64,000 nt of DNA from NCBI GenBank assembly GCA_010093605.1, contig MU004196.1:1386606-1450605 (forward strand). The letters are read 5' to 3'. The stretch is from Lophium mytilinum. Taxonomy: Eukaryota. Shown here in pieces: positions 1-64,000 of the stretch; positions within the stretch are counted from its first letter, which is position 1, and each line of letters opens with the position of its first letter. The notes beneath the pieces were generated by a model. That model was given only the letters and a program-made list of their open reading frames with translations. It ran no database searches and was not told the origin of the DNA. The translations under genes and the position numbers were made by a program.

Positions 1-191
1 GTCAACACCATCAGTGTCGGCCGCTCAACACCATCAGCGTCGCGTCGCTACAGTATCGCGACATCAAGTCATGTCACAAGCAGCACAACACCCAAGGCGA
101 GGACTGGTACAGACAGCAAGGCACGTCAATCACAGGCAAAGCACATCAACCGCAAGCAAGGCCTCAACCACAACCAAAAAAATCTGAAGCA

Positions 192-238
192 TTTCTTCTT
201 CAAGCACCCGCACAAGGCGAGCCACTCAATGAAAAAAG
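192..238 (-). ncRNA. Conserved hairpin motif copy 1 (CUUGU loop), putative structured RNA element
   Basis: Minus strand CTTTTTTCA-TTGAGT-G-G-CTCGC-CTTGT-GCGGG-T-GCTTGA-A-GAAGAAA. Same spacing as copies at 26481, 31097 and 31364, with compensatory stem changes. Function is inference. Confidence 0.55.
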
Positions 239-585
239 TAAGTAGGGCTGTATCCGACCCGGCGGATTCAGCAGACCATCAAGAGGGTCTGCCACAACTC
301 CTAACCGGGTACCATACACCACAGAGCTTGTTGAAAGCCCTGGGCGGTACCACCTACAACGTGTATTAGCGAGTCGAATTGCCAAAGAGGGAGGAGAAGG
401 GACTTATCTTTTTTCATTAGTGTTCCACGCTTTGTCGTTGAGACCGGCAAGTCTCCCTAGAGGAGACGAGTAGTTAGCCATTCTGTTTCAAAGACGAGCA
501 CGACCACGACTGACGATGCTGAAAAAAAGATTGTAGGTTCGAGGACTGGACCTGCTTATGTAGGAGAAATTCCGCCAAGACTTCT

Positions 586-618
586 GGATGACTCATCAAC
601 GCTACGTAGTTTAATCGG
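586..618. promoter_or_regulatory. Conserved ~30-bp box (GGATGACTCATCAACGCTACGTAGTTTAATCGG) containing a Gcn4/CpcA-type ATGACTCAT site
   Basis: Closely similar boxes at 26763-26791 and 31683-31714, each upstream (minus sense) of a hairpin copy. Confidence 0.5.
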
Positions 619-865
619 CTCCGTTCTGGACGTTTTAGATGAGGGGACAGGGTGCCAGGAACCAGTGAAGTTGGCGGGGTACCACTGGGTGGTAACCAGG
701 TGCCTGTCACATGATCACTGAAGCTTCGGCCACCCAAGACGTGCACAGCATTACCGAGAAATTAGAGACCTGTCCCATTAAGCCAGCCACCTCGCTTTCA
801 GCATTACCAAGAAGATACAATCCTGTTCTCCCAAGCCAGTCATCTCGTCCTCAGCATCCGGCACC

Positions 866-1395
866 ATGATCATCATCAAGTACGGCTACGACGAGCGCAG
901 CCGGCGAAGAATTGGCCGTCGAATTGACGAGATCATGGCCACTGAGTCTGCCGAGCCGCGATTCCTGTACGTCTAGCTTCCTTTTCGTACCATACCAAGT
1001 GCAGTTTGCTAACAGAAACGAAGCAGAGAGGCGAGTTTGATGCGCAGCGAGCACACCAAAGAAGAAGTCGAGATCCGTCGCCAGTGGAGGGCGGCCAAGA
1101 CGTACGGTAGATCCTGCAAGCCATAGTCTTATCACTCAACTAACGCATTTCCAGTGCGGAGCAGTGCCAGAACCGACTAGACACCAACATCAAGGAAGAG
1201 GAGAGCGGCGAAGGCCTTGCTGCTGCCATTGCAATGAAAGATCTCGGCGAATGGATTACCCCGCCTCCTCCATCACCACCTGCACGCTCAGCCGCCGAGT
1301 TGCTTTTGGCTCCGAGAGATGAGAGGTACGGGGGCGGAGAATGGTGTGTCGACGAAGCGGTGGAAAATGAGAATCCCTGGGAGGTCGTAGAATAG
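866..1395 (+). CDS. Hypothetical protein, ~138 aa, 3 exons (not in the ORF track)
   Basis: Exons 866-966, 1027-1101, 1155-1395. Introns GTACGT..GCTAAC..CAG (60 bp) and GTACGG..ACTAAC..CAG (53 bp). Splices to an open frame MIIIKYGYDERSRRR...EVEIRRQWRAAKT...ENPWEVVE*. Confidence 0.55.
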
Positions 1396-2187
1396 AGCGT
1401 AGCGTTCTAGTGACAAGGCGTCGTACCATTCTGTAAGCAAGGGAATAAGTGTAGAGAAAGTAGGCTGGCGGAGACGATAGTGTGATTTGAAGCTTGGAAC
1501 TGCCCGCGGCATCTGGAGCCTTTAGAATGTATGATTCTCGCAATCTTTTTGTGTGCCGCCCAAGCCTATTCTTTGACTACTCGCGGCTGCATTTTGGTGG
1601 GCGACGGAGACTCTGCAGGTGCTGAATTGTGATGCCTGAGATATCTATTGTGACTCTTTGACTGACGTTGAACCCCTCATTGTGGTCGAAGAAATTTCAA
1701 CCCCAAGGAAAATGAATCAGTCCATGTTTATTTGCGGTCATTAGGCCACTACAGACGGTTGCATCGTATTCACAGAGAGATGGTTCTATTCACAGGATCT
1801 GAAGTGTTGAGACGACTCGTATCTGGAAAAGAGTGGAATTGTGGTATCATTTTTCCAACGCCCGGACCCCATCTCAATTGAAGCAAAGTCTGAACCAATA
1901 GTGACGCCTTCCTATACTTTTCGACATGCCCCCCGATGGTATCACCCTTCTCCAAAGAGGTCTATCTGCTGGTCCAGAATGAAGATCTAGCGCTGAAGCG
2001 TCTAAGCTATATACTAGCTAGCAGCCGCGAAACCGAGCCCAAGAATCTGGCTGAGAAAGCGGCCATCGGAGAGGCAGACAACGACAGGCTGGAAGAATTG
2101 GTCCAGGAGGGCCAGACGACTCCATCTACAGCGTCAGCACTTGAGTAGCACAATGGTGATCTGGAGGCGACTACTCATCCCTTACGC

Positions 2188-2784
2188 TCAATGCCTAAAC
2201 AAGCCACGGGTACGTCCAGTCGTGGAGGGCACCTCCGGTTCCGCGAGGTAGAACTCATAATGCATAGGCGTCAGTCCCGCACCTCCGAAGTCTACGACAA
2301 GCTCCGAAAGCGCTGGGAGGCACCACTCGCGGTACCGATCAACGACGGGCTGCTCCAGAGAATACGCCACCGCGTCCACGAAGCCTTGGGCAGCGCGCTG
2401 GGAAATGGGCGTTAGCTTAAGTCGAGGGCTGATGAGAGGGAAGATACGTACTTCTTGAACTACCTCGGGGCTTAGCTCAACTACCATCTCCAGCCGCTTG
2501 AGGTGGTGCAGCCGGCTGGCCTTGAAAGGCTCAAGGTAGGAGGGTGACAGGTGCTGCCAATTGTCCTCGCCAGGGCCAAGAGTGACTCGCAGCAGTAGAG
2601 TGGTTCTGTCCGCTAGAGCGCCGCTTGCGATGTAAGAACGGAGTTCGCCCAGGATGACTTGTTGGAGGGTCTTGATCCGTTTTTCGACTGACAGAAGCCA
2701 GGATTCTCGATTCATGGCCGTGGGCGGGGGCATTGAGACGGGCGAAGGAGAGGGAGTGACGTAAAGTTGGGCGGGCATCATCAT
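2188..2784 (-). CDS. Unknown-family paralogue A (~180 aa)
   Basis: Exons 2784-2452 and 2397-2188. Phase-0 intron 2451-2398 (GTACGT..GCTAAC..CAG, 54 bp, in-frame and stopless). Motifs YLEPFKASRLHHLKRLEMVV and CLPALSELVVDF resemble paralogues B-H. Start codon uncertain. Confidence 0.6.
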   Translation of the reverse strand: MMMPAQLYVTPSPSPVSMPPPTAMNRESWLLSVEKRIKTLQQVILGELRSYIASGALADRTTLLLRVTLGPGEDNWQHLSPSYLEPFKASRLHHLKRLEMVVELSPEVVQEVRIFPLISPRLKLTPISQRAAQGFVDAVAYSLEQPVVDRYREWCLPALSELVVDFGGAGLTPMHYEFYLAEPEVPSTTGRTRGLFRH

Positions 2785-3281
2785 GGTTTCGGTAGGTGGC
2801 TTCTTGAGTGGAGAATCTCGAGGTGGTGGTTGTGGTGTAGCTGGAGACTTTGGTGAGAGTTCGTCTTCCGGAGAAGACACGTTTTCTTATTCAAGTTCAT
2901 TGTGAAGTGGTCATCAATTCAGCTGTGACACAAAGAATTTTCCTGAGGTCGACATCGCATACATCTTCCACGCTTGTAGATTCACCGTCGCGAATTGAAT
3001 CCTGCAGAGCTTGGATCAGAGAAGGCCTACCTTCATGAGCCTATCATACGGTTAAGAGATCTCCAGTTCTGGTTCAGGGGGTTTTGCTTTTGACATTCTG
3101 ATGCCAAATTACTCAGTATGTTCGGGGTCGTCTCACGAGCATTAGTTGAAGCGCAAATTCATGTGTTGTAGAACCAGATATTTGACGTCATGGTTGGACA
3201 AAACTTGAGAGAGCCCCAAAGCAAAGAAAACCAGGAAGAAGCACCAGACGCTGTCCAAATCCGGCGAAGCCACCCATCATC

Positions 3282-3889
3282 TCACACTGTAGAAACTTGC
3301 AAACCTTCTCTCCGGGCAGTATACTCCTGGGCGGCGGGGCTGACAGGGAGTGAAGACACTAGTGAAACAATTAGTATATGGTAATACAATTAACGGGGGG
3401 TATTTCTTACGCTTCTGGCTACCTGGCAACTTTTCCCAGGAGCCATCGTCGAGACGCTCGTAGACGGCGCACGCGATGTCATTGCGATCGCCCACATACG
3501 CGACAAGCGTCACATTGAGGCGCCGTAAGTTGGTGCTTATCTGCTGGCAACGGGCGGCGATGTTGGCTGCTTGCGGAAGTAGATAGACAGCAGACTGGAC
3601 ATCAAAGGCCATAGTCAGTGGAGTGCGCTGCAAAGAGTAATGTGGTATGCCTTACCAGACGGTCACTCGGTCTGTATGATACACGGATGGCCACCTCATA
3701 GGTGCGCGTGCTGCCCAGTTCTGCAAGCAAAGCCAAGTAGTCGTCCGCAGTTTGAGGGTCATTGGCCATGAACCCCACGTCGATGGCATCGCATTCCTTG
3801 GCTTCAGGAGTGGCCAACAACACGGCTAGCTGCTGTTCAGACAGGGCTTGGCCGTCGGGGGTGGCAAGCAGACCTGGATAGTTCGACAT
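3282..3889 (-). CDS. Unknown-family paralogue B (~164 aa, 3 exons)
   Basis: Exons 3889-3656, 3594-3411, 3358-3282. Phase-0 intron GTAAGG..ACTGAC..CAG (61 bp) and phase-1 intron GTAAGA..ACTAAT..TAG (52 bp). Motifs LSEQQLAVLLATP, TNLRRLNVTL, YERLDDGSW. Confidence 0.75.
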
Positions 3890-4239
3890 TTCGTCTGCTG
3901 TGGGCGTGGTTGAAGAGTTGGTGGAGTTGGCTTTCGTGGGCGGAGGAGGCGAGCGAGAGTTGTTGAAGACTGGTGCAGGCAGCTTCGAAATGTGTCCACG
4001 GTAGCAGAATAACAGCAGAACGCCATTGACGTGACGCACAATGTTTCGATATGATCTGTTAGCCGCGAGTAGGCGTCTCGGGTCTTCGGAAGCCGTAACT
4101 CTTTTCGCTAGACAGTCAAACTCTCCACCGCTCTACACGAACCTCCTCTCCAGCCTCCACAGCCAATTTTCATCCCACACAACCAACCAACGTACACAAC
4201 TCCTTCAAACCCACATAACCACACTCCATCACTCTCACA

Positions 4240-4785
4240 ATGGCTACCGACCGCGAGACTTGGGCCGTCGTCGACCGCGTCGAAGCCGGAACGATCCTCG
4301 ACCGCCCCGACCTCGAGAGGTTCCTCGACAGCGTGTACGCGAAGACCATCCGCACCGTGAAAGTCGCGTTCGAGCCCCTCTTCGAGGACGATGGCACCAG
4401 CATCCTCGACATCTTTCGTCGACTGAAGAGCGTTTCTGCCCGGCGTGTGGAGGCCACAGTCCACATGTTCGAGGCCCAGGACAAGGTATGCAGTTCGAAT
4501 GTCTCGCCTGTCTACCGATGCTGACCTGTCTGTTCCTAGTTCCTGACCGTGTACCTTCCCTATAGCGCCGACTATGTCGAGGATGTCGCGAGAGAGATGG
4601 GCCCCAACCTGGCATCGTTGAGACTGACCCTGGTTAGAGAGGTCCCCGACGGGTATCGCTATGAGGCCTGGGCAGAGTATGAGCGCCGAGACGCGGGGTG
4701 GATGCAGATTAGGAATCTCGACGGCTCTCCATGGCATATGGTTGGCATGGGACCCGAGCGTGCTGCGGTAGATCTTTTGAGATAG
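4240..4785 (+). CDS. Unknown-family paralogue C (163 aa), divergent from B
   Basis: Exons 4240-4485 and 4540-4785. Phase-0 intron GTATGC..GCTGAC..TAG (54 bp). Motifs GPNLASLRLTL, YERRDAGW. Confidence 0.8.
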
Positions 4786-5748
4786 AGCGACTATGGCAAG
4801 GGTGGAGGGAAAGAAGCAGTGAAGATAGACAATGAGGCAGCACGATGTTCAGGGCGGGGTGCAGTGTGTGGAGTTGGCCCGAAGAGTGCGTGCAGCGATT
4901 GTTCCAAATACCAGATTCTCTTCTCCTTACACCACTTGAATGTGTCCTAACATGCAGCTGAAGTAGTGAACATGTATGCTCACGACCAGATGCTGTAGAT
5001 TCGCACTATTGTTGTTTTTTGTCTAATTTAGAGACACATACTCGGCGATCTGCTCACCACCCGCCTATTCTACTGTGCAAGCCGAAGGATTTGCTCGATT
5101 GTTACCGCTGTTGGAGTGCCTCCAATATGCCCAGAACCCTCCAGACAGACGCTACTGACGCCAGTCCCTGGATAAGGGGATGGGCTACTTGAATTGTGCC
5201 TTCAAAAGATTTTGCAATCATCTTACATGGCCCCTGGAATGCAGTCTTCTGCCAGATGTTTTTGCTCGCCATTAGACACCGTTAGAGTTACCCCAGCCCA
5301 TCGTCAAAATGACAAAAAATGCAGATATTCAGACATTTTGAATCAGAAGAGCTTACAGGCCCGAAGTTCTGGACTAAGATAGCCACTCGTGACCCTTCAG
5401 GACATTATCTAAATAAATGGAAGGGATGTCAAAGACCGGCGGCTGAATCTTGAGTGCTAACGCCAGCCTGGAGAAATCATGTTGGAAAACAGGGCTGTAG
5501 TCATTCGCTGGGTCAAGATTTCTATTAGAGAGGTCTTTACGCCTTCAATCTTTCTGTCTGCCTATTTCAAGTGGTCACGTTCGTGACTTCGAGAAGTGTT
5601 CATCTCGATATGTCCAGGGGTGTCACACGAGGATTTGGATACGCGCAGGAAGTCCATTTGAGTCTGATGATTTGTGAATCCCTTCTATGGCGACGATGTA
5701 TTGGAGCAAAAGAAGCAAACAATGGCTTGTGTTCCTGCAACCAACTCT

Positions 5749-6357
5749 CTAGGCGGAGCTTGTGGAGGGAAGCAATGGATCTTCCGTCGCCGTTAGTGAA
5801 GTACAGAGATGAATTGTAGAAACTACTCACGTTTGAGTGTCTTAGTATCCAGCTCCCAGGCGCCTTCCCCAATTCGCTCATAATCCGCGAAGGTGGTCTG
5901 GACAATGCCAATTTTGAAGCCCACGAGGGTTATGGTGAGTCGTCTCAGATTCGGACCTATTGTGGCGAGAAGCTGAGTCATTGGGCCCTTTGGTTCTCTG
6001 AAGGGGAGTAGGTCCAAAGTCATCTGTGTGCATCAGTCGCTGGTCTAGCATGTAGATAAGAGGTGGGTTGCGTACGATGTCCCTGTCGGCTGGGTATTCG
6101 ATTTGAATGACCAACTCCCAGATATACTTGCTATTCATGCTTTCGAAGAGACGCAAGTAGTCCCTGGCGCACGTAAGGTCGTCTATCAAAATTTTGACCT
6201 TGACGGTTTGTAAACCTTTTGCCAATGGAGTTGCCAGGTACACTGCGGCCTGCTGCTGGGTGAGAAGATTGCGATTGGATGCGGCTAGCAATACAGCTTC
6301 TACGGAGAGGGGGTCGCCTCTGGTTAAGGGAGCGGAGGGGTTCGCTGAGCTGGCCAT
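5749..6357 (-). CDS. Unknown-family paralogue D (~160-168 aa)
   Basis: Exons 6357-6076 and 6023-5831, probable exon 3 at 5780-5749. Phase-0 intron GTACGC..ACTGAT..CAG (52 bp). Probable phase-1 intron GTGAGT..ACTAAC..AAG (50 bp) at the same codon as in B. Motifs LTQQQAAVYLATP, GPNLRRLTITL, YERIGEGAW. Confidence 0.75.
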
Positions 6358-7129
6358 CGTGCTTTGAAAGTTTTGGTTTGGCTTGCAAGGGGTGAGACCT
6401 TGATGGGAGATGTGATGCTGGAAGACCAGGTTGTACCCTCTGGAAGAGAGCGAAGGCGAACATTTTGTACATACGTGCGTAACCTGATTGCTAGCAGCTT
6501 GCTAGCATCGTTGCTTGCTGTAAGTGATTGCTCTAGTCCAACGTAGTCACGGCCACGAGGTCTCATGACCGCGTAAAAGCAGCAAGTCCGCGATGATTAC
6601 CGTCAATAGGGGGGTTGCACGTAGATCCAGACTTCGAGAATCAAAGCGTAGGAACCAAACTATCGTCATAGCTACTTTGACTACGTTTTACCGCTGTTTG
6701 TGGGGTCTCAAGGCACTCTCACGAATCTGAGGTGGGGGGGCATCTGCCGGCTTGAATGCTAGGGTGTGGATCTCCAGAATACGGACACGAGCTCGGGGCC
6801 GCCGATTCGATTCAGCACCTTAAGCTCTTTACATCATAGATCCCCTGGATTTAGTAGGTTCGGAGGTGCTTAAAGGGTATAACAAGAACGCCAAAGCGCC
6901 TGCCTCAATATAGAACATGTTGCTCTTTACATTATAGGATGTTTATATGAATATGTGCGGGGGTATTTTAGAATGATGAACACCCCGCCAGATTTATGTA
7001 GAAATACAGTAAAGTTCCAAACTAAAGATATAACAACATAGACTATTACCGGACGGAGCGTTGCTCTCGAGCATTACAGCTAGGCCACAACAAAACATTG
7101 AGAAGAGGAGACTTTGTGCTATTCGGACA

Positions 7130-7350
7130 CTATAATTACAAGTACAAATACAAACAAAGTTACAAAAGCAACGCAAAAACGCCCCCAACGCCCACACAAA
7201 ACCCACAAAAGTACAAATACAGACGGAATTACAAAAGCAGAAAGGACTAACGCCCCAACGCCAGCAAAAAACCCCACAAAAGTACAAATACAAACAAAAA
7301 TACAAGAAAAGACAGAAGCTCCCCCAACACCCACGCAAACCCACAAAAAG
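7130..7350. repeat. A/C-rich tandem repeat, ~70-bp unit, ~3 copies
   Basis: AAGTACAAATAC recurs at about 7140, 7209 and 7279, with CCCCAACRCC..AAACCCACAAAA between. A related unit occurs at about 22668-22706. Confidence 0.75.
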
Positions 7351-7369
7351 ACCACACCACGCAGAGTCT

Positions 7370-7575
7370 GACGAGCAAGTCGTAACAATCCCGAGTCTAA
7401 AAGCAACAATGTTAGTATTTAAACCACCAAAACAAGCATCATTGGAGCATTTACGAGTAAATCAGCAGATCCAACCCCGTGCAGTCATGACGAGCAAGTC
7501 GTAACAACCCCAAGCCTAGAAGCAACAATGTTAATATATATAAAGCCAAAACATGTAACATTGGGGCATTTACCA
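7370..7575. repeat. Local direct duplication (~85 bp, two copies ~120 bp apart)
   Basis: GACGAGCAAGTCGTAACAA..AGCAACAATGTTA..CCAAAACA..CATTGG.GCATTTAC at about 7370 and 7488. Confidence 0.75.
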
Positions 7576-7699
7576 TTGAACCCATCGTTAGCCCTCGAGT
7601 CGGAGAATCGGATGACAAGAAAATCGGCAGATCCACTAGTGCTCACAATGTTAACATAATGCCGTCACAAATGATACAATTGCTTCATGATACGGTACC

Positions 7700-8197
7700 T
7701 CAGAGCTCCTCGTCTAAGACAGGGTAGCCGGCCTCCGGCAGGCCACCCACTGCGCACGCACGGCGGTGCATCAAGCCGCAGTGCGCGCACACCCACGCCC
7801 TCTCACCCCAGGGGTCGTCCCGGGATAAGAGCCCCATCAACTTCCATTTGGAACGAGATCGGGAGGGGAACCAGAGACGGCTCCGCCTAGCGTGGGGGTC
7901 GTCACCTCCCAGGACCTCCCCCAAGGCCTGGTGGTTGGTGACGGCCAAGGTGGCCTGCGCGGTCGGGGGGAGGTGGTCGCGGATCATCCTCCAAATCTCG
8001 GAGGGCATGCCTTCGAGGGTGGCGGCGGCGCGACCGGAAGGGGGGAGGTCGGCCTTGAGCTCGGCCATGGCGGCGCTGGCGTCGGCGGAGGCGGGAGTGG
8101 AGGAGAAGGAGCTGACGGCGGGAGCAGACGCGGAGGCAGAGGCGGCGGCAGACGCGGAGGCAGAGGCAGAGACGACGGCAGAGGGAGAGGCAGTCAT
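7700..8197 (-). CDS. Small F-box-like protein with a C-x2-C-x3-H motif (165 aa)
   Basis: LEGMPSEIWRMIRDHLPPTAQATLAVTNH fits the F-box pattern. LLSRDDPW...WVCAHCGLMH resembles the segment that follows the F-box in many fungal F-box proteins. Ala/Ser-rich N-terminus. Confidence 0.65.
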   Translation of the reverse strand: MTASPSAVVSASASASAAASASASAPAVSSFSSTPASADASAAMAELKADLPPSGRAAATLEGMPSEIWRMIRDHLPPTAQATLAVTNHQALGEVLGGDDPHARRSRLWFPSRSRSKWKLMGLLSRDDPWGERAWVCAHCGLMHRRACAVGGLPEAGYPVLDEEL

Positions 8198-8843
8198 TTT
8201 GAGTGAGTTTGGTGGTTTATTGGGTGATTAATCAGGGTCTGATGTGGCCGTTGTGCGCTGGTGTTGTCCTGATGGAGCAAGTGTCACAACATCGGTCTAA
8301 TCACTTCACGCGCACTGACCATACGTTAGACCCACACACATCTTGACCCACCAAATATTCGCTCGATAGTATCTAGATCCCGAATGACCAACATCATGTA
8401 CCACTTGCTGGACCCAGATCAGCTCTGTCCCTTTAAGCTGACCTCCAGAACGAGGCTATTTGCGAGGTCAATGACCCGGAGGATCATGCTTTAGGAAGCC
8501 ATATGTATGCGCCCGTTTGCCAACGTTTGAGGTGGATTAGCATGCTTTTAGCACCGTCAATATGGCAGGCATGTGTTCTTCTCACTAGTCTGAAGCACTT
8601 CAAACGGTGGCAGGATGGTGTCAACGAGTTCACGGCCAGGTAATGCATTCAGGAAGGGGGCAGATTGATAGCTAAAACTCGCTCCGTGTAAGCACAATCA
8701 TCTACTTGATAGCTCCATATTCGCCGGATAACTCGAATCAGTTGAGCAGTCACCTGGCTACCCAGAAGGCGCTTCCTTCCTCTAGGTTCAAGGACAAGAT
8801 CTGACTTAGAAGGCAGCAGAATGCAGTGACCGCGTTACCCCAG

Positions 8844-9486
8844 CTACTCAGGGTGAGAAAACTTCTCCGAAAGATTGTTCATGATGGCGAGTTTGGCACC
8901 GCGGGCCCGGGAGAGGTTGCGCTCGAGGAAAGACGTCGGGTTTCGTACGACAATCCACTTGTCCGAGAAAACACGGCGACGCATGGCGCGGGTTTTCGAG
9001 TCATGGTCGACGCCTTCGCCGCCGCTCATGTGAACAGTGATCTCATAGAGGCGCTTGCAACTTCTGCTCTTGATGAGTCGTTCGACGTCGTCCGGCGCGG
9101 GCAGAAGGGAGCGGAAGTGGATTCGATTGTGGCCTTGTTGGCGACGAATCTATCGCTTCTGTTAGTAGGTTGTTTCTCTGCAGGCAGGGCTGTGGACTCT
9201 AATGTACTTGCTGCTCGCCCTGCTGGTCGAGGACGTAGTGCAACTCTGCCTTACCGAGGCGGCAGCAGTGTCTGAGGGGCAGGAGGCGGGTGTAGGGGCG
9301 CGGATCGTGGTCGACGTAGACTTTGACGAACGCGGAAAGCTGCTCTCGATGGACGCCGGTGGCTCGCAAGTAACCGCTGAGGGTGCAGACTTGGACAGGC
9401 ACGTTGGTCTCAATGCAGCGTTCGATGAAGTCGAGGTTGTCCTCCGCATTGCTTGGTGGCGGGCCAGACGGGAAGGGGGCGGACAT
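8844..9486 (-). CDS. Unknown-family paralogue E (~194 aa)
   Basis: Exons 9486-9208 and 9149-8844. Phase-0 intron GTACAT..ACTAAC..TAG (58 bp). Exon 2 IRRQQGHNRIHFRSLLPAPDDVERLIKSRSCKRLYEITVHM...SDKWIVVRN aligns with paralogue F. Confidence 0.65.
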
Positions 9487-10035
9487 TGTAGAGGTATGGG
9501 CCAAGGGAAGTGACACTTGGAAGGGCAGCTAAAGAGCGGTTCGGAAACGCTTCCTGTGGGTGGGCGGCGAAGGGAGACGTCTGCGCGCAAAATCGAGAGG
9601 GCTTTCACGTGCCAAACTTGCACCAAAACGAAACTCCTAGAACATGGATTACACCACCGTAACTCTAGAGAGTACGAACTCCAAAGATTCTTCAACATCA
9701 TGCATCACCAACAAGCTGGGTTGGGTTGGAGTTCCATGTAGAATTTCAAGGTATGAGAAACCCCATAGCGCGCCCCTGCCAGCGCCATCACCTCAGCCAA
9801 AACCCCACAATAGCCAGCTGATTGAAAGCCCCATATATCTATATACCGTTTCCGATCCTAGATCTGCCGCAAAACCCGCCATCTTTGCCGAGATGTGAAA
9901 AGATCTTGAAGACAGCTCGCAGGGAGGAGGCCGGAGTCAGAACGTTGGCGAATCCCTAGAGATATAGCTATTACCCCTGGCTTTGATATCAAGCAATCCA
10001 CAACATACCTTCACCGTCAATCTGAGAAAGATCAG

Positions 10036-10656
10036 CTATCGCCTCCCAAACCTAACCTGTCGCACCGACTTCTTGACCGCCTTGACCAACCTCGCGAAGC
10101 CCTTCTTCGGCTTCAGGTACCGCACCTGGACCCACTCGCCGTCGTCCTGATGTCGACGGAACGATGCCCGAGCTGTGACCCCACGACTTTCGCGGATGAG
10201 GATGGAGAGTGTGGCTAGATTGGGCGCACACTGGCGCACCATTCCCTCGACTTCTGCAAGGGTGGGAAGGAGGTAGCGAGCCGGTTCACGCAGCAAGATC
10301 CGGTCACGGAAGGTCTAATATATGCGGTCAGTTTGATGCGTATTGAAGAAGCTCTCAAGTCGGCTCACCTTTAGATCTTTGGAGGTGTAGAGCCATAGTT
10401 TTAGGTGCTCGAGATCTCTACAGCTCAGATTGGCACCCAGATCTTCCAGGTAGTCCCTAGCGCTTAGAATGCCGTCGGCAGAGATCTTGAGCTCGATTCG
10501 GCGCAGGAACGAGATGGCCGTCGCCTTGCGGCAAAGCTGGCGAAATTCTCCTCGACTGAAGATGCACTCGGCGTTTGTGAGGATGAGGGCGGGGCCGTCG
10601 TGGGGGATGTCGTTTAGGCCTTCGATAAGGTTCAGTTCGAAGGATGCATAGGCCAT
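10036..10656 (-). CDS. Unknown-family paralogue F (188 aa)
   Basis: Exons 10656-10369 and 10314-10036. Phase-0 intron GTGAGC..ACTGAC..TAG (54 bp). Motifs ARDYLEDL, YLLPT, APNLATLSILI, FRRHQDDGEW. Confidence 0.8.
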
Positions 10657-11149
10657 GGTGTTGGGGGTGGTGTAGGATTGAGTTTGTCACGGATGAGGTT
10701 TGACAAAGTTCAATGCGAGTTGAAGTAGGCCAGACGGCGATGTTAGGGAAGGAGTGAAGTGGAAGAGTGAAGGTGGGCCTGCTTGGATCTCTATCGGAAT
10801 TCAAGGAGGACAGGGGCTAGAAACGGCTGAAGCACGTTACCCCATCCAAAATCGAATAGTTATGATACCGATTTTGTAATTAAATTGCCTTGAGGGTAAG
10901 GAAAGTCACTACTCTTGGACAGGCATACGGAGTAAAAGCTTGAGGTAATTCAATGGCTTTGGCGTGTAAGGTTCAAATTCGCGCCCTCAATCGTAAACTC
11001 ATAATATATCTCTATCTCTCCTCTTACCCTTATCTGTGGTCCCTTGAGATGCATCTACAGATTTGGTTTATAGAAAAAGTCTTCGTGCTAATTGTTGCTA
11101 GATTCTGTGTACTATATATGACTGTTTGTTTTAATATTGAAATCTAGTA

Positions 11150-12100
11150 CGAGATATCGCAATTCCAATTCGGACTCTCCAAACATAGTTTCGAAGTTCA
11201 TGTATGTATGAAGGCAGAGGACACCTCAAACACCAGGAAGTACCGAGAAAAGGATGCCAAAAAGACATGCCTATTCAGAACAGGATGTAACATAGCTCCG
11301 TTTCCGACTCCGCACACATGTCTTGACGTTGGATTTCGCGTGACGGATAGGGCACCTCAAACAGCAGGATGTAGCCGGAAAAAGAAGTGGATAGGTCATG
11401 CTGGATTAGATTTAGAGGTAGAAAGAAGGCGTATATCACTGAAAGGTCGCATGTTTCCCATTTAGACTGTCCCAAACCTGTATTCGATATCAGATTTTTG
11501 TTGGAGGGTCTGAGCCATCTCAAACAGCAGGATATACCTGGGAAAGGCAGCGATCGAACAGTGCTCTTTGGAAGGCAGTAAGAAAGAAGCGTTGTAATGC
11601 GATGAAATCACCTATTTCCAATTCGGACTCTCCCAAAAAAGTCTCACACGTCAAATCCCACCGGAGGGCTGGAGCCACTTCAAACGACAGGATAGGCTTG
11701 GAAAAGGAACCGATGAAGTCGTGCTCATTGAGAGTCATGAAAAAAACATTCTTATATCTCTACCCATATTGCTAACAGGCGACATGGCCCAAATTCAGGC
11801 TGTCCAAGGATAAGTCTCCGACCTCATGTGTCGCCTGGAGGATGAGGGCACCTTAAACAGCAGGATATAGTTGGAAAACGAAGTGCAAAGGTCATGTAAA
11901 CTGAGAACGAGGCCGAATAAAGTCTTATATGCATACCCATATTGCTTAAGAGCAATACGACTCTAATCCAAACCCTTTAACGCATGTCTTCCATGTCAAA
12001 TTCGGCCTGAGGACTGAGGGCCCCTCAAACGGCAGGATACACATCGCAAAGGAATCGGACGAGTCAAGCATATCAGGAGGTAGAGGGAGAGAAGTATAAT
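11150..12100. repeat. Degenerate tandem repeat, ~160-173-bp unit, ~6 copies
   Basis: Anchor GGGCACCTCAAACAGCAGGAT (with variants) at about 11227, 11358, 11521, 11681, 11854 and 12026. Confidence 0.7.
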
Positions 12101-12223
12101 ATCATAGCCCATTCAGGCGCCTGACTCCGGCTCTAAATCTAGTGATTCCCGCAAAGGCTTCCTAGAACAACCGCCGCCCACCGTCCAATCTACTCCCCTA
12201 CTCCGCTGCAGCGTCTACAGCAG

Positions 12224-12672
12224 TCACTGAATCACCCACTCCCTGTAGTCCGCGAGTACGAAGGTGCACATTATCGGACCGCGCGTGCCCTCCACATCCT
12301 GAACCGTGACTTGAAGCTGGCGGAGTGCGGGAAAGCTTCTGTCCTTCATCTTCTGTACGTCTCGGACCATCGGGATGAAGTGCTGGCAGTCAAACGATTA
12401 GCTACTGTTGCAAAAAGTTGTGTGCTGCTGGGCTCACTTACGCCGCTTAACGCCGAGCTCTCTGTCTTGATGTTGAGAGACGCGGTCTCGACGGACTCGT
12501 CGCGCACGAGCGCGAACTGGTCCATATAGTCGCCATACCAGACCGCATGCTTGAGGCGGAGATTGTAGAAGATGTTGGGGTGTCTGAGAGGTTTGAGTTG
12601 GGTGAGGTGCGCAGCAAGCGGGATGCGCAAGAGGACTTCGACGAAGGCCTGAGGACGGTTTGCGCTGACCAT
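12224..12672 (-). CDS. Unknown-family paralogue G (129 aa)
   Basis: Exons 12672-12442 and 12382-12224. Phase-0 intron GTAAGT..GCTAAT..CAG (59 bp). Exon 2 HFIPMVRDVQKMKDRSFPALRQLQVTVQDVEG...ADYREWVIQ*. Confidence 0.65.
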
Positions 12673-13099
12673 CGTGGCGTGATTTAGTTGACGATATGGC
12701 GGTGTTTGAGAGGTTTGGATATTGGTGCGGGTGTGGAGTCGTGAAGCTCTTAGTCGTCGAGCGTTGGCTGTGTGTTGGTTGTGAGGTGTTGGTGCAGTGA
12801 CCGAGCGTTGCTCCAACTTTATTCTCTCTTTAGGTTTAAGTGAAGCGAGAAGGCAGGGGTCGCAAGCCTCGCTGCCACCCGCTCCATCAGAGCGGCGAAG
12901 CGGAAATAGTCGGCAGGTGCCTCAGACGGCGTCATCCAGCCGGCAACTAGCGCCAATGTGCATACTTCTGATTCAGGTGCTCTGATATCGCATATAGCTG
13001 ACAGCATCAATAGGAGGAGTTGGAGTATATGTTGAGGTACTTTGCGCTGGGAGAATCCATAGCTGTAATTTGAAGAGACTGATCATCGCAACATCAATC

Positions 13100-13530
13100 G
13101 AATCTTCTTGTATGTTTAGAGCACCCCTAACGCCGGTGTCAAGCGTGGAAAGCAACAGCTTCAATACGTACAGCTTAGTATATGTCATGACCTCCAGATC
13201 AATTCCGTTATTGAGGGCACCTCTGAGGGTGACATTGAATAATGACATAGCAGGTTTGCAATCTATAGACCTAAGAACGTGACATCGACTTCAAATAAAA
13301 TCAACTGCACAGGGCACTCCTGACGGTGTTGTGAATCCACGACATACCACAGTCTCATTTCAAAGACTATGCTTTATAACATAGCTCTTGGATTGTTTTT
13401 GACGGCTGAGAGCACCTCTGACGACATCGTCAATGCAGGAAACCCCTTCGTTCAATCTGAACTGCTATGAGTAAGCCGTAGCTCCTGATTTTGCTTCGTC
13501 TACTAGGACACCTCAGACAGCGGCATGTGG
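13100..13530. repeat. Very degenerate ~97-bp periodic repeat
   Basis: RGGCACCYCTGA-like anchors at about 13119, 13213, 13311, 13409 and 13505. Confidence 0.45.
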
Positions 13531-13706
13531 CTTGCAAAAGGGAGTCTAGACTCATCTAATTAGCACTCCGCTTTCAATGGTCACATATGTCACATAGATA
13601 TTGAAGGATGTGTTGTGAAAGCCACCAAAACAGGATCTTCTCTTCTCGCCAGGCACAGGGGCCACTACCGGCAGTTCTACCTCATCTTCTCCACCCTCTA
13701 CCTCCC

Positions 13707-14343
13707 CTATTCCCGCCCAAACAACCGAGGTCTTCCCCAGAGCGTCTCATCCCGTCGCTGCTTCTTCGGCACATGCTCGAATGACTCCAACAAGCACCAA
13801 ACATCCGGGCTCTCCGGGTCTCCAGGGTCCCGCACAAACGGCTCATACTCGTAATAAGCGGTCCGTCGACCCGCGGCGTAGCTTGCATCACCGCCGACGT
13901 CTCGGACGGTGATGATGATCCTGCAGACGTTCACGCCCGCGCCGTTGGCCAGGGCGGCGATGGCTGCTGGCGCCGCGTCGGGGTTGGACTTGACCCAACG
14001 CGTCCACTACAAGAGGAGTTAGCTAGACGATTCGTGCGTTTTGGGTTGAGTTGGAGCTTACCTCCTGCCAGACGTTGCTGCTCGTGTACAGCGTGAGGTC
14101 TAGCTCATCCACCGCGGGGCTGTCGAGGGCTTCGAAGGGCGCGAGGGCGGCGGCGACGGACTCCCAATCTCGGACAGAGTAGGCGACCTTCACGGTCGTC
14201 TGGGCCTTGGTGGCCGGGGCAGCGACGAAGACGGCGAGCTGGTCGAGGGAGAGGGTGCGTTTCTCGGCGGCGAGCTGCAGGACGCGGGGCTCGGCCAGCT
14301 CGAGGAGAGGAAGGGGTGGCGGTGGTGGCAGCATGGTCGACAT
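13707..14343 (-). CDS. Unknown-family paralogue H (~193 aa)
   Basis: Exons 14343-14062 and 14006-13707. Phase-0 intron GTAAGC..GCTAAC..TAG (55 bp). Motifs LSLDQLAVFVAAPATK, TTVKV, VNVCRIIITVRD, AYYEYE. Confidence 0.75.
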
Positions 14344-15419
14344 TTTGAAGATGGGTGGAGACGGCGTGCGGAGGTTTGTGTGATGTGGTGCCTGGAGCGA
14401 GGAAGATCTGGCTGTGTGGACTTTTGAAGGAAAGGCAAGGTGCACGGTTGCCCTAGGCTTGCACCTTCACCCAGACAGAATGTTGGACGAGTGAAGCGAC
14501 TTCTATCCTTCTTATTGCCGCCATTCAGAATAGCTGGCTAGCCAGTCGGTTGGCCCCTGAAACCCAACTGATGGGACATTCTTTGGCAGTAGCGCTGGCG
14601 AACACAGCGCCTCCTGGCGGCATTGGAGCGTATATGAACATTTGGATGCTTATGCTTAATTTAATATAGCTTTTGACGGGCATTTATCACAGTAAAGAGA
14701 TCAGGCCGCCATGAATCGTGTCTAGCCAGTATATCTGCTACTCGTACTTCACACACCCGACTCATTCGCCCCTCGAACAGCTACGAGAGCGCATGCCCTA
14801 GAGCTCCACGAGAGGGCGTCGTTCAGCATTCGCAACCGTCGCCTCCTCCTGCACAAGCTCCGCTCATTGCCATTATACCCACCCGTCTCGCCGTTTTATT
14901 TCTCTTCAAGATCAAACCCATGCTTCTCATCCACCTCCGGCGATCCCCCCTGCCACAGGGACGTCTTATGCTTCTCTCGCCTTCTTCGCGCCCCGAACTC
15001 AATCCAGATATACCAGATCGCGTCCTCAATACCAGGCTCCACTCACAATCGCGCGCCACCAGTCCCGAATGGTGCTCCAAGCCCACAGGACTAGTATGGT
15101 CCGGCCGCGCCGCAATCCGCATAGACCGCGTCAACAACTTCGTCTCCCCCTCCGCCTGCGTTCAAGCCTGCGTCCCCCAATCCGTGCACACGCGCCCCTT
15201 CATCCCCGGTACCTCTCCCCCATCTCGCGGCATGTAACCCAAGACGGGTCATTCGTAAAGTTAGCCGCTCCCGGGGAGGCTGCGACGAGTAGCGATGCGA
15301 GCGCAGCGGCGGCGGAGGCTGCGCCAGGGGTTTGTCCAACTCTACCTGGGCCGGGGGGAAGTTCATCGTTCGCGGGTATGTAGTGTGAAAGTTGCGTCCG
15401 TCGAGGGTCGGCGGGTTTG

Positions 15420-15834
15420 CTAACCATATATTTGCGTCTTGCTACTCCGCGCGTCGGGGAGACGCGGGTAGGGGGTTGTTGGCAAGGGGGAGGCGACGGA
15501 GGTGTGTTTCTCGTGTGACGGTTGCGGGAGCAGAGCGCTCTCGAACTCAGCTGTATTCCCTACGGATGCGCGCTTGAAGGCGTCAATTGGATGATAGAAC
15601 GGGAGAGACAGGACCCAATCCCTGGCGGTTTCGTCAGCGTTGGCGTTGACGTTGGCGTTGGCGCTGCTGCCGCCGCTGCCATTGGCGTTGAAGTTGTGAC
15701 CTAGTCGCATTAATGCAGAGCGGTAATATTGTAGAGGCCTAGAGATATTAGATGGAGGAGATGGGAGCGGAGGAGGAGGCCGGCGGAAGCGTAGGCCGGA
15801 TTCGTTTGCTACTCGCCCGCGGTGATCAGGTTCC
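15420..15834 (-). CDS. Possible low-complexity exon of an unresolved gene
   Basis: Open frame after an acceptor-like CAG: EPDHRGRVANESGLRFRRPPPPLPSPP...NANANVNANADETARDWVLSLPF...TQIYG*. Codon-phased GCCAAC repeats. No full model resolved. Confidence 0.3.
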
Positions 15835-18800
15835 TGTCATTGACAAAGTAGAAGGGGTAGGCGTCTCCGGAGAGGCGGGAGAGAACTAAATGCTCATACT
15901 TTCCGTGGTCTTGCGAAGATTGGCGTGAGGATAGACGTGATGCAACACAGGCAGACGCGAGCTCGCGGCTGGAAATGGACGGGAGACCTGCGGCAACCCC
16001 TTGCGTGATGCCTGGTGGAGGAGTTTCGGAGCCTCGAGCATGCGGAGGCAAAAATAGATCTCGGGACGAATGTAGAAGCCTGTAAGATGTTGAGAGTATG
16101 TCGTTTGTGACGCATCCTATTGCTGAAGAACTGACCCTGTGTGTCGCCGGCAGGCCCACGGTCGGCAGTCGCCGTGACGACTTCAATGTTGCAGAGGTTG
16201 AGAGAAGGCAAATGACGAGAAGGTGGAAGCCGAGTCTGTCAGAGTAATGCGCATGCGGTAATCTCATCACTGCAAGATGGTGCTGGTGGCCGTGGTGTTG
16301 AGGTCCGCCCGCGCACAACCGCCTCGTGCACTTGCGGGTGGAGAACACTCCTGGCGATTGACAGAGGGCTTTGCAATCAAAAGCACCCATCGGCTGGGGA
16401 TACTGATGTTTGTATCTAAAAGGAAATGGTCGGTCAAGACCCTAGGGAGGGCTTGCGGCTCTATGGTGTTGAAGTGGCAGACGCCCACCCCCCGGCTCGC
16501 CACACCACCCGCAAGCCCCTGAGCGCCAGCTTCATCACCACCACAACTCCACAGCTTCAAAAAAGAATAGCACAACAACGCAACGTCTACAGATAGAGCT
16601 ACATACATAGAATCAAAAGCAAAAAAAGGTTTTCCTCATTAGGACTCAAAGCGCCATCGCCTTAGCGGGACTCGAACCCGGCATGTTACTATGATAGACG
16701 TTAGCACTGTTTCAATCCCACCCTCACCACGGTGGTGAGGGCGGAGGACGGTCGAAAATATATCAAATATATACCTAGGAAACAAGTCTGTGCGGGGTGT
16801 AAGCTACTGGGACGGGAGTCGGGATCCCGGAGCTCGCGGCTGGTCAGTGACCGACGCGTCCCGAACCCCCACCACGGCAGCTTCGTCGCTACGGGAGGTG
16901 TTATCGGGTGCGAGCTTGCACCACCCTTGCCGTGCCGGCGCGAGTTGTGCCACTCGCTATGCATGCATCCACGCAGCCCACCGATACACAGATACAGAGT
17001 GCAATGCCTCAACGCCTCCGGCTCGAACGCTCAGTTTTGATCAACGGAACTACTAGCAGCGCTCCTACATCAGTCTCTTTATCAACTCGCACAGCTCACA
17101 GGGGAATCACGGGCGCAACGTCTCGCCGATGCTAGGCCTGCGACACGCAGGCAACCGCCCACCACCAACATGCGGCACGCTACGGGCAGAACAAGCTGAG
17201 TACATACCACACCTCCTTTTGGTACAGAACACGCCCGAAATGACTCATGGCGTGTGCTTCCAGGAGCCTTTTCGCCACGGGACTTGACCATCGCTGACCT
17301 TGTCCGCCTGGCTCTAGGACTCCTGATGGCCATTCTCCCTAGAACTCTTCGACAGACTCCTACTTTGTGACGGTTTTGGGCAGGCTACACATTTCGGCGT
17401 ACTCGGGCTCCATTGCTACTTGTGGCCCCATTGCGCTACAAGTCGCCGCACAACAACTCGCCTTCACATAAACACTCGCCGCAACACAATCAAGAGCACA
17501 GCAATACCACAACCACTACGCTCTTCCGCATACCCAGGCCAAAGCCCACGCGCAGTATCAATCCATACACAAGGCAAACTCAGCTGCCGCTGGAGTGAAC
17601 GTCTTTCGGCAACGAAACTGCTCCTACCTATGGTGCTCGGTCTTAAAAAATGGTGTTTCTGGTCTCACATTTACGACCCAGCAATTTAGTACTCTAGATA
17701 CTTTCTCCTTAAATTCATTAACCTATCTTCACGTTTACTCCCGTTCTAAGTCACTTTAGATGCATTTCGCCGAGGTCCAAGAATACCTGCACCTCCACAA
17801 TGAGAGCGGTTTCTTACCAATCGGCATGAAGACCACAGTCAAGCACTTTCAATTCTATGAAGCCGCAGTGTCATAAAGTAGTAGGACCTTTTCGATGGAA
17901 AGAAAACCCCAGGGTGGGGGAGTAGCTATTGTAGAGCGGGGATGGGATTTGCGGTACTCGAAATGCATGCATATATTGATTCCGCGTATCTTCAACACTT
18001 CATTTCCAAAGTTCACCGCGCTCTCCCAGTCGCTTTCCATGCTGTGCGCTAGTTCTATAGCCCGTGTGCCGTCTTAAGAACCCCCCTGAGTAGCGTGAAG
18101 GCTGATATCCCAGAGAATTCACTATTATAAAATCGCCTTCTTGACTAATTCGTGAAATTAAAATATACTGACCTTCACGTTGACAGTAGCATTGCATCGA
18201 ACACCTCGATGAAGACATGTCGTCCGAACAAGCATTGACGCTGACTCGGAACCATGTCGGCGCCGAGTCATGTCGAGCCGGATGTCGCTTCCGTCTGAAC
18301 TTCGCAACGTCAACCCTCGAACCTGACACCATCATCCCCATCTTCCCCATCTTTCATCCATCAACAACGTCAATTGCATCAAGACACTGCGCATGAGAGC
18401 ACCGGAGCGATAGCGAGTATATTGGTCAACGAAAACGTCGTGCAGCGCGATGAACGCGACACCGAGACCCCCGGGAGCGGTAGGACACGGAGGAGCCTGA
18501 AAGCCCTCGACATGTCTCTTGCTCATCGAAAACCATCACTCTTTTAAACACAGCACTTCTCCGTAGTTGATAGTCGTAGCTGGGTGGCCCTGGTAGCGTC
18601 AGGTAGGTCTTTCTCTATGTCTTTTCCGAAGCTCCGAGTCCTATGCCATCGTCAGCGCCAATTCCCCCAATCTGATTAGTGCTGTCGGTGCACCTTAGAC
18701 CGGTGCATCACGCTCCTACTTCGCTGTCTTCATCGCTTCGATTCTGCCTTGTGAGGTAAATAGGCGTTGTATATCTCTCTCGAAGCTTGTCGTATTATCG

Positions 18801-20139
18801 TAGTCAGTACGGAAGACCAGGACCTCTTCCATAGCGGACATTTGTGCTTCTTACATTCTTTCCAAGCTTCGAGTCTCCTGTCTTCCGCCGTTGTCATGGG
18901 AATCAGTTTAAATCCATCCCTGGATCCACTCCTGACGTTGGCAACACGGTCCTATCCAGCGATGCTCATCAGCCTAATTCAGAATTGCGCGGTGGAGGGT
19001 CGTCGTGATTCTAGTTCGGCCCATGCCTTCTTCAACGAAGCGTGTAATGTTAGTGTCTTCTCCATCATTATCTCATCAAACCTGCTTTTTCCATCCATCT
19101 CAACTCTTGATTCTTCGGTCATAAACCCTCCCATTCCATCTAATTTCAAACCACGTCATTTTCCACCCCTGGCGGTGCCAACATCTCCATACTCGGTCTA
19201 GCTTGCAGCACCCTGAATCTGCTTCTCTGTCAAACTACGGCGGAAACGCGGTTTTGTCGGCGAATGCGAGTGCCCTTCAGTCGAATCCTCGAGCCGTCCC
19301 GTCAGGCTTCTTGGTATCCGCAGCTTGACCGACCACATGTTCGTAGCAATTCGGGAGAAAGGCTATGAGGTTCTTCAAACCCTTGAAATCCGCCGACGGA
19401 CCAGCAATCTAATTCCCGGCGATACAACGATGGCCTCGTAATGCAGTACCAAACTCCACAGCGATCCACCCCGGACGGCGGTAAGCACTCCTGGCTCAGG
19501 TCGCTATCATGTCTTCAATTCATGCTCCTTGGCCGGACACACATCAGTGAGTGCTTGGAACATACTGCGAAGGGGCCTTTGAACTTTCCGATGCGTTCAT
19601 TTAGCACTAGGCTAGTTCGGGGCGTGTAAGGTATAACTTTGTGGGCTCGTTTCGTTTTCTCTCCTGCTCCACCTCTGACGCCGTTATCTTTCTGCTTGTC
19701 AACCTTCTGTCGTTTCTCTGAATTGGCCTTCTTTGCTTGTTACATGCGTGTCTATTTCCCCGAATAAGACGGAGAGTTCCTTGAGCCTTCCAGATCTATT
19801 CCTCGAGCAAGATCCCAAGTCCCGGCGTGCTGAGCTTGACATGGTAGGCGAATTTCATTCCTTGAGCTGGGCCACCTCCGACAGCGCTATCGGTGTCCGT
19901 GCTAGCCCACGTCAATGCTCTCAATTCGTTATGATCAGCCTCTCACGTCGTCAACGCTGCTCGTTGAGTACCCCGTAAGTCCCTTCGAGTCTCTCAGAGT
20001 CACCGTTTCGTAGGTAGCTCGATATCCATCGGTGTGGCCTTTACATCATGTCCTAAACTGTGGTTTGCCAGATTTCCGCTCCAGACGGTGCCATCTTCCT
20101 CCAAGCTAGTGCCTCGGGAGTCAGTGTGGACAACAGACT

Positions 20140-20960
20140 TCTTTTTGACTAATTAGCTACCTGCTAGCTGGAGTAATCCATACAGCGGTATTGACCGACC
20201 AAGAGCGAAGCCAGAGCGACGAGAGAACGAGGCTGGAGTAGCGCGATATCCGTTCGTTCATCTTTCTCATCGGGCAGTGGAATCAAGCTACCTTTTGACT
20301 CGTCGGCGACCTGCTCGCTGGGGCAACTCCTACAGTGCTACCGAGCAAGCAAGACCAGAGCACGACGAGTGGTATATCGATTGCGCAACACCCTCGACTT
20401 GATCGTGAAGGTTGGTTTCTCTTCGTCTCAAAGGTAGTGCGATTTCTGAGCTCCGGATCTTGACATCACAGGGGAGAACTTTGGATGAGCTATTGCTCTC
20501 CTGCCACCGCTGTCTTGCTGCCCATAAGTTGTTGGCCTGGCTTCGTCGTCGTCGTCGTCGTCTAGGGTTCATTGAGGTCCTCCAGGGTAATCCATAACAA
20601 GGGATCCACTAACCGCATCCCACCCCAAGTCCCGTTCCACAACCGTTGTCCTTAGGAATGTTCGAGGAGGCGTTGGGGAGGGTACGGGACCGAGTAGAAG
20701 ACTGGACATTTCAAAAAGATATTGAAACCCAAGAAGAATCTCAACATGAATCCGATTACCTTTTGGCGGGTTAGCTACCTGCTAGCGGGGCTGCTCCCCA
20801 CAGTGGCGTTATGCAAGCAGGAATGAAGCTTGTGGGGTAGAATATCGGTAGGTGAGATGACAGGCTGATGTAATCAAATTTAGCCTACCTTTTGACGAGC
20901 TGACTACCTGTTTGCTGAGCTACTCCTCACAGCGGCATCAAGGAAGCAGAAATAAAGCCT
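20140..20960. repeat. Four degenerate ~70-bp repeats in two pairs
   Basis: CTTTTGAC..GCTACCTGCTAGC..ACAG(C/T)GG-like units at about 20141, 20290, 20758 and 20887. Confidence 0.6.
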
Positions 20961-20995
20961 TTTTGATGGGATTCATGCAATCAAGTAGTATGCAA

Positions 20996-21292
20996 TTACG
21001 CGACAGCGGCGGGAGCGGACTGGTGTTTCTTGTCGTCCTTAACGGCCGTTTCCCGGACGAATTTTAAAAAGCCGGGGATTTCGAAAAGCAGTCCGCCGAC
21101 GATGAGGAGGACGAGCATGGTGCCGTATCGGCGCCATTTTCTTCTTAGTAGACACCCTCTCGGCCCAAGACCGTCGTCCGCTCGCTCCAATCCTGGTGAG
21201 GCTGGCACCGTAGCGCCCACCAATGCTTCTTCGTCTGTCGGGATGTATCTTACCATCTCGAGGACTTCCGCGAACTGGACAGTTTGGGCCAT
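20996..21292 (-). CDS. Small putative single-pass membrane protein (98 aa)
   Basis: ATG-initiated ORF. Basic RRKWRR is followed by hydrophobic MLVLLIVGGLLFEIPGFL. No family recognised. Confidence 0.5.
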   Translation of the reverse strand: MAQTVQFAEVLEMVRYIPTDEEALVGATVPASPGLERADDGLGPRGCLLRRKWRRYGTMLVLLIVGGLLFEIPGFLKFVRETAVKDDKKHQSAPAAVA

Positions 21293-21389
21293 GCTTGCGG
21301 GTTGTTCGGGATGTGGTGGGCTTTGGGTTGGGATAATAAAATGGAAGGTGGAGGCGGTAGAGGCGAGCGCTTTGGAAGTTGCATGTCTA

Positions 21390-22500
21390 TTGGCGTTTCC
21401 CGATTCTACTGCAGGGCCACTCCTGACGGCGGCAAAACGGTGCTACCACCCCATTCCAGGCCAAAGTCAGATATCCGGGGTAGCAAATGCGACGTTGTTT
21501 GATTCTCCGATTCTTCTACCAAGCCACCCCTATCATCACCATCACCACGGTCCTAAGCTCTTCTCTGGGTACTACAATGTCCGAGCTACCGAACCTGACT
21601 TCGGCTCAGGTTCACAGTCTACTGCTGGGCCGCTCCCGACGGTATTGAAAAGGTACGCCTGCCCACTTTCAAATTATCTTCAGATACCCGAGGTAGGATC
21701 TCTGACATTGCTGCATTTATTAATCCTATCGCTGAGCCACCCCTGCCATTGTCATTAGCACGTTCGCAGCCTATCTTCTAGGATGGTTCAATTTCCAAAG
21801 TAGCAAACCTAGCATTGGTTCCTTGCCCCAGTCTCCTGCTGAGCCACCCTTGTCACTGCCATCAACATACTCCTGAGCTCTTTTCTGGGGTCGTCCAATT
21901 GCCGGGGCAGCGGACCTGACATTGTTTCTTTTTTCAATTCGACAGCTGGGCCACCCCTGCCACTGTCATCACCATACTTCCAAGCTTCTTTCCGGTATAA
22001 TCCAATTTCCGTGGCAGCGAACCTGACATCGCTCATTTTCTCCGTTCTCCCATTGAGCCGCCTCTGCCGCTGTCATCACCACCTCTCCAAGCTCTCGTTT
22101 GGGGTTGTTCAATATCCAAGGTAGCGAGCCTGACATCGTTCCTTTTTCCAATCCTACAGCTGGGCCACCCCTGCCACTGTCATCACCGTGGTCCGAAGCT
22201 TCTTTCTGATACGGTCCAATATCCGCGGTACCAAACCTGACATCGCCCATTTTCTCCACTCTCCCGCTGAGCCGCCTCTGCCATTGTCATCACCGTGTTT
22301 CCAAGCTCTTTTCCGGGGTTGTTCAATATCCGAGGTTCCGAACCTGACATCGACCGTTTCTCTGATCACACTGCTAGGCCACTCCAGCCACCGTCGTCTT
22401 GATGTTCCTAGGCTCTTTTCGAGGTAGTCCAATATCGGCCGCGACGGTCTTGACATCGTATGCCTCTCGCGAGTCGTAAGTTGAGCCACCTCAAACGTTA
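21390..22500. repeat. 107-bp tandem array, ~10 units, with 214-bp dimeric higher-order structure
   Basis: CTGACAT anchor (with variants) at 21489, 21595, 21702, 21809, 21916, 22023, 22130, 22237, 22344 and 22450. Confidence 0.85.
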
Positions 22501-23043
22501 TCAACCACTCCGCAACCAGCTTCCTTCGATATCCTAATTCTCACTCATCAGTAGTCAAGCATCAAGTTCACGTCTCACATCAGCCTCTGATCAAACGCAG
22601 ACAGAAACAAGCTTCATTCCAGCCCCGCAGGGCGCACCGTCTACTCCGCACCCATCCCCGCAAAGACACCCCCAACGCCCGCACGAAACCCACAAAAACA
22701 CAAAACTGCATCACCGATTAGCACGCATCCTCCCTCTCACACCTTCTCCAAGAAAGACTTACAAAAACCCGCAAAACTCCACGCCTCGGCACGCCAGCCA
22801 CCAAGGAATCCAGAAAGTCGGGTCGCTCCGAGCGCCTTACAGACCCCCCTACCTACCCTACCTCCCACCACCCCCAGCCACTCTTGTAACCAGCGCCCGC
22901 ACCCGACAGCGTGCCCCCTTCGGGCACAAAGGCCACCCGGACTCGCACGCCGCGGGATTGAAGCGCTGGCCACGAAGAGCTGCGGCTAGGAGCAGTAGGA
23001 GGAGGGGAGGTTGGAGGGCCATGCGCGGTGTCCGGGGGCGCGG

Positions 23044-23936
23044 TCACCTTGCCCAGTAGATGGGCGCCGGGCTGTGTTGTGAGGTTAGTCAAAGGTGTTC
23101 CGATGAGGGGCTGGATTGGGGGGGACGTACATGACGGCCGGCAGGGCGGGCACCGGGGGGATTGGAGAGGAAGAGCTGCCTCAATGTCAATGGTTGTTCT
23201 GTGCTCGAAAGGGTTTGTGGAAGGGCGTACCGCGCCGGTGGTGGAGGTGAGCGAAGCCTCCTACGAGGCGCTCGCTCCGGCGCTGAGGGCGGAGAGGTCG
23301 GGGCCCGAGGGAGGGGAGGAGCCGGCCTAATTTGGTCAGTTGTTGCTCTTTTGTCTCAAATGGGGGGGGAGTTGACTTACGCCGGGCGCGTCGGCATTGG
23401 CGGCGCTGGAGGCGCAGGCCTGGATATGTCAGTCGTTGCTCTTCTTCTCGTATTAGTGGTGGAGTGCACTTACGCAGGCCGGGTCGGCATTGGCGGCACG
23501 GGCCGCGCAGGTCTGCGTTATGTCAGTTATTGCTCTTCATCTCTCCATTATGGGTGACTTACGCCGGGCGGGTCGGTGCAGGCGGGGCAGCCAGGACCAG
23601 CCTGAATATGTCAGTTACTGCTCTTCTTCTCTCGGTTGTGCTATAGTCTTACGCAACGCGGGAGGGAGCTAGCGGCTCGTTGGCCCTCATGGCCCGGAAG
23701 AGGTCCACCTCAACGGCGGTGTCCTCGAGGACGTCACCCCTCGAGGACCCGCGAGCCATATGCCCAGCGAGGGCGCGCAGCTCGGCCTCGGGCAGATCCT
23801 GTGAGTTTTGTTAACAGTTGTCCTTGAAGCGGCTGCAGACTGCTGGTTTGCTCGTCCCAATCGGGACGCAGTGACCGCAAAGAGAGGAAGATCTTACAGG
23901 ATAGATAGATCGGGACGGGGCGCGGCCGTCGGACAT
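23044..23936 (-). CDS. Proline-rich protein, 156 aa, 8 exons including three tandem 39-nt exons
   Basis: Exons 23936-23898, 23798-23653, 23601-23563, 23512-23474, 23419-23381, 23326-23231, 23175-23131, 23071-23044. All 7 introns have GTAAG/GTACG donors, branch-like YTRAC and YAG acceptors. Splices to MSDGRAPSRSIYPDLPEAELRALAG...LVLAAPPAPTRPAPARPVPPMPTRPAPAPPAPPMPTRPAPAPPLPRAP...PAPIYWAR*. Confidence 0.75.
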
Positions 23937-26480
23937 TGTGGCAGCAATTGTGTTTATTTGGGGGTTATGGAGGTTTTGTGGCTGTCGGACGGAGGAGGAA
24001 AGCTATCACGAGGCGGGCGGATATAGATGAAGGATATCTCTTGGCACTGTCACGCGCTAACTTGCCACACTAGGCCTATTTAGGCAGACGACGGGATAGT
24101 GAGGGTGCTACACCGTTCTTCGCGTGACCTGTTGCCTCAGGGGCCTGCAAATCAGCAGGTAGAATTAATGCTAGAGCAGTGGTGGGCGGAATTGGCTGTA
24201 CAGGATGAACGCACTGCGAGGTATTTATGCACGTTGGAGGATCTCAGGCCAACGCCAAAAGCTTCAAAAGCGAAGCTTTGCATGCATCTAGATTAAAGGC
24301 ATGTGAATTGACCCCAAGAACAGGTTCACTATTGTGCTGGATCACTGTTACAGCTTGCTAGGAAATTGAATTTACCCACACCACGATGAAGAACTGTCAT
24401 GAACGTTCGATTCCCTGAAGGTCTTCAGTCTTTTGTCGAAGATGACAGTCAAAGCTGGCCTACATATCGCTTCCTGCGCGACAGGCGATGTTACACTTCT
24501 CCTACCACTCTCCCTTGACGTCCCTGCCGGGTGCAGCGTCCTAGATCCCTGTGGTTTCCCCTCTCTTATGGCTGCTTTCCTCCCGAGCCTCGCACTTCCC
24601 TTCGGTGTCTTGTTCCTCGGCTGCGGTTCGCATTTCTTCCTGTCGCTCTAGCCCCGATTGTGTGGCCCCGTTCTCGAGAGTTTCTTCGACGGGTGGAGTG
24701 CTTGCGGAGTCGTTGTGGGCAAAGTCCTCGATGACCTGAGGCGTCGAAGGAAGTAACCGGAGTTGGAGAGCCGTAGCTAACGCGTCGGGCGCACTACACA
24801 TTCTTCTCCTGTTGAATTGCTGGCCGTAGCATCTGAAGTATAGCAGAACGCAACGTTGGGTGCATGAGTGATTCTGTGCGCTACGGGCAGTGATTGGAGG
24901 AGGTGATTGCTATGATCTGGTAGCCCTGTCTGAGCACATTAGCGAGGCATGATGGTGGTGAATCGTATGAAAGTACCGCGGTGCTGAGGATGATAATGGC
25001 TGAGTGTTGATGGTGGATCAGAAGAACACTCGTTGGTGGTGGAGCAGAGAAGCATTCGTTGATGATGCAGGAGACAAGAATCCTTCGATGATGGAGTAGG
25101 GAGTAGCCGTCGATGATGGACGGAAGAATCAGCCGTTGGTGAATATGAGTGTCGTGAGCGTGGTGATGAATGACATCCCGATTATAGCGTGGATGAGAAA
25201 AGAAGCCGTTGGTGGTGGCTGAGAGCATCATCGACTCCAGCGCGAATGAGCATCAACATGGCGTCGATGAAAGTATCTCCATTGAGGATGAGTAGGATGA
25301 GCAGCCCTGGAAAATGACAGGAAGATCTGCCGTGCACACCACGCAGAAATGGGCCTGAGGCTAGAGGAATGAGGAGAATCGCCATGTCCATGAGGGAATC
25401 CTGGCTGTCCATATCACACCGGAAATGCTTCCGAGATTTTCCAAGCCTGTCGAGCCTCCTATGGTTGTTCCCGCGAGCATTCAGTAGCCTCTGAGAGATT
25501 AGATTCCTGCTCGAAGGGTCAGCCCAATGTTCATGATGTTCCGGACGCCCATTTGCTACTCACCGCGCAACAAAAGTGTAGCCCTGTGAGCATCTCTCAC
25601 CCGGACTCGTCCCAACGGATCCTCTCCCGCTACGCTATCCCTGGGTACGGCGCTGTCGAGTTTGGAGTTTGCGTAGAAGTTCGGTGTGATCACCAAGCCC
25701 TTTAGACTCTTCCACTTCGTCAATCTTCTCGCGCACAATGCAGGGGCTGGTTGTGAAGGCCTTGGAGTCCCAAAGAACCGATCAGGATAGTCGTAGCTTC
25801 ACCGCTTCGTCCCGACAATGCTAGTCTCGAGTCGAACGCTCATCTTGCCAGCTTTTTCCAACTGGTTGAACGATTTGGTAGAAATCATATCGATTTTCCC
25901 CGGCGTCGGCCTCGAGCACAGTCTTCCAGTCTGCAGTTTTGGATCCACCGCGTCCTCTTCCCCTCAGATTCCGGCTTGTGTGGGTTTCGCAATGGCTGGA
26001 GAGCGTCAAGACATGCCTGTTTCCACCTCATTCGGGGCGAGCCATCTTTAGGCGCGTCTTGAGCTTCGCAGAAACTGGGGGACGCGGCGGCAGTGTGACG
26101 TCAGGCACTGCAGACTGAGCACAACACTACACGACTGCAGCGGCTCGCGAGGAGGGACGACGCTGATGACGCGACGAGCAGCAGCGGCGCTATTCTGACG
26201 AGGACGTGAGAAGAAACAAATGTAGGCAGGCTTGCCCTAGCCTCCATAGAAGCAGATGATGGAGAGTTAGGTTGACGGTAAGGTCCTGCAAGCTGGCTAC
26301 ATACCTCCGTGGGAGATGCCTCTCGCCGCTCTGAACAGTGGCCTGTTACCATCAGAGCGCCCTACATGCACGCGTACCGCAAGCTCATCGACGCCTATCC
26401 ATCATCATCAAGCTTGAACAACTCCTAAATCTACCCAGCTTCGAGCAGCAAACGGAGACTCAAGCAGATGCACCAAGCAG

Positions 26481-26528
26481 TTTCTTCTTCGACCACCCGG
26501 ACAAGCCGAGCCAATCAATGAAAAAAAG
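26481..26528 (-). ncRNA. Conserved hairpin motif copy 2
   Basis: Minus strand CTTTTTTTCA-TTGATT-G-G-CTCGG-CTTGT-CCGGG-T-GGTCGA-A-GAAGAAA. Confidence 0.55.
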
Positions 26529-26762
26529 TGTTGTCCTCCCGCCAGGTGGTGGTCAAGGCCGCCTGACAAGAGGGAGTTTCCAAAATTTCCCGTAAGACCC
26601 GAAGGCCTCACGAAGTTCCCCAAGGCCGAAGCCAAGGGGAGTGTGAGTAGTTCAAAATTTTAAGCAAATAAAATTAGCACCCCCTGCACTGGAGAAAAAA
26701 GAAGAGGGTTCAAGGAGAGAGCTCGCGGTCTTGTACTCGGCGGAAATCGCGCGGCGAGGTGC

Positions 26763-26791
26763 TGACTCATCAGCGCTAGACCGTTTAACCG
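26763..26791. promoter_or_regulatory. Conserved box copy 2 (TGACTCATCAGCGCTAGACCGTTTAACCG)
   Basis: Matches 586-618 and 31683-31714. Lies about 235 bp from hairpin copy 2. Confidence 0.5.
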
Positions 26792-28188
26792 AGCGATTTA
26801 CATAGGTGGAGCTTGGGTAGTAGGTCTGCTTAAATCGTGTAGAGATGCGGCCGGAGTGCCGCGGCTTGCGGGAGATTGACGCAAGTGACGTAGCTGGGCG
26901 TAGCTTCGTAAATTAGTGAGCCAGAGCACAGCAGCTCCGCAACTGGCATTGAGTTTTCGGCACCCCTTCAGTAGAGCGGTGGCTGCGACGTCTTTGGATT
27001 TTTCGGGCCAAGACTTCATATACTTTTTCAAGGGGCAATTACGCATTGAATGCATAAGATGAGGATTTTACCATCGACACAGATGCAGCTATAAGTGTCT
27101 GAGACGGCAGCAGATGAACATAGTACAAGGAGCTCCTAAGATTCCACAACTTGAAACGGCATTCAAAAGGCCCAAGAACAAGCATATCCGAACGATCTAA
27201 CCCATAAAGCCCACTCAAGCAGCAGCAACTTTGCGTCCTTGACCTCGAATGCCAGCCCCTTGCCACCAACTCCCTTGGTCTTCTCTTCTCCATCTCTGTG
27301 TAGCCCCAGCGCCTCAAGGTAACGCAGGCAGAGTATATTCCGGACTTTCAGTGATCTAATCCAATCGCAATGATCTGGTAGGAGCAACAGTCTACCGTGA
27401 CACGGTTCAACGGTGCCACCATCACGAGCGCGACGCCTGCGATCACCCTGCTATTTTAGACCGGCGTGTAGCGTTGTGGGTCCAGGCTTTGTAGTCGAGG
27501 GTTTTGCAAGAAGAAGTAGGGCTCGCTCTGAGCGTCTAGGTGGCGGACAGATCATCTTGATGCCTCTTGCGATAAATGACAGCCTGCGGAGATGTTTTGC
27601 GCTTCATAAACGCAAGACTACTACCCTCGTTCAGTACTTCTCCGCCAAGTGGCATCTGTCCTACCTAGTCATTGGCTGTATGAAGCCATGCAGGTTAGGA
27701 CCGGCTATCGGGTCAGTAGGAGGCGGGTGAGCCTCGATTCGGGCTCCGTTGGTCGCGAAATGACGCCTCTTCGCGTCGCGTTTCCTAGCGCTAGTGCGGT
27801 GTTTTTTGACTCAGGTCCTTCCAATTCCTCGTCCTTCTCATTGTGATGGGATCCAAGCCGTGCGAAAGGTCGTTTTTGTGCGCGCTATCGCTGCGAGAAG
27901 CGTCGCCGTGGACGTTGGGGCCGAGAGGAAACGTGTCGCCGGAAGATTTGTCCTTGCCGAGAAGTTTAGGTTGTTGAGAAGCTTGGGCGTGAGCGTCAAT
28001 TCCACGAATGTCGCGGAGAGTGCCATCTGCAAGAGCATCGTGGTCGTGTCGGAGAGCGCCTTCGCCGTTGTTGTATTCTTGAGAGTCATCCGTGCTTTCC
28101 TGCTAACTTCAACTTCGTGAGTAAGGTTGGACTGGGGCCTTCGTTAGGCGCCTCCTCTTGGGCTTTGAGGAAATTCTCGCATACTTAC

Positions 28189-28357
28189 CACATATGGCAC
28201 TCATCGAAGCTTCTGCCAGGATCCAGGCAAGTGTATTCCACCAACCAGAAAAGAAGCCAATAGTACGGCCATACCTCCTCCCCGGAGTCATTGATGCCCA
28301 GAGATATGGTCCGGCGGACGATGGCACTGAGTTCGTTGGCATGTCTGCAACAGAGAT
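28189..28357 (-). pseudogene. Isolated fragment of an APC-superfamily amino-acid permease (choline/GABA, Hnm1/Uga4-like)
   Basis: VPSSAGPYLWASMTPGRRYGRTIGFFSGWWNTLAWILAEASMSAICG matches the conserved P-S-x-G-x-Y-x-W..G-R-x-x-G-F-F-x-G-W-W-N-x-L-A-W segment and ends at a GTAAGT donor. The rest of a ~500-aa permease is not visible. Confidence 0.65.
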
Positions 28358-31096
28358 GAGACGGGCTGCAGCGGCTTTCTTGCGGTATAGGCCGAGGTGG
28401 TGCACCAGGACGGCGAAATGGAAACGTTTGTTGAGAATGCTACCGATTGCTTCTTGGGTTTTCCGGTTCGCAGTACGGCATATCCCCAGCGATGGAAGAG
28501 GCCGCAGTTCCGGAGGGTGCTATGCGTTGGCCCAGCTGTTTTTGTGTTTGGGATTTCCACTGGAATACAACAGCCAGGTTGACCTCAGCAACTTTCCCCC
28601 AGCGAGTAGGCAGGCGTGTAGGCCCAAGACGCCAGATTTAGATCACTACGTCGAACGTATCAGTTCCTTCCGTGTCATCATTCTCGGAGAGGGAGTCCTC
28701 CGTGCCAAATAGTTATTAGGATGGACTTTCTAGTGAAGATATGTACGCACCGGAGTTACCGTCAGTGCAAAGGTGTTGTTGGGGGACGTCGGGCTGGCGC
28801 TGCTGGCGGTGGTGGTGCCGAGCTCGGGTTTTGGCGGTACGGCGGCGGCGGCGGCTGCTGCTGTCGTGAGGATGGGGACGGGGTCCTGGGGAGGAGCAGC
28901 TGTCGCCGGCGATGGTGGTGGTGTAGCTAGAACTGGAGCTGGAGGATGTTGGAAGAGGACGGGGGCCGTCGAGACGGCCGCCGCTGAGGCCTTTGCCAAT
29001 TCGGCCTGCTTCGCCTCTTGCTTCGCCTTTGCCCTCGACCTACCTGGGCTGCTTGGTCGACAGTGCGCCAGGCACTCTAGGGATGACGAGGGTACTAACA
29101 AATGCGGTCGGTAACCAATCACGCGCTTCTAACTGAAACGAGTGGAGCACAGGTTTCCTTGGGACTTTCGCTCCTCCAAGTAGGGCTCTAAAAGCTCCCG
29201 GATTGAGCAAGACCGTTGTGGCGGCGCCCGTAATAGACTAATAAGCTACTGTGTCGGTGGGCTTTGCTGTTGCCGGTTGACGCAAGGGCCAACATCCTGG
29301 TGGTGTCTTTGAGGAGCGGACGTTGGTCCTTTTCCAACGCGTGACCCGTTCTGTGGCGACGAGGAAGCCGGCCGAATGCTTGAATAGGTACGAGGGCGCT
29401 GTCCTTCAATCAGACACAACGGGGCGGGCAATCTCTGCAGAGTAGACAGAGCTCAGAGTGATCATAACTCAACAGACCTCGCGCCCTTCTTTCCATACCA
29501 GCATGAGTAACCTGCAGCCCCCACAAACGCGCTGTCCACGTCAAGAAGGTCGCGGCTGACGACGCGGCGTTGGCGGATAGAGCGGCGGTCGTGGCAGGAT
29601 TCGCTGCCGGAGAGTTTTGAAGTACTCAGCCAAACCTAGACGGCTCCCAAGGAATCAGGCGTGTTTCCTACTTACGCTCATTGGACGATGATTGAGGTTA
29701 GTATGAGGGCGCGGCCGAAAGCAAAGTCCTTGAGGGAAATCTTGATGAAGGCTCCTGCGGAGGGCAAAGCTCTCCGGATATCCGTGTCGGGGGTCTCGGT
29801 CGCTCGAAGAGTGGCTTGTAATTTCCCCAAGTTGAAAGCATCGAGAAAGGGGGAAAGAGGGGATATGGGTGCTCTTCCGCTTGATGCTGTCGATCTCGGT
29901 CGACAGGACGGAATCTACGGCTGTCAGTGCTGCTGTTGGATACCGAGAGACGTAAAGGGGGCTGTAGATGTTTGCGTACTCCGACTCATCTGTAGGACGA
30001 TAGTTGGACACCAGGTATGAGATCAGCAAGCCTGCCACATTCCAAGAAGCTCCACATCACCCGAAGCCGTGGTCGGCCTGGCTCTCCCGCCGGGAAGGTA
30101 TCCCGACCAGACAAGCCTGTGAAAATCCGCACCATTTGCCCGTAGACATGATCAGCCTGGCTCTCTTGTGGGGAAGACGCAGGAGATGATCGTTCCCCCG
30201 ACACCCGCCTCTGGTGACAGGTTGTTGATTATAGGTGTTTCGTTGGAGCGACATCCGGTGGCTTTCGAGCGAGTTGTATCCTCTTCCTAATGCATCATCG
30301 TTTCCATCTTCCTTCACGGCTTCGCCGTGCAGAGTGACTCGTTTTCGCAGGCCGGAGAGTGGCGATGTAGGAGGAGGCCAAGTCGGAGGATAAGCAATGT
30401 CGCTGGGGTGGCTTTATCAGGTGATGGTGGGGCCTATTCGATTATTGACATGTCGGCGTGAGACTAGTATGAGCAGCGCCGGTCGCGAGGGCGTGTGTTT
30501 GATGAGATGAAGCAGTTCTGCTCCATCTGAGATGGTTTTCGAGTTTGAGGTGGCTAGAATTTCGAGATTCAAGCCCCCGAGTCTGTGGGGAGGCGACCGG
30601 CCTCACTTCACATAATCTGTGGCCAGGAGAGAGCGCAGGCAGGCATAGCCGCTGCGTACCCACAGCCGATCATATGAATCCTCTGCATGTATATATAGTG
30701 CATCTATGCAGCTGTTTGAGCGCCTTGTGAGGCCTCGCCGGTGGCGCTCCACGCTGGGCTTCCGGGGCTTCAAAATCCCTGGGTGGGCGACCTCGGCCAC
30801 CTTGGAGCTGCCGCGCTGCTTTCTAAACGCGTTTTTCCCAATGATAAAGAGGGACACCCAGATATGCAGGTAGATTCATCATGTTACGATTGCGCTGCTG
30901 AAGGAGAGACGCGGTCGCGTTGTGGTCGCAGAGACTTCGCAGTCGCCTTCGACCAGCTCAAAACACCACAACAAAAGGCATCAGATCGATGAGAACGCCG
31001 CTAAGAAGTATAAGACCATGCAAATAACGAGAAAGGTCTACATGTCCAGTTTCAATCAAACTCTTCTCGCCAAAGCTCAAGCACAACACCACCAGG

Positions 31097-31144
31097 TCTC
31101 TTCTTCAATCTCCCGCACAAGGCGAGACAATCAATGAAAAGAAG
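31097..31144 (-). ncRNA. Conserved hairpin motif copy 3
   Basis: Minus strand CTTCTTTTCA-TTGATT-G-T-CTCGC-CTTGT-GCGGG-A-GATTGA-A-GAAGAGA. Confidence 0.55.
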
Positions 31145-31363
31145 TGCTCAAAGACCGGACCAGCAGAAACTATGCCTGTTAGGCCCTGGTATGATAGCAG
31201 AGGTCCTCAAGCGTTGTGCAATACAACGGAACACGATACATGAGGTTGGCCACCCCAACAAGGTACCTAAGCAGGGCGTGTTGTGGACGCGTCACGTCAT
31301 AGGTACAACAACAAGGCGGGTCCAACCACCAAAGCGTAGGCAGAGATGCCAAAGGCAGAGAAG

Positions 31364-31409
31364 CTTCTTCTTCGAAGACCCAGACAAGCTGAGCAGTTCA
31401 ATGAAAAAG
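31364..31409 (-). ncRNA. Conserved hairpin motif copy 4
   Basis: Minus strand CTTTTTCA-TTGAAC-T-G-CTCAG-CTTGT-CTGGG-T-CTTCGA-A-GAAGAAG. Confidence 0.55.
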
Positions 31410-31649
31410 AGGTTGAAGAGATATCTCATTCGAGTTTTGGTTCCAAAAATTCCCTGCCGATCCGAAGACCAGCAGGAGCAGGTCAGCTGTAGTTTTCAGC
31501 TAGCAAATACACAGGCTCGGACGGATCCTCACTGCCTTGCGTTATGCCCTGAGAAGATGTTAGTGATGAGGAACTGTGGAAAGGATGGGGTGGAGTGGAC
31601 TTACCATGCACTAGGATGAGGAAAAAGATTGGAGCCAGAGGGGGACTGG

Positions 31650-31714
31650 GCTTATATAGGGAAAATCAGACTCGCCAAGCTAGGATGACTCATCAGCGCT
31701 AGTCCGTTTAATCG
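31650..31714 (-). promoter_or_regulatory. Conserved box copy 3 plus TATA-like element
   Basis: GGATGACTCATCAGCGCTAGTCCGTTTAATCG at 31683-31714. Minus-strand CCTATATAAG at about 31651-31660, followed by a canonical 56-bp intron (31604-31549). Confidence 0.5.
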
Positions 31715-32438
31715 TGCCTCTCTCCGTGGAATCTGGCGGAATCTGGCGGAAGGTAGCCTTAGGGGTGAAGCCGCTTCCACTGTGGCCTGCTGTCCAGCGA
31801 CCGGCGGCGTGTCTCGGCTCCGAGTGTTCCCCAGGTGTGCCTCACAGCTCTGGCTCCTACTGCCTGGGTTGGTCCGAAGCCACTGGAAGGCGCACCTACA
31901 CGACGTGTCCTCCAGAGACTACAGCGGTCTGAGATAGCTCCACCCATTCATCGAGCTCGGAGACATGAGAATTTCCAGTAACCGCGTTTGGTGTTCTACT
32001 TCTTTCGAACGCTTCAGAGCGTAACGTTACACCTTCATCTTCCTCAGGGTTGAGCACCCAGTCTCTTCTCAGTCCAAAGGTTTGAGTTTGGAAGGCCTTG
32101 CCTCAGTGTCGAGACCAGCCATTGTTCGATACACAAGATATCAGTCGGTGGGCAGGAGCGGGATAGTCTCTGTTTATAATTCCTAAGTGGCGAGCGGGAG
32201 ATCGGGTGGGCCTGGAAAAGGGTTTTTGTCCACGTGTGCATGATAGCTAGCATGAGCGTAGTGAAAGCAACATCTTCGTTTGAGGCATGGAGACGGCGCG
32301 AGGCTCACACCACTAGAAGAGCAGCGTTTCTTCTCTTTTTTGGAGTTCTCATTCCACATCCGGAGATCGATCGTCTCTCCAACCGTGACTCTTGGAAGTA
32401 TACAAATCTGATTCCAGTTCGCAAAACATGGATACCTT

Positions 32439-35400
32439 CTATACCTCCCTTGCAAAAAAGACCTGCTCCTCTATCGACACTGGCGAGGTTCTCTGACCAA
32501 CCACGTCTATGTCAAGGACGACTTCACCCACCGGCCCCTGGCTCCCTGTCCTCTGATTCGATGTTCCCTCGTCTACACTCCCATCCTTTATTGTCCTCCA
32601 ATATTCTGTTAACAGATCCAACTGCTCCTCCATGGAAATCAACGAAGTCCTATGACTCACGACGCTCTCCCCCTCTTTACTATCTTCACTGCCCACATCC
32701 TCATCTGGCATCCCTTCGTGTCTGACATCCTCATTCAACCCTCGCTCATGCTCTCCCGCAATGAACGCGTCCTCCTCCGCCGAAACCAGCGAAGCTCTCT
32801 GCGTCTCAGCAGCGTCCCTCTCCGGATTACCCCCATCCTCCGCCTCAACAGCATCAATGGCAAACCGCCTCACAATCCTCTCGCGGTGCTCCGCATTCCC
32901 CTCCTCCGCCCCCACCAACGACCCACTTGAAGTCTCCATGCGTTCGAACCATCCCATCCTCCACCTCCGCTCGAGCGGGGTACTCCGCTCCCTTTTCTTG
33001 TCTTGCCAGAACCACTTGCCTCCCCAAATCCGCCTAAACACGCCATTCTTCTCCACCTCTTCGTCTTCCATTTCATGCATGGCCGCATCCATCTCGGATA
33101 GCATCTCCGAGTCCGCCAAGAGACTAGCTACTGCCGCAATGCTGCAAGGGTTCTTGGGCACAACGTGCCTAGGGTTCACCAGGAACGTTGCTAAAGCGCC
33201 GAGGAGGAGCATCGTTGCTAGCATGGCTTCCAGGACGCGAGTAGATATGGGGTCTTGCACTAGGCGAAGGCGATTCGGATTCGTTACGTTGGCGGGAACG
33301 AGTGAGCCCACCGTGGATGCGTTGGTGGGGATGCGGTCGAAGGCGCCGATTAGCTGCGTGCAGATAATATTATGCATCCGCTCGATTGCTGTCATGACAG
33401 ATTCGTAGGTACTTGGAGTACCTAGGTCCGTTATTGGAATACCGTATTTCCCATAGACAACGCCTGAGAAAAACGAATCGGGCTGATCCGGGGGGTTGGA
33501 TATTACAGGGAGGTAACCATAGTCCAAAAACGAATCATTGTAGACAGAGGAAGGAGTCCTGGTTGGTTCCTGGGGGACTGGAGGGCGGGAAAGATCGATC
33601 TGAAAGCCCGGATAGGAGAAAGTAGCTTTGACTTGAATCTGGTCTACGCTCTCCTTGCAGGCGAGCATGGCGACGTGTTTTATCCCTTCAGCGAGGGAGC
33701 CAGTCTCGCCCCACATGTAGTATTGTAGGCAGCCGCTTTCGGTGTATGCCGCACCAAAGAAGGCATCAGGAGAGGCGTAAGTGGTTAGGGGGGTGCCGCC
33801 CTCTGTACTATTATAAACAGCGCACAACCCATCAGGTATGTGTACTGTTACTGAAGTTTCATACCCCCCCGGGTCCGTGCTATTTGAAAATGTCGCGTTA
33901 AGTTGAGCTGCTTTGACAAGAGCGCATGAAAGTCTTGATTGTATTGCTGGGATGATGGCGGTCAGACTTATGCTATCGTATGAGCCAATGTCGCTGCTGA
34001 AGAGTTTCTCCGGGGCAGCGCTGTTCTGAGGGCTGGAGACTGCCAACTTAGGAATCGTCAGATCACCATAGGTCCAGGCGGGATCGGAAAGATTGGCATG
34101 GATGATCAAGCCAGCATTATAAATCCCCAAGTCTATATAATCTTGAGCTAGGTCGGCGGTGCTGTCGAAAATCCAGGGGTCCATGCGGAGCTGAACTTCC
34201 TGAATATGTGGCACAGTCTGGGGACTGTACATTCCACTGGCTATGATGGTGAGCGCAGATCCTAGCAGTGTGGCGATAGTGGTTGCAAGAACAGCCCATT
34301 TTTTGGACCGTATAGACTGTACAATAGTAGTTGCGGCTGTCTGATCTAAAAAATTCGACGCAATGGATTGTCGGAGACTTGCACCAGTAGCAAGCCGCAG
34401 CTTCGAGTACGGGGCAAGGCAGCGGATGGTGAAGTCGAGTGACGCAAATGTTAATCCCACGCTGACCATGACCAGGGCGGGAATATAAACCCACACATAG
34501 TGGACATGTTCATCTGTGTTGACATCTCCAAGGCCGTTGTGCTTTTGCGAAATTTGCAAAGATACTTCCAAACCGACGATGACGGCGATAATGACGAAAA
34601 AGATGCTGCTTTGAACCCATGGCTTAATGGGAAGAGGCTGCCATGAATAGCTGAAATCGTCTACGGCGTCCGCTTGACTTCGACCCCTTCGGCACCCCAC
34701 GCACATGCCTCCAAGTAATCGCAAAAACCTGCTGGTACACCCTAGTCTTGTAGAAATTGCGGAGCCATACTGGTCATCGCCATCCGCTTGGATCCTAAGA
34801 CCTGTTCTTTTTGCGGAAGTTGTGACCTGTGAATAGAAGAAATGGCCTAACAACCGCTGTTTGACGACCTTGAGTTCCGTGGCGCCGGTGCCTCGGAGCA
34901 TCGAAATGAGACCAGGACTCGTTGCTATGATTGCCGCCAAAGCGGCGATCGTTTTGAGCTCTCCCAGCGCAATGCCTTCACGAGGCACCAGCGTTACCAG
35001 ACACCCTGTCAAAAGGATGATGGCTCCCATGCAGCCTTCCATGGCCCTGAGGGGTCCTGATTGGACGAGGAGTCTCCCTTCAGGTGTAGTAGTGGATCCG
35101 TTCTTGATCGATTGAACTGTGCTCCTCAGGCTGCGGTGGGCGATCTGCGCGCCAATGGCTTGGTAGTAACTGTTGGCGATGTCGCGTAACACTGCACCAT
35201 CGAAAAGCTTATCAATATCTGGCCTAGTCTCTTTCTGCATCATGACACCCATAAGCATTTGCGTGTCAATTTCCACGTTTAAGTCGGCATAGGCTTTTAT
35301 CTCGTTTTCGAGGGGATCCGTTCCTAAAGCAATAAAATTGAACTGTGCAGCAGCCAGATCCCAAAGCTCTAGCCCCTCTAAGTGATACGGTTCGGCCGCG

Positions 35401-36727
35401 TTCCCGACGACTTGGGTGATTTCCGTTTTGAATGGCAAGCTGCTGGTGTTGACCTTGATCATCAACGCAGTCTTCTCAAATGATGGCTTGCAGCTCAAGC
35501 TTTTTGACCGAGAGACCGTGAAGTTGGCATATACCGTTTTGTTCATCCTTGACAGGTTCGTCCAGTCTATGTTCAAATTCTCTGGCTGCCTCGTGAACTC
35601 TACTACCGACACGACGATTCGCTGCTGCTCCACCGCGGTCGACTTGTTACACGCGGCCCCAAGAAACCTAACCCAATAAGGCCGTGGCCCTCGGAGTATA
35701 ATATTACCATCACCGAACTCGGAAGATTCGTGATAGACGCTCCCTCCGAGATCAGGCATCACGCACTGTGGTGCAACGAATTGTGTTTGCGCATGTGGCC
35801 CGTAGGACACATTGTTGATACTGTAATAAAAGTATGTCATATCGAACTCAATAGGATCACAATCGAGGCCAGCAATGACAGCGTCGACTGTTGTCGTCAG
35901 GACAGAGTTCTGAGAGAGGTCCGGCGCGTTGAATCTCTGAAATGCGTATTGCGCATTTGTCCCTGCGGGATATGTCAAATTTTGGGCTAAGATGCCTTGC
36001 AGGATATAGAATGGCATGTCGTCTGTGGAGTTCAAGCGAGCGAGCGGGTCTTCGGATGTGAAGGAGTCCAACATGGTCAACGGGTAGGATGGTCGATGGT
36101 ATTCGATCCTGCTTAGCGATAACAAACTAGTCGAAAATATTATCAGAACTTTGAATAAAATAGAGCCGATGGAAGCTAGGCCCACGATGAAGTCGCCGTT
36201 CTTTAGCGCTTTGTATACTGAAGTCAACTGTAACGGGGAAATGTAATCTAACAGCACGGTTCTGGAAGCCGGCATCGGTTTCTTCCGCAGGGTGATCCAC
36301 GGTGCACTCTGTTTTGCTTGGAACTCAACGCGGGACCAGAACGCCGCGATAATAGTCAGAACTGCACACCACTTGTCAGTTTAAATTGAAAATCCCAGTT
36401 TGTGGAGAAATGCCACTTACCAGCTGTGGGTCCATATGTCCACGAATACCGGCGACTTTCGACCGGAGACGCAAGGCCCTGCCTTCTCTCCGAGAGCTGA
36501 TTGAGCCCCTCGAGCGCGGCGAGCAAAGCACAGAATAGGGTCAGGAACGCTAACAGGACACGCCGCCGAAGATAGGGAGGTCGCCATGTCAATGCATCGC
36601 CTTTTTGCATCTCTTCCTCTTCGTCAATCGGCACCTCTGCATACCCATGACTCTGCTGGGTCACGGTAGATCGCACGCTCTGAGTTTCGGGCTCTTCAAA
36701 AGTGCTGGATTCAACGTCTGCTGTCAT
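32439..36727 (-). CDS. DUF3433-type large multi-pass membrane protein (~1409 aa)
   Basis: Exons 36727-36421 and 36361-32439. Intron GTAAGT..ACTGAC..CAG (59 bp). Two internally repeated halves: WRPPYL..YSWTYGPTA..APW..LLDY and WQPLPI..HYVWVYIPA..LAPY..NFLD. Many TM segments and N-glycosylation-rich loops. Confidence 0.85.
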
Positions 36728-39700
36728 ATTATGCGATGAGGTAGTTTGGTCGAGTAAGGTAATTACTAGTTGTGGGCAAAAGCATTGTACATACATATTT
36801 ATCACGAACGGACAGGGCTGCGATCGCTGAGGAAGCCTAGCCTCTGAAAGTAACATAGATCTACCTCCACCCCAATTCGTACAACCCGTGGATACCGTGG
36901 TCATCATATCCTGTATGACAGAGACCTTGGAATACTATCACATTTGGAATAAATTGCTACCATGAATATCTTGAATGGCTTCACGAAATGTAGGAAGGGG
37001 GCTGTACTTACATGCGAATTCTTTTTATAGGCACCACTACTAGCATGGCTGAAGGTATAAATATCTCACGCTGCAGATTCTAAGGTCGCCAAGCTGAATA
37101 ACGATACTTCCTCGCACAAAGCCGAGATATTTAGAGCCTAGCCCTAGCACCCACCCCTGGGGGTGGGACGGGACCGGCGCCACGGATTGGTTCTTTGGGG
37201 GCCATCGCAAGAACCTAACACATTTATGGTGCACACTACAGCTCAACGTAGTACGTGTGAACCGTGTTGGGTGCAGCCACATAAGCCCGAAGTCGTTGGT
37301 AGGCTGAGGAAGCAAGGACAAATCTCACGTGTGCTTGGTGGCACCCGACACCACGTAACGCAGAACCGAAGAAACGGATTCGTACTCTCGACTAGTGAAG
37401 CCATAGCCACTCTGTATGCTCCCCTTACAGGATATCCGTCGCGGGGTTTTCGCCGAGATGCGTGACAATGCCTCCGCACGGGATGGCAAGATTGCCAGAA
37501 TCAGGAAATGTATGACTGAAAGGGGATTCAAGGACGGGGTGACTCGTAAGCACGGAGGAATCCGATCACTTCCCGGCGCGTGGTGCCGTGCAACGTAGCA
37601 CAAGGGCTGGCTCGTTCTTCTCGGCTCGCGGATCGAAGCCCATACTTACTAGACGTGACCGGATAAACTCGTTCTGTCAGTACGCATCTGCACGGAAGCC
37701 TTGCAGCGGACTTAGCTAAACAACACCAAAGCAGCACACATAATGACCTTGTTGGGCAGTATTGTTATGTAGTAGATGAGGTTTTGTCAAATTGAAGGAA
37801 AAGGGTGCCTGGGTTGGTTGAAGAAGTGGTGACATTCGAACAACGGGTAGGATGCAGCCGAAACGCTAGCATAAAATGGAGAGACGACGATCCCAGCAAG
37901 CTGAAGGGTTGGGTACCTTTGTTAGAGCACCAGACACCAGACAAGGCAGTGGGTCTTGAAGAGTGTGTCGCGCTTTCGCTCCACGACTATCTGACTTCAA
38001 CGTTGACTCGTTATGAAGCTGCCTTTAATGGCCATACTGGAGTCAGTAGCAGGTATATCGAAGTAGTGAGTTGCAAGGGTGGTTGTTATAGGCACCAATC
38101 CTTCCGTGGGCCGTAGAGGCTAACCCATAATTAGCGTAGCTGAAGGAGTGTTGGCAGGACATGTTGCACAACGTAAGCCTCATTCTGGATACCAGTACTC
38201 GCTCGAAAATGCTGCGTGCTCCTCAGCAGAATACTCCCGATCATGGATGCCGGATAGGGTACATTTCGCCTTCAATTCAGTGACAGGCTGCGAATTGCGA
38301 TTCGGCAGGGCGAGCCTGACGGTTCATTCGCAGTTCTCATCTGTCTTGATGAGGTGCAGAGTGCGCCACGCTGTGGCTTTAGCGGCCTGCCGTCTCGGGA
38401 CTCTCGTCTTCCAGTATGATTATGTCCGGGTTCCTTGACTTTCCCCAGGTGAATACAGAACTACTCCGGAATCTAGGGTTGCACACCGCTTCCTATTGTC
38501 CCTCGCGTTGGCAATCGAAATATCCGTGTACGTCTCAAGTTCATTCAGATACCGTGGGTCCTGCACTCGCTCATGCCTGGTGTTGTAATAGGGTGGTCAA
38601 TGGAGAAGCAGGTCTGGTGGAATACCGCTAATTCCCGCTTGTTATGCCGCGATTTGCAGTTTCGTGCTCTTGTATCCCAGGGCCCGGACTCTGGCAGGCT
38701 TAACAAGGTCGCTTGGGTAGACACTCGAACTTCGTAAATTTTGGTGGGCGTCCTCGCGTAGGATTGTTACGAGCAATTTCCCGGTATGCGGTGCCTCGGG
38801 GGAAGGCTTTTTCGAGATCCGGCCTGTGTAAGTCCCGTCCAGGTCCTGTCCGGGACAGCTTCGGGGGTGTCGCTTCTGCACGGTATGTATGCACTCTCTG
38901 CTGTCTCCTCGGGGGTTCGAGTGGCTATTATGGTGGAAGGTCAAAGGCGTATGCCCGACGCAGTTTGGGTGTGGGACAGAAGTTATTAGCGTGCGGCTGA
39001 GTTTGCAGGTTGACGTGAGTTCTTGCCCAAACACTAATGGCGCTTCCACCTGTAGTAGACGTGACAAGCGGCGCCTAGCGGGAAAATATTCATTTAGGCC
39101 ATGCTGCTCCTAGAGTTCCCTTTTCCCCTTAGCTGGTTATCTTTCGTAGGCTTAACATCTCCTCCCGTCGCTATCTGCAGTGTCCCAGACACCTCTTGAA
39201 CGCTCCCGCTAAGCAATCTGACTCATCTGACTGGATAGAATTCTGGTCTCATGTCGAACTAGCTATTACGACTACGATACCCGGTTACCCGACCCGCTGC
39301 TCAGTACGAACACAACGCTCGCCCTGCCTCCCTATCTTTACCTATCCATAAAGCTTCGCTGCCATCGCGCCTATGGACAGAGAAAAAGGGCGGCTGGTAG
39401 TTCTTCGCCTTCGGTTTCGGCAGGAAATCTTCAACTTGAACGTAGCATCCCAGCAGGACTTCTGCGCACCAGCGTGATACGTTTACAGGAGTGACGCACG
39501 TACGGGTGGAAGCATGAGCACCAAAGAGTAAGTGCTACTTTGGATGTGGCATACATCTTCCTGACTACATGGAAAAGTATCAATGGCGCCAGAAGCGTCG
39601 CCCGCAAATACCGACGTCTACCTTCATGGCAGCTTCTATTCTTTGTTGGCTTCAATGGCGCATATGATAACTCGGCGGAGAAGACTGATTCGAGAGAGGG

Positions 39701-40257
39701 CGGTTCGGTTCTGAGTCTTATTCTTCACATTTACTCAAATGATGGTAAGAAGACATTTTTCCGGGCAAACTTGAGAAATCTGGCTTATTTAGTCGCAGAC
39801 TGCGATCGACTCTGTATCATTTCGTTATTTACATGTCATTATACTATCAGGATTATCTCGAAGACGCAAATACTGTCAACTTCAAGGTCACGAGTCATTG
39901 CAAAGCATATTTGATCTGAGGTCAAGACAGGTGCTCAATTATAGGAAGTCTTCTCGCAATTTACTCCAGTTCCAGTCTCTGTAGTTTATATCCTTGGATA
40001 ATAGAACTGAAGAGGGCCAGGATACCATGATCCGAACCACAGCGTAGCTGTTCGATAGCTTTATCTAACCTCAAACCAGAGAGGAGATGGGAAGAAAAGA
40101 ATGCCATACTTCATAGGACACCCCGGGAGAGGGGACCCGGAAAAATTAAAGCTAGGAAGAGAGCCTCGAAGGTGCCGGAAAGATGAAAGGCCAACCACAA
40201 TAGCCGACGCAAATATGACAATTTGAAGCTGGAGGCGCCACACCGTGTCATGTAGTT

Positions 40258-41121
40258 TCAACAGTTCTTGAAAACGAAATTGAACTTCTCGCAGGCCACC
40301 TTCAAGGCATTCATGTTCTTTCGTGCGCGCTTGCCACCCGTCACTTCGACTGTCCACTGGGTGACCTCATCCGTCCGCATCAGCTTGAATATGGCCATGA
40401 TCTTTTCGAACAAACCCTTCTCCTCTTCGCGCTTTGGACTGGGCTTTGGTTCTTTCTGTAACGGAGGAACAATGATGTGACCGAGTGCCACAGTCGCGTA
40501 GCGCTTTGCGCCTTTCCACTTCACAGCCGACGCCGCAACGAAGATCTCGACGTGGCGCCTCTGGTGCGTAAGCTGCTGCTCGGTTTCATCATCAGTATGC
40601 ATTCCTTCGGGCCATAAATCCATGAACATTTATACCCGGGCAAAGTTTTCGAGGGCGTTACGCTGTGTGGCATGGAATGCCACACCAGATTGACCGTCGG
40701 GGTAGTAATTTCCTAGGCGGGCATCCACAAAAGCCTCCACCTCTGACGACCCTCCAAGAAACCCTAGAGCCTCTTCGTGGATCTGTTTATTCACACCGAG
40801 AATCGCCTGATAGGGCACCTTCTGGCCATACTCGGGGTCTTCGCCAGTGTATGCCATGACCAAGCCTCCCTCTTCAATGCCGTTGTCGCTAATGTGGTCG
40901 GCCTCGCCGGGCGGTCGAACCAGAACAAGCTTGTAGATCATGTTCCTAATCTCTCCTGGAAGGCGTAGGAAGCTCGCAGCCTCGGTGGATGCATCTGATT
41001 GTGGGCCTCTGGATTGAGCGGCGTCGCTCGACGCTTCACACATGGCTTGGGCACGGATCCGGTCGGTGTTGCTGGCTCCAAGAGAATCAGCGCCTTCGGT
41101 CTTACGAGGGCTCGAATCCAT
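40258..41121 (-). pseudogene. F-box-like paralogue 1, interrupted by an in-frame TAA at 40632-40630
   Basis: FLRLPGEIRNMIY, ILGVNKQIHEE, ENFARV*MFMD, then in the same frame KRYATVAL and MRTDEVTQWTVEV, as in the intact paralogues. Confidence 0.75.
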
Positions 41122-41914
41122 ATTAGAAGCTTACTTGGAGCAAGTTGATTGAAGCTGCAGTAAAAGATGAGGTGTTGGTCGGTTGTTATTGGATAGGGTG
41201 GGTGTGGTAGGTGTTGTGCGTGGAGACAGTGTGTGGTGTGTCTGTGTTCAAGGAGACGAGGAGGTTTCTTTATGTGCCTTCGGCAGAAAATTACGGTGGT
41301 GAATCGCCCTCGAGACCCGGAGATGGAACCGGCCCCTTTCACTCGCAGGCCTAGTCGCTCCTACAGCTCCTTGTCCCGTGACAGACCCATCGATCAGTTT
41401 TCTTCACAACACCCACTCAAATTGAGGTAAGATCAAGTTTTGTAGGAAAATCTTCGGAGATTCGGCTTGTTTCGTCGTAGAGTCACTCATCTACTGCTAG
41501 GAGTATTGTTAGATTGCAACCCGCGTATCCCCTGAAGAAGCATTGATTACTTCTAATATAGCTTGCAAGTGCTTGCTCCGCCCTTTCACCAAGGTTTGTT
41601 TCACAGCTTGTTCCAACTGATTGCAATGGATGTTGAAATCGATCAAACATTTCTACTTGTAGTAGAATCACGATCTTGACAGACTTTTGCTCACTCAAGC
41701 ACATTTATTATAACTTATTATAGGGAAAGAATCGTCAATTTAGCTCATCAACCCTGAGCTCGCTATCTTAGCCTAGCTCATACACCCCAGGAGCTTCTGG
41801 TAATCCGTCCACAAAGGACGCAAAGTATAGCTTAGTCTACTTCTTTACCACTACATGCCACGCTTTGCTGGCAACTTATAGTGTATAAGCAGTATGCTCT
41901 CTTCACCCCTCGAA

Positions 41915-42775
41915 TCAAATATCGCAATCCCGAACATTGAACTTAAAGCCATGTGCTTCGCACTTGGTCTTAAAGGCATTCACGCTGAGCTGCAGCTCCG
42001 TGGACTGATGCGCCAGATTCCCAAAAAAGTCGACCACAATTGTCCACTGGGTAATCTTGTCAGATTTCATCACATTCAGGACGTCCTCCAGGTGATCCTC
42101 GGCCTCTTTTCTCCCCACCACCTCCTCGATGGAAAGGTTACCCTTCTCGAAGATTTTCTGGTGGAAGATCAAGGCAAGGTAGACCGTGACCCAGCGCTTC
42201 TTGCCAATCCACTTCTCCTGGGCTGAGCCCGACACAAAGGTCTCGAGATGGCGCCTAAGGAGAGACAGAACCCAGCAGGTGCCCCCACGCTCATCACGCC
42301 GTTCGGCATCCTTCTTCCAGACAATTTCGCGCTCGATGTTGACATGGGCATAATTGAGCAGGCCATTCTGCACGGTCTCATCGATATGTTCGGGCATATC
42401 GGGCAGATCGTCGCCCCATGCTTCCAAGTTGACCGCAGCCGTCCGTTCGAGGGCTGCCGACGCCTCTTGAGAAACCTGCTTGTTGACCTGAAGAAGAGCC
42501 AGGCCGGCGACTTTGTCGTCTTCATCTTCGCGGGGCCTCATAGGCTGATGATGCGACATGGGAATTGCATGCTCGTACACCATATCACGCAGCTCCTGCG
42601 GGAGCTGTAGGAATGGATGGAAGGTGATCAACGGACCTGCGTTTGCCTTGCGGGCAATCCTACCGGACATCCGAGTAGGTCGAGTCCAGGCTTTGTACTG
42701 CTTCTTTACAACCCGTCCGGAAGAGGTCTTGCTGAGGCTCGAAGCCTCCTTCATGTTGTTCTCACCGCGAGGCAT
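41915..42775 (-). CDS. F-box-like paralogue 2 (~286 aa)
   Basis: FLQLPQELRDMVY, LLQVNKQVSQE, KRWVTVYL, MKSDKITQWTIVV. Intronless. Confidence 0.8.
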   Translation of the reverse strand: MPRGENNMKEASSLSKTSSGRVVKKQYKAWTRPTRMSGRIARKANAGPLITFHPFLQLPQELRDMVYEHAIPMSHHQPMRPREDEDDKVAGLALLQVNKQVSQEASAALERTAAVNLEAWGDDLPDMPEHIDETVQNGLLNYAHVNIEREIVWKKDAERRDERGGTCWVLSLLRRHLETFVSGSAQEKWIGKKRWVTVYLALIFHQKIFEKGNLSIEEVVGRKEAEDHLEDVLNVMKSDKITQWTIVVDFFGNLAHQSTELQLSVNAFKTKCEAHGFKFNVRDCDI

Positions 42776-43921
42776 CGTAGTCTTACTGAACTTTTCGGAG
42801 ACTGTGATCGTGTTGAGCACTTCCGTTGCAGCGGTGCAGTGTTTGCGAGTTGCTTGTGGTGTTGGGGTGGGGGCAATGTTTTGATCTTTGATGATGTTGA
42901 TCGAGAGAGGGAGCACGCGGCGTATTTATGGACCTCCCATGTTAGCACCGGAGTGAATTACTGGAGGCAACGTCTGCTCACAGAGTCGACATTCTGCGCA
43001 CTCGGTGCGCAGGTCTTCCTACGCTGGTGAATCATTACAAGCCCCGGTCCGCTCATATGTTCGACATTGTCAGCCTTCAATGCGAGGGTGTACGAGTAAT
43101 GCCAGTTATGACATATGTTACCTTATCATCCAACAATACTACAACCCTGAACTCTTTACGCTTTCACCCCAGCACCTTGACAGAAGTATATGCACCCTCG
43201 CTTACCGCCGTTCGAGGTGCCTTAGCCTTCTCAAAAAGTTTCATTAAAACGCTGGCTCCTTGTGAGTTCAAATCAGAAGATTTCCACATGCTGAGCATCA
43301 GAGTACTTGCCGCCGTCTGTGGGGCCATACACACCATTAACTGTTACGAGATAAGAAACATAGCCTACACAATTTGCGTCCCAGTACTATATGTGTCTAA
43401 ACATTGCGCCGTGGCACAGCAGCTGGACATTGACCTCACAATGCTGATAAGCTGATATCTACTACTAAGAGGCTGTGGATCGCCAGCAAATTTTGCTTAC
43501 TCACACTTTCAGACATTGTCACATTACGAGATTAAGACTCTAGGAATGAGCATGTATAGAATGGACACCAAAGGCCTACGCTTCCTGGAATTCCATAATT
43601 GATAAGTCCAGGGGAGGCCCGGGAGTATAATTCTGACCCTAAAACGTTAGTCTCGATTCGAGTCCTGTAACTCCTTACGTCAAAATATTTGTGAAAAAGT
43701 AGGTCCAGGGGCATCCAGAGAAGCAATTCGTTCTCGAAGCCCTAGTCTCAGATTAGAGCCCGTAGCTCATGGCATGTAAGAAATCCGAAAAGAATGAGTG
43801 CAGGGGCATCCCAAGAGCCCAGCTTCACCTCAAAATCACATTGCTTTACGGCAGATTCATGCCCTCGAGATGTTACAGCACGTGCTGCCGTGCTCTACAC
43901 CTACATTCATGCTTCCCCCCT

Positions 43922-44743
43922 CTAGATCACACATGCATACGGCGCCACGACGTACCCAAATCCGTCCTTCTCGCATCCTTCCTTGATCCACCTCACCAGA
44001 GAGCTTGGCACGATGCCAGGAGCCGGCACCTTGAGGATCCACCGGATGGTGGTGTTGGTTTCCATCATGAGCTGGAAGCACCGCTTCCATCCCGCGACAG
44101 CCTTCCAATTCACCCGCACAAAACCCCCCCGTCCGAACATATACTCCAGTTTGTACCAATGCCACGTACAGAAGTCCAGCGTCACCTCACGCTCAAGGGC
44201 GTTGTAGGTGGTAGTAGAAACGGCAACAATACTACCAAGCGTCTCCTCTACTGGCGTTATGCTGTCCATCCAACTGAATATTGATTCCGGACAAAGAACG
44301 GAAATCTCAATCTTTCTGAAATTCTCGATAGCCTCTTTCGTCATAGCCAGCTGTCCCCTATTAGGCCGTGCTACATCGTCCCTTTCGACGCAAACGGGGA
44401 GCCGGCACGTCGCTCTTCGTGCCAGCATAGCTGCGGTTTCGTCGTGGATTTGACGGTTGACAGCCAGGAGGGCAAACCGCTCAGGCTGCTTGGAATTGAC
44501 TAGTTCGTGCGCGGTGGCAGGGGTGAAGGTCGCGTTGGGTTCGAGTACCAGTTCGTAGACGGCGTTGCGAAGTTCTCCCGGGAGCTCGAGGAACTTCGTG
44601 AATGATTCGGTTGGGTTTCGTGTGCGGAGTCGCTCGGCGGCTGCGGCTTTGCGTGCTTTGTTTGCTCGTTTTGCTTTGCGGGCTTTCGCGGCGCGGGCCA
44701 TTCCGATTTTTCTATCGCGCTTACGCTTTGTCTGGGACGGCAT
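43922..44743 (-). CDS. F-box-like paralogue 3 (~273 aa) with a basic N-terminus
   Basis: FLELPGELRNAVY, LLAVNRQIHDE, METNTTIRWILKV. The KRKRDRK..KARKAKR segment is NLS-like. Confidence 0.8.
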   Translation of the reverse strand: MPSQTKRKRDRKIGMARAAKARKAKRANKARKAAAAERLRTRNPTESFTKFLELPGELRNAVYELVLEPNATFTPATAHELVNSKQPERFALLAVNRQIHDETAAMLARRATCRLPVCVERDDVARPNRGQLAMTKEAIENFRKIEISVLCPESIFSWMDSITPVEETLGSIVAVSTTTYNALEREVTLDFCTWHWYKLEYMFGRGGFVRVNWKAVAGWKRCFQLMMETNTTIRWILKVPAPGIVPSSLVRWIKEGCEKDGFGYVVAPYACVI

Positions 44744-45185
44744 CTTTGGGGTGGAGGAAGAGCAAAGCTGCGGAAAGATCTTGTAATTGATGCAAGAAGC
44801 GCGTTGGATGATGGCACGACTTATGGGTAGTGGTGGAGGTATGGGGGGAGGCTTAGGCAGAGTGCAGGTAAACGGTAGCTTCATTGGATCTGTAGCTTTA
44901 TTCGTAGAACAGTAGGTATGTGCTAGGAGTGAAAGGTCGTGTGAATGCGCATCTCGCACTACTGAATGGTGAATTAGTGACTCCCGAAGTGCCTTCGGTT
45001 CGAAGAAAGGACGGTATCTTGGAAGTTCTTAACTTCCTGCGTTATTCGATGTCAGGCAAGTTCCGAAAAGTACATGCTTGAGAAGATCTCTGGACTTTAG
45101 ACAAGGTCGTCTTCCAATTCGGGCTGTTTGTCGTCTATGGTGGCTCCTTACGCCGTCAAGGTATATGCACCGAGGACATCGTCCT

Positions 45186-45769
45186 CAGGGCTCGGAATCA
45201 ACCGATCGATCGATCAGGCCTCTCAATATCAATCGAATCGACTGCTTAATCAGCAGAGGCCCAGATCAATCAAATCAATCGAATCAATTGATTCATCATC
45301 GAAGAATCGACATGGTTAAAGGTATTTAAAGGCTTAGCGCAGCGCGTAGGTAGTATCAAGGTATTTACTTAGAAATAATATTTTTTTAGTTAATATCTAA
45401 ATCCCTATAAGAGGCTCCTTTAAACTCTTTCTAATTATTAGTAGTAGTTAATAATAATGCGGCGGTATAGTACTACTCTATTAGAAAGACACGTAATAGG
45501 AGAGGCACCTCTATAGTCACGTAAGGCAGAGTCACGTGATATAGTACTTACATAATATTATATCCCGGCGAAGCACGGCCAATAAACCGCGTCTTAAGCA
45601 GCTAAAGTGCTATTATATTTACACCTTCAACCATGTTGCTTTCAATTGATTAGGCCTCCTGAAATCAATCAATTGAACCTTTTCCAGACGGCTGATCAAT
45701 TAATCGAATTGCCAAGACTTCGATTGATTTCGATCAACCGTTCGATTGGTTAATTGATTCCGAGCCCTG
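45186..45769. mobile_element. Non-autonomous hAT-type element (MITE), 584 bp
   Basis: Perfect 16-bp TIRs CAGGGCTCGGAATCAA / TTGATTCCGAGCCCTG. Perfect 8-bp TSD ATCGTCCT at 45178-45185 and 45770-45777. Subterminal ATCGA/AATCAATC repeats. No transposase ORF. Confidence 0.92.
45315..45631. mobile_element. Nested 317-bp inverted-repeat-bounded insert, RIP-like (TpA-rich)
   Basis: Left end GTTAAAGGTAT, right end reverse complement GTTGAAGGTGT. CATG on both flanks (45311-45314 and 45632-45635). Composition shifts sharply to AT/TpA-rich. Confidence 0.6.
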
Positions 45770-46242
45770 ATCGTCCTCCATGAGTCGATCGAAGGCATTC
45801 GCATTTACGTCTGTTTGTGGTTTGGCCATAGTTTCGTGCGTCACGTGGGGTCCGTAACCATGGGTTGAGCGTTCGAGGCGTGGTTGATCCTCGGTTAGAA
45901 GTGGTCGTTTGGTCGAGGTAACGTAAACAATAGCCGTATCGCGATAAGATGAGTGGAAAGAGGAAGTAGTGAAATTTTCGGTGTAGAAAATATTTCTGGT
46001 GCGTCATTGGAAAAGAGCGTACGAAAGGAGGAAAGAAGTTTCAGCCTGTAGGCATAATATCATGGTCTAGGCAGTGAGATTAGAAGTCTGTATAGGACCG
46101 AGATAAAAGCTGGGCATACCTTGCAACTGCTTGCGGTACACCGATAGGCTTCAAAACACAACAAGAAATGTAAGGGCTGACGCAGGAGAGATTATTTGAC
46201 CTAACAAATACTTGCTAGCTAGGGAGCTCCTTACACTGGTGT

Positions 46243-48003
46243 CTAACGAGCAGCCGGAGCAAGCCTGGAGCCGGAGCAGTATACCGGTGTGCCCTCGAAC
46301 GGCGCCACCAACTCCTCCAACCTCTTCTCCAACCCCTCTTCCCCCTTCTCATACGTGAAGACCGTCTTCGGAGGCCCCTGATTATTGATACACTCATTCC
46401 ACCGTACATCCTCATCCCAACCCCACCGCATCTCCTCCGACTCCCCCTTATACGGGACATCACCCGCCGTACTTATCAACGTCACCTGCACCCCGTACCC
46501 ATCCGCCAGCCGCATGAACGCGACAATATCCACCCCCCACTTCTCCAGCACCGCGATCTTACCTTCGAGCTTCAGCCTCGTTAGACCGGGAAAACAACGC
46601 GCTTTCATCACCAGAACCTCTTCAAGCGCGGTGAAAAGGTGCCGCGTCACGAACCCCGTGATCTGCTCCCCATAGCCCAGCGCCCCAAGATCCCGTACAT
46701 GCGTAATCCACAGCTCCTCCAGCGCGGGCGGCAGCGCGCGCCACAGCTTTGCGCGGTAGTCCGTGACTGCGGCACCCTGCGTCCCCTCCGGCGGCGGCGA
46801 GAACAGCCCATCATGGCCCCACACGAACACGGGCGCGAACTTGAGCTGCCGGAGCGCGGTAAAGTGCGTGAATTGCAGCGCACACGGCGTCTCCTCGTCG
46901 TGGTCTTGCGTGTCCTGGTACGGGTAGTAGTCCTCGTGGGAGAGGGCGAGCGCGGTCAGGTGCGGCGCGTGCGGGCCAAGCGCAGCGAGGATCTTCTCGT
47001 GTTGGACGGGAGTCCAGGCCCAGGAGCAGCCGATCTCGTACATGAAAGTTTTCAGGGAGCCGGGGGTGGCGATGCGGAGGACACGAAGGAGGTCGGGGGA
47101 GTAGATCTTGCTGGCGCGCACCTCGATGAATTCGACAGGTGACGATTCGGGCGGGATGGCGGCGAGGATGTCGTGAACGGCGTCTTGGCCTTCTACTCCG
47201 ACGCGGTAGGTGTAGAGATGGCGTAGCGCCGGGAGGGCGAGGGCGCCGAAGAAAAAATCGGGTTGGTTGGGATACTTGTCGTCTTCGCCGGCCATGAAAA
47301 CGTCGGTGAGGGATGCGAAGGGGGTGGGGCAGTTGGGATGGTCGCTGCCTGGTGACGTGTGTAATCGATTCTTGTGTAGGCTGAGGCGCTGGAATATACG
47401 GAGCATGTAGCTGTTTGGGTCAGAGTAATCTGGGCTTAGGTCTAATTTACGGAGTTTGGGAAGCCCGGCCAGGAGTAATGCTAGCACGGCGCCTTCGTCA
47501 CGTCCATTCTTGACGTCCTCGAACCAAGCGGTGGCTTCCTCGTCGTCCTTTGCATACTCGGCGACCCTGGCTCTGATAATGCTGTGGAGATCACCATGCT
47601 CCGGCCAATTGATTCTGTGGTCTTTATATTCAGGTTTGTCACGGTCGAGGAAGGGTGCAGGAGCAGCGGCCTTCTCATCCCAAGAGCCTCGAATGGAGAA
47701 TGACCGGACCAGGGCTGCGTGAGAGGGAGATTGCCACATGTGGAGAGTGAGCGGGAGAAGATGTCTCAGCCCTACTCCGAATTCGATGTATTCAAGGAAG
47801 ATATCGGAGTAGAGGTGCGGCGTTGCAATCCTACTGATCTTTTTGTTGGTCAAGCAAAGTGCGGCTAGGCCTGAAAACTTAGGGGACTCTGGCTTCGGGC
47901 TCCTTGGTTCGTAGCGGAGCCATGGTTCTGGACGCAGAGGGACGAATTGGACTATGCGGTCGATAAGCTCCTCAGATAGAGAGCCATCGAGGGAGAAGGG
48001 CAT
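46243..48003 (-). CDS. F-box protein with LRR-like C-terminal region (586 aa)
   Basis: LSEELIDRIVQFV..LAALCLTNKKISRIATPHLYSDI, then LPKLRKLDL, LPALRHL, HLTALAL, FTALRQLKF and LPPALEELWI repeats. Confidence 0.85.
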   Translation of the reverse strand: MPFSLDGSLSEELIDRIVQFVPLRPEPWLRYEPRSPKPESPKFSGLAALCLTNKKISRIATPHLYSDIFLEYIEFGVGLRHLLPLTLHMWQSPSHAALVRSFSIRGSWDEKAAAPAPFLDRDKPEYKDHRINWPEHGDLHSIIRARVAEYAKDDEEATAWFEDVKNGRDEGAVLALLLAGLPKLRKLDLSPDYSDPNSYMLRIFQRLSLHKNRLHTSPGSDHPNCPTPFASLTDVFMAGEDDKYPNQPDFFFGALALPALRHLYTYRVGVEGQDAVHDILAAIPPESSPVEFIEVRASKIYSPDLLRVLRIATPGSLKTFMYEIGCSWAWTPVQHEKILAALGPHAPHLTALALSHEDYYPYQDTQDHDEETPCALQFTHFTALRQLKFAPVFVWGHDGLFSPPPEGTQGAAVTDYRAKLWRALPPALEELWITHVRDLGALGYGEQITGFVTRHLFTALEEVLVMKARCFPGLTRLKLEGKIAVLEKWGVDIVAFMRLADGYGVQVTLISTAGDVPYKGESEEMRWGWDEDVRWNECINNQGPPKTVFTYEKGEEGLEKRLEELVAPFEGTPVYCSGSRLAPAAR

Positions 48004-48664
48004 TGCGGGTAGAAGAGATGAAAGGGTAGAAGAGAATGGAAAGAATTGACTATGGAAGCCGTGTGTGGAATGGAAAATGAAGCTCTGGGCTGGTTGATAT
48101 AGGTGACTTGGGAAAAGAGTGGCAATGGAGGATGTGCGGGAGCTGAAGGCAACGGTGGGTCCGGCGCGATCGACGGGGATGCTGCCTGCTTCTTAGCAGC
48201 GTTGCGACTGGGCATCTCACAAAGATTACGGCAGATATTCTGGCCATCATCATCTAGCCCTGATGCCGGCAGGATGGCGATTCGGAGAGTAGCTCTGCCT
48301 AACATCTTACCATCGATAGGAGGAGAATTTGGGGGCCGATCGTCTCGCCGAGCGAGCTGATATTCTAAAGCAAGATCCTGACAAGGGGAGGATGAACTGC
48401 AAGCGGCCTCTACAGAATGTTGCTTCAGTATCAGATGCAATGCGGATGATGCATCGTTATAGACGAGGGATGGTGTTGAGGTCCTAACGCTATTGGTTGC
48501 GGGTGTGCTTGCTGCATAAATCTGCGAAGGTTGTGCAGTGCAGGTGCCAAGGCTCGTAAAAAACGCAGGCAGGCAGCCCAACTTCAACCTCATCTCGCCG
48601 CTCTTCACTCCACCAACAACCACAACCTCCTCCAGACAACACCCACAACCCACAACCCGCAACC

Positions 48665-49083
48665 ATGCCTATCTCAAAGAAAGACCGCGTACGGTGCCCT
48701 CTTCTTTCCTCTCACTCTCTCACTAACATCTCCCAGCGCACCCGCGAGCACAAGAAGGGCGACGCAGCAGGCACCCGCGCCGCCGTCCGCCCCAACGGCA
48801 CACCAGTCAAGGCCCCGAAGCCCACGAGCATCGTACGTCCTCTTTATATATTCAAACATCATACCTATTTTCTAAACTTCGTCTTCCTCTTTTCGCCGTG
48901 ATTATCAGATTAGGCTACAGGTTGGGCTCTGCTGACCGCTAACTATTCTAGTGCCAAAACTGCCGCAAAGAAATTGTCAGCACCATGCGCGTCCAGCTCG
49001 AAGACCACGCCTCCACCCACTCCGGCGAGTGGACCAAGGAGAAGTGCTGGCCGAACGACTTCCCGACCGAAGCCACCACCTGA
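48665..49083 (+). CDS. Small zinc-finger protein, ZNF706/At2g23090-like (83 aa, 3 exons)
   Basis: Exons 48665-48688, 48737-48832, 48952-49083 with canonical introns. Product MPISKKDRRTREHKKGDAAG...SICQNCRKEIVSTMRVQLEDHASTHSGEWTKEKCWPNDF (C-x2-C-x12-H-x3-H..C). Confidence 0.85.
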
Positions 49084-49869
49084 ACAATGCCTGCGTTGCA
49101 GTCTGAAGGGACTTTTCGAGGGACTGGCGAGACACATACATGGTCATTTCGAGCGGATATGACATGATGAATGAGACGAGATTGGCGTTTGCTGACGATT
49201 GTTATCGGGAATACAGATGAGGCGATACCAGCAGAAATGAGAATGGCTTAGACGATACCAGTGGAGATATGGAGCATACGGCGTTAGTAGTACCCGCTAC
49301 GGCGTTTATCAACTACTCTATATCATGGCATTCGCAGTATGTGAACGGTTTGAATACGCGTCTGAGTAACATCTACACTGTGAGTCAGGAGCACAAAGGT
49401 GAGTGGCGTGGCTTTGTTCTATATCTGAATTTAGATTGTGAGACTTTTTCTCTCTCTCTATCGCCCTCTAACAGCTACTAATCTTAGGTGAATAAGTTAG
49501 GTGCATTCCGTCCTTACTTTCTATTCAATGTTTCTTCTAGAATGTTTTCTTCAATGCCCAGATGCGTATAGTATACGAGCCCTCCCCCTTGAGAATCTCT
49601 ATAAATCGACTTCAATTTCCCCACCCCCCTCAAGAATTTCTAGGATCAACTTCAATCTTCTCTTCCATGACCTGAACTCATTCTCTAGACTACAGTCGTG
49701 TCAAAAGTTCCATTTCTAGTCCGCGTCACGTGATATAACCATGATTTATAAGCCTCTACCCCGTGCCGTGTGTACGCCCTATGTGTACTCCCACGGTAAA
49801 ATTATCCATAAAGTCTCGCCCAACTTTCGAACACTCGCCCACATCCTCAGATCACACGTTCTTCATACA

Positions 49870-51204
49870 ATGTCCTCCTTCGCAACCCCTCCCCCCGGCG
49901 CCTCCGCCTCTCTCAAACCTTTCACAGTCAACATCGCCGACTCCCGCGTGTCGGAACTCCATCAGCTCGTCAAGCTTTCCAAGATCGACATCCCAACCTA
50001 CGAGAACCAGCAAACCGACGGCCGCTTCGGCATCTCCCGCTCCTGGCTCATCGACGCGAAAGCCGCCTGGGAGAAATTCGACTGGCGCGAAAGCGAGAAA
50101 TACATCAACTCCTTTCCGCACTTCAGCATGCCCGTGCCCGACGCGAAGAGCGGGAACGCGGAAGGGGTGTTCAACCTCCACTTCGTGGCTTTGTTCTCGA
50201 AACGAGCGGATGCGATCCCGATCGTGTTCTTGCACGGGTGGCCGGGGTCGTTCCTCGAGTTTCTGCCGATGTTAGAGCTTGTAAGGGGGAAGTACTCAGA
50301 GGAGACGCTGCCGTTTCATGTTATCGTGCCGAGTTTGCCGGGGTTCGTGTTCTCGGATGCGCCGCCGGTAGATCGGGAGTTTGGTGCGGAGGATGTGGCG
50401 AGGATTGTGAACGCGGGCGTGAAGATGCTGGGGGTTGGGGAGTATGTCGTTCAGGGTGGTGACATTGGGAGTCGGATCGCGCGGATTTTGGCGGTGAGGT
50501 ATCCAGAGGTCAAAGGTAGGAGCTCCCTCATCTTCCCTTCCCACCATACTAGCACTCCCACTCCCTCAATTCCCCTGCCGACGTGCCCGCAAAGACTACT
50601 AGCGCTACCAACCCCATCAAGCCTCGCGCAGAACAGCAAAGCTAACCACCTCCGCACAAAAGCCGCTCATCTAAACTTCTGCATGATGTCCCCTCCCGCC
50701 GACCTCCCCCCATCTTCCGTCACCTCGCCGGCCGAGCAAACCGGCCTCACCCGCCTCGCCGCCTTCACATCCACCGGCTCCGCCTACATGCAAGAGCACA
50801 AAACCCGCCCCGCGACCATCGGCCTCGCACTCTCCTCCTCTCCCTTGGCCCTGCTCGCGTGGATCGGCGAGAAGTTCCTCGCCTGGACAGATATCCCCCC
50901 GGCCCTCCCTGTAATCCTAGAAGCCGTGTCCCTCTACTACCTTACCGACACCTTCCCTAGGAGTATCTTCACGTATAGGGAGGCGGGCATCGCCGATGAT
51001 CCGGCGTGGTTCATCGACAAGCCGGTGGGATTCAGCTGGTTTCCAAAGGAGGTCGCGCCGGTGCCAAGAGGATGGGTGGAAAGGACGGGGCGGGTGGTGT
51101 GGTGGAGGGAGCATGGGCGCGGGGGGCATTTCGCGGCGTTGGAGAGGCCCGAGGTGGTGTGGGTGGATGTGGAGAGGTTTGTTGGGAGTGTTTGGGGGAA
51201 GTGA
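49870..51204 (+). CDS. Microsomal-type epoxide hydrolase (alpha/beta hydrolase), ~395 aa
   Basis: N-terminal PFTVNI..FDWR..E..INSFPHF, HGWPGSFLEF, nucleophile QGGDIGS, FPKE and GGHFAALE. Intron 50516-50662 (GTAGGA..GCTAAC..AAG, 147 bp, in-frame). Confidence 0.93.
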   Translation: MSSFATPPPGASASLKPFTVNIADSRVSELHQLVKLSKIDIPTYENQQTDGRFGISRSWLIDAKAAWEKFDWRESEKYINSFPHFSMPVPDAKSGNAEGVFNLHFVALFSKRADAIPIVFLHGWPGSFLEFLPMLELVRGKYSEETLPFHVIVPSLPGFVFSDAPPVDREFGAEDVARIVNAGVKMLGVGEYVVQGGDIGSRIARILAVRYPEVKGRSSLIFPSHHTSTPTPSIPLPTCPQRLLALPTPSSLAQNSKANHLRTKAAHLNFCMMSPPADLPPSSVTSPAEQTGLTRLAAFTSTGSAYMQEHKTRPATIGLALSSSPLALLAWIGEKFLAWTDIPPALPVILEAVSLYYLTDTFPRSIFTYREAGIADDPAWFIDKPVGFSWFPKEVAPVPRGWVERTGRVVWWREHGRGGHFAALERPEVVWVDVERFVGSVWGK

Positions 51205-51438
51205 GAGGTGGAGGCGCCGAGGGTGCGGTATGCGGAAACCAGGCTACCTTTTGATCGAGGGACTACCTGCTAACTGAGGTTCCCCTGACAGTGGCATGTG
51301 GCTTCCAAAGGAGCGATCAAGTGTTCGTATATTGCTACATCGTCTACAAGCGTACTTGTGTCCTAGCACTATGACACAATTATTCAAATCCAATGGATCA
51401 CGTGGCGAATGAATGATGCTCCAACTAGGTGTGCGTGA

Positions 51439-52218
51439 CTACACAGCCTCAACCGTAAAGCCCCACGCCTCGTACATCTCCTCTACCTTGTCCCACCCCT
51501 CCACCCCTTCCCACCTCTTCGCATCCACCCCGCCATCCACAACAATCGTCCACTCCGTATGCTCATCCCCCCTCATCGTCCACAAACACCCCAACCACTC
51601 CTCCACCGCCCGCTTCCGTATCTTGATAATCCTCTCAATCTTCTCCAAACCGCCTTCGTCCGAAATCACAAGTTCCATCACCCAAAACAACTCCCGCACA
51701 TCCACCACCGCGTACCGCTTCTTCCCCTGTTCCAACCCCACCGAGCCGCCGACAAACTCCACCAGCCGCGTGTTCAGCTGGCGAAGCATACGCCCGAGTT
51801 GAAGGCTGGTGCTCGAGGCCGAGTGCTTGCTGGGGAGGTCGCGTGGGCCGAAGCAGATGTTGCGGAACCGGACGTGCTGGAAATGCGAGATCGCGTTGCG
51901 CTCCGTGGCGGCGAGCGCAGCATTGTCGTACATCTTGATAGCGATGGTGGCGACGGCGGTTGCGGCAAGGACCGCGTGAGCTTCGTCGTGGAGTTGTTTG
52001 TCAGTCTGGAGGATCGCGAGGCCGGGGAGGGGGGTGTGCCAGGTTTCCGACGGCTTGATTTTGTGGTGGGTTGAAAGTAGGGACTTGTAGACCATGTTGC
52101 GGAGCTCTGCGGGTAGCTTTTTGAAGTTGGGGAAGGTGGTGGAGAGTTTCGCGGTCCTGGGGGGCGTTTCTTTGCGTGGAAGTGGCTCGGGTGGGCTGGA
52201 GGTTGCCGTTGTGGTCAT
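51439..52218 (-). CDS. F-box-like paralogue 4 (~259 aa)
   Basis: FKKLPAELRNMVY, ILQTDKQLHDE, KRYAVVDV, MRGDEHTEWTIVV. Confidence 0.8.
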   Translation of the reverse strand: MTTTATSSPPEPLPRKETPPRTAKLSTTFPNFKKLPAELRNMVYKSLLSTHHKIKPSETWHTPLPGLAILQTDKQLHDEAHAVLAATAVATIAIKMYDNAALAATERNAISHFQHVRFRNICFGPRDLPSKHSASSTSLQLGRMLRQLNTRLVEFVGGSVGLEQGKKRYAVVDVRELFWVMELVISDEGGLEKIERIIKIRKRAVEEWLGCLWTMRGDEHTEWTIVVDGGVDAKRWEGVEGWDKVEEMYEAWGFTVEAV

Positions 52219-54488
52219 GGCAGCGGTTGAGGAGGTTTTATTGCACAATGAGGAATTGTTTGTTATGTGGACTTTGATGTTGTGGGGGGTACGTGGTTCG
52301 TGAGGAAGGGTTACGAACCAGGTGTTTATTCGTAGGCGTGATACTTAGAAGCGCAGACCCGATGCCAGGGGGGTTGACCAGCAGTGAATTATATTGTGGC
52401 GATTTCTTGCGGCCAGGTATTGACGCAGGTTCCTAGGGAAATTGCCAAAGCTGGAGCTCAATGGGGTTGTTTTCCACTGATGTATTTAATCTTCCTCGCA
52501 TTTTTGCACTCTGGATGATTCACCACTGCAAGTCTTTCAAATTGAGCATATCACTTGCTCACATTACCGAGACAGATATATAGCGCTCCTAGAGTCTGCA
52601 CTATGATCATTGATCATCCTTGCTTGCTTTGCTATCGTGCGGCTGGTTTCTCGATACGAAATCTCGATGCTTCATGGATGGCCTCTATGAAAGCATTGGA
52701 AGGAAACAAAACAAAAACAGAATGTGTGCCACGCGGAAGTCAAACAAAAAGTATCGCCCCTAGACCCCGGACCGTCTCGCTGCCAGAGCGGAGGACTTCG
52801 TGGGTGAATGATGGTTTGGGCTCTTATTGCAGCAGGTGGGGCAGAACCCACCCACACTGCGCCCAGGGTAGGAAGAAGCAATGCAATTATTGGTGCAGCG
52901 GATGAGACAGAACCCACCTACACTACAAATTGGGAGCTGACAAATTTAGAGCACATATGTAGATGTCAAAGAAAATAGTTTGAGGTTTACATTTTAGAGG
53001 TTCACGTATCTAGACTATCTATCTAAGACTGTAGCATGAACTATAGCGGGCTTAAGACCTGCGCGACTGAATACATGCCATTGTCTTCGTTTGTAGTGTA
53101 TTGAATCGAACACAACTATGACGGCGTAGCCGACGGCCTCATTGGTCAAGGCTACCTAGGGTCGACGGTGAATATACGCGTGGATCAGTCAAGTATTACG
53201 CGCACTGCCTTTTACACCGTAAACAACCTTTCGTTTCCGCCTACAGCTTTAGCATGCCTTATCTTAAAATCCGTCCGCCAACATAGCATCTGCCATACCT
53301 TCTCTGACCCCCAAATCCATTCGCAAGCTCCATCAATTGCGAATTATGTTGGGCACTCCGAGGCCTAGAGCTACCTGGCTAAAGAGCGCCGACTTGATGA
53401 GGATCATAAGATCAAGCAGTGTAAATACTCGTGTTCTGCTTCCTACTCTACACATCCACTGAGAATTACTAAGACATCTGGATCTATCTGCCCGACTACG
53501 ACAGCCGATCATCCCCGGGATGATTACTGTTATACTTGGCCCATCCCTTTGGCCATTTCATGGCGGGTATCGGCCAAATCGCTACTGGTATACTCCACCC
53601 AATCACGACTGCGCATTGCTACGAGCGAGTCCGCGTTTGATTTAGGCTGACACAAGTAGGCCGAGAGCAAGCAGCCCGTAACGAGGCTACGCGCTTGCTA
53701 CTTTGCAGCTTAGTTTGCGTGCTATTCTTATTATATAGTGCGCTTCTGCGCTGGGGACCTCCTAGGGTTTGCACAATGCCGGCAACCTTGTAATTATGAA
53801 AAGGTATCAAAACACAATCTTGAGCACTCCTTAAGTCTTTTTGGCGGATCCACATTGGCTTGAAAAATCCACAGTTTAACATATAATTCCTCATCCACCT
53901 AGCAAAATATACACAAACATGGTCTAATTCACGATATCCCTAAGATTTACACGAACTTAAACTTAAGGAGACGTAGTGTCTAATTCGCGCGTGGCGGTTT
54001 ATGATATTGCTGTTCAGATTTTCTCGGCCTGCTGGAGGACTTCAGATGGCGGCGGGGTGTTAGAAAAGGCTTGTTGTTTCGCAGCATCTGATTCACATGC
54101 TGTAGTCTATCACATCGCTCCTAAGTTTTCTTGCCTACTTCAGGGACTTCAGACGGTAGCAGCCAGATATCAAAACACACGCGGATATTGTTCGAGTTGC
54201 GACATAGCAATTAGGGTTACCATGGGCATAGCCAAAGATATGCTAACTAACTTACTCCCTGCAGTGGTGTCAACGAAGCAAAGATTAAACTGCAATCACT
54301 TGCAGATTTTCATTAAGCGTTCTCCTATCCTTATCCCGTGTGAACATTCTGTAACACCTGAGAGATCAGATGATTAGGCCTGGCTGCTGATGCGCAATAC
54401 TAGCACCCTCTTAAATGGCGCCATGTCAGGCCTTGCCGACGACTTCTCTACAGCCTCACTACTCCGCCGCCCCCTCCCCTTCCTCCTC

Positions 54489-55322
54489 CTAGTCGTCCTC
54501 CTCGTCCTGATCCTCGTCCTCATTCTCATCCTCTTCGTCGTCGTCGTCGTCGTCGCCGTTGTCCTCGTTTCCGTCCTCATCGTCATCATCCTCATCGCCC
54601 TCAACCACAACCTTGAACTGCTTCTCCATCTGGGCAGCCGTGATACCACTCCAGCTCACCAACCTAGCCCAATCTCCGTTCTCCTTCGCCGCTTCCGCCA
54701 CCTCAATGGTCCACATTGTATGGGAGTCTGAAGACATCAACTGGAGACACCAAGCAAACTGATCCAAAGCTTCGCGAAAGTGATCTTCCCCTTCATATGG
54801 AGGTATCGTCCAAAACAAGTTCCCAACACAGACCGACGCGGTCCGCTTCTCATGGCCTTGCATCTCCTCTGAGCCAGCCACGAACGTCTCTAGTTTCTCT
54901 CTCAGCTCTGTGAGGTCTGCAAGCCGCTTCCCGCTGCATTTTGACCAGCGCACGTCGAAGTAGTGGCCCAGCATCCTCTTGAACCAAGTGCCGTGGCTGC
55001 CGAAGTCCATCTCTTCGAACACGACATGACGGAAGTTGCGGAGAGCGTTCTTTTTTGTTTTCTTGAACATGTCCTTGTCATTATTTGGGGTAGTCCGCTG
55101 GGTGTACGGCGTGGCCTTCGGTTCGACGTGGGCGGTGCATTGTTTAGCCAAGACATCTGAAGATTCGCTGTAGAGTTGTTTGGACACAAAGAGGATGTTC
55201 CGGGCGTGGGCAGAGTCCTCGTATTCTTTGCCAATCCACGCATCGTCAAGAGGCTCGAGAATATAGCCGTAGATCTTGTTGCGGATCTCGGCTGGTAGGT
55301 CGAGGAAGTTGGTACCAGCCAT
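54489..55322 (-). CDS. F-box-like paralogue 5 (277 aa) with an acidic tail
   Basis: FLDLPAEIRNKIY, ILFVSKQLYSE, KRTASVCV, MSSDSHTMWTIEV. D/E-rich C-terminus. Confidence 0.8.
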   Translation of the reverse strand: MAGTNFLDLPAEIRNKIYGYILEPLDDAWIGKEYEDSAHARNILFVSKQLYSESSDVLAKQCTAHVEPKATPYTQRTTPNNDKDMFKKTKKNALRNFRHVVFEEMDFGSHGTWFKRMLGHYFDVRWSKCSGKRLADLTELREKLETFVAGSEEMQGHEKRTASVCVGNLFWTIPPYEGEDHFREALDQFAWCLQLMSSDSHTMWTIEVAEAAKENGDWARLVSWSGITAAQMEKQFKVVVEGDEDDDDEDGNEDNGDDDDDDEEDENEDEDQDEEDD

Positions 55323-55916
55323 CTCGAAGTTGATTGAAGAAGAGTTGTATTGATTTCTGGTGTGGAATAGAGTGAGAGTGTCTTGGGTACTGATGGGGTG
55401 CTAGGTGGTGCGGTGTCCTTGGGCAGGTGGTAGGGAACTGATGCAAGGGGTCGTTTTTATAGGGACCTTAAAAGGCTAGAATATACCTTAAGCAGTGAAT
55501 CGAAGGCGCAATGGATACCCGCCCACGGCGCCGCTTTACCTACTCGTCTTCTTTGAATTCACTGCAATGCCTTGCACTGACTGCTTACAACGTCTTGCAG
55601 TGAACGCTCATAAAATTCCGCCCATCCGATAAATCGGAGGTTCAACAGCATCGTATCACTCAGTTCCTATAACACTCTCCTTGACACCCACCACACCCCC
55701 GCAGTAGGCTTAGTCGACTTCTTCAATTGATAAAGGAGACCTTCGGTGCTTCCAATTCACCGGTACCAAGCGTTCTCAGAGGCTACAAGTATACTTCTAG
55801 GGAGCAGGTTCGCACTCCTTTACAGCATCACATCTTCCCCCACCCCACCACACAGCCCACCCACTCTTCGCTCCAATCACAACTCGTTCACAAGTCTTCG
55901 TTTAAGGGCATTCGCA

Positions 55917-57275
55917 ATGGCCCCTACGAGGCGCAGCAAGGCTGCCTCCAAGAAGGCTACATCCAGCAAGAAGGCACCCCCTGGACGCGTCTTGAAGACA
56001 GAACGAGTCACTCGAAGCCAGGCTCGCATACCACAACAAGCCCAGAAGCTTCAACAAGCGCTTCAGCAAGAGCAAGCCCTCCTCCAACAACGAGCGCTTC
56101 TCCTGGAACGGAACCTTCTACAGCAGCAGGGCTTTCAGCAGGATCAAGACTTTCTTCAGCGACAGGGTCTTCAACATCAAGACGCCCTCGATCAACACTC
56201 GGAAGCAAAAGCAGCTAGAACGCCGACGACCTTCTTCAGCCTGCCGCGAGAACTTCGCGACATGGTCTACAACGAAGTCCTGGAAGACGTCCAATTCGTG
56301 AGGCCGTGGGATGCCATTGGTTGCGGTTGGAAGAAGATAACCCCAGCTACTTTACTCATGAACAAGCAAGCGCACGACGAGACTAAGGAAGCCCAGAAGT
56401 GGCGGACCATCAGCTGCGAGTGGGAAATTGAGCGGGAGATCCAGCCTGCTCCTGAGCCTAAAGATGAGGACGCCGATATGGACAGCGATGAGGAGCCGGA
56501 TCACGAGCAGTCACGCCCTCATCGAGGTGGCCTCTGCCTCCCAGGCTACACTGTCATGGACCACCAGCTCACCCCCACCGAGCGCCATGCCCTCACGCAT
56601 CTCGCTAAGATGAACATCGTTGTCGATCCCCGAGGTCCATTTGGAGAGACTCGTTCAAAGCTCTTCACAAGTGTCAAGACATGCGTGGAGGTTTGGACCA
56701 AAGCTTCCGCCGAATATCAGTGGGACGGCCGCAAACGCCAATTCACGCTTGAATTGAACGATTGCCTCGGTTATATCAACAAAACCCGGCGAGTGCAGTT
56801 GTGGGCACAACCCCGCATCAATCGAACCTTTGAAGCGGAGGAGGACCTACAAAAGCTTCGGGGGGTCGTGGAGATCATGAAGACTGATACCCGTACGCAG
56901 TGGAAGATCGTAGTTCCGGAGATCCACCACGATTGGCATCAGTTGTATGAGTGGGATGACTTCGAGGCTGCCAATGCGAGCACCGACAACTTCAAGTTGG
57001 AGGTTATCGAGGAGGGGTGCCATGAATGCGAGCAGGCGGAGGGGCGGAGGGACTGGTTTGCCGAATCTGTGAAGGCACAGGTGCGCCATATGAGAAACCA
57101 GACCCAGCAGGCCGAAGGGGATGGAGACGAATACGAGCAGGATGAGGATGGCAGCGCGAGCGGGGACCATTCCGAGTCCGAGGATGACGATGAGAACCAG
57201 GATGGGGGTAGCGATGCGAGCGAAGATTCGTCCGAGTCCGAGGATGTGGAGTGCACCTGGCTAGCTGGAGTGTAA
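55917..57275 (+). CDS. F-box-like paralogue 6 (~452 aa) with a Q-rich N-region and acidic tail
   Basis: FFSLPRELRDMVY, LLMNKQAHDE, KRQFTLEL, MKTDTRTQWKIVV. Divergent from paralogue 5. Confidence 0.8.
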   Translation: MAPTRRSKAASKKATSSKKAPPGRVLKTERVTRSQARIPQQAQKLQQALQQEQALLQQRALLLERNLLQQQGFQQDQDFLQRQGLQHQDALDQHSEAKAARTPTTFFSLPRELRDMVYNEVLEDVQFVRPWDAIGCGWKKITPATLLMNKQAHDETKEAQKWRTISCEWEIEREIQPAPEPKDEDADMDSDEEPDHEQSRPHRGGLCLPGYTVMDHQLTPTERHALTHLAKMNIVVDPRGPFGETRSKLFTSVKTCVEVWTKASAEYQWDGRKRQFTLELNDCLGYINKTRRVQLWAQPRINRTFEAEEDLQKLRGVVEIMKTDTRTQWKIVVPEIHHDWHQLYEWDDFEAANASTDNFKLEVIEEGCHECEQAEGRRDWFAESVKAQVRHMRNQTQQAEGDGDEYEQDEDGSASGDHSESEDDDENQDGGSDASEDSSESEDVECTWLAGV

Positions 57276-58469
57276 GTTTGAAGGTAGATGGTTATTTTTC
57301 TTGATGTTCGGATACCTGTTTCCGAAAATCGGTACAGCACGATTAGAATCCGTCGCAAGTAGACTAGAAGTTTGTGGTTCCTAATGCCAATGATACGAAA
57401 AGAACTATGCTCTCTGCCGACGTGATGATGTTGTAACTAATCCCACATCACATCGAGTGCGGAAAAGGATTTTCTCGTCACACGTATACCCACCTAGCGT
57501 ACTTGGTCAAAGCTGGTGGACTTTGGATGAAATGCTTCCAGCGACTTGCATTCTAACAATGGCAGTCGCAAAGGCATTGTATAGAGACAGACATTACAGG
57601 TCGATGCAGTAGGCCTGTAGAGGCTCGTGGCACTACCGATGATGCGGGTTCGCAGGAGTGCGCGAGGGTAAGATCCCAAGCCTAGGCATGTCAATCGGGC
57701 GTTGATCGGATGGAGCAGCCGACACCTACGTATGATTATGAAGAAATGCATCTGATCTAATGGTGCAAGTGTTTTTTGGCATTGATTTGCCACTATAATT
57801 TCGAGGAGTAACCCTGGAATATAGGAGGTATAATAGCTTTGTTAAAAGGTGTGGTTGGATTAAAGACCATGCGCTAATGTGGTAAGCGAATCTTAGAGCC
57901 CGTCATCAGCGGAACTAAGTCTTGGGTAAGTTCTCCTCCGATTAGGCACGTTAGTCTTCAGAGCGATTTTCCAAAGGGTAGGTCGCTTCGCGTCTCCCTC
58001 TTCTTCACCGCCAGTTGCACCGAGAGCGGTTGGTTCCGCGTGAGAGGCTGGCGACCTGTATATCGCCATTACGATCACCAGCCACTGAGGCTCTTCCGCG
58101 TCGAAGATATCATCTCCCTACAGACACTAATCGTACTGGCACTTTCGAACCGGAGTTCAGATCAGATTGCTCCCTGACTCAATGGCTACCACCTAGCCGG
58201 GCCATCCCCACAGTAGTGTCAAGTGGGCAGGACTGGAGCCGAGCAGTAATGAATCTGTGTGCCAAGACTTGGGGCCCAGTGATGTACCCATACCACTGCT
58301 GCTGAAAGGATAACCAGGCGCCGTCTCGTGCAAGGCTTGACGGATACTAATATAGCTCACAGGGTGCTTGCTTCTCCTTTGCCACAGCTTGTCGTGGAGC
58401 TTAGCTTGCAGCACGGCGGGGTTTGCTTCACTCAGTTGTTTGAGCCCTTGATATCCAACCAGACCGCCA

Positions 58470-59873
58470 CTAATCGGAGATCCCCAGTTCATTCCACCAT
58501 CTCGAATTAGACAGTGGAGCTGCCGAGCTGTACATCGGAGTCTCAAAAGAAGTAGCTTCTGGCGCATAACACCACTCCCTCTTCCATAGCCAAAAGTTAC
58601 CTAAGACTATACGCGGCTGTGGATGGCCGAATGAGCCCTCGATGCCAAACGGCGTAACCCAACCGTTCCATTCAAAGGGCCCCCCGGAAAAAGACTTGTA
58701 CGGCTCCGTGGATGGAGCGTTATAACGTTTCATCATCCGGAGCACCGCACGTCCGCCTCCAAGGGGAGGGTACCGAGGACTGAAGTGTTGAGAGAGGGTA
58801 CCCAAAAGCTCAAAGCTCCCATAAGTGTCCACTCCGGTGGTACTCCTTAGAACGATGTCTCCGTCGTCTTGTTTGTGTTTTTCGAAATAAATGGCTTGCA
58901 TTGGTACCTCAACTTGATAGTTCTCGATTCGCCAATTGTGATATCCTACCCATTCGCCGGAACACATGAAATCCGAAGTCATTATGGCCTCGGCGTCGAA
59001 CTTGGGGAACGGAACGTTGATCTGGCAATTTTGCAATACTGGAGGTATGCTCTCGAAGAATGACTGGAACGGTATTCTTGATGGCATCGGTAGGTTGGGT
59101 TTGGTCTTCCAATCAGGAGCAAACCGTGCGATCATCGCGAGCATCGAGAACATGGAGATTTCATACGAGTAAGTTTCAAGGAAACTGACTATCGTGAAGT
59201 CGTCCAATCCACCACGGCGTGGATTCCAACTGGTAACATCATGGCTGGCTCGCTCGATGTCTTCCTCGAGGGATAATTTCCGGCCAGGGTCCTCTGCGTC
59301 TAGTGGCGCCAATTGTTCCAACAATGAAGCAATAAAAGCAAATGCGAGATCATCGTATCCTATTTGATATGTCGCGTCAAAGTACAAGACTATGTAGTTC
59401 CAAATCGCACCAGATCTCACGTGGAGTGCCGAAGGGTGGTGGAGGGCGATGAGTTGAGGTAGCCAACGTCGAAACTTCGTGCCTTCGCCGATAATGTGGT
59501 CGGCAGTTATACGGTTGACATCGGGGTCTTCTTGTGGCTTAGTTGGTTCAACGAACCAACCGTGGGCCTTTTCCACCGCGAGGGCAATCTCTTTGGTCTC
59601 AAGTAACGATTTTCCCCGAAGAAACGTGTCGCACTCCCACTTCCTGGTAGTAAGTTCCGAATAAGGCTGTTGGGCCATGCAATGGGAGGTTTTGTAACTA
59701 CCGGGCGAACTCATATGTAGTGTCTGCGCAATATCCCGAAAAACGAGACAGTGGTTGCAGGCAACGTGCAGCGTGAAGTTGACACGGAGCAGATTTAGGA
59801 CTGAAGAGCACGGCAAGAGCCCAGCGATCTGTCGCAGCAACTCCACGGGGAGGGTGTCCAGTGTTCGGCCCAT
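58470..59873 (-). CDS. F-box domain protein (467 aa), a different family from paralogues 1-6
   Basis: LDTLPVELLRQIAGLLPCSSVLNLLRVN F-box. C-terminal GEWVGYH..GVDTYGSFELLG..WNGWVTPFGIEG..GNFWLWKREW. Confidence 0.8.
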   Translation of the reverse strand: MGRTLDTLPVELLRQIAGLLPCSSVLNLLRVNFTLHVACNHCLVFRDIAQTLHMSSPGSYKTSHCMAQQPYSELTTRKWECDTFLRGKSLLETKEIALAVEKAHGWFVEPTKPQEDPDVNRITADHIIGEGTKFRRWLPQLIALHHPSALHVRSGAIWNYIVLYFDATYQIGYDDLAFAFIASLLEQLAPLDAEDPGRKLSLEEDIERASHDVTSWNPRRGGLDDFTIVSFLETYSYEISMFSMLAMIARFAPDWKTKPNLPMPSRIPFQSFFESIPPVLQNCQINVPFPKFDAEAIMTSDFMCSGEWVGYHNWRIENYQVEVPMQAIYFEKHKQDDGDIVLRSTTGVDTYGSFELLGTLSQHFSPRYPPLGGGRAVLRMMKRYNAPSTEPYKSFSGGPFEWNGWVTPFGIEGSFGHPQPRIVLGNFWLWKREWCYAPEATSFETPMYSSAAPLSNSRWWNELGISD

Positions 59874-60725
59874 GATAGTAGTACTGTCTGCAAAGAGTGG
59901 TTTGAGTAGATGTTGAAGGCAGAAGTTGGCAGGCTGATGCCTTGATTAGAGATAGCGGGTTACTTAAGCTGATCAGTAGAAGCACGTGCTCTGTTTGAAC
60001 CTGAAGTCGCAGTACTACGCCAAAAGTCTGGACACACTAATTCGTCTCTACACGGCTCTAGTTCTGCTCAATTGAGACCGGTGGGTAGAGTAACCCAGCT
60101 AGTCAGCAGCTAGTGAGCCAAGGAGCAGTTTAATTTGCACTGCTTGGAGCTTGACATCCCGTTTAGACATTTAAAACTAATGGGGGTACCCTAAGCAGTG
60201 GCGAACCAGCGAACCCAGACCAATGGCCTTTCATTGTAATCTACAAGACCCGGAAGAGAAGGAGGGAGGGACTCTAAGACCGGGGACAAGCAGGGAATCG
60301 AGGAGGATTGTGAGAATGAAGATGCTTTAGATTAGGCCTAGACTGTTATATTATACTAACTGACTTATGCCTCAACCCTAGAACGAAATTTAAGGTATAA
60401 ATGCAACACGAGTCAGTACGGCATCCCTCGGCATTTCAAAGGTCTCTCAAGGGTGATATACCTAGTACCCCACACTGCGGGGTACTTGCCGACCATCTCC
60501 ACCACCGCTTTCGCAACCTCACTTCAGCTCTACGCGTTGACCCGTGGACAAGATGCCGAGGGAATCTCCCAATAGCGTTAGGACTTTTAACGTTGATGTT
60601 CGAGGGGATAGCTGTCGCGGCTGACCTCATCCCGGAGCTTCATATGGACCCCATCCTATCAAACATATGCCTTTATACCACACTACAAACCTCTCTCTCC
60701 AGTCTTTGAGCAACTGGACACCACC

Positions 60726-61530
60726 ATGTCCTACCAAAACCTCACAATCGACCGCCACGCCTCCGTCTTCGTAATCACCCTTCACAAAAAACCCGAAAAC
60801 CGCATCACCGTTGCCTTCGCTCAAGAAATCATCCGCGCCCTCCGCGACATCGAAGCCCGCCTGGGCCCCAATGCTGACGGCTGCGTGATAACCCGCGGCA
60901 GCGACGCGAAGTTCTGGTGTACCGTAACTCCCCCCTTGCCCCTCCCCAATCCCTATACTACACATAATACAACATAATCTCAACCCTCACGCACTCCAGG
61001 GCCTCGACCTCGATGAAGCGGATACGAATCCTCACGCGAACGCGGACGGCTTCTACCCCCTCCTCGCCACCCTCCTCGACTACCCCTTCCCCACCATCGC
61101 CCTGCTGACTGGCCACACCTTCGGCGGCGCCTGCCCCTTCGCCCTCGCCCACGACTACCGCATCATGAACGCGCAACGCGGCTTCCTCTCCATGCCGCCC
61201 GTGAATCTCGGGCTGCATTTCCCCGGCATCGGCGCTTTACCCCGCTTGAAACTGCGCCCGCAAATCGCGCGGAAGATGTTGCTGGAGGCGCATAAGTGGA
61301 CAGGGAAGGAGGCGCTGGCGGATGGGATTGTGGATGAGCTGGCGGAGGGCGGTGTGGAGGGGATGCTGGAGGCTGCGTTGAGGCTGGGGAGGGAGGTGGC
61401 GCCGCGGGCGCGGATGGGGGTTTATGCGGCGTTGAGGGCGGAGTTGTGGGGGGAGGCGGGGGGCAGGTTGAGGGATATTAGTTATGTGCATGGGCGGGCG
61501 GTGGGGACGGTTGCAAAGGCGAAGTTATGA
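60726..61530 (+). CDS. Peroxisomal enoyl-CoA hydratase/isomerase (crotonase) family protein, ~242 aa
   Basis: Exons 60726-60923 and 61000-61530. KFWCTGLDL, PTIALLTGHTFGGACPFALAHDYRIM, GKEALADGIVDEL. C-terminal AKL is a PTS1. Confidence 0.9.
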
Positions 61531-62977
61531 GGGACAAGAGGAGGTGTGAGGGTTAGAAGGAGGGCCTTCGTTTGTATATAGGAAGAAGGTGGGTATGTGA
61601 GGATACTAATGGGCATAAGAAATGGGGATTGGGTGGTGGGGATTCGTCTGCTGTATCGTGCGAGACTCGAACGCGGATAGGTGGTGTTTAGGTTGGTAGA
61701 ACTCAATTCGGTCTTAAGAAGAATGTGATATACTGATGGATCAAGTTTTCCTCCGCAGACCCGACTATACTTTTCCTGTAGACGACCGGCTGCCCATTCA
61801 TCAGATGTCTTCATCTCTTACGCAGAAAGGAGCCAAATCAGGTTCGTAGCCATGTTATTATACTGTGTAGTATACGCCGCAGTGACATCGGTGCTATTCG
61901 TAGGCAGTGTCCGACTAATGACAAGTAAGTTGAGAGGTGATGCGTATATGACAACACTGCAACCAGTTTGATGAGTTCGATTAGACGAGTAGCCAGACTT
62001 TAGGATCCGTTATTGGCCATGATGATCGTCGTTAGAAGGAGCTATTCGGTTACGGATAATTCAGGGTTGATGCGAGCTGGAGGTTGTGTGGTCCTGTGAG
62101 ACCTTATTCAATCATTGCTGTCACGTGAGCTAGCTCTAAACCGCGGCAGAGCATCAACACCATTGCGTAGATGGATCACTGCTGAATACTGATTGATGAG
62201 GCTAGGAGAGACGATACGAGTGGCAAATTAGAACTAAGGACATCTCTCTTCGCTCGTGCTTGTCGGTTAGCTAGCTGGGCCACTCTGAGAGGTTACCGAA
62301 GTCAAGTAACGCATTAAAGTCGAGCCCATCATAGAATATAGATCTATGACAGCTAAATACGGCACTCAATGGGTTTTTGAGGCTTTCAAAGAGCCTTGAC
62401 ACGAAAACTGTCACCGAGCATATGCCACGGAGAGATAGATTCGCATAGTTTATGGGAATGGTCGAGTCGAAATTGACCGCTCGAAGCCGAAAGGCACCGG
62501 GGCCTACATATATGCTCGAACGCTCTTCCACCAGTACAGCAAGAAAGGACGCCGCCTTCTGCACTCCCCGGATTCCCCGGATTCTGGCACTCATCCAATC
62601 AGTTGAGGCGGAAGGGCGTGCTGAGATGTGCGCAGACATGCTCGGACCCTTCCCCAGATCCGCGATCCGGGCGGAACGTCCCTTCTCCATGTGCCTCGCC
62701 CACACCCCTGTCTTCCGTCCTTCTCCACGCGGGGAATCTAGATCGGCGCCATGCTAGCAGCTACAGCCTGAGCCTGAATCAACATACATAAGTACCAAAT
62801 ACCATGATGCGCGCGTCTCGAGTGTTTTCATGTCCTTTTGCTCTCACCGCCTCGTGTTCTTGTCAAGGCTACGTCTTCTATCCACTCACGCGATCATTGT
62901 CGTCCCATTTTCTGGCATGACAGACTAGAGAAACCGTATCAAAAGAGCTAGAGTGTCTGTATAGAGTGGGGTCCGGC

Positions 62978-64000
62978 ATGGAGCAGCGAACGCGCCGCAC
63001 GGTAAAAGCATGCGTCATCTGCCACAAGAAAAAGGTCCGCTGCGACATCGACATCGTCGAGGGCAACTCGTGTACCAATTGCGTGCGCGATGACTACGAA
63101 TGCGTGCCCAGAGAGAGAAAACGGAAACGGTATACCATCAGCACATCCCCACCAGCGACCACATCGCGGACGACGCGTGCGAAACAGGCCGCAGAGGACC
63201 AGCGCATCCACGAAGAGGACGCCCATACGACAAACGGCAATGGCGTCTCCATCCACGAAAATGGCTTTGGAGAAGGGCGTAGCCAGGCCCGAGATGACAT
63301 GCGGCAGGATAGCTACACTACCCCTAGCACCGGCCTCGCATCTGAGCATAACATCGACCCCTCCTTGCACAACTACGGCAGCGGCAACACACCCGTCAAC
63401 GCCAGCTATCTCGGTCGCCTAGAATACATCCGCAATGACGTCCCAGTGAACGATGAAGGCACCGTACCTGACCGAGCTCCACACCGACTCTCAGAAACAG
63501 ACCTCGAGATCATGCGCGTACAGCGCGTCTCCGAACTGCCACCACGAGCAATCCGCGAGTCGCTACTGGATGCTTTTTGGACGCGATGCTACCCCTGGAC
63601 GCCGGTGGTGGAGCGGCATTGGGTCGAAGACCAGCCTTCGAACAATGTTTCACTGTTACTGCTACACGCGATGCTCCTAGCGGGGAGTCGCGTGTCCTCC
63701 GTGTCTCCAGGGTACTCGCCCGAAGACTTCTACAAAAAAGCGAGGGTGTTGTTTTGGATGGGGGCGGAGGAAGATCCGATTGTCACAATCGCGGCGGCGT
63801 GTTTGCTGCACTGGTGGAATCCAGCGGGGCCGGAGAGGGTGTCGCTTGATACGAGTGGGTTTTGGCTGCGCATTGCGGTCGGTTTGGCGTATCAGGTTGG
63901 TCTACACAGAGAACCAGTAAAAAAGGCGGACGCGGGGTTGAGGAGGCGGATTTGGTGGTCTCTGGTGGTAGGTTTTATTTCCATCCTATCAGGAAAATGA
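62978..64000 (+). CDS. Zn(II)2Cys6 transcription factor with fungal-specific TF domain, CTF1/Far-like, truncated by the window end
   Basis: CVICHKKKVRCDIDIVEGNSCTNCVRDDYEC, then LPPRAIRESLLDAFW..PWTPVV and AYQVGLHRE..RRRIWWSLV. A likely intron begins at 63968 (GTAGGT). Confidence 0.9.
   Translation: MEQRTRRTVKACVICHKKKVRCDIDIVEGNSCTNCVRDDYECVPRERKRKRYTISTSPPATTSRTTRAKQAAEDQRIHEEDAHTTNGNGVSIHENGFGEGRSQARDDMRQDSYTTPSTGLASEHNIDPSLHNYGSGNTPVNASYLGRLEYIRNDVPVNDEGTVPDRAPHRLSETDLEIMRVQRVSELPPRAIRESLLDAFWTRCYPWTPVVERHWVEDQPSNNVSLLLLHAMLLAGSRVSSVSPGYSPEDFYKKARVLFWMGAEEDPIVTIAAACLLHWWNPAGPERVSLDTSGFWLRIAVGLAYQVGLHREPVKKADAGLRRRIWWSLVVGFISILSGK

Follow-up and report, generated by a model that had tools for sequence, protein, structure and literature searches.

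This locus, a 64-kb stretch of DNA analysed at its full length (the window), raises the question of why one RNA hairpin should recur four times on its minus strand. An earlier note had described four minus-strand motifs with the same internal spacing; pattern matches and a gap-free alignment place them exactly there, with flanks far less alike than the hairpins themselves, and the stems it quoted, its G-U versus U-A pair and the C.C mismatch of copy 4 agree with the alignment. Each hairpin is approximately 46 nt long, with the same architecture throughout; from the base upwards, a U-rich stem of 7 bp is followed by an A.A mismatch, a middle stem of 5 bp, a single-nucleotide bulge, an upper stem of 5–7 bp and a CUUGU loop. 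The 19 modelled pairs, the mismatch and the bulge make approximately 21 nt per strand, with a loop of 5 nt, or 4 in one member. The IUPAC pattern derived from the four copies matches the window at the four minus-strand cores given below, versus no match in 100 dinucleotide shuffles. A covariance-model search, which the earlier note had proposed, finds exactly these four copies in the 64 kb at 66–71 bits, with the next match at 13.6 bits (E 0.86).

189..241 (core 194-235), minus strand: hairpin copy 1, pattern match; −15.9 kcal/mol, covariance model 68.2 bits; closes unit 1
26478..26530 (core 26483-26524), minus strand: hairpin copy 2, pattern match; −16.5 kcal/mol, covariance model 66.2 bits; closes unit 2
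31094..31146 (core 31099-31140), minus strand: hairpin copy 3, pattern match; −17.1 kcal/mol, 71 bits; approximately 225 nt behind copy 4
31361..31413 (core 31366-31407), minus strand: hairpin copy 4, pattern match; −14.9 kcal/mol, 66.5 bits; behind U4

The hairpin is an RNA structure of one strand, as had been claimed. The minus-strand folds of the four copies (−14.9 to −17.1 kcal/mol) have z-scores of −1.6 to −3.0, whereas the plus strand folds no better than shuffles (z +0.3, +0.8, −0.5 and +1.35). Across 15 distinct hairpin sequences, 93.3% of cells are paired, versus 49.5–59.3% when partners are slid by 1–3 columns; both sides change in 10 of the 19 pairs, and the covariation score is reached by none of 500 shuffles, which bears out selection on minus-strand RNA structure. 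The invariant parts are UUUUCAUUGA, CUUGU and UNGAAGAAG, plus two invariant U.G pairs, and the loop and stem base are invariant in all four window copies, where the search pattern did not force them. In line with the earlier note, which recognised no familiar RNA class in it, Rfam 15 has no family for the element: none of the four copies is covered by a match with E<=1.

Copy 4 follows a U4 snRNA gene of the same strand: 22 nt separate the Rfam-modelled end of U4 (31432) from the base at 31409, where pairing in the hairpin begins. The gene probably starts at approximately 31617 and is probably interrupted by an intron; joining the putative exon 1 to exon 2 aligns it to the 5′ end of the Rfam U4 consensus and removes the 3-nt gap of the unspliced alignment. 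Introns of mRNA type appear to be frequent in snRNA genes of these fungi, which would explain why standard models find these genes only in part. The U4 unit and the stretch behind it comprise the following features.

31686..31701, minus strand: U4-unit promoter motif TAGCGCTGATGAGTCA, with GATTAAAC before it and TATATAA after it at 31652-31658
about 31605-31617, minus strand: putative U4 exon 1, read from the sequence
31549..31604, minus strand: probable mRNA-type U4 intron (GTAAGT ... CACTAAC ... CAG)
31432..31558, minus strand: U4 snRNA, match to Rfam RF00015 at 80.1 bits versus a gathering score of 46 (E 3.5e-16)
31147..31360, minus strand: stretch between hairpins 4 and 3, fold no better than shuffles (z +0.31)

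No promoter motif occurs between copies 4 and 3, leaving copy 3 without one of its own, and an Rfam search of the minus strand of 31147..31360 gives no match. This stretch may be either a second co-transcribed RNA or a mere spacer ahead of a back-up hairpin.

Copies 1 and 2 close two further units with the same layout: an upstream motif of the form GATTAAAC-N5/6-TAGCGYTGATGAGTCA, a TATA-like box, an RNA body and the hairpin, 0–22 nt past the modelled 3′ end. The 16-nt promoter motif has three perfect matches in the window, each on the minus strand ahead of a hairpin-closed unit, with a hairpin of that strand following after 200–400 nt; allowing up to 3 mismatches raises the count to 6, versus 0.86 expected. 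Promoter and hairpin are all that the flanks of the copies share. The motif lies upstream of the RNA body that precedes the hairpin, not of the hairpin itself, and copy 3 has no promoter; a stand-alone ncRNA gene family was rejected on these grounds.

26763..26778, minus strand: unit 2 promoter motif, from motif match and alignment
26531..26690, minus strand: unit 2 RNA body, three stem-loops and the Sm-site-like GGGAAAUUUUGG
589..604, minus strand: unit 1 promoter motif TAGCGTTGATGAGTCA, from motif match and alignment
242..520, minus strand: unit 1 RNA body, its putative start set by spacing to the TATA-like box; fold z −1.04

The unit 2 RNA folds well (z −3.30, matched by none of 200 shuffles) and has a strong 3′ stem-loop of its own ahead of the hairpin. 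Rfam gives only a faint U4 match to unit 2 (8.8 bits, E 8) and no credible match to unit 1.

Relatives of the hairpin were sought in metagenomes with a pattern in which 17 stem positions were free, the upper stem was unconstrained, and the basal stem and loop were fixed. The same fold is found in 15 of the 17 loci recovered, with widely different upper stems, and is absent from L003 and L013; over the hairpins in all 17, Rfam gives no match at E<=0.1. A U1 or U2 snRNA lies ahead of the hairpin, on its strand, at 12 of the 15 folding loci. The seven U2 matches (53–128 bits) all exceed the gathering score of 46, and the five U1 matches (46–54 bits, E 1e-8 to 9e-11) fall below theirs of 69.5. From the end of the snRNA match to the first paired base the distance is −3 to +10 nt at ten of these loci; at L001 and L006 the U2 match stops 58 nt ahead, apparently cut short by a 3′ intron. 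The remaining three folding loci comprise two cut off upstream (L008 and L010) and one, L009, with an Sm-site-like RNA without an Rfam name. Every hairpin copy with enough upstream sequence has an snRNA or other ncRNA gene ahead of it on the same strand.

That the metagenome copies have a conserved basal stem and loop is imposed by the search pattern, and the unbiased members are the four window copies and a divergent copy in L005/L015 (688-739). The latter, which the pattern did not force, lies approximately 46 nt behind a box-C/D-like RNA and keeps the stem architecture with a CGUG-type loop. The ‘invariant CUUGU loop’ of the earlier note thus holds for the window copies and fails for this member; CUUGU is present in 15 of 15 aligned copies, in 11 of them forced by the pattern. 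Approximately 23 hairpin positions do not vary between genes for different RNAs or, by search design, between distinct fungi.

We propose, with a probability of roughly 0.6, that the hairpin is a cis-acting 3′-end formation or termination element of Pol II snRNA-type genes in a fungus, probably a filamentous ascomycete. The proposal builds on its structure, covariation and strand, and on its location just after U4, U1 and U2 genes and after a box-C/D-like RNA. That context favours the ‘processing signal’ among the options of the earlier note and gives its small-RNA precursor no support; what it framed as dispersed copies of an RNA family are cis elements at the 3′ ends of snRNA-type units (U4 here, U1 and U2 in relatives). 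The note had named snRNA solely to exclude it. The hairpin would form in the nascent transcript, provided that transcription runs through it, and would be cut by a nuclear RNase III, presumably the Rnt1/Pac1 orthologue. The upstream product would be trimmed to the mature snRNA 3′ end, and the downstream product would give entry to a 5′–3′ exonuclease and so lead to Pol II termination.

Ends of Pol II snRNA and snoRNA transcripts are known to be formed through Rnt1 and NNS in budding yeast, Pac1 in fission yeast and Integrator in animals; literature searches found no description of this process in filamentous fungi and none of the hairpin element. In Saccharomyces cerevisiae, Rnt1p acts on stem-loops capped by AGNN tetraloops, which lie 3′ of U1, U2, U4 and U5 and also separate the snoRNAs of polycistronic transcripts; it cuts them 14/16 nt from the loop. 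Like them, the hairpin stands behind snRNAs, has a conserved loop on a stem long enough for 14/16 cuts, and may be used between two RNAs of one transcript (compare copies 4 and 3). Counted from the loop in the alignment, nucleotide 14 of the 5′ strand is the mismatched A and nucleotide 16 of the 3′ strand lies inside GAAGAAG, so that an enzyme measuring as Rnt1p does would cut one strand at the A.A mismatch and the other within the invariant GAAGAAG. Unlike in Rnt1p substrates, the loop is CUUGU (CGUG in one member) and not AGNN, which puts it outside the recognition rule of Rnt1p as it stands, and most of the conserved sequence lies where cleavage is predicted. In metazoans, the snRNA 3′ box is read by Integrator, which to our knowledge fungi lack, and is coupled to a special promoter, as the units here share a dedicated promoter motif. 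Giardia snRNAs and snoRNAs carry a conserved 12-nt 3′ processing motif (PMC3510501). The hairpin resembles the 3′ box and the Giardia motif as a gene-class-wide 3′ signal common to different snRNAs, but those are linear motifs that lack a conserved helix.

The closest likeness is to Schizosaccharomyces pombe. PMC8421224 describes hairpins with 23–32-nt stems and 3–5-nt loops directly downstream of U1, U2, U4 and U5, binding of Pac1 to these genes, Pol II read-through on Pac1 removal and a reported tolerance of wide variation in loop length and sequence. The present hairpin is likewise stable, small-looped and immediately after the mature Pol II snRNA unit (22 nt for U4, −3 to +10 nt at 10 of 12 U1/U2 loci), and both kinds of hairpin are also present at independently transcribed snoRNA genes. 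By likeness, its role would be expected to be co-transcriptional cleavage that triggers termination. Its stem is shorter than those predicted in S. pombe, approximately 19 bp plus mismatch and bulge; against a Pac1 helix of at least about 20 nt that may contain bulges and has a 3–5-nt loop (PMC8421224), its approximately 21 nt per strand, with a loop of 5 (or 4) nt, lie at the lower edge of the published stems. The approximately 23 invariant positions differ from the tolerance ascribed to Pac1 (PMC8421224). We read the hairpin as resembling the known Rnt1/Pac1 hairpins of yeasts, but with strongly conserved sequence. So much invariant sequence seems far beyond the needs of an RNase III substrate.

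The invariant parts and the two invariant U.G pairs point to an additional or different sequence-specific reader. It is conceivable, though we hold it distinctly less probable than the main proposal, that the hairpin is a dedicated sequence-and-structure signal, equivalent in fungi to the snRNA 3′ box of metazoans or to the histone stem-loop. Its CUUGU loop, U.G pairs and A.A mismatch would be recognised by a factor of its own or by an RNase III domain specialised for it, and the signal would be functionally coupled to the TAGCG...TGATGAGTCA/TATA promoter. If so, promoter and terminator would jointly mark off a distinct ‘snRNA-type’ cycle of Pol II transcription in filamentous fungi, serving also unnamed RNAs such as those of units 1 and 2 and L009. 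A strongly covarying, easily searched 46-nt element common to U1, U2, U4 and other ncRNA genes offers a handle for annotating Pol II ncRNA genes, unknown ones included, and 3′ ends in fungal genomes. It is also a defined substrate for asking what the RNase III of Pezizomycotina, or another factor, recognises, and a candidate compact terminator or processing module for guide or other small RNAs made from Pol II promoters in these fungi.

Several rival explanations bear on the same evidence. The 3′-end or termination signal might be read by a sequence-specific RNA-binding protein, instead of or upstream of RNase III, for example a Nab3-like protein on the CUUG of the loop, an option that we regard as rather improbable. 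Nab3 binds UCUUG/CUUG, and the NNS sites of snRNA and snoRNA genes in budding yeast are clustered short motifs in single-stranded RNA (Nab3 UCUUG, Nrd1 GUAA/G). In keeping with Nrd1–Nab3–Sen1 terminators, the hairpin lies downstream of its gene with CUUG in a loop that, like the stem base, is invariant in the four unforced copies; behind these copies CUUG recurs 15 times in roughly 790 nt, versus about 3.7 expected and one antisense CAAG, and the 80 nt downstream are G+U-rich (0.60–0.75), at about the 95th percentile or above in three of the four. The 4-fold CUUG enrichment is missing in the metagenome relatives, with 17 CUUG in 13 loci of 200 nt (2600 nt), near background, and GUAR occurs downstream of hairpins 0–4 times per 200 nt. 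Ahead of CUUG, 12 of 15 copies have a C where UCUUG has a U, the divergent copy has another loop on the same stem architecture, and a covarying helix of approximately 19 bp, which NNS sites lack, is needless for a single-strand-binding RRM protein. Retention of the hairpin in the stable RNA, as a shared 3′-terminal stem-loop or as a barrier halting 3′–5′ exonucleases at its base, is unlikely. Sm-class snRNAs normally end in a stem-loop; the window U4 forms no stable stem between Sm site and hairpin (−4.4 kcal/mol, z 0.03), and the metagenome U1 genes have merely 25–35 nt there. Yet full-length U2 models (positions 1-192) end before the hairpin, unit 2 already has its terminal stem-loop, and the hairpin follows the box-C/D-like RNA after its spacer and occurs twice behind U4, and we read it as lying outside the mature RNA. 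The metagenome U1 bodies measure about 150 nt, or about 197 nt if the hairpin is included, versus about 130 nt for Aspergillus fumigatus U1 on northern blots (PMC2377427), weak support given the different species.

More distant from 3′-end formation, an independent small RNA gene family, a microRNA-like precursor or a terminal repeat of a mobile element would suit several dispersed copies with conserved sequence and a Dicer-compatible length. This is very unlikely, given the ncRNA gene ahead of the copies, flanks common only in promoter and hairpin, and four copies in 64 kb in one orientation relative to their own gene, with no inverted partner copy or transposase context in the window. Least credible of all is conservation of a protein-coding segment or of palindromic DNA bound by a transcription factor. 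The hairpin sequence is imperfectly palindromic, and some 17-codon frames contain no stop in any of the four copies (frames 1 and 2 of the plus strand and frame 3 of the minus strand, over 53 nt), so the exclusion of coding in the earlier note fails by stops alone and stands by context and covariation. The sole ORF of at least 150 aa overlapping a hairpin copy, 31134-31619 on the plus strand, is antisense to the U4 gene, and none covers copies 1 or 2. Pairing with G.U pairs, two of them invariant, works on one strand only, the compensatory changes keep pairing rather than residues, and the hairpins lie downstream of genes, not upstream.

The hairpin is a strand-specific, covarying helix that lies immediately after the bodies of different Pol II-type small RNA genes. 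The four minus-strand motifs described in an earlier note (hereafter copies 1–4) are present: a pattern built from their shared positions matches at 194–235, 26483–26524, 31099–31140 and 31366–31407, and never in 100 shuffles. They were said to share identical internal spacing, and they do align without gaps, with 30 invariant columns between dissimilar flanks. As minus-strand RNA, all four copies share a single fold, with energies of −14.9 to −17.1 kcal/mol. The pairing is confined to that strand, as had been proposed, the plus strand of the copies folding no better than shuffled sequence. From its base upwards, the hairpin consists of:

basal stem, 7 bp, UUUUUUC paired with GAAGAAR
A.A mismatch, above the basal stem
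middle stem, 5 bp, UUGAN paired with NUYGA, an invariant U.G included
bulge, one base, between the middle and upper stems
upper stem, 5–7 bp
loop, CUUGU

The covariance-model check recommended in the earlier note returned exactly four matches in the window, at 66–71 bits, with the next best at 13.6 bits (E 0.86). An Rfam 15 search of the window names no family for the hairpin, in agreement with the claim that it falls outside described families. The argument from stop codons against a coding origin is only partly right, because three of the six frames are free of stops across the 53 nt in every copy; a coding reading is excluded on other grounds.

The sole Rfam gene in the window is a U4 snRNA (31432–31558, minus strand, 80.1 bits), and copy 4 begins 22 nt behind this match on the same strand. 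Upstream of U4 lies the minus-strand motif GATTAAAC-N5-TAGCGCTGATGAGTCA, followed by TATATAA. The 16-nt promoter core has three exact occurrences in the 64 kb, all on the minus strand and each 200–400 nt upstream of a hairpin:

31686–31701, minus strand, promoter core, exact match
26763–26778, minus strand, promoter core, exact match
589–604, minus strand, promoter core, exact match

Alignment of the three units shows that they have only the promoter region, a T-rich stretch at the start and the hairpin in common, and that their bodies differ. The U4 unit, unit 2 and unit 1, which end in copies 4, 2 and 1, respectively, are therefore three transcription units of a single class. The two units other than U4 correspond to the following RNAs:

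~26690–26531, minus strand, unit 2 RNA, ~160 nt, with an snRNA-type promoter and the 3′ hairpin
~520–242, minus strand, unit 1 RNA, body ~280 nt, with the same promoter and hairpin

The unit 2 RNA is strongly folded (z −3.3), has three stable stem-loops, ends in a stem-loop of its own and carries an Sm-site-like GGGAAAUUUUGG. Its 5′ end reads AGUGCAGGGGG-UGCUAAU...UUUGCU and is similar to the segments of U4 that pair with U6, but has no 5′ stem-loop. That unit 2 is a U4 paralogue is at most a loose idea, its global alignment to spliced U4 being non-significant (z 1.56 against 300 shuffles). In the 3′ part of unit 1, an ACA follows a pocket-like hairpin and precedes the first paired base of the 3′ hairpin by 11 nt, and an intron-like CTAAC...TAG signal lies near the 5′ end. 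The unit 1 RNA could be of H/ACA type; no H box was found on inspection of the body by eye, and a by-eye search of unit 1 and of the spacer between copies 4 and 3 gave no convincing H/ACA or C/D boxes. Rfam at E up to 10 names none of unit 1, unit 2 and the stretch between copies 4 and 3; the lax matches on these three bodies are at chance level, the best being that of the U4 3′ domain to unit 2 (8.8 bits, E 8). Copy 3, which has no promoter, follows copy 4 at a distance of ~225 nt. The intervening stretch folds at chance level (z +0.31); it is a second RNA made on the same transcript, or else a spacer that leads to a back-up hairpin. A 161-aa open reading frame (31134–31619, plus strand) runs antisense to the U4 gene and copy 4; a gene caller might annotate it, and it is almost certainly spurious.

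Metagenome contigs were scanned with the pattern TCATTGA-N9-CTTGT-N8-TNGAAGAAG, in which the stem base and loop are fixed and the upper helix is free. The scan yielded 17 loci. In 15 of them the sequence adopts this hairpin despite very dissimilar upper stems (for example CAGUUGC/GCGACUG, CUUUCAC/GUGAGAG, GGCGC/GCGCC and CUCCCAC/GUGGGAG); the non-folding L003 and L013 look like chance matches. Rfam finds U2 in seven loci and U1 in five, always on the strand of the hairpin, the U1 loci scoring below the Rfam gathering score (E 1e-8 to 9e-11). For ten of these 12 loci, the end of the snRNA model falls in the interval from 10 nt short of the hairpin's first paired base to 3 nt past it. The exceptions are L001 and L006, where a 3′ intron apparently cuts the U2 match short, 58 nt upstream of that base. 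That leaves three folding loci: two are truncated on their upstream side, and L009 contains a ~170-nt RNA (1000–1200, minus strand) with an Sm-site-like AAAUUUUUGA and the 3′ hairpin. Rfam at E ≤ 0.1 does not match this RNA, which may be a U5 or U4 that has diverged or is split by an intron.

Across the 15 distinct hairpins, 93.3% of cells pair, compared with 49.5–59.3% when the partners are slid. Ten of the 19 pairs change on both sides, and the covariation score is reached by none of 500 shuffles. Seven pairs never vary and therefore give no evidence of covariation either way, their constancy in the 11 metagenome rows being imposed by the search pattern. The model also matched a copy that the pattern had not forced (L005 and L015, 688–739, minus strand, 43.8 bits), which keeps the whole architecture, with A.G for A.A and a CGUG-type loop. 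The CUUGU loop, described as invariant in the earlier note, is so in the four window copies but is not universal, and the loop is thus not strictly invariant. This divergent copy lies ~46 nt behind an RNA with a box C (UGAUGA), a box D (CUGA) and a terminal stem:

740–960, minus strand, L005 and L015, box-C/D-like RNA, CUGCUGAUGAUUCAGC ... CUCUGAGCAGAG

Given the position of this RNA ahead of the hairpin, snoRNA-like genes too are served by the element. In both contigs the box-C/D-like RNA is transcribed divergently from the promoter of a U2 gene, which makes that promoter bidirectional, with an snRNA on one side, a snoRNA on the other and a hairpin closing each. In its longer form, the shared promoter reads GATTAAAC-N5/6-TAGCGYTGATGAGTCA, with an AP-1/Gcn4-like TGAGTCA inside, in the window (589–625, 26763–26800 and 31686–31720, minus strand); a TATA-like box follows ~30 nt downstream, and a T-rich tract separates it from the start. 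Among the metagenome loci (L001, L002, L007 and L012), several snRNA genes have a TAGCG(C/T/G)G element 10–45 nt upstream of the TATA box, which may be the fungal counterpart of a proximal sequence element.

In fungal Pol II snRNA genes, hairpins at this position are entry sites for nuclear RNase III. The Saccharomyces cerevisiae enzyme Rnt1p, which measures 14/16 nt from the loop, cleaves stems with an AGNN cap that lie downstream of snRNAs or separate the snoRNAs of polycistronic transcripts. In Schizosaccharomyces pombe, according to passages of one study, hairpins with 23–32-nt stems and 3–5-nt loops lie directly behind U1, U2, U4 and U5, the RNase III Pac1 is present on these snRNA genes and its removal causes read-through (PMC8421224). 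Because the hairpins of both yeasts occupy the same position, we read the element, by analogy, as this fungal group's equivalent of the RNase III snRNA 3′ signal. Cleavage within the hairpin stem would leave two products: the upstream one would be shortened to the mature end, and 5′–3′ degradation of the downstream one would dislodge Pol II. Copy 3 would serve as a fail-safe for copy 4 or would free another RNA. An enzyme that followed the 14/16-nt rule would be predicted to cut at the A.A mismatch and inside GAAGAAG, the invariant parts.

The sequence conservation of the hairpin exceeds the reported needs of Pac1-type recognition, and a sequence-specific reader of the Nab3 kind may recognise it. 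CUUG is present in the loop, and the ~790 nt downstream of the four hairpins in the window contain it 15 times where ~3.7 are expected, but it is not enriched behind the metagenome relatives, and the divergent copy at L005 and L015 is without the loop motif. The 200 nt downstream of copies 1 and 2 (window 1–190 and 26380–26478, minus strand) are G+U-rich, with 6 and 5 CUUG where ~1 is expected; these tracts may provide, in this genome only, a further termination signal of a single-stranded kind. Downstream G+U richness was rejected as a defining feature, being modest in the window (0.60–0.75) and variable in the relatives (0.34–0.70, mean 0.57). Retention of the hairpin on the stable RNA is disfavoured, because complete U2 models stop before it, unit 2 has a terminal stem of its own and the hairpin also follows the C/D-like RNA after a spacer.

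One sequencing run under the same species label, its kind guessed, gave 12 short matches to the window in contigs otherwise unlike it. Contigs from other loci match copies 3 and 4 over 44 nt with 2 differences, and there are also matches at the promoter motif; one 213-nt contig, likewise from another locus and a library of guessed kind, ends 1 nt past its hairpin match. These contigs therefore permit no inference on transcription or RNA ends.

The position and probable role of the element are familiar from Pac1 and Rnt1 hairpins. It differs from Rnt1p substrates in the absence of their defining AGNN feature, and its stem is at the lower edge of published lengths for Pac1 hairpins. What is new is a defined, searchable sequence–structure consensus common to several gene types. 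The literature passages searched contain no description of the hairpin. In text passages, two systematic screens for fungal structured RNAs, which report mostly single-copy structures, list nothing like it (PMC8216456, PMC5640933), and small-RNA surveys of Neurospora and Aspergillus fumigatus, covered to the same extent, do not mention it (PMC2780460, PMC2377427).

A 56-nt mRNA-type intron (31549–31604, minus strand; GTAAGT...CACTAAC...CAG) apparently interrupts the U4 gene ~13 nt from its start; once the exons are joined, the U6-pairing region matches the U4 5′ consensus without gaps. One to three such introns are also seen in the U1 and U2 genes of the metagenome loci (L001, L002, L007, L011 and L016), for example between ATACTT and ACCTT at the U1 5′ end and in the loop of U2 stem-loop IV. 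From these gene sequences, it seems common for snRNA genes of these fungi to contain introns, which probably account for the low Rfam scores. The host is probably a filamentous ascomycete, with G+C near 52%; its placement among the fungi rests on the intron signals in the window (GTAAGT/CTAAC/YAG) and on Pfam DUF3433, a domain typical of filamentous ascomycetes, in the largest open reading frame.

What the first reader, a model, noticed from the sequence alone, without database searches (positions are those of the whole stretch)
2188..14343. Cluster of eight highly diverged small paralogues of an unrecognised family, united by a conserved intron
Seen: genes A-H (129-194 aa) each have a 52-61-bp phase-0 intron after codon ~77-111. 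B and D also appear to share a second, phase-1 intron exactly 8 codons after the conserved Trp. Exon 1 patterns: LSEQQLAVLLATP / LTQQQAAVYLATP / LSLDQLAVFVAAP, T(V/I)KV-like strand, (R/D)DYL. Exon 2 patterns: YLLP / LLP / FIP, then PNLRRLTITL / PNLASLRLTL / PNLATLSILI / PALRQLQVTV / PALSELVVDF, then YER..G.W. The ORF track splits or misreads every member, so the family is invisible without splicing. No obvious signal peptides. Inference: an old, fast-evolving tandem expansion of a compact cytosolic alpha/beta domain, as often seen for fungal conflict or recognition genes. A small F-box gene (7700-8197) sits inside the cluster.
Basis: partly seen in the sequence, partly recalled or inferred. 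Interest (0 to 1): 0.8.

Follow-up and report, generated by a model that had tools for sequence, protein, structure and literature searches.

The report
Tandem small LRR-like orphan gene family
A wood-dwelling fungus carries a row of eight small, very diverged genes that share one old intron and probably one compact protein fold; the family is real but occurs in only two related genera, and its function is unknown.

Summary
The window is from Lophium mytilinum. All eight genes exist as described. Each has a 52-61-nt phase-0 GT..AG intron after codon 77-111, and B and D share a phase-1 intron 8 codons after the Trp.

Five genes (B, C, D, E, G) are clearly homologous: leave-one-out profile E-values run from 9e-15 to 1.7e-4. 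F, H and A are only probable members. Their signals are weak but consistent, and the intron maps to the same profile position.

The public annotation has C, D and G right. It fuses B+A and E+H through 10- and 13-nt micro-exons, and it misses F.

A profile search of 1.84 billion proteins found full-length relatives only in a run of Mytilinidion resinicola proteins with near-consecutive accessions. There is no Pfam match.

Best reading: a lineage-restricted family of non-enzymatic, LRR-like binding modules that arose by tandem duplication. Its function is inferred, not shown. No RNA data were usable. Interest is modest.

The parts
2188..2784 (-). Gene A, 180 aa if spliced. Probable, very diverged member. 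In the public annotation it is the unspliced C-terminal half of the fused model P0005.
   Evidence: Core HMM E 1.6, yet among the top non-core hits of the six-frame window. hhalign P 0.0071. 0 of 2000 shuffles reach its score.
2398..2451 (-). A intron 1: 54 nt, phase 0, after codon 111, GTACGT..GCTAAC..CAG. It is in frame and has no stop, so the ORF reads through it.
   Evidence: Not spliced in annotated model P0005. It maps to profile position 95, like the core introns.
3282..3889 (-). Gene B, 164 aa, three exons. Core member.
   Evidence: Leave-one-out E 9e-13. Identical to the N-terminal part of P0005.
3595..3655 (-). B intron 1: 61 nt, phase 0, after codon 78.
3359..3410 (-). B intron 2: 52 nt, phase 1, 8 codons after the conserved Trp.
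4240..4785 (+). Gene C, 163 aa. Core member and the only one on the + strand. Divergent from B across about 350 nt.
   Evidence: E 1.6e-5. Identical to annotated P0004.
4486..4539 (+). C intron 1: 54 nt, phase 0, after codon 82.
5749..6357 (-). Gene D, 168 aa, three exons. Core member and the one that was modelled.
   Evidence: Identical to annotated P0002. Leave-one-out E 9e-15. AlphaFold pLDDT 82.9, pTM 0.77.
6024..6075 (-). D intron 1: 52 nt, phase 0, after codon 94.
5781..5830 (-). D intron 2: 50 nt, phase 1, 8 codons after Trp150.
   Evidence: The exon-3 peptide is conserved in Mytilinidion P0006.
7700..8197 (-). Small F-box-like gene inside the array, 165 aa, with an Ala/Ser-rich N-terminus. 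Not a family member.
   Evidence: No Pfam hit. ESM features 0.94 to ascomycete clusters in which 25-42% of members carry PF00646. hhalign to the family profile P 0.6.
8844..9486 (-). Gene H, 194 aa. Probable diverged member. In the public annotation it is the C-terminal half of the fused model P0007.
   Evidence: Core HMM E 0.15, exon 2 alone 0.045. hhalign P 0.0032. 0 of 2000 shuffles reach its score. The AlphaFold model of this half has pLDDT under 50, so it is inconclusive.
9150..9207 (-). H intron 1: 58 nt, phase 0, after codon 93, GTACAT donor.
10036..10656 (-). Gene E, 188 aa. Core member and the best conserved: 63% identity to Mytilinidion P0008 residues 1-180.
   Evidence: (E 1.7e-4). 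The domain at residues 30-160 is modelled with pLDDT 57-93 per block of 10 residues and has the same topology as D.
10315..10368 (-). E intron 1: 54 nt, phase 0, after codon 96.
12224..12672 (-). Gene F, 129 aa. Probable member that lacks the N-terminal helical part. Not found among annotated proteins.
   Evidence: Leave-one-out E 0.011. hhalign P 0.0016. 1 of 2000 shuffles reaches its score. GC3 0.77.
12383..12441 (-). F intron 1: 59 nt, phase 0, after codon 77.
   Evidence: The alternative 55-nt donor breaks the frame.
13707..14343 (-). Gene G, 193 aa. Core member.
   Evidence: Identical to annotated P0003. Leave-one-out E 4.1e-8.
14007..14061 (-). G intron 1: 55 nt, phase 0, after codon 94.

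Best explanation
This is a tandem array of eight small nuclear genes of Lophium mytilinum belonging to one family restricted to this lineage. So far the family is seen only in the two sequenced Mytilinidiaceae genera. An ancestral gene that already carried the phase-0 intron was duplicated in place several times before Lophium and Mytilinidion split. The copies then diverged until little more than a few hydrophobic strand motifs, a 'PNL..L.I.L' strand and a C-terminal 'YER..G.W' hairpin remained.

Each gene encodes a cytosolic domain of about 130-150 residues. In the model it has an N-terminal helical part, three strand-helix units and a closing beta-hairpin. The one-sided sheet-plus-helices layout most resembles short, capped leucine-rich-repeat domains.

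No catalytic-type residue is conserved; the only invariant residue after the start Met is one Trp. I therefore take the proteins to be non-enzymatic protein-binding modules, and the array to be a set of variants with different binding surfaces. They may be linked to the many fast-evolving F-box-type genes of this genome.

Shown here: gene structures, homology of five members, restriction to two genera, and a confident alpha/beta model.
Inferred: membership of A, F and H, the LRR-like nature of the fold, and the binding function.
For: GENE STRUCTURES.. C, D and G equal the annotated proteins exactly.

HOMOLOGY. Pairwise blastp gives B-D 5e-21, D-G 8e-6, C-D 2e-5, C-E 1e-4. Leave-one-out profiles against 1615 sequences give B 9e-13, D 9e-15, G 4e-8, C 1.6e-5, E 1.7e-4.

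F, H AND A. They are among the best non-core hits of the whole six-frame window, and all lie in the array at colinear profile positions. hhalign gives P 0.0016-0.0071, against 0.09-0.81 for 12 other ORFs of the window. Of 2000 shuffles each, 0, 1 and 0 reach the real scores of A, F and H. The intron falls at profile position about 95 in A and F. In H it lies 14 residues before the 'LLP' motif, exactly as in its neighbour E.

DISTRIBUTION. Of 25 hits at E<=0.001 among 1.84 billion representatives, 5 are the Lophium models and 4 are Mytilinidion resinicola proteins. The Mytilinidion accessions are KAF2809836, -37, -39 and -41.

CONSERVATION. Only M1 and W150 are invariant in 9 sequences.

CONTEXT. 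The same window holds an F-box-like gene (E 0.003), an LRR_15-like gene (E 0.007) and several 2EXR genes.
Against: - No RNA data, so no intron is confirmed experimentally.
- A, F and H are not significant by standard E-values: 1.6, 0.011 and 0.15.
- The H half of the fused model folded with pLDDT under 50.
- No Pfam LRR model matches any member, even at E 10.
- hhalign finds no link to the LRR_15-like or F-box-like ORFs of the window.
- The repeat lengths in the model (about 20, 30 and 41 residues between strands) and the long strands (7-10 residues) are irregular for an LRR.
- An internal-repeat test between the two halves was weak (P 0.014, probability 3%).
- The binding function is pure inference.
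Confidence: 0.55

Rival explanations
1. There are six genes, not eight. B+A and E+H are each one gene encoding a two-domain protein, as in the public annotation.
For: The annotated models P0005 (398 aa) and P0007 (387 aa) join the pairs. The Mytilinidion E-like protein P0008 (399 aa) is also long. Its C-terminal part gets a weak second match to the family profile: 2 stretches and E 0.004. Both pairs lie head to tail on the same strand, about 500 nt apart.
Against: The joins need a 10-nt and a 13-nt micro-exon. They also need introns of 247, 145 and 493 nt, whereas all ten family introns are 50-61 nt. The exon that opens the A half starts 2 nt after the in-frame stop upstream of A's ATG. A and H each begin at the first in-frame ATG with a purine at -3, and B and E each have their own stop. 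The two halves of the fused E+H model showed no confident joint fold (pTM 0.41).
Confidence: 0.25
2. The family has only five members here. A, F and H are unrelated orphan genes or decaying relics that happen to lie in the array and to carry a short intron.
For: HMMER E-values of 1.6, 0.011 and 0.15. No blastp hit at E<=1 to any annotated Mytilinidion member. Mutual blastp among A, F and H gives E 0.22 or worse. F is unannotated and lacks the N-terminal part. The H domain model has low confidence.
Against: They are among the best non-core hits of 1614 six-frame pieces. hhalign P values are 13 to 57 times lower than the lowest of the 12 other ORFs compared. At most 1 of 2000 shuffles reaches each real score. 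The intron has the same phase and maps to the same profile position. Codon-position GC is coding-like. H shares with E the 14-residue spacing between the intron and 'LLP'.
Confidence: 0.2
3. The domain is not LRR-like. It is a two-layer alpha/beta domain of the type seen in the non-catalytic central region (AC4-AC5) of eukaryotic acetyl-CoA carboxylase, acting as a scaffold or regulatory module.
Confidence: 0.12

Closest known systems
Short capped leucine-rich-repeat domains and the LRR domains of F-box substrate receptors (D3/MAX2, COI1, TIR1, FBXL5; tropomodulin C-terminal half, U2A', LANP, Mex67 LRR, SDS22)
   Same: A one-sided layout with a sheet on one face and helices on the other. A strand motif of the 'L..L.I.L' kind preceded by 'PNL', which by my recall resembles the cysteine-containing LRR subtype of FBXL proteins. 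These domains fill most of the neighbour list of the E model and part of that of D. A fungal F-box protein cluster is the best ESM Atlas structural row (TM 0.62 by query).
Central (non-catalytic) domain AC4-AC5 of eukaryotic acetyl-CoA carboxylase (PDB 5csa, 5cs4, 5i6e, 5i6f)
   Different: No sequence similarity (5-15% identity), low TM (0.35-0.41), and a different biological setting inside a 2000-residue enzyme.
Lineage-expanded, fast-evolving fungal gene families lying in arrays (F-box-like, LRR_15 and 2EXR genes)
   Same: Tandem arrangement, extreme divergence, and retention in the sister genus. Such genes lie in the same window.
   Different: The eight genes here are far smaller, have no F-box-like or 2EXR head, and show no profile similarity to those genes.

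Membership tests
Leucine-rich repeat (LRR) superfamily | Tandem 20-30-residue repeats matching an LRR sequence consensus, detectable by LRR profiles | tested here: not met
   No Pfam LRR model hits any exon piece or full protein: E up to 1 and up to 10. Only one 'PNL..L.I.L' unit looks consensus-like. The internal-repeat hhalign test gave P 0.014 and probability 3%.
Leucine-rich repeat (LRR) superfamily | Solenoid fold with a parallel sheet on one face and helices on the other | tested here: inconclusive
F-box proteins (SCF substrate receptors) | An F-box motif of about 40-50 residues that binds Skp1 | tested here: not met
   No F-box match in any of the eight proteins. Their N-termini align to each other, not to F-box models. 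The neighbouring 165-aa gene has an F-box-like motif by ESM features only and no Pfam hit.
Pfam LRR_15 (PF24969), the C-terminal domain of many fungal F-box proteins | A match to the PF24969 profile, or profile-profile similarity to proteins that carry it | tested here: not met
   No hmmscan hit at E up to 10 for P0002, P0003 and P0004. hhalign of the family profile against the window's LRR_15-like ORF (46246-48192) gave P 0.091, within the control range. The ESM feature rows at 0.82-0.83 are leads only.
Acetyl-CoA carboxylase central domain (Pfam ACC_central) | Sequence match to the ACC_central profile and location inside an ACC polypeptide | tested here: not met
The new family itself (core: B, C, D, E, G plus four Mytilinidion proteins) | A significant match to a profile built without the tested member | tested here: met
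   B 9e-13, C 1.6e-5, D 9e-15, E 1.7e-4, G 4.1e-8. For A, F and H the same test is inconclusive: A no hit under E 1, F 0.011, H 0.15.
The new family itself | A phase-0 intron at profile position about 95, between the second long strand and the 'LLP' helix | tested here: met
   8 of 8 genes.

The most novel reading that the evidence does not exclude
The eight proteins are 'headless' descendants of the LRR part of an F-box/LRR receptor, and the F-box-only gene in the middle of the array is the matching head. Together they would form a split, combinatorial SCF substrate-receptor system. Alternatively the small proteins would act as decoys that compete with full-length F-box/LRR receptors for targets. 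One F-box adaptor could then be paired with many rapidly diversifying binding modules, which would be a new way for a fungus to build recognition diversity.
Probability: 0.07. Interest if true: 0.7.

Novelty: new variant of a known kind. Interest (0 to 1): 0.3.

Why it matters
If the reading holds, this is a new small protein family with no Pfam model, confined to one family of wood-inhabiting Dothideomycetes. It would be an example of how tandem duplication plus very fast divergence can erase sequence similarity while an intron position and a fold survive.

It also has a practical side. The public annotation of this locus appears to merge two gene pairs through micro-exons, leaves one likely intron unspliced, and misses one gene. 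The conserved intron is a useful guide for re-annotating this locus and the Mytilinidion one.

The possible tie to the expanded F-box world of this genome is worth one cheap experiment. Nothing here bears on a long-standing open question, and fungal genomes hold many such orphan arrays.

Tried and rejected
RNA EVIDENCE. No RNA holder was listed. The single run offered (X1, same species label, kind guessed) holds next to none of the words. Laid on 1500-15500 it gave only four pieces, from 3 short contigs, of 23-46 letters at 7459-7619 in a low-complexity repeat, and no joints.

BINDING. The complex job of the F-box-like protein (residues 55-165) with D returned 'no answer', score 0.00. The alignment was not used and the controls were not run.

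PFAM. No credible hit for 14 pieces, 3 full proteins or 2 F-box sub-pieces. The few rows at E 0.005-0.23 (FR47, AfAlkA TBP-like, YopE_N, Peptidase_A6) are all far below their cut-offs.

PDB BY SEQUENCE. Nothing better than E 0.18.

WORD-INDEXED PROTEIN SEARCHES. These found only the window's own proteins: D alone, G, C and D for alignment A1, and the F-box-like protein alone. A1 was badly aligned because exon-1 fragments were pulled onto exon-2 columns. A2 and A3 were still imperfect, and A4 was the one used for the profile search.

MORE COPIES IN THE WINDOW. None beyond the eight. The best other piece, the 46246-48192 ORF, reached E 0.037 in one leave-one-out run only.

THE OTHER 16 HITS. These are multi-stretch matches, for nearly all of them to the hairpin motif only. 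I read 2 of the 16 (P0010, P0013). Both are repeat proteins with many 'AYV(F/Y)ER..DG(S/T)W' units, and I take them as motif-level likeness, not homology.

OTHER DEAD ENDS.
- Internal duplication of the domain: not supported.
- The H domain model had too low confidence to compare.
- No whole genome is held, so copy number elsewhere in the genome, Mytilinidion DNA, dN/dS and a baseline ortholog identity could not be obtained.
- Earlier-findings look-ups near the place, by sequence and among relatives gave nothing.
- Literature: species-name search gave 29 papers, of which 15 were listed, none on this family by title or abstract start. Locus-tag and accession search gave 0 papers. Only the search listings were seen; no paper or supplement was read.


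Full report
WHAT IS THERE

A script scan for GT..AG introns with a CTRAY branch point, spliced translation and an intron table give eight genes. All are on the minus strand except C.

- A: 2784..2188, 180 aa
- B: 3889..3282, 164 aa
- C: 4240..4785, 163 aa
- D: 6357..5749, 168 aa
- H: 9486..8844, 194 aa
- E: 10656..10036, 188 aa
- F: 12672..12224, 129 aa
- G: 14343..13707, 193 aa

Intron 1 is 52-61 nt and phase 0 in 8 of 8, lying after codon 77-111. B and D share a second, phase-1 intron exactly 8 codons after the conserved Trp.

Further checks fit real genes. All eight ATGs are the first in-frame ATG after a stop and have a purine at -3. GC3 (0.61-0.80) exceeds GC2 (0.36-0.50) in all eight, as in known genes of the window. 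A crude hydropathy scan shows no signal-peptide-like or membrane segment.

ORGANISM AND PUBLIC ANNOTATION

The window is from Lophium mytilinum. My models of C, D and G equal the annotated proteins P0004, P0002 and P0003 letter for letter.

B and A are annotated as one 398-aa protein (P0005), and E and H as one 387-aa protein (P0007). Mapping these models back on the DNA shows what the joins require. B+A needs a 247-nt intron, a 10-nt micro-exon and a 145-nt intron. E+H needs a 44-nt intron, a 13-nt micro-exon and a 493-nt intron. A's own 54-nt intron is left unspliced; it is in frame and free of stops.

F did not appear among annotated proteins in either search that could have found it. So six of the eight first introns and both second introns agree with the public models. 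I could not see what evidence those models rest on.

ARE THE GENES RELATED?

Pairwise blastp in a tiny database gives B-D 5e-21, D-G 8e-6, C-D 2e-5, C-E 1e-4 and B-C 1e-4. A and F have nothing convincing.

I built profiles without the tested member and searched them against 1614 six-frame pieces of the window plus the spliced protein. The results were B 9e-13, D 9e-15, G 4.1e-8, C 1.6e-5, E 1.7e-4, F 0.011, and no hit under E 1 for A. Five genes are therefore homologous beyond doubt.

For F, H and A the evidence is indirect but points one way:

- With a core profile of nine sequences, F, H's exon 2, H and A are the best non-core hits of the whole window (E 0.011, 0.045, 0.15, 1.6). They align at colinear profile positions.
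- hhalign gives P 0.0016 (F), 0.0032 (H) and 0.0071 (A). Twelve other ORFs of the window, including F-box-like, LRR_15-like and 2EXR genes and four ordinary genes, give 0.09-0.81.
- Of 2000 residue shuffles each, 0 (A), 1 (F) and 0 (H) reach the real score.
- The intron falls at profile position about 95 in A and F, as in the core. In H it lies 14 residues before 'LLP', the same spacing as in its neighbour E.

I rate membership of these three at roughly 0.7-0.8 each. It is not proven.

DISTRIBUTION

A profile of D, G, C and the exon pieces of B and E (A4) was run against 1.84 billion representative proteins. It gave 25 hits at E<=0.001.

- Five are the Lophium models.
- Four are Mytilinidion resinicola proteins: P0006 (165 aa, 1e-24), P0008 (399 aa, 4.5e-17), P0009 (161 aa, 2e-10) and P0018 (240 aa, 8.7e-5).
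- The other 16 are multi-stretch matches, nearly all to the short hairpin motif. I read two of them; both are repeat proteins.

The four Mytilinidion proteins carry accessions KAF2809836, -37, -39 and -41. This points to a matching array in the sister genus, though I could not see that DNA.

E has a 63% identical counterpart and D a 47% one. All other cross-species pairs are 30% or less. On a tree only the E pair is strongly supported, species labels interleave, and end branches reach 1.5-2.9 changes per site. The array therefore predates the split of the two genera, and most copies evolve very fast while E is held back.

FOLD

AlphaFold2 on D with nine sequences gave pLDDT 82.9 and pTM 0.77. 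The order of elements is helix, short strand, two helices, strand 51-57, helix 64-74, strand 81-89, short helix, helix 108-116, strands 122-131 and 134-144, and strand 150-152. The E half of the fused model shows the same order with good confidence. The H half stayed below pLDDT 50 and tells nothing.

Only one Trp is invariant after the start Met, which argues against an enzyme.

Structure searches gave the following:

- Foldseek against the PDB has one hit at E<=0.001, the central domain of yeast acetyl-CoA carboxylase, with TM 0.35.
- The ESM Atlas gives TM 0.62 (by query) to a fungal F-box protein cluster and lists ascomycete F-box/LRR_15 clusters by features at 0.82-0.83, below its lead threshold.

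SURROUNDINGS

The 165-aa gene at 7700-8197 sits between D and H. It has an F-box-like motif and lies close to small ascomycete F-box clusters by language-model features (0.94, 176 shared features). It matches no Pfam model and has no relatives in the word-indexed search.

The right half of the window holds an F-box-like gene (58473-59945, E 0.003), an LRR_15-like gene with an F-box-like start (46246-48192, E 0.007) and several 2EXR genes. I did not check it.

The family thus lies in a genome, and a region, rich in fast-evolving F-box-type genes. No sequence link to them was found.

HOW IT MOST LIKELY WORKS

An intron-bearing ancestral gene was copied in tandem before the two genera split, and the copies diverged under weak or diversifying constraint. 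Each encodes a small cytosolic, non-catalytic alpha/beta module with a one-sided sheet, suited to binding other proteins. The array would offer a set of different binding surfaces. The steps from 'suited to binding' onward are inference.

The boldest reading is that these are headless LRR modules working with, or against, F-box receptors, perhaps with the F-box-only neighbour. I give it about 7%.

RIVALS

- Six genes with two two-domain proteins, as annotated: 0.25.
- Only five true members: 0.2.
- An acetyl-CoA-carboxylase-central-like fold rather than LRR-like: 0.12.

NOVELTY AND VERDICT

The genes are in public databases as hypothetical proteins. No paper in the held library mentions their tags or accessions, and the family has no Pfam model. 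It is a new small family of a familiar kind: a lineage-specific tandem array, probably built on an LRR-like scaffold. Interest is modest.

The main concrete outcomes are a corrected gene structure for the locus and a testable fold and partner hypothesis.

Noticed in passing
window 11120-12090, and a single copy at 13410-13580: Six head-to-tail, diverged copies of a unit of about 165 nt (mean column identity 64%; spacing 131-173 nt) fill the gap between E and F. They begin about 150 nt downstream of F's stop. One more copy lies about 150 nt downstream of G's stop. Tandem Repeats Finder missed them, and they gave no hit to the family HMMs. GC is low here (0.43).
   Followed up: partly
window 7140-7620: Just downstream of the F-box-like gene lie a 69-nt x 3 tandem repeat (7140-7348) and two 93-nt direct copies (7369-7461 and 7488-7580, 82% alike) in a strongly strand-skewed stretch. 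The only contig pieces of run X1 that could be laid fall here, at 7459-7619.
   Followed up: no
window 3041-3287, 2886-3030, 10009-10065, 9516-10008: The public models P0005 and P0007 join neighbouring genes through 10-nt and 13-nt micro-exons and unusually long introns (145-493 nt). These are likely merged gene models.
   Followed up: partly
window 3890-4239: B (minus strand) and C (plus strand) are divergent, with only about 350 nt between their start codons. This is a possible shared two-way promoter.
   Followed up: no
window 41918-59945: The right half of the window holds a run of lineage-expanded fungal genes. 2EXR: 41918-42925 and 51442-52344 above Pfam's cut-off; 43925-45028 weak at E 0.0012; 54492-55400 and 55734-57272 fainter still at E 0.1-0.3. 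An F-box-like gene lies at 58473-59945 (E 0.003). A long gene at 46246-48192 has an F-box-like start and a weak LRR_15 match (E 0.007).
   Followed up: partly
proteins P0010 and P0013: Long repeat proteins from the protein library carry many copies of a hairpin motif, 'AYV(F/Y)ER..DG(S/T)W', that mimics the family's C-terminal 'YER..G.W' hairpin. This produced 16 multi-stretch hits in the profile search, of which I read these two. It looks like convergence on a beta-hairpin motif, not homology.
   Followed up: partly
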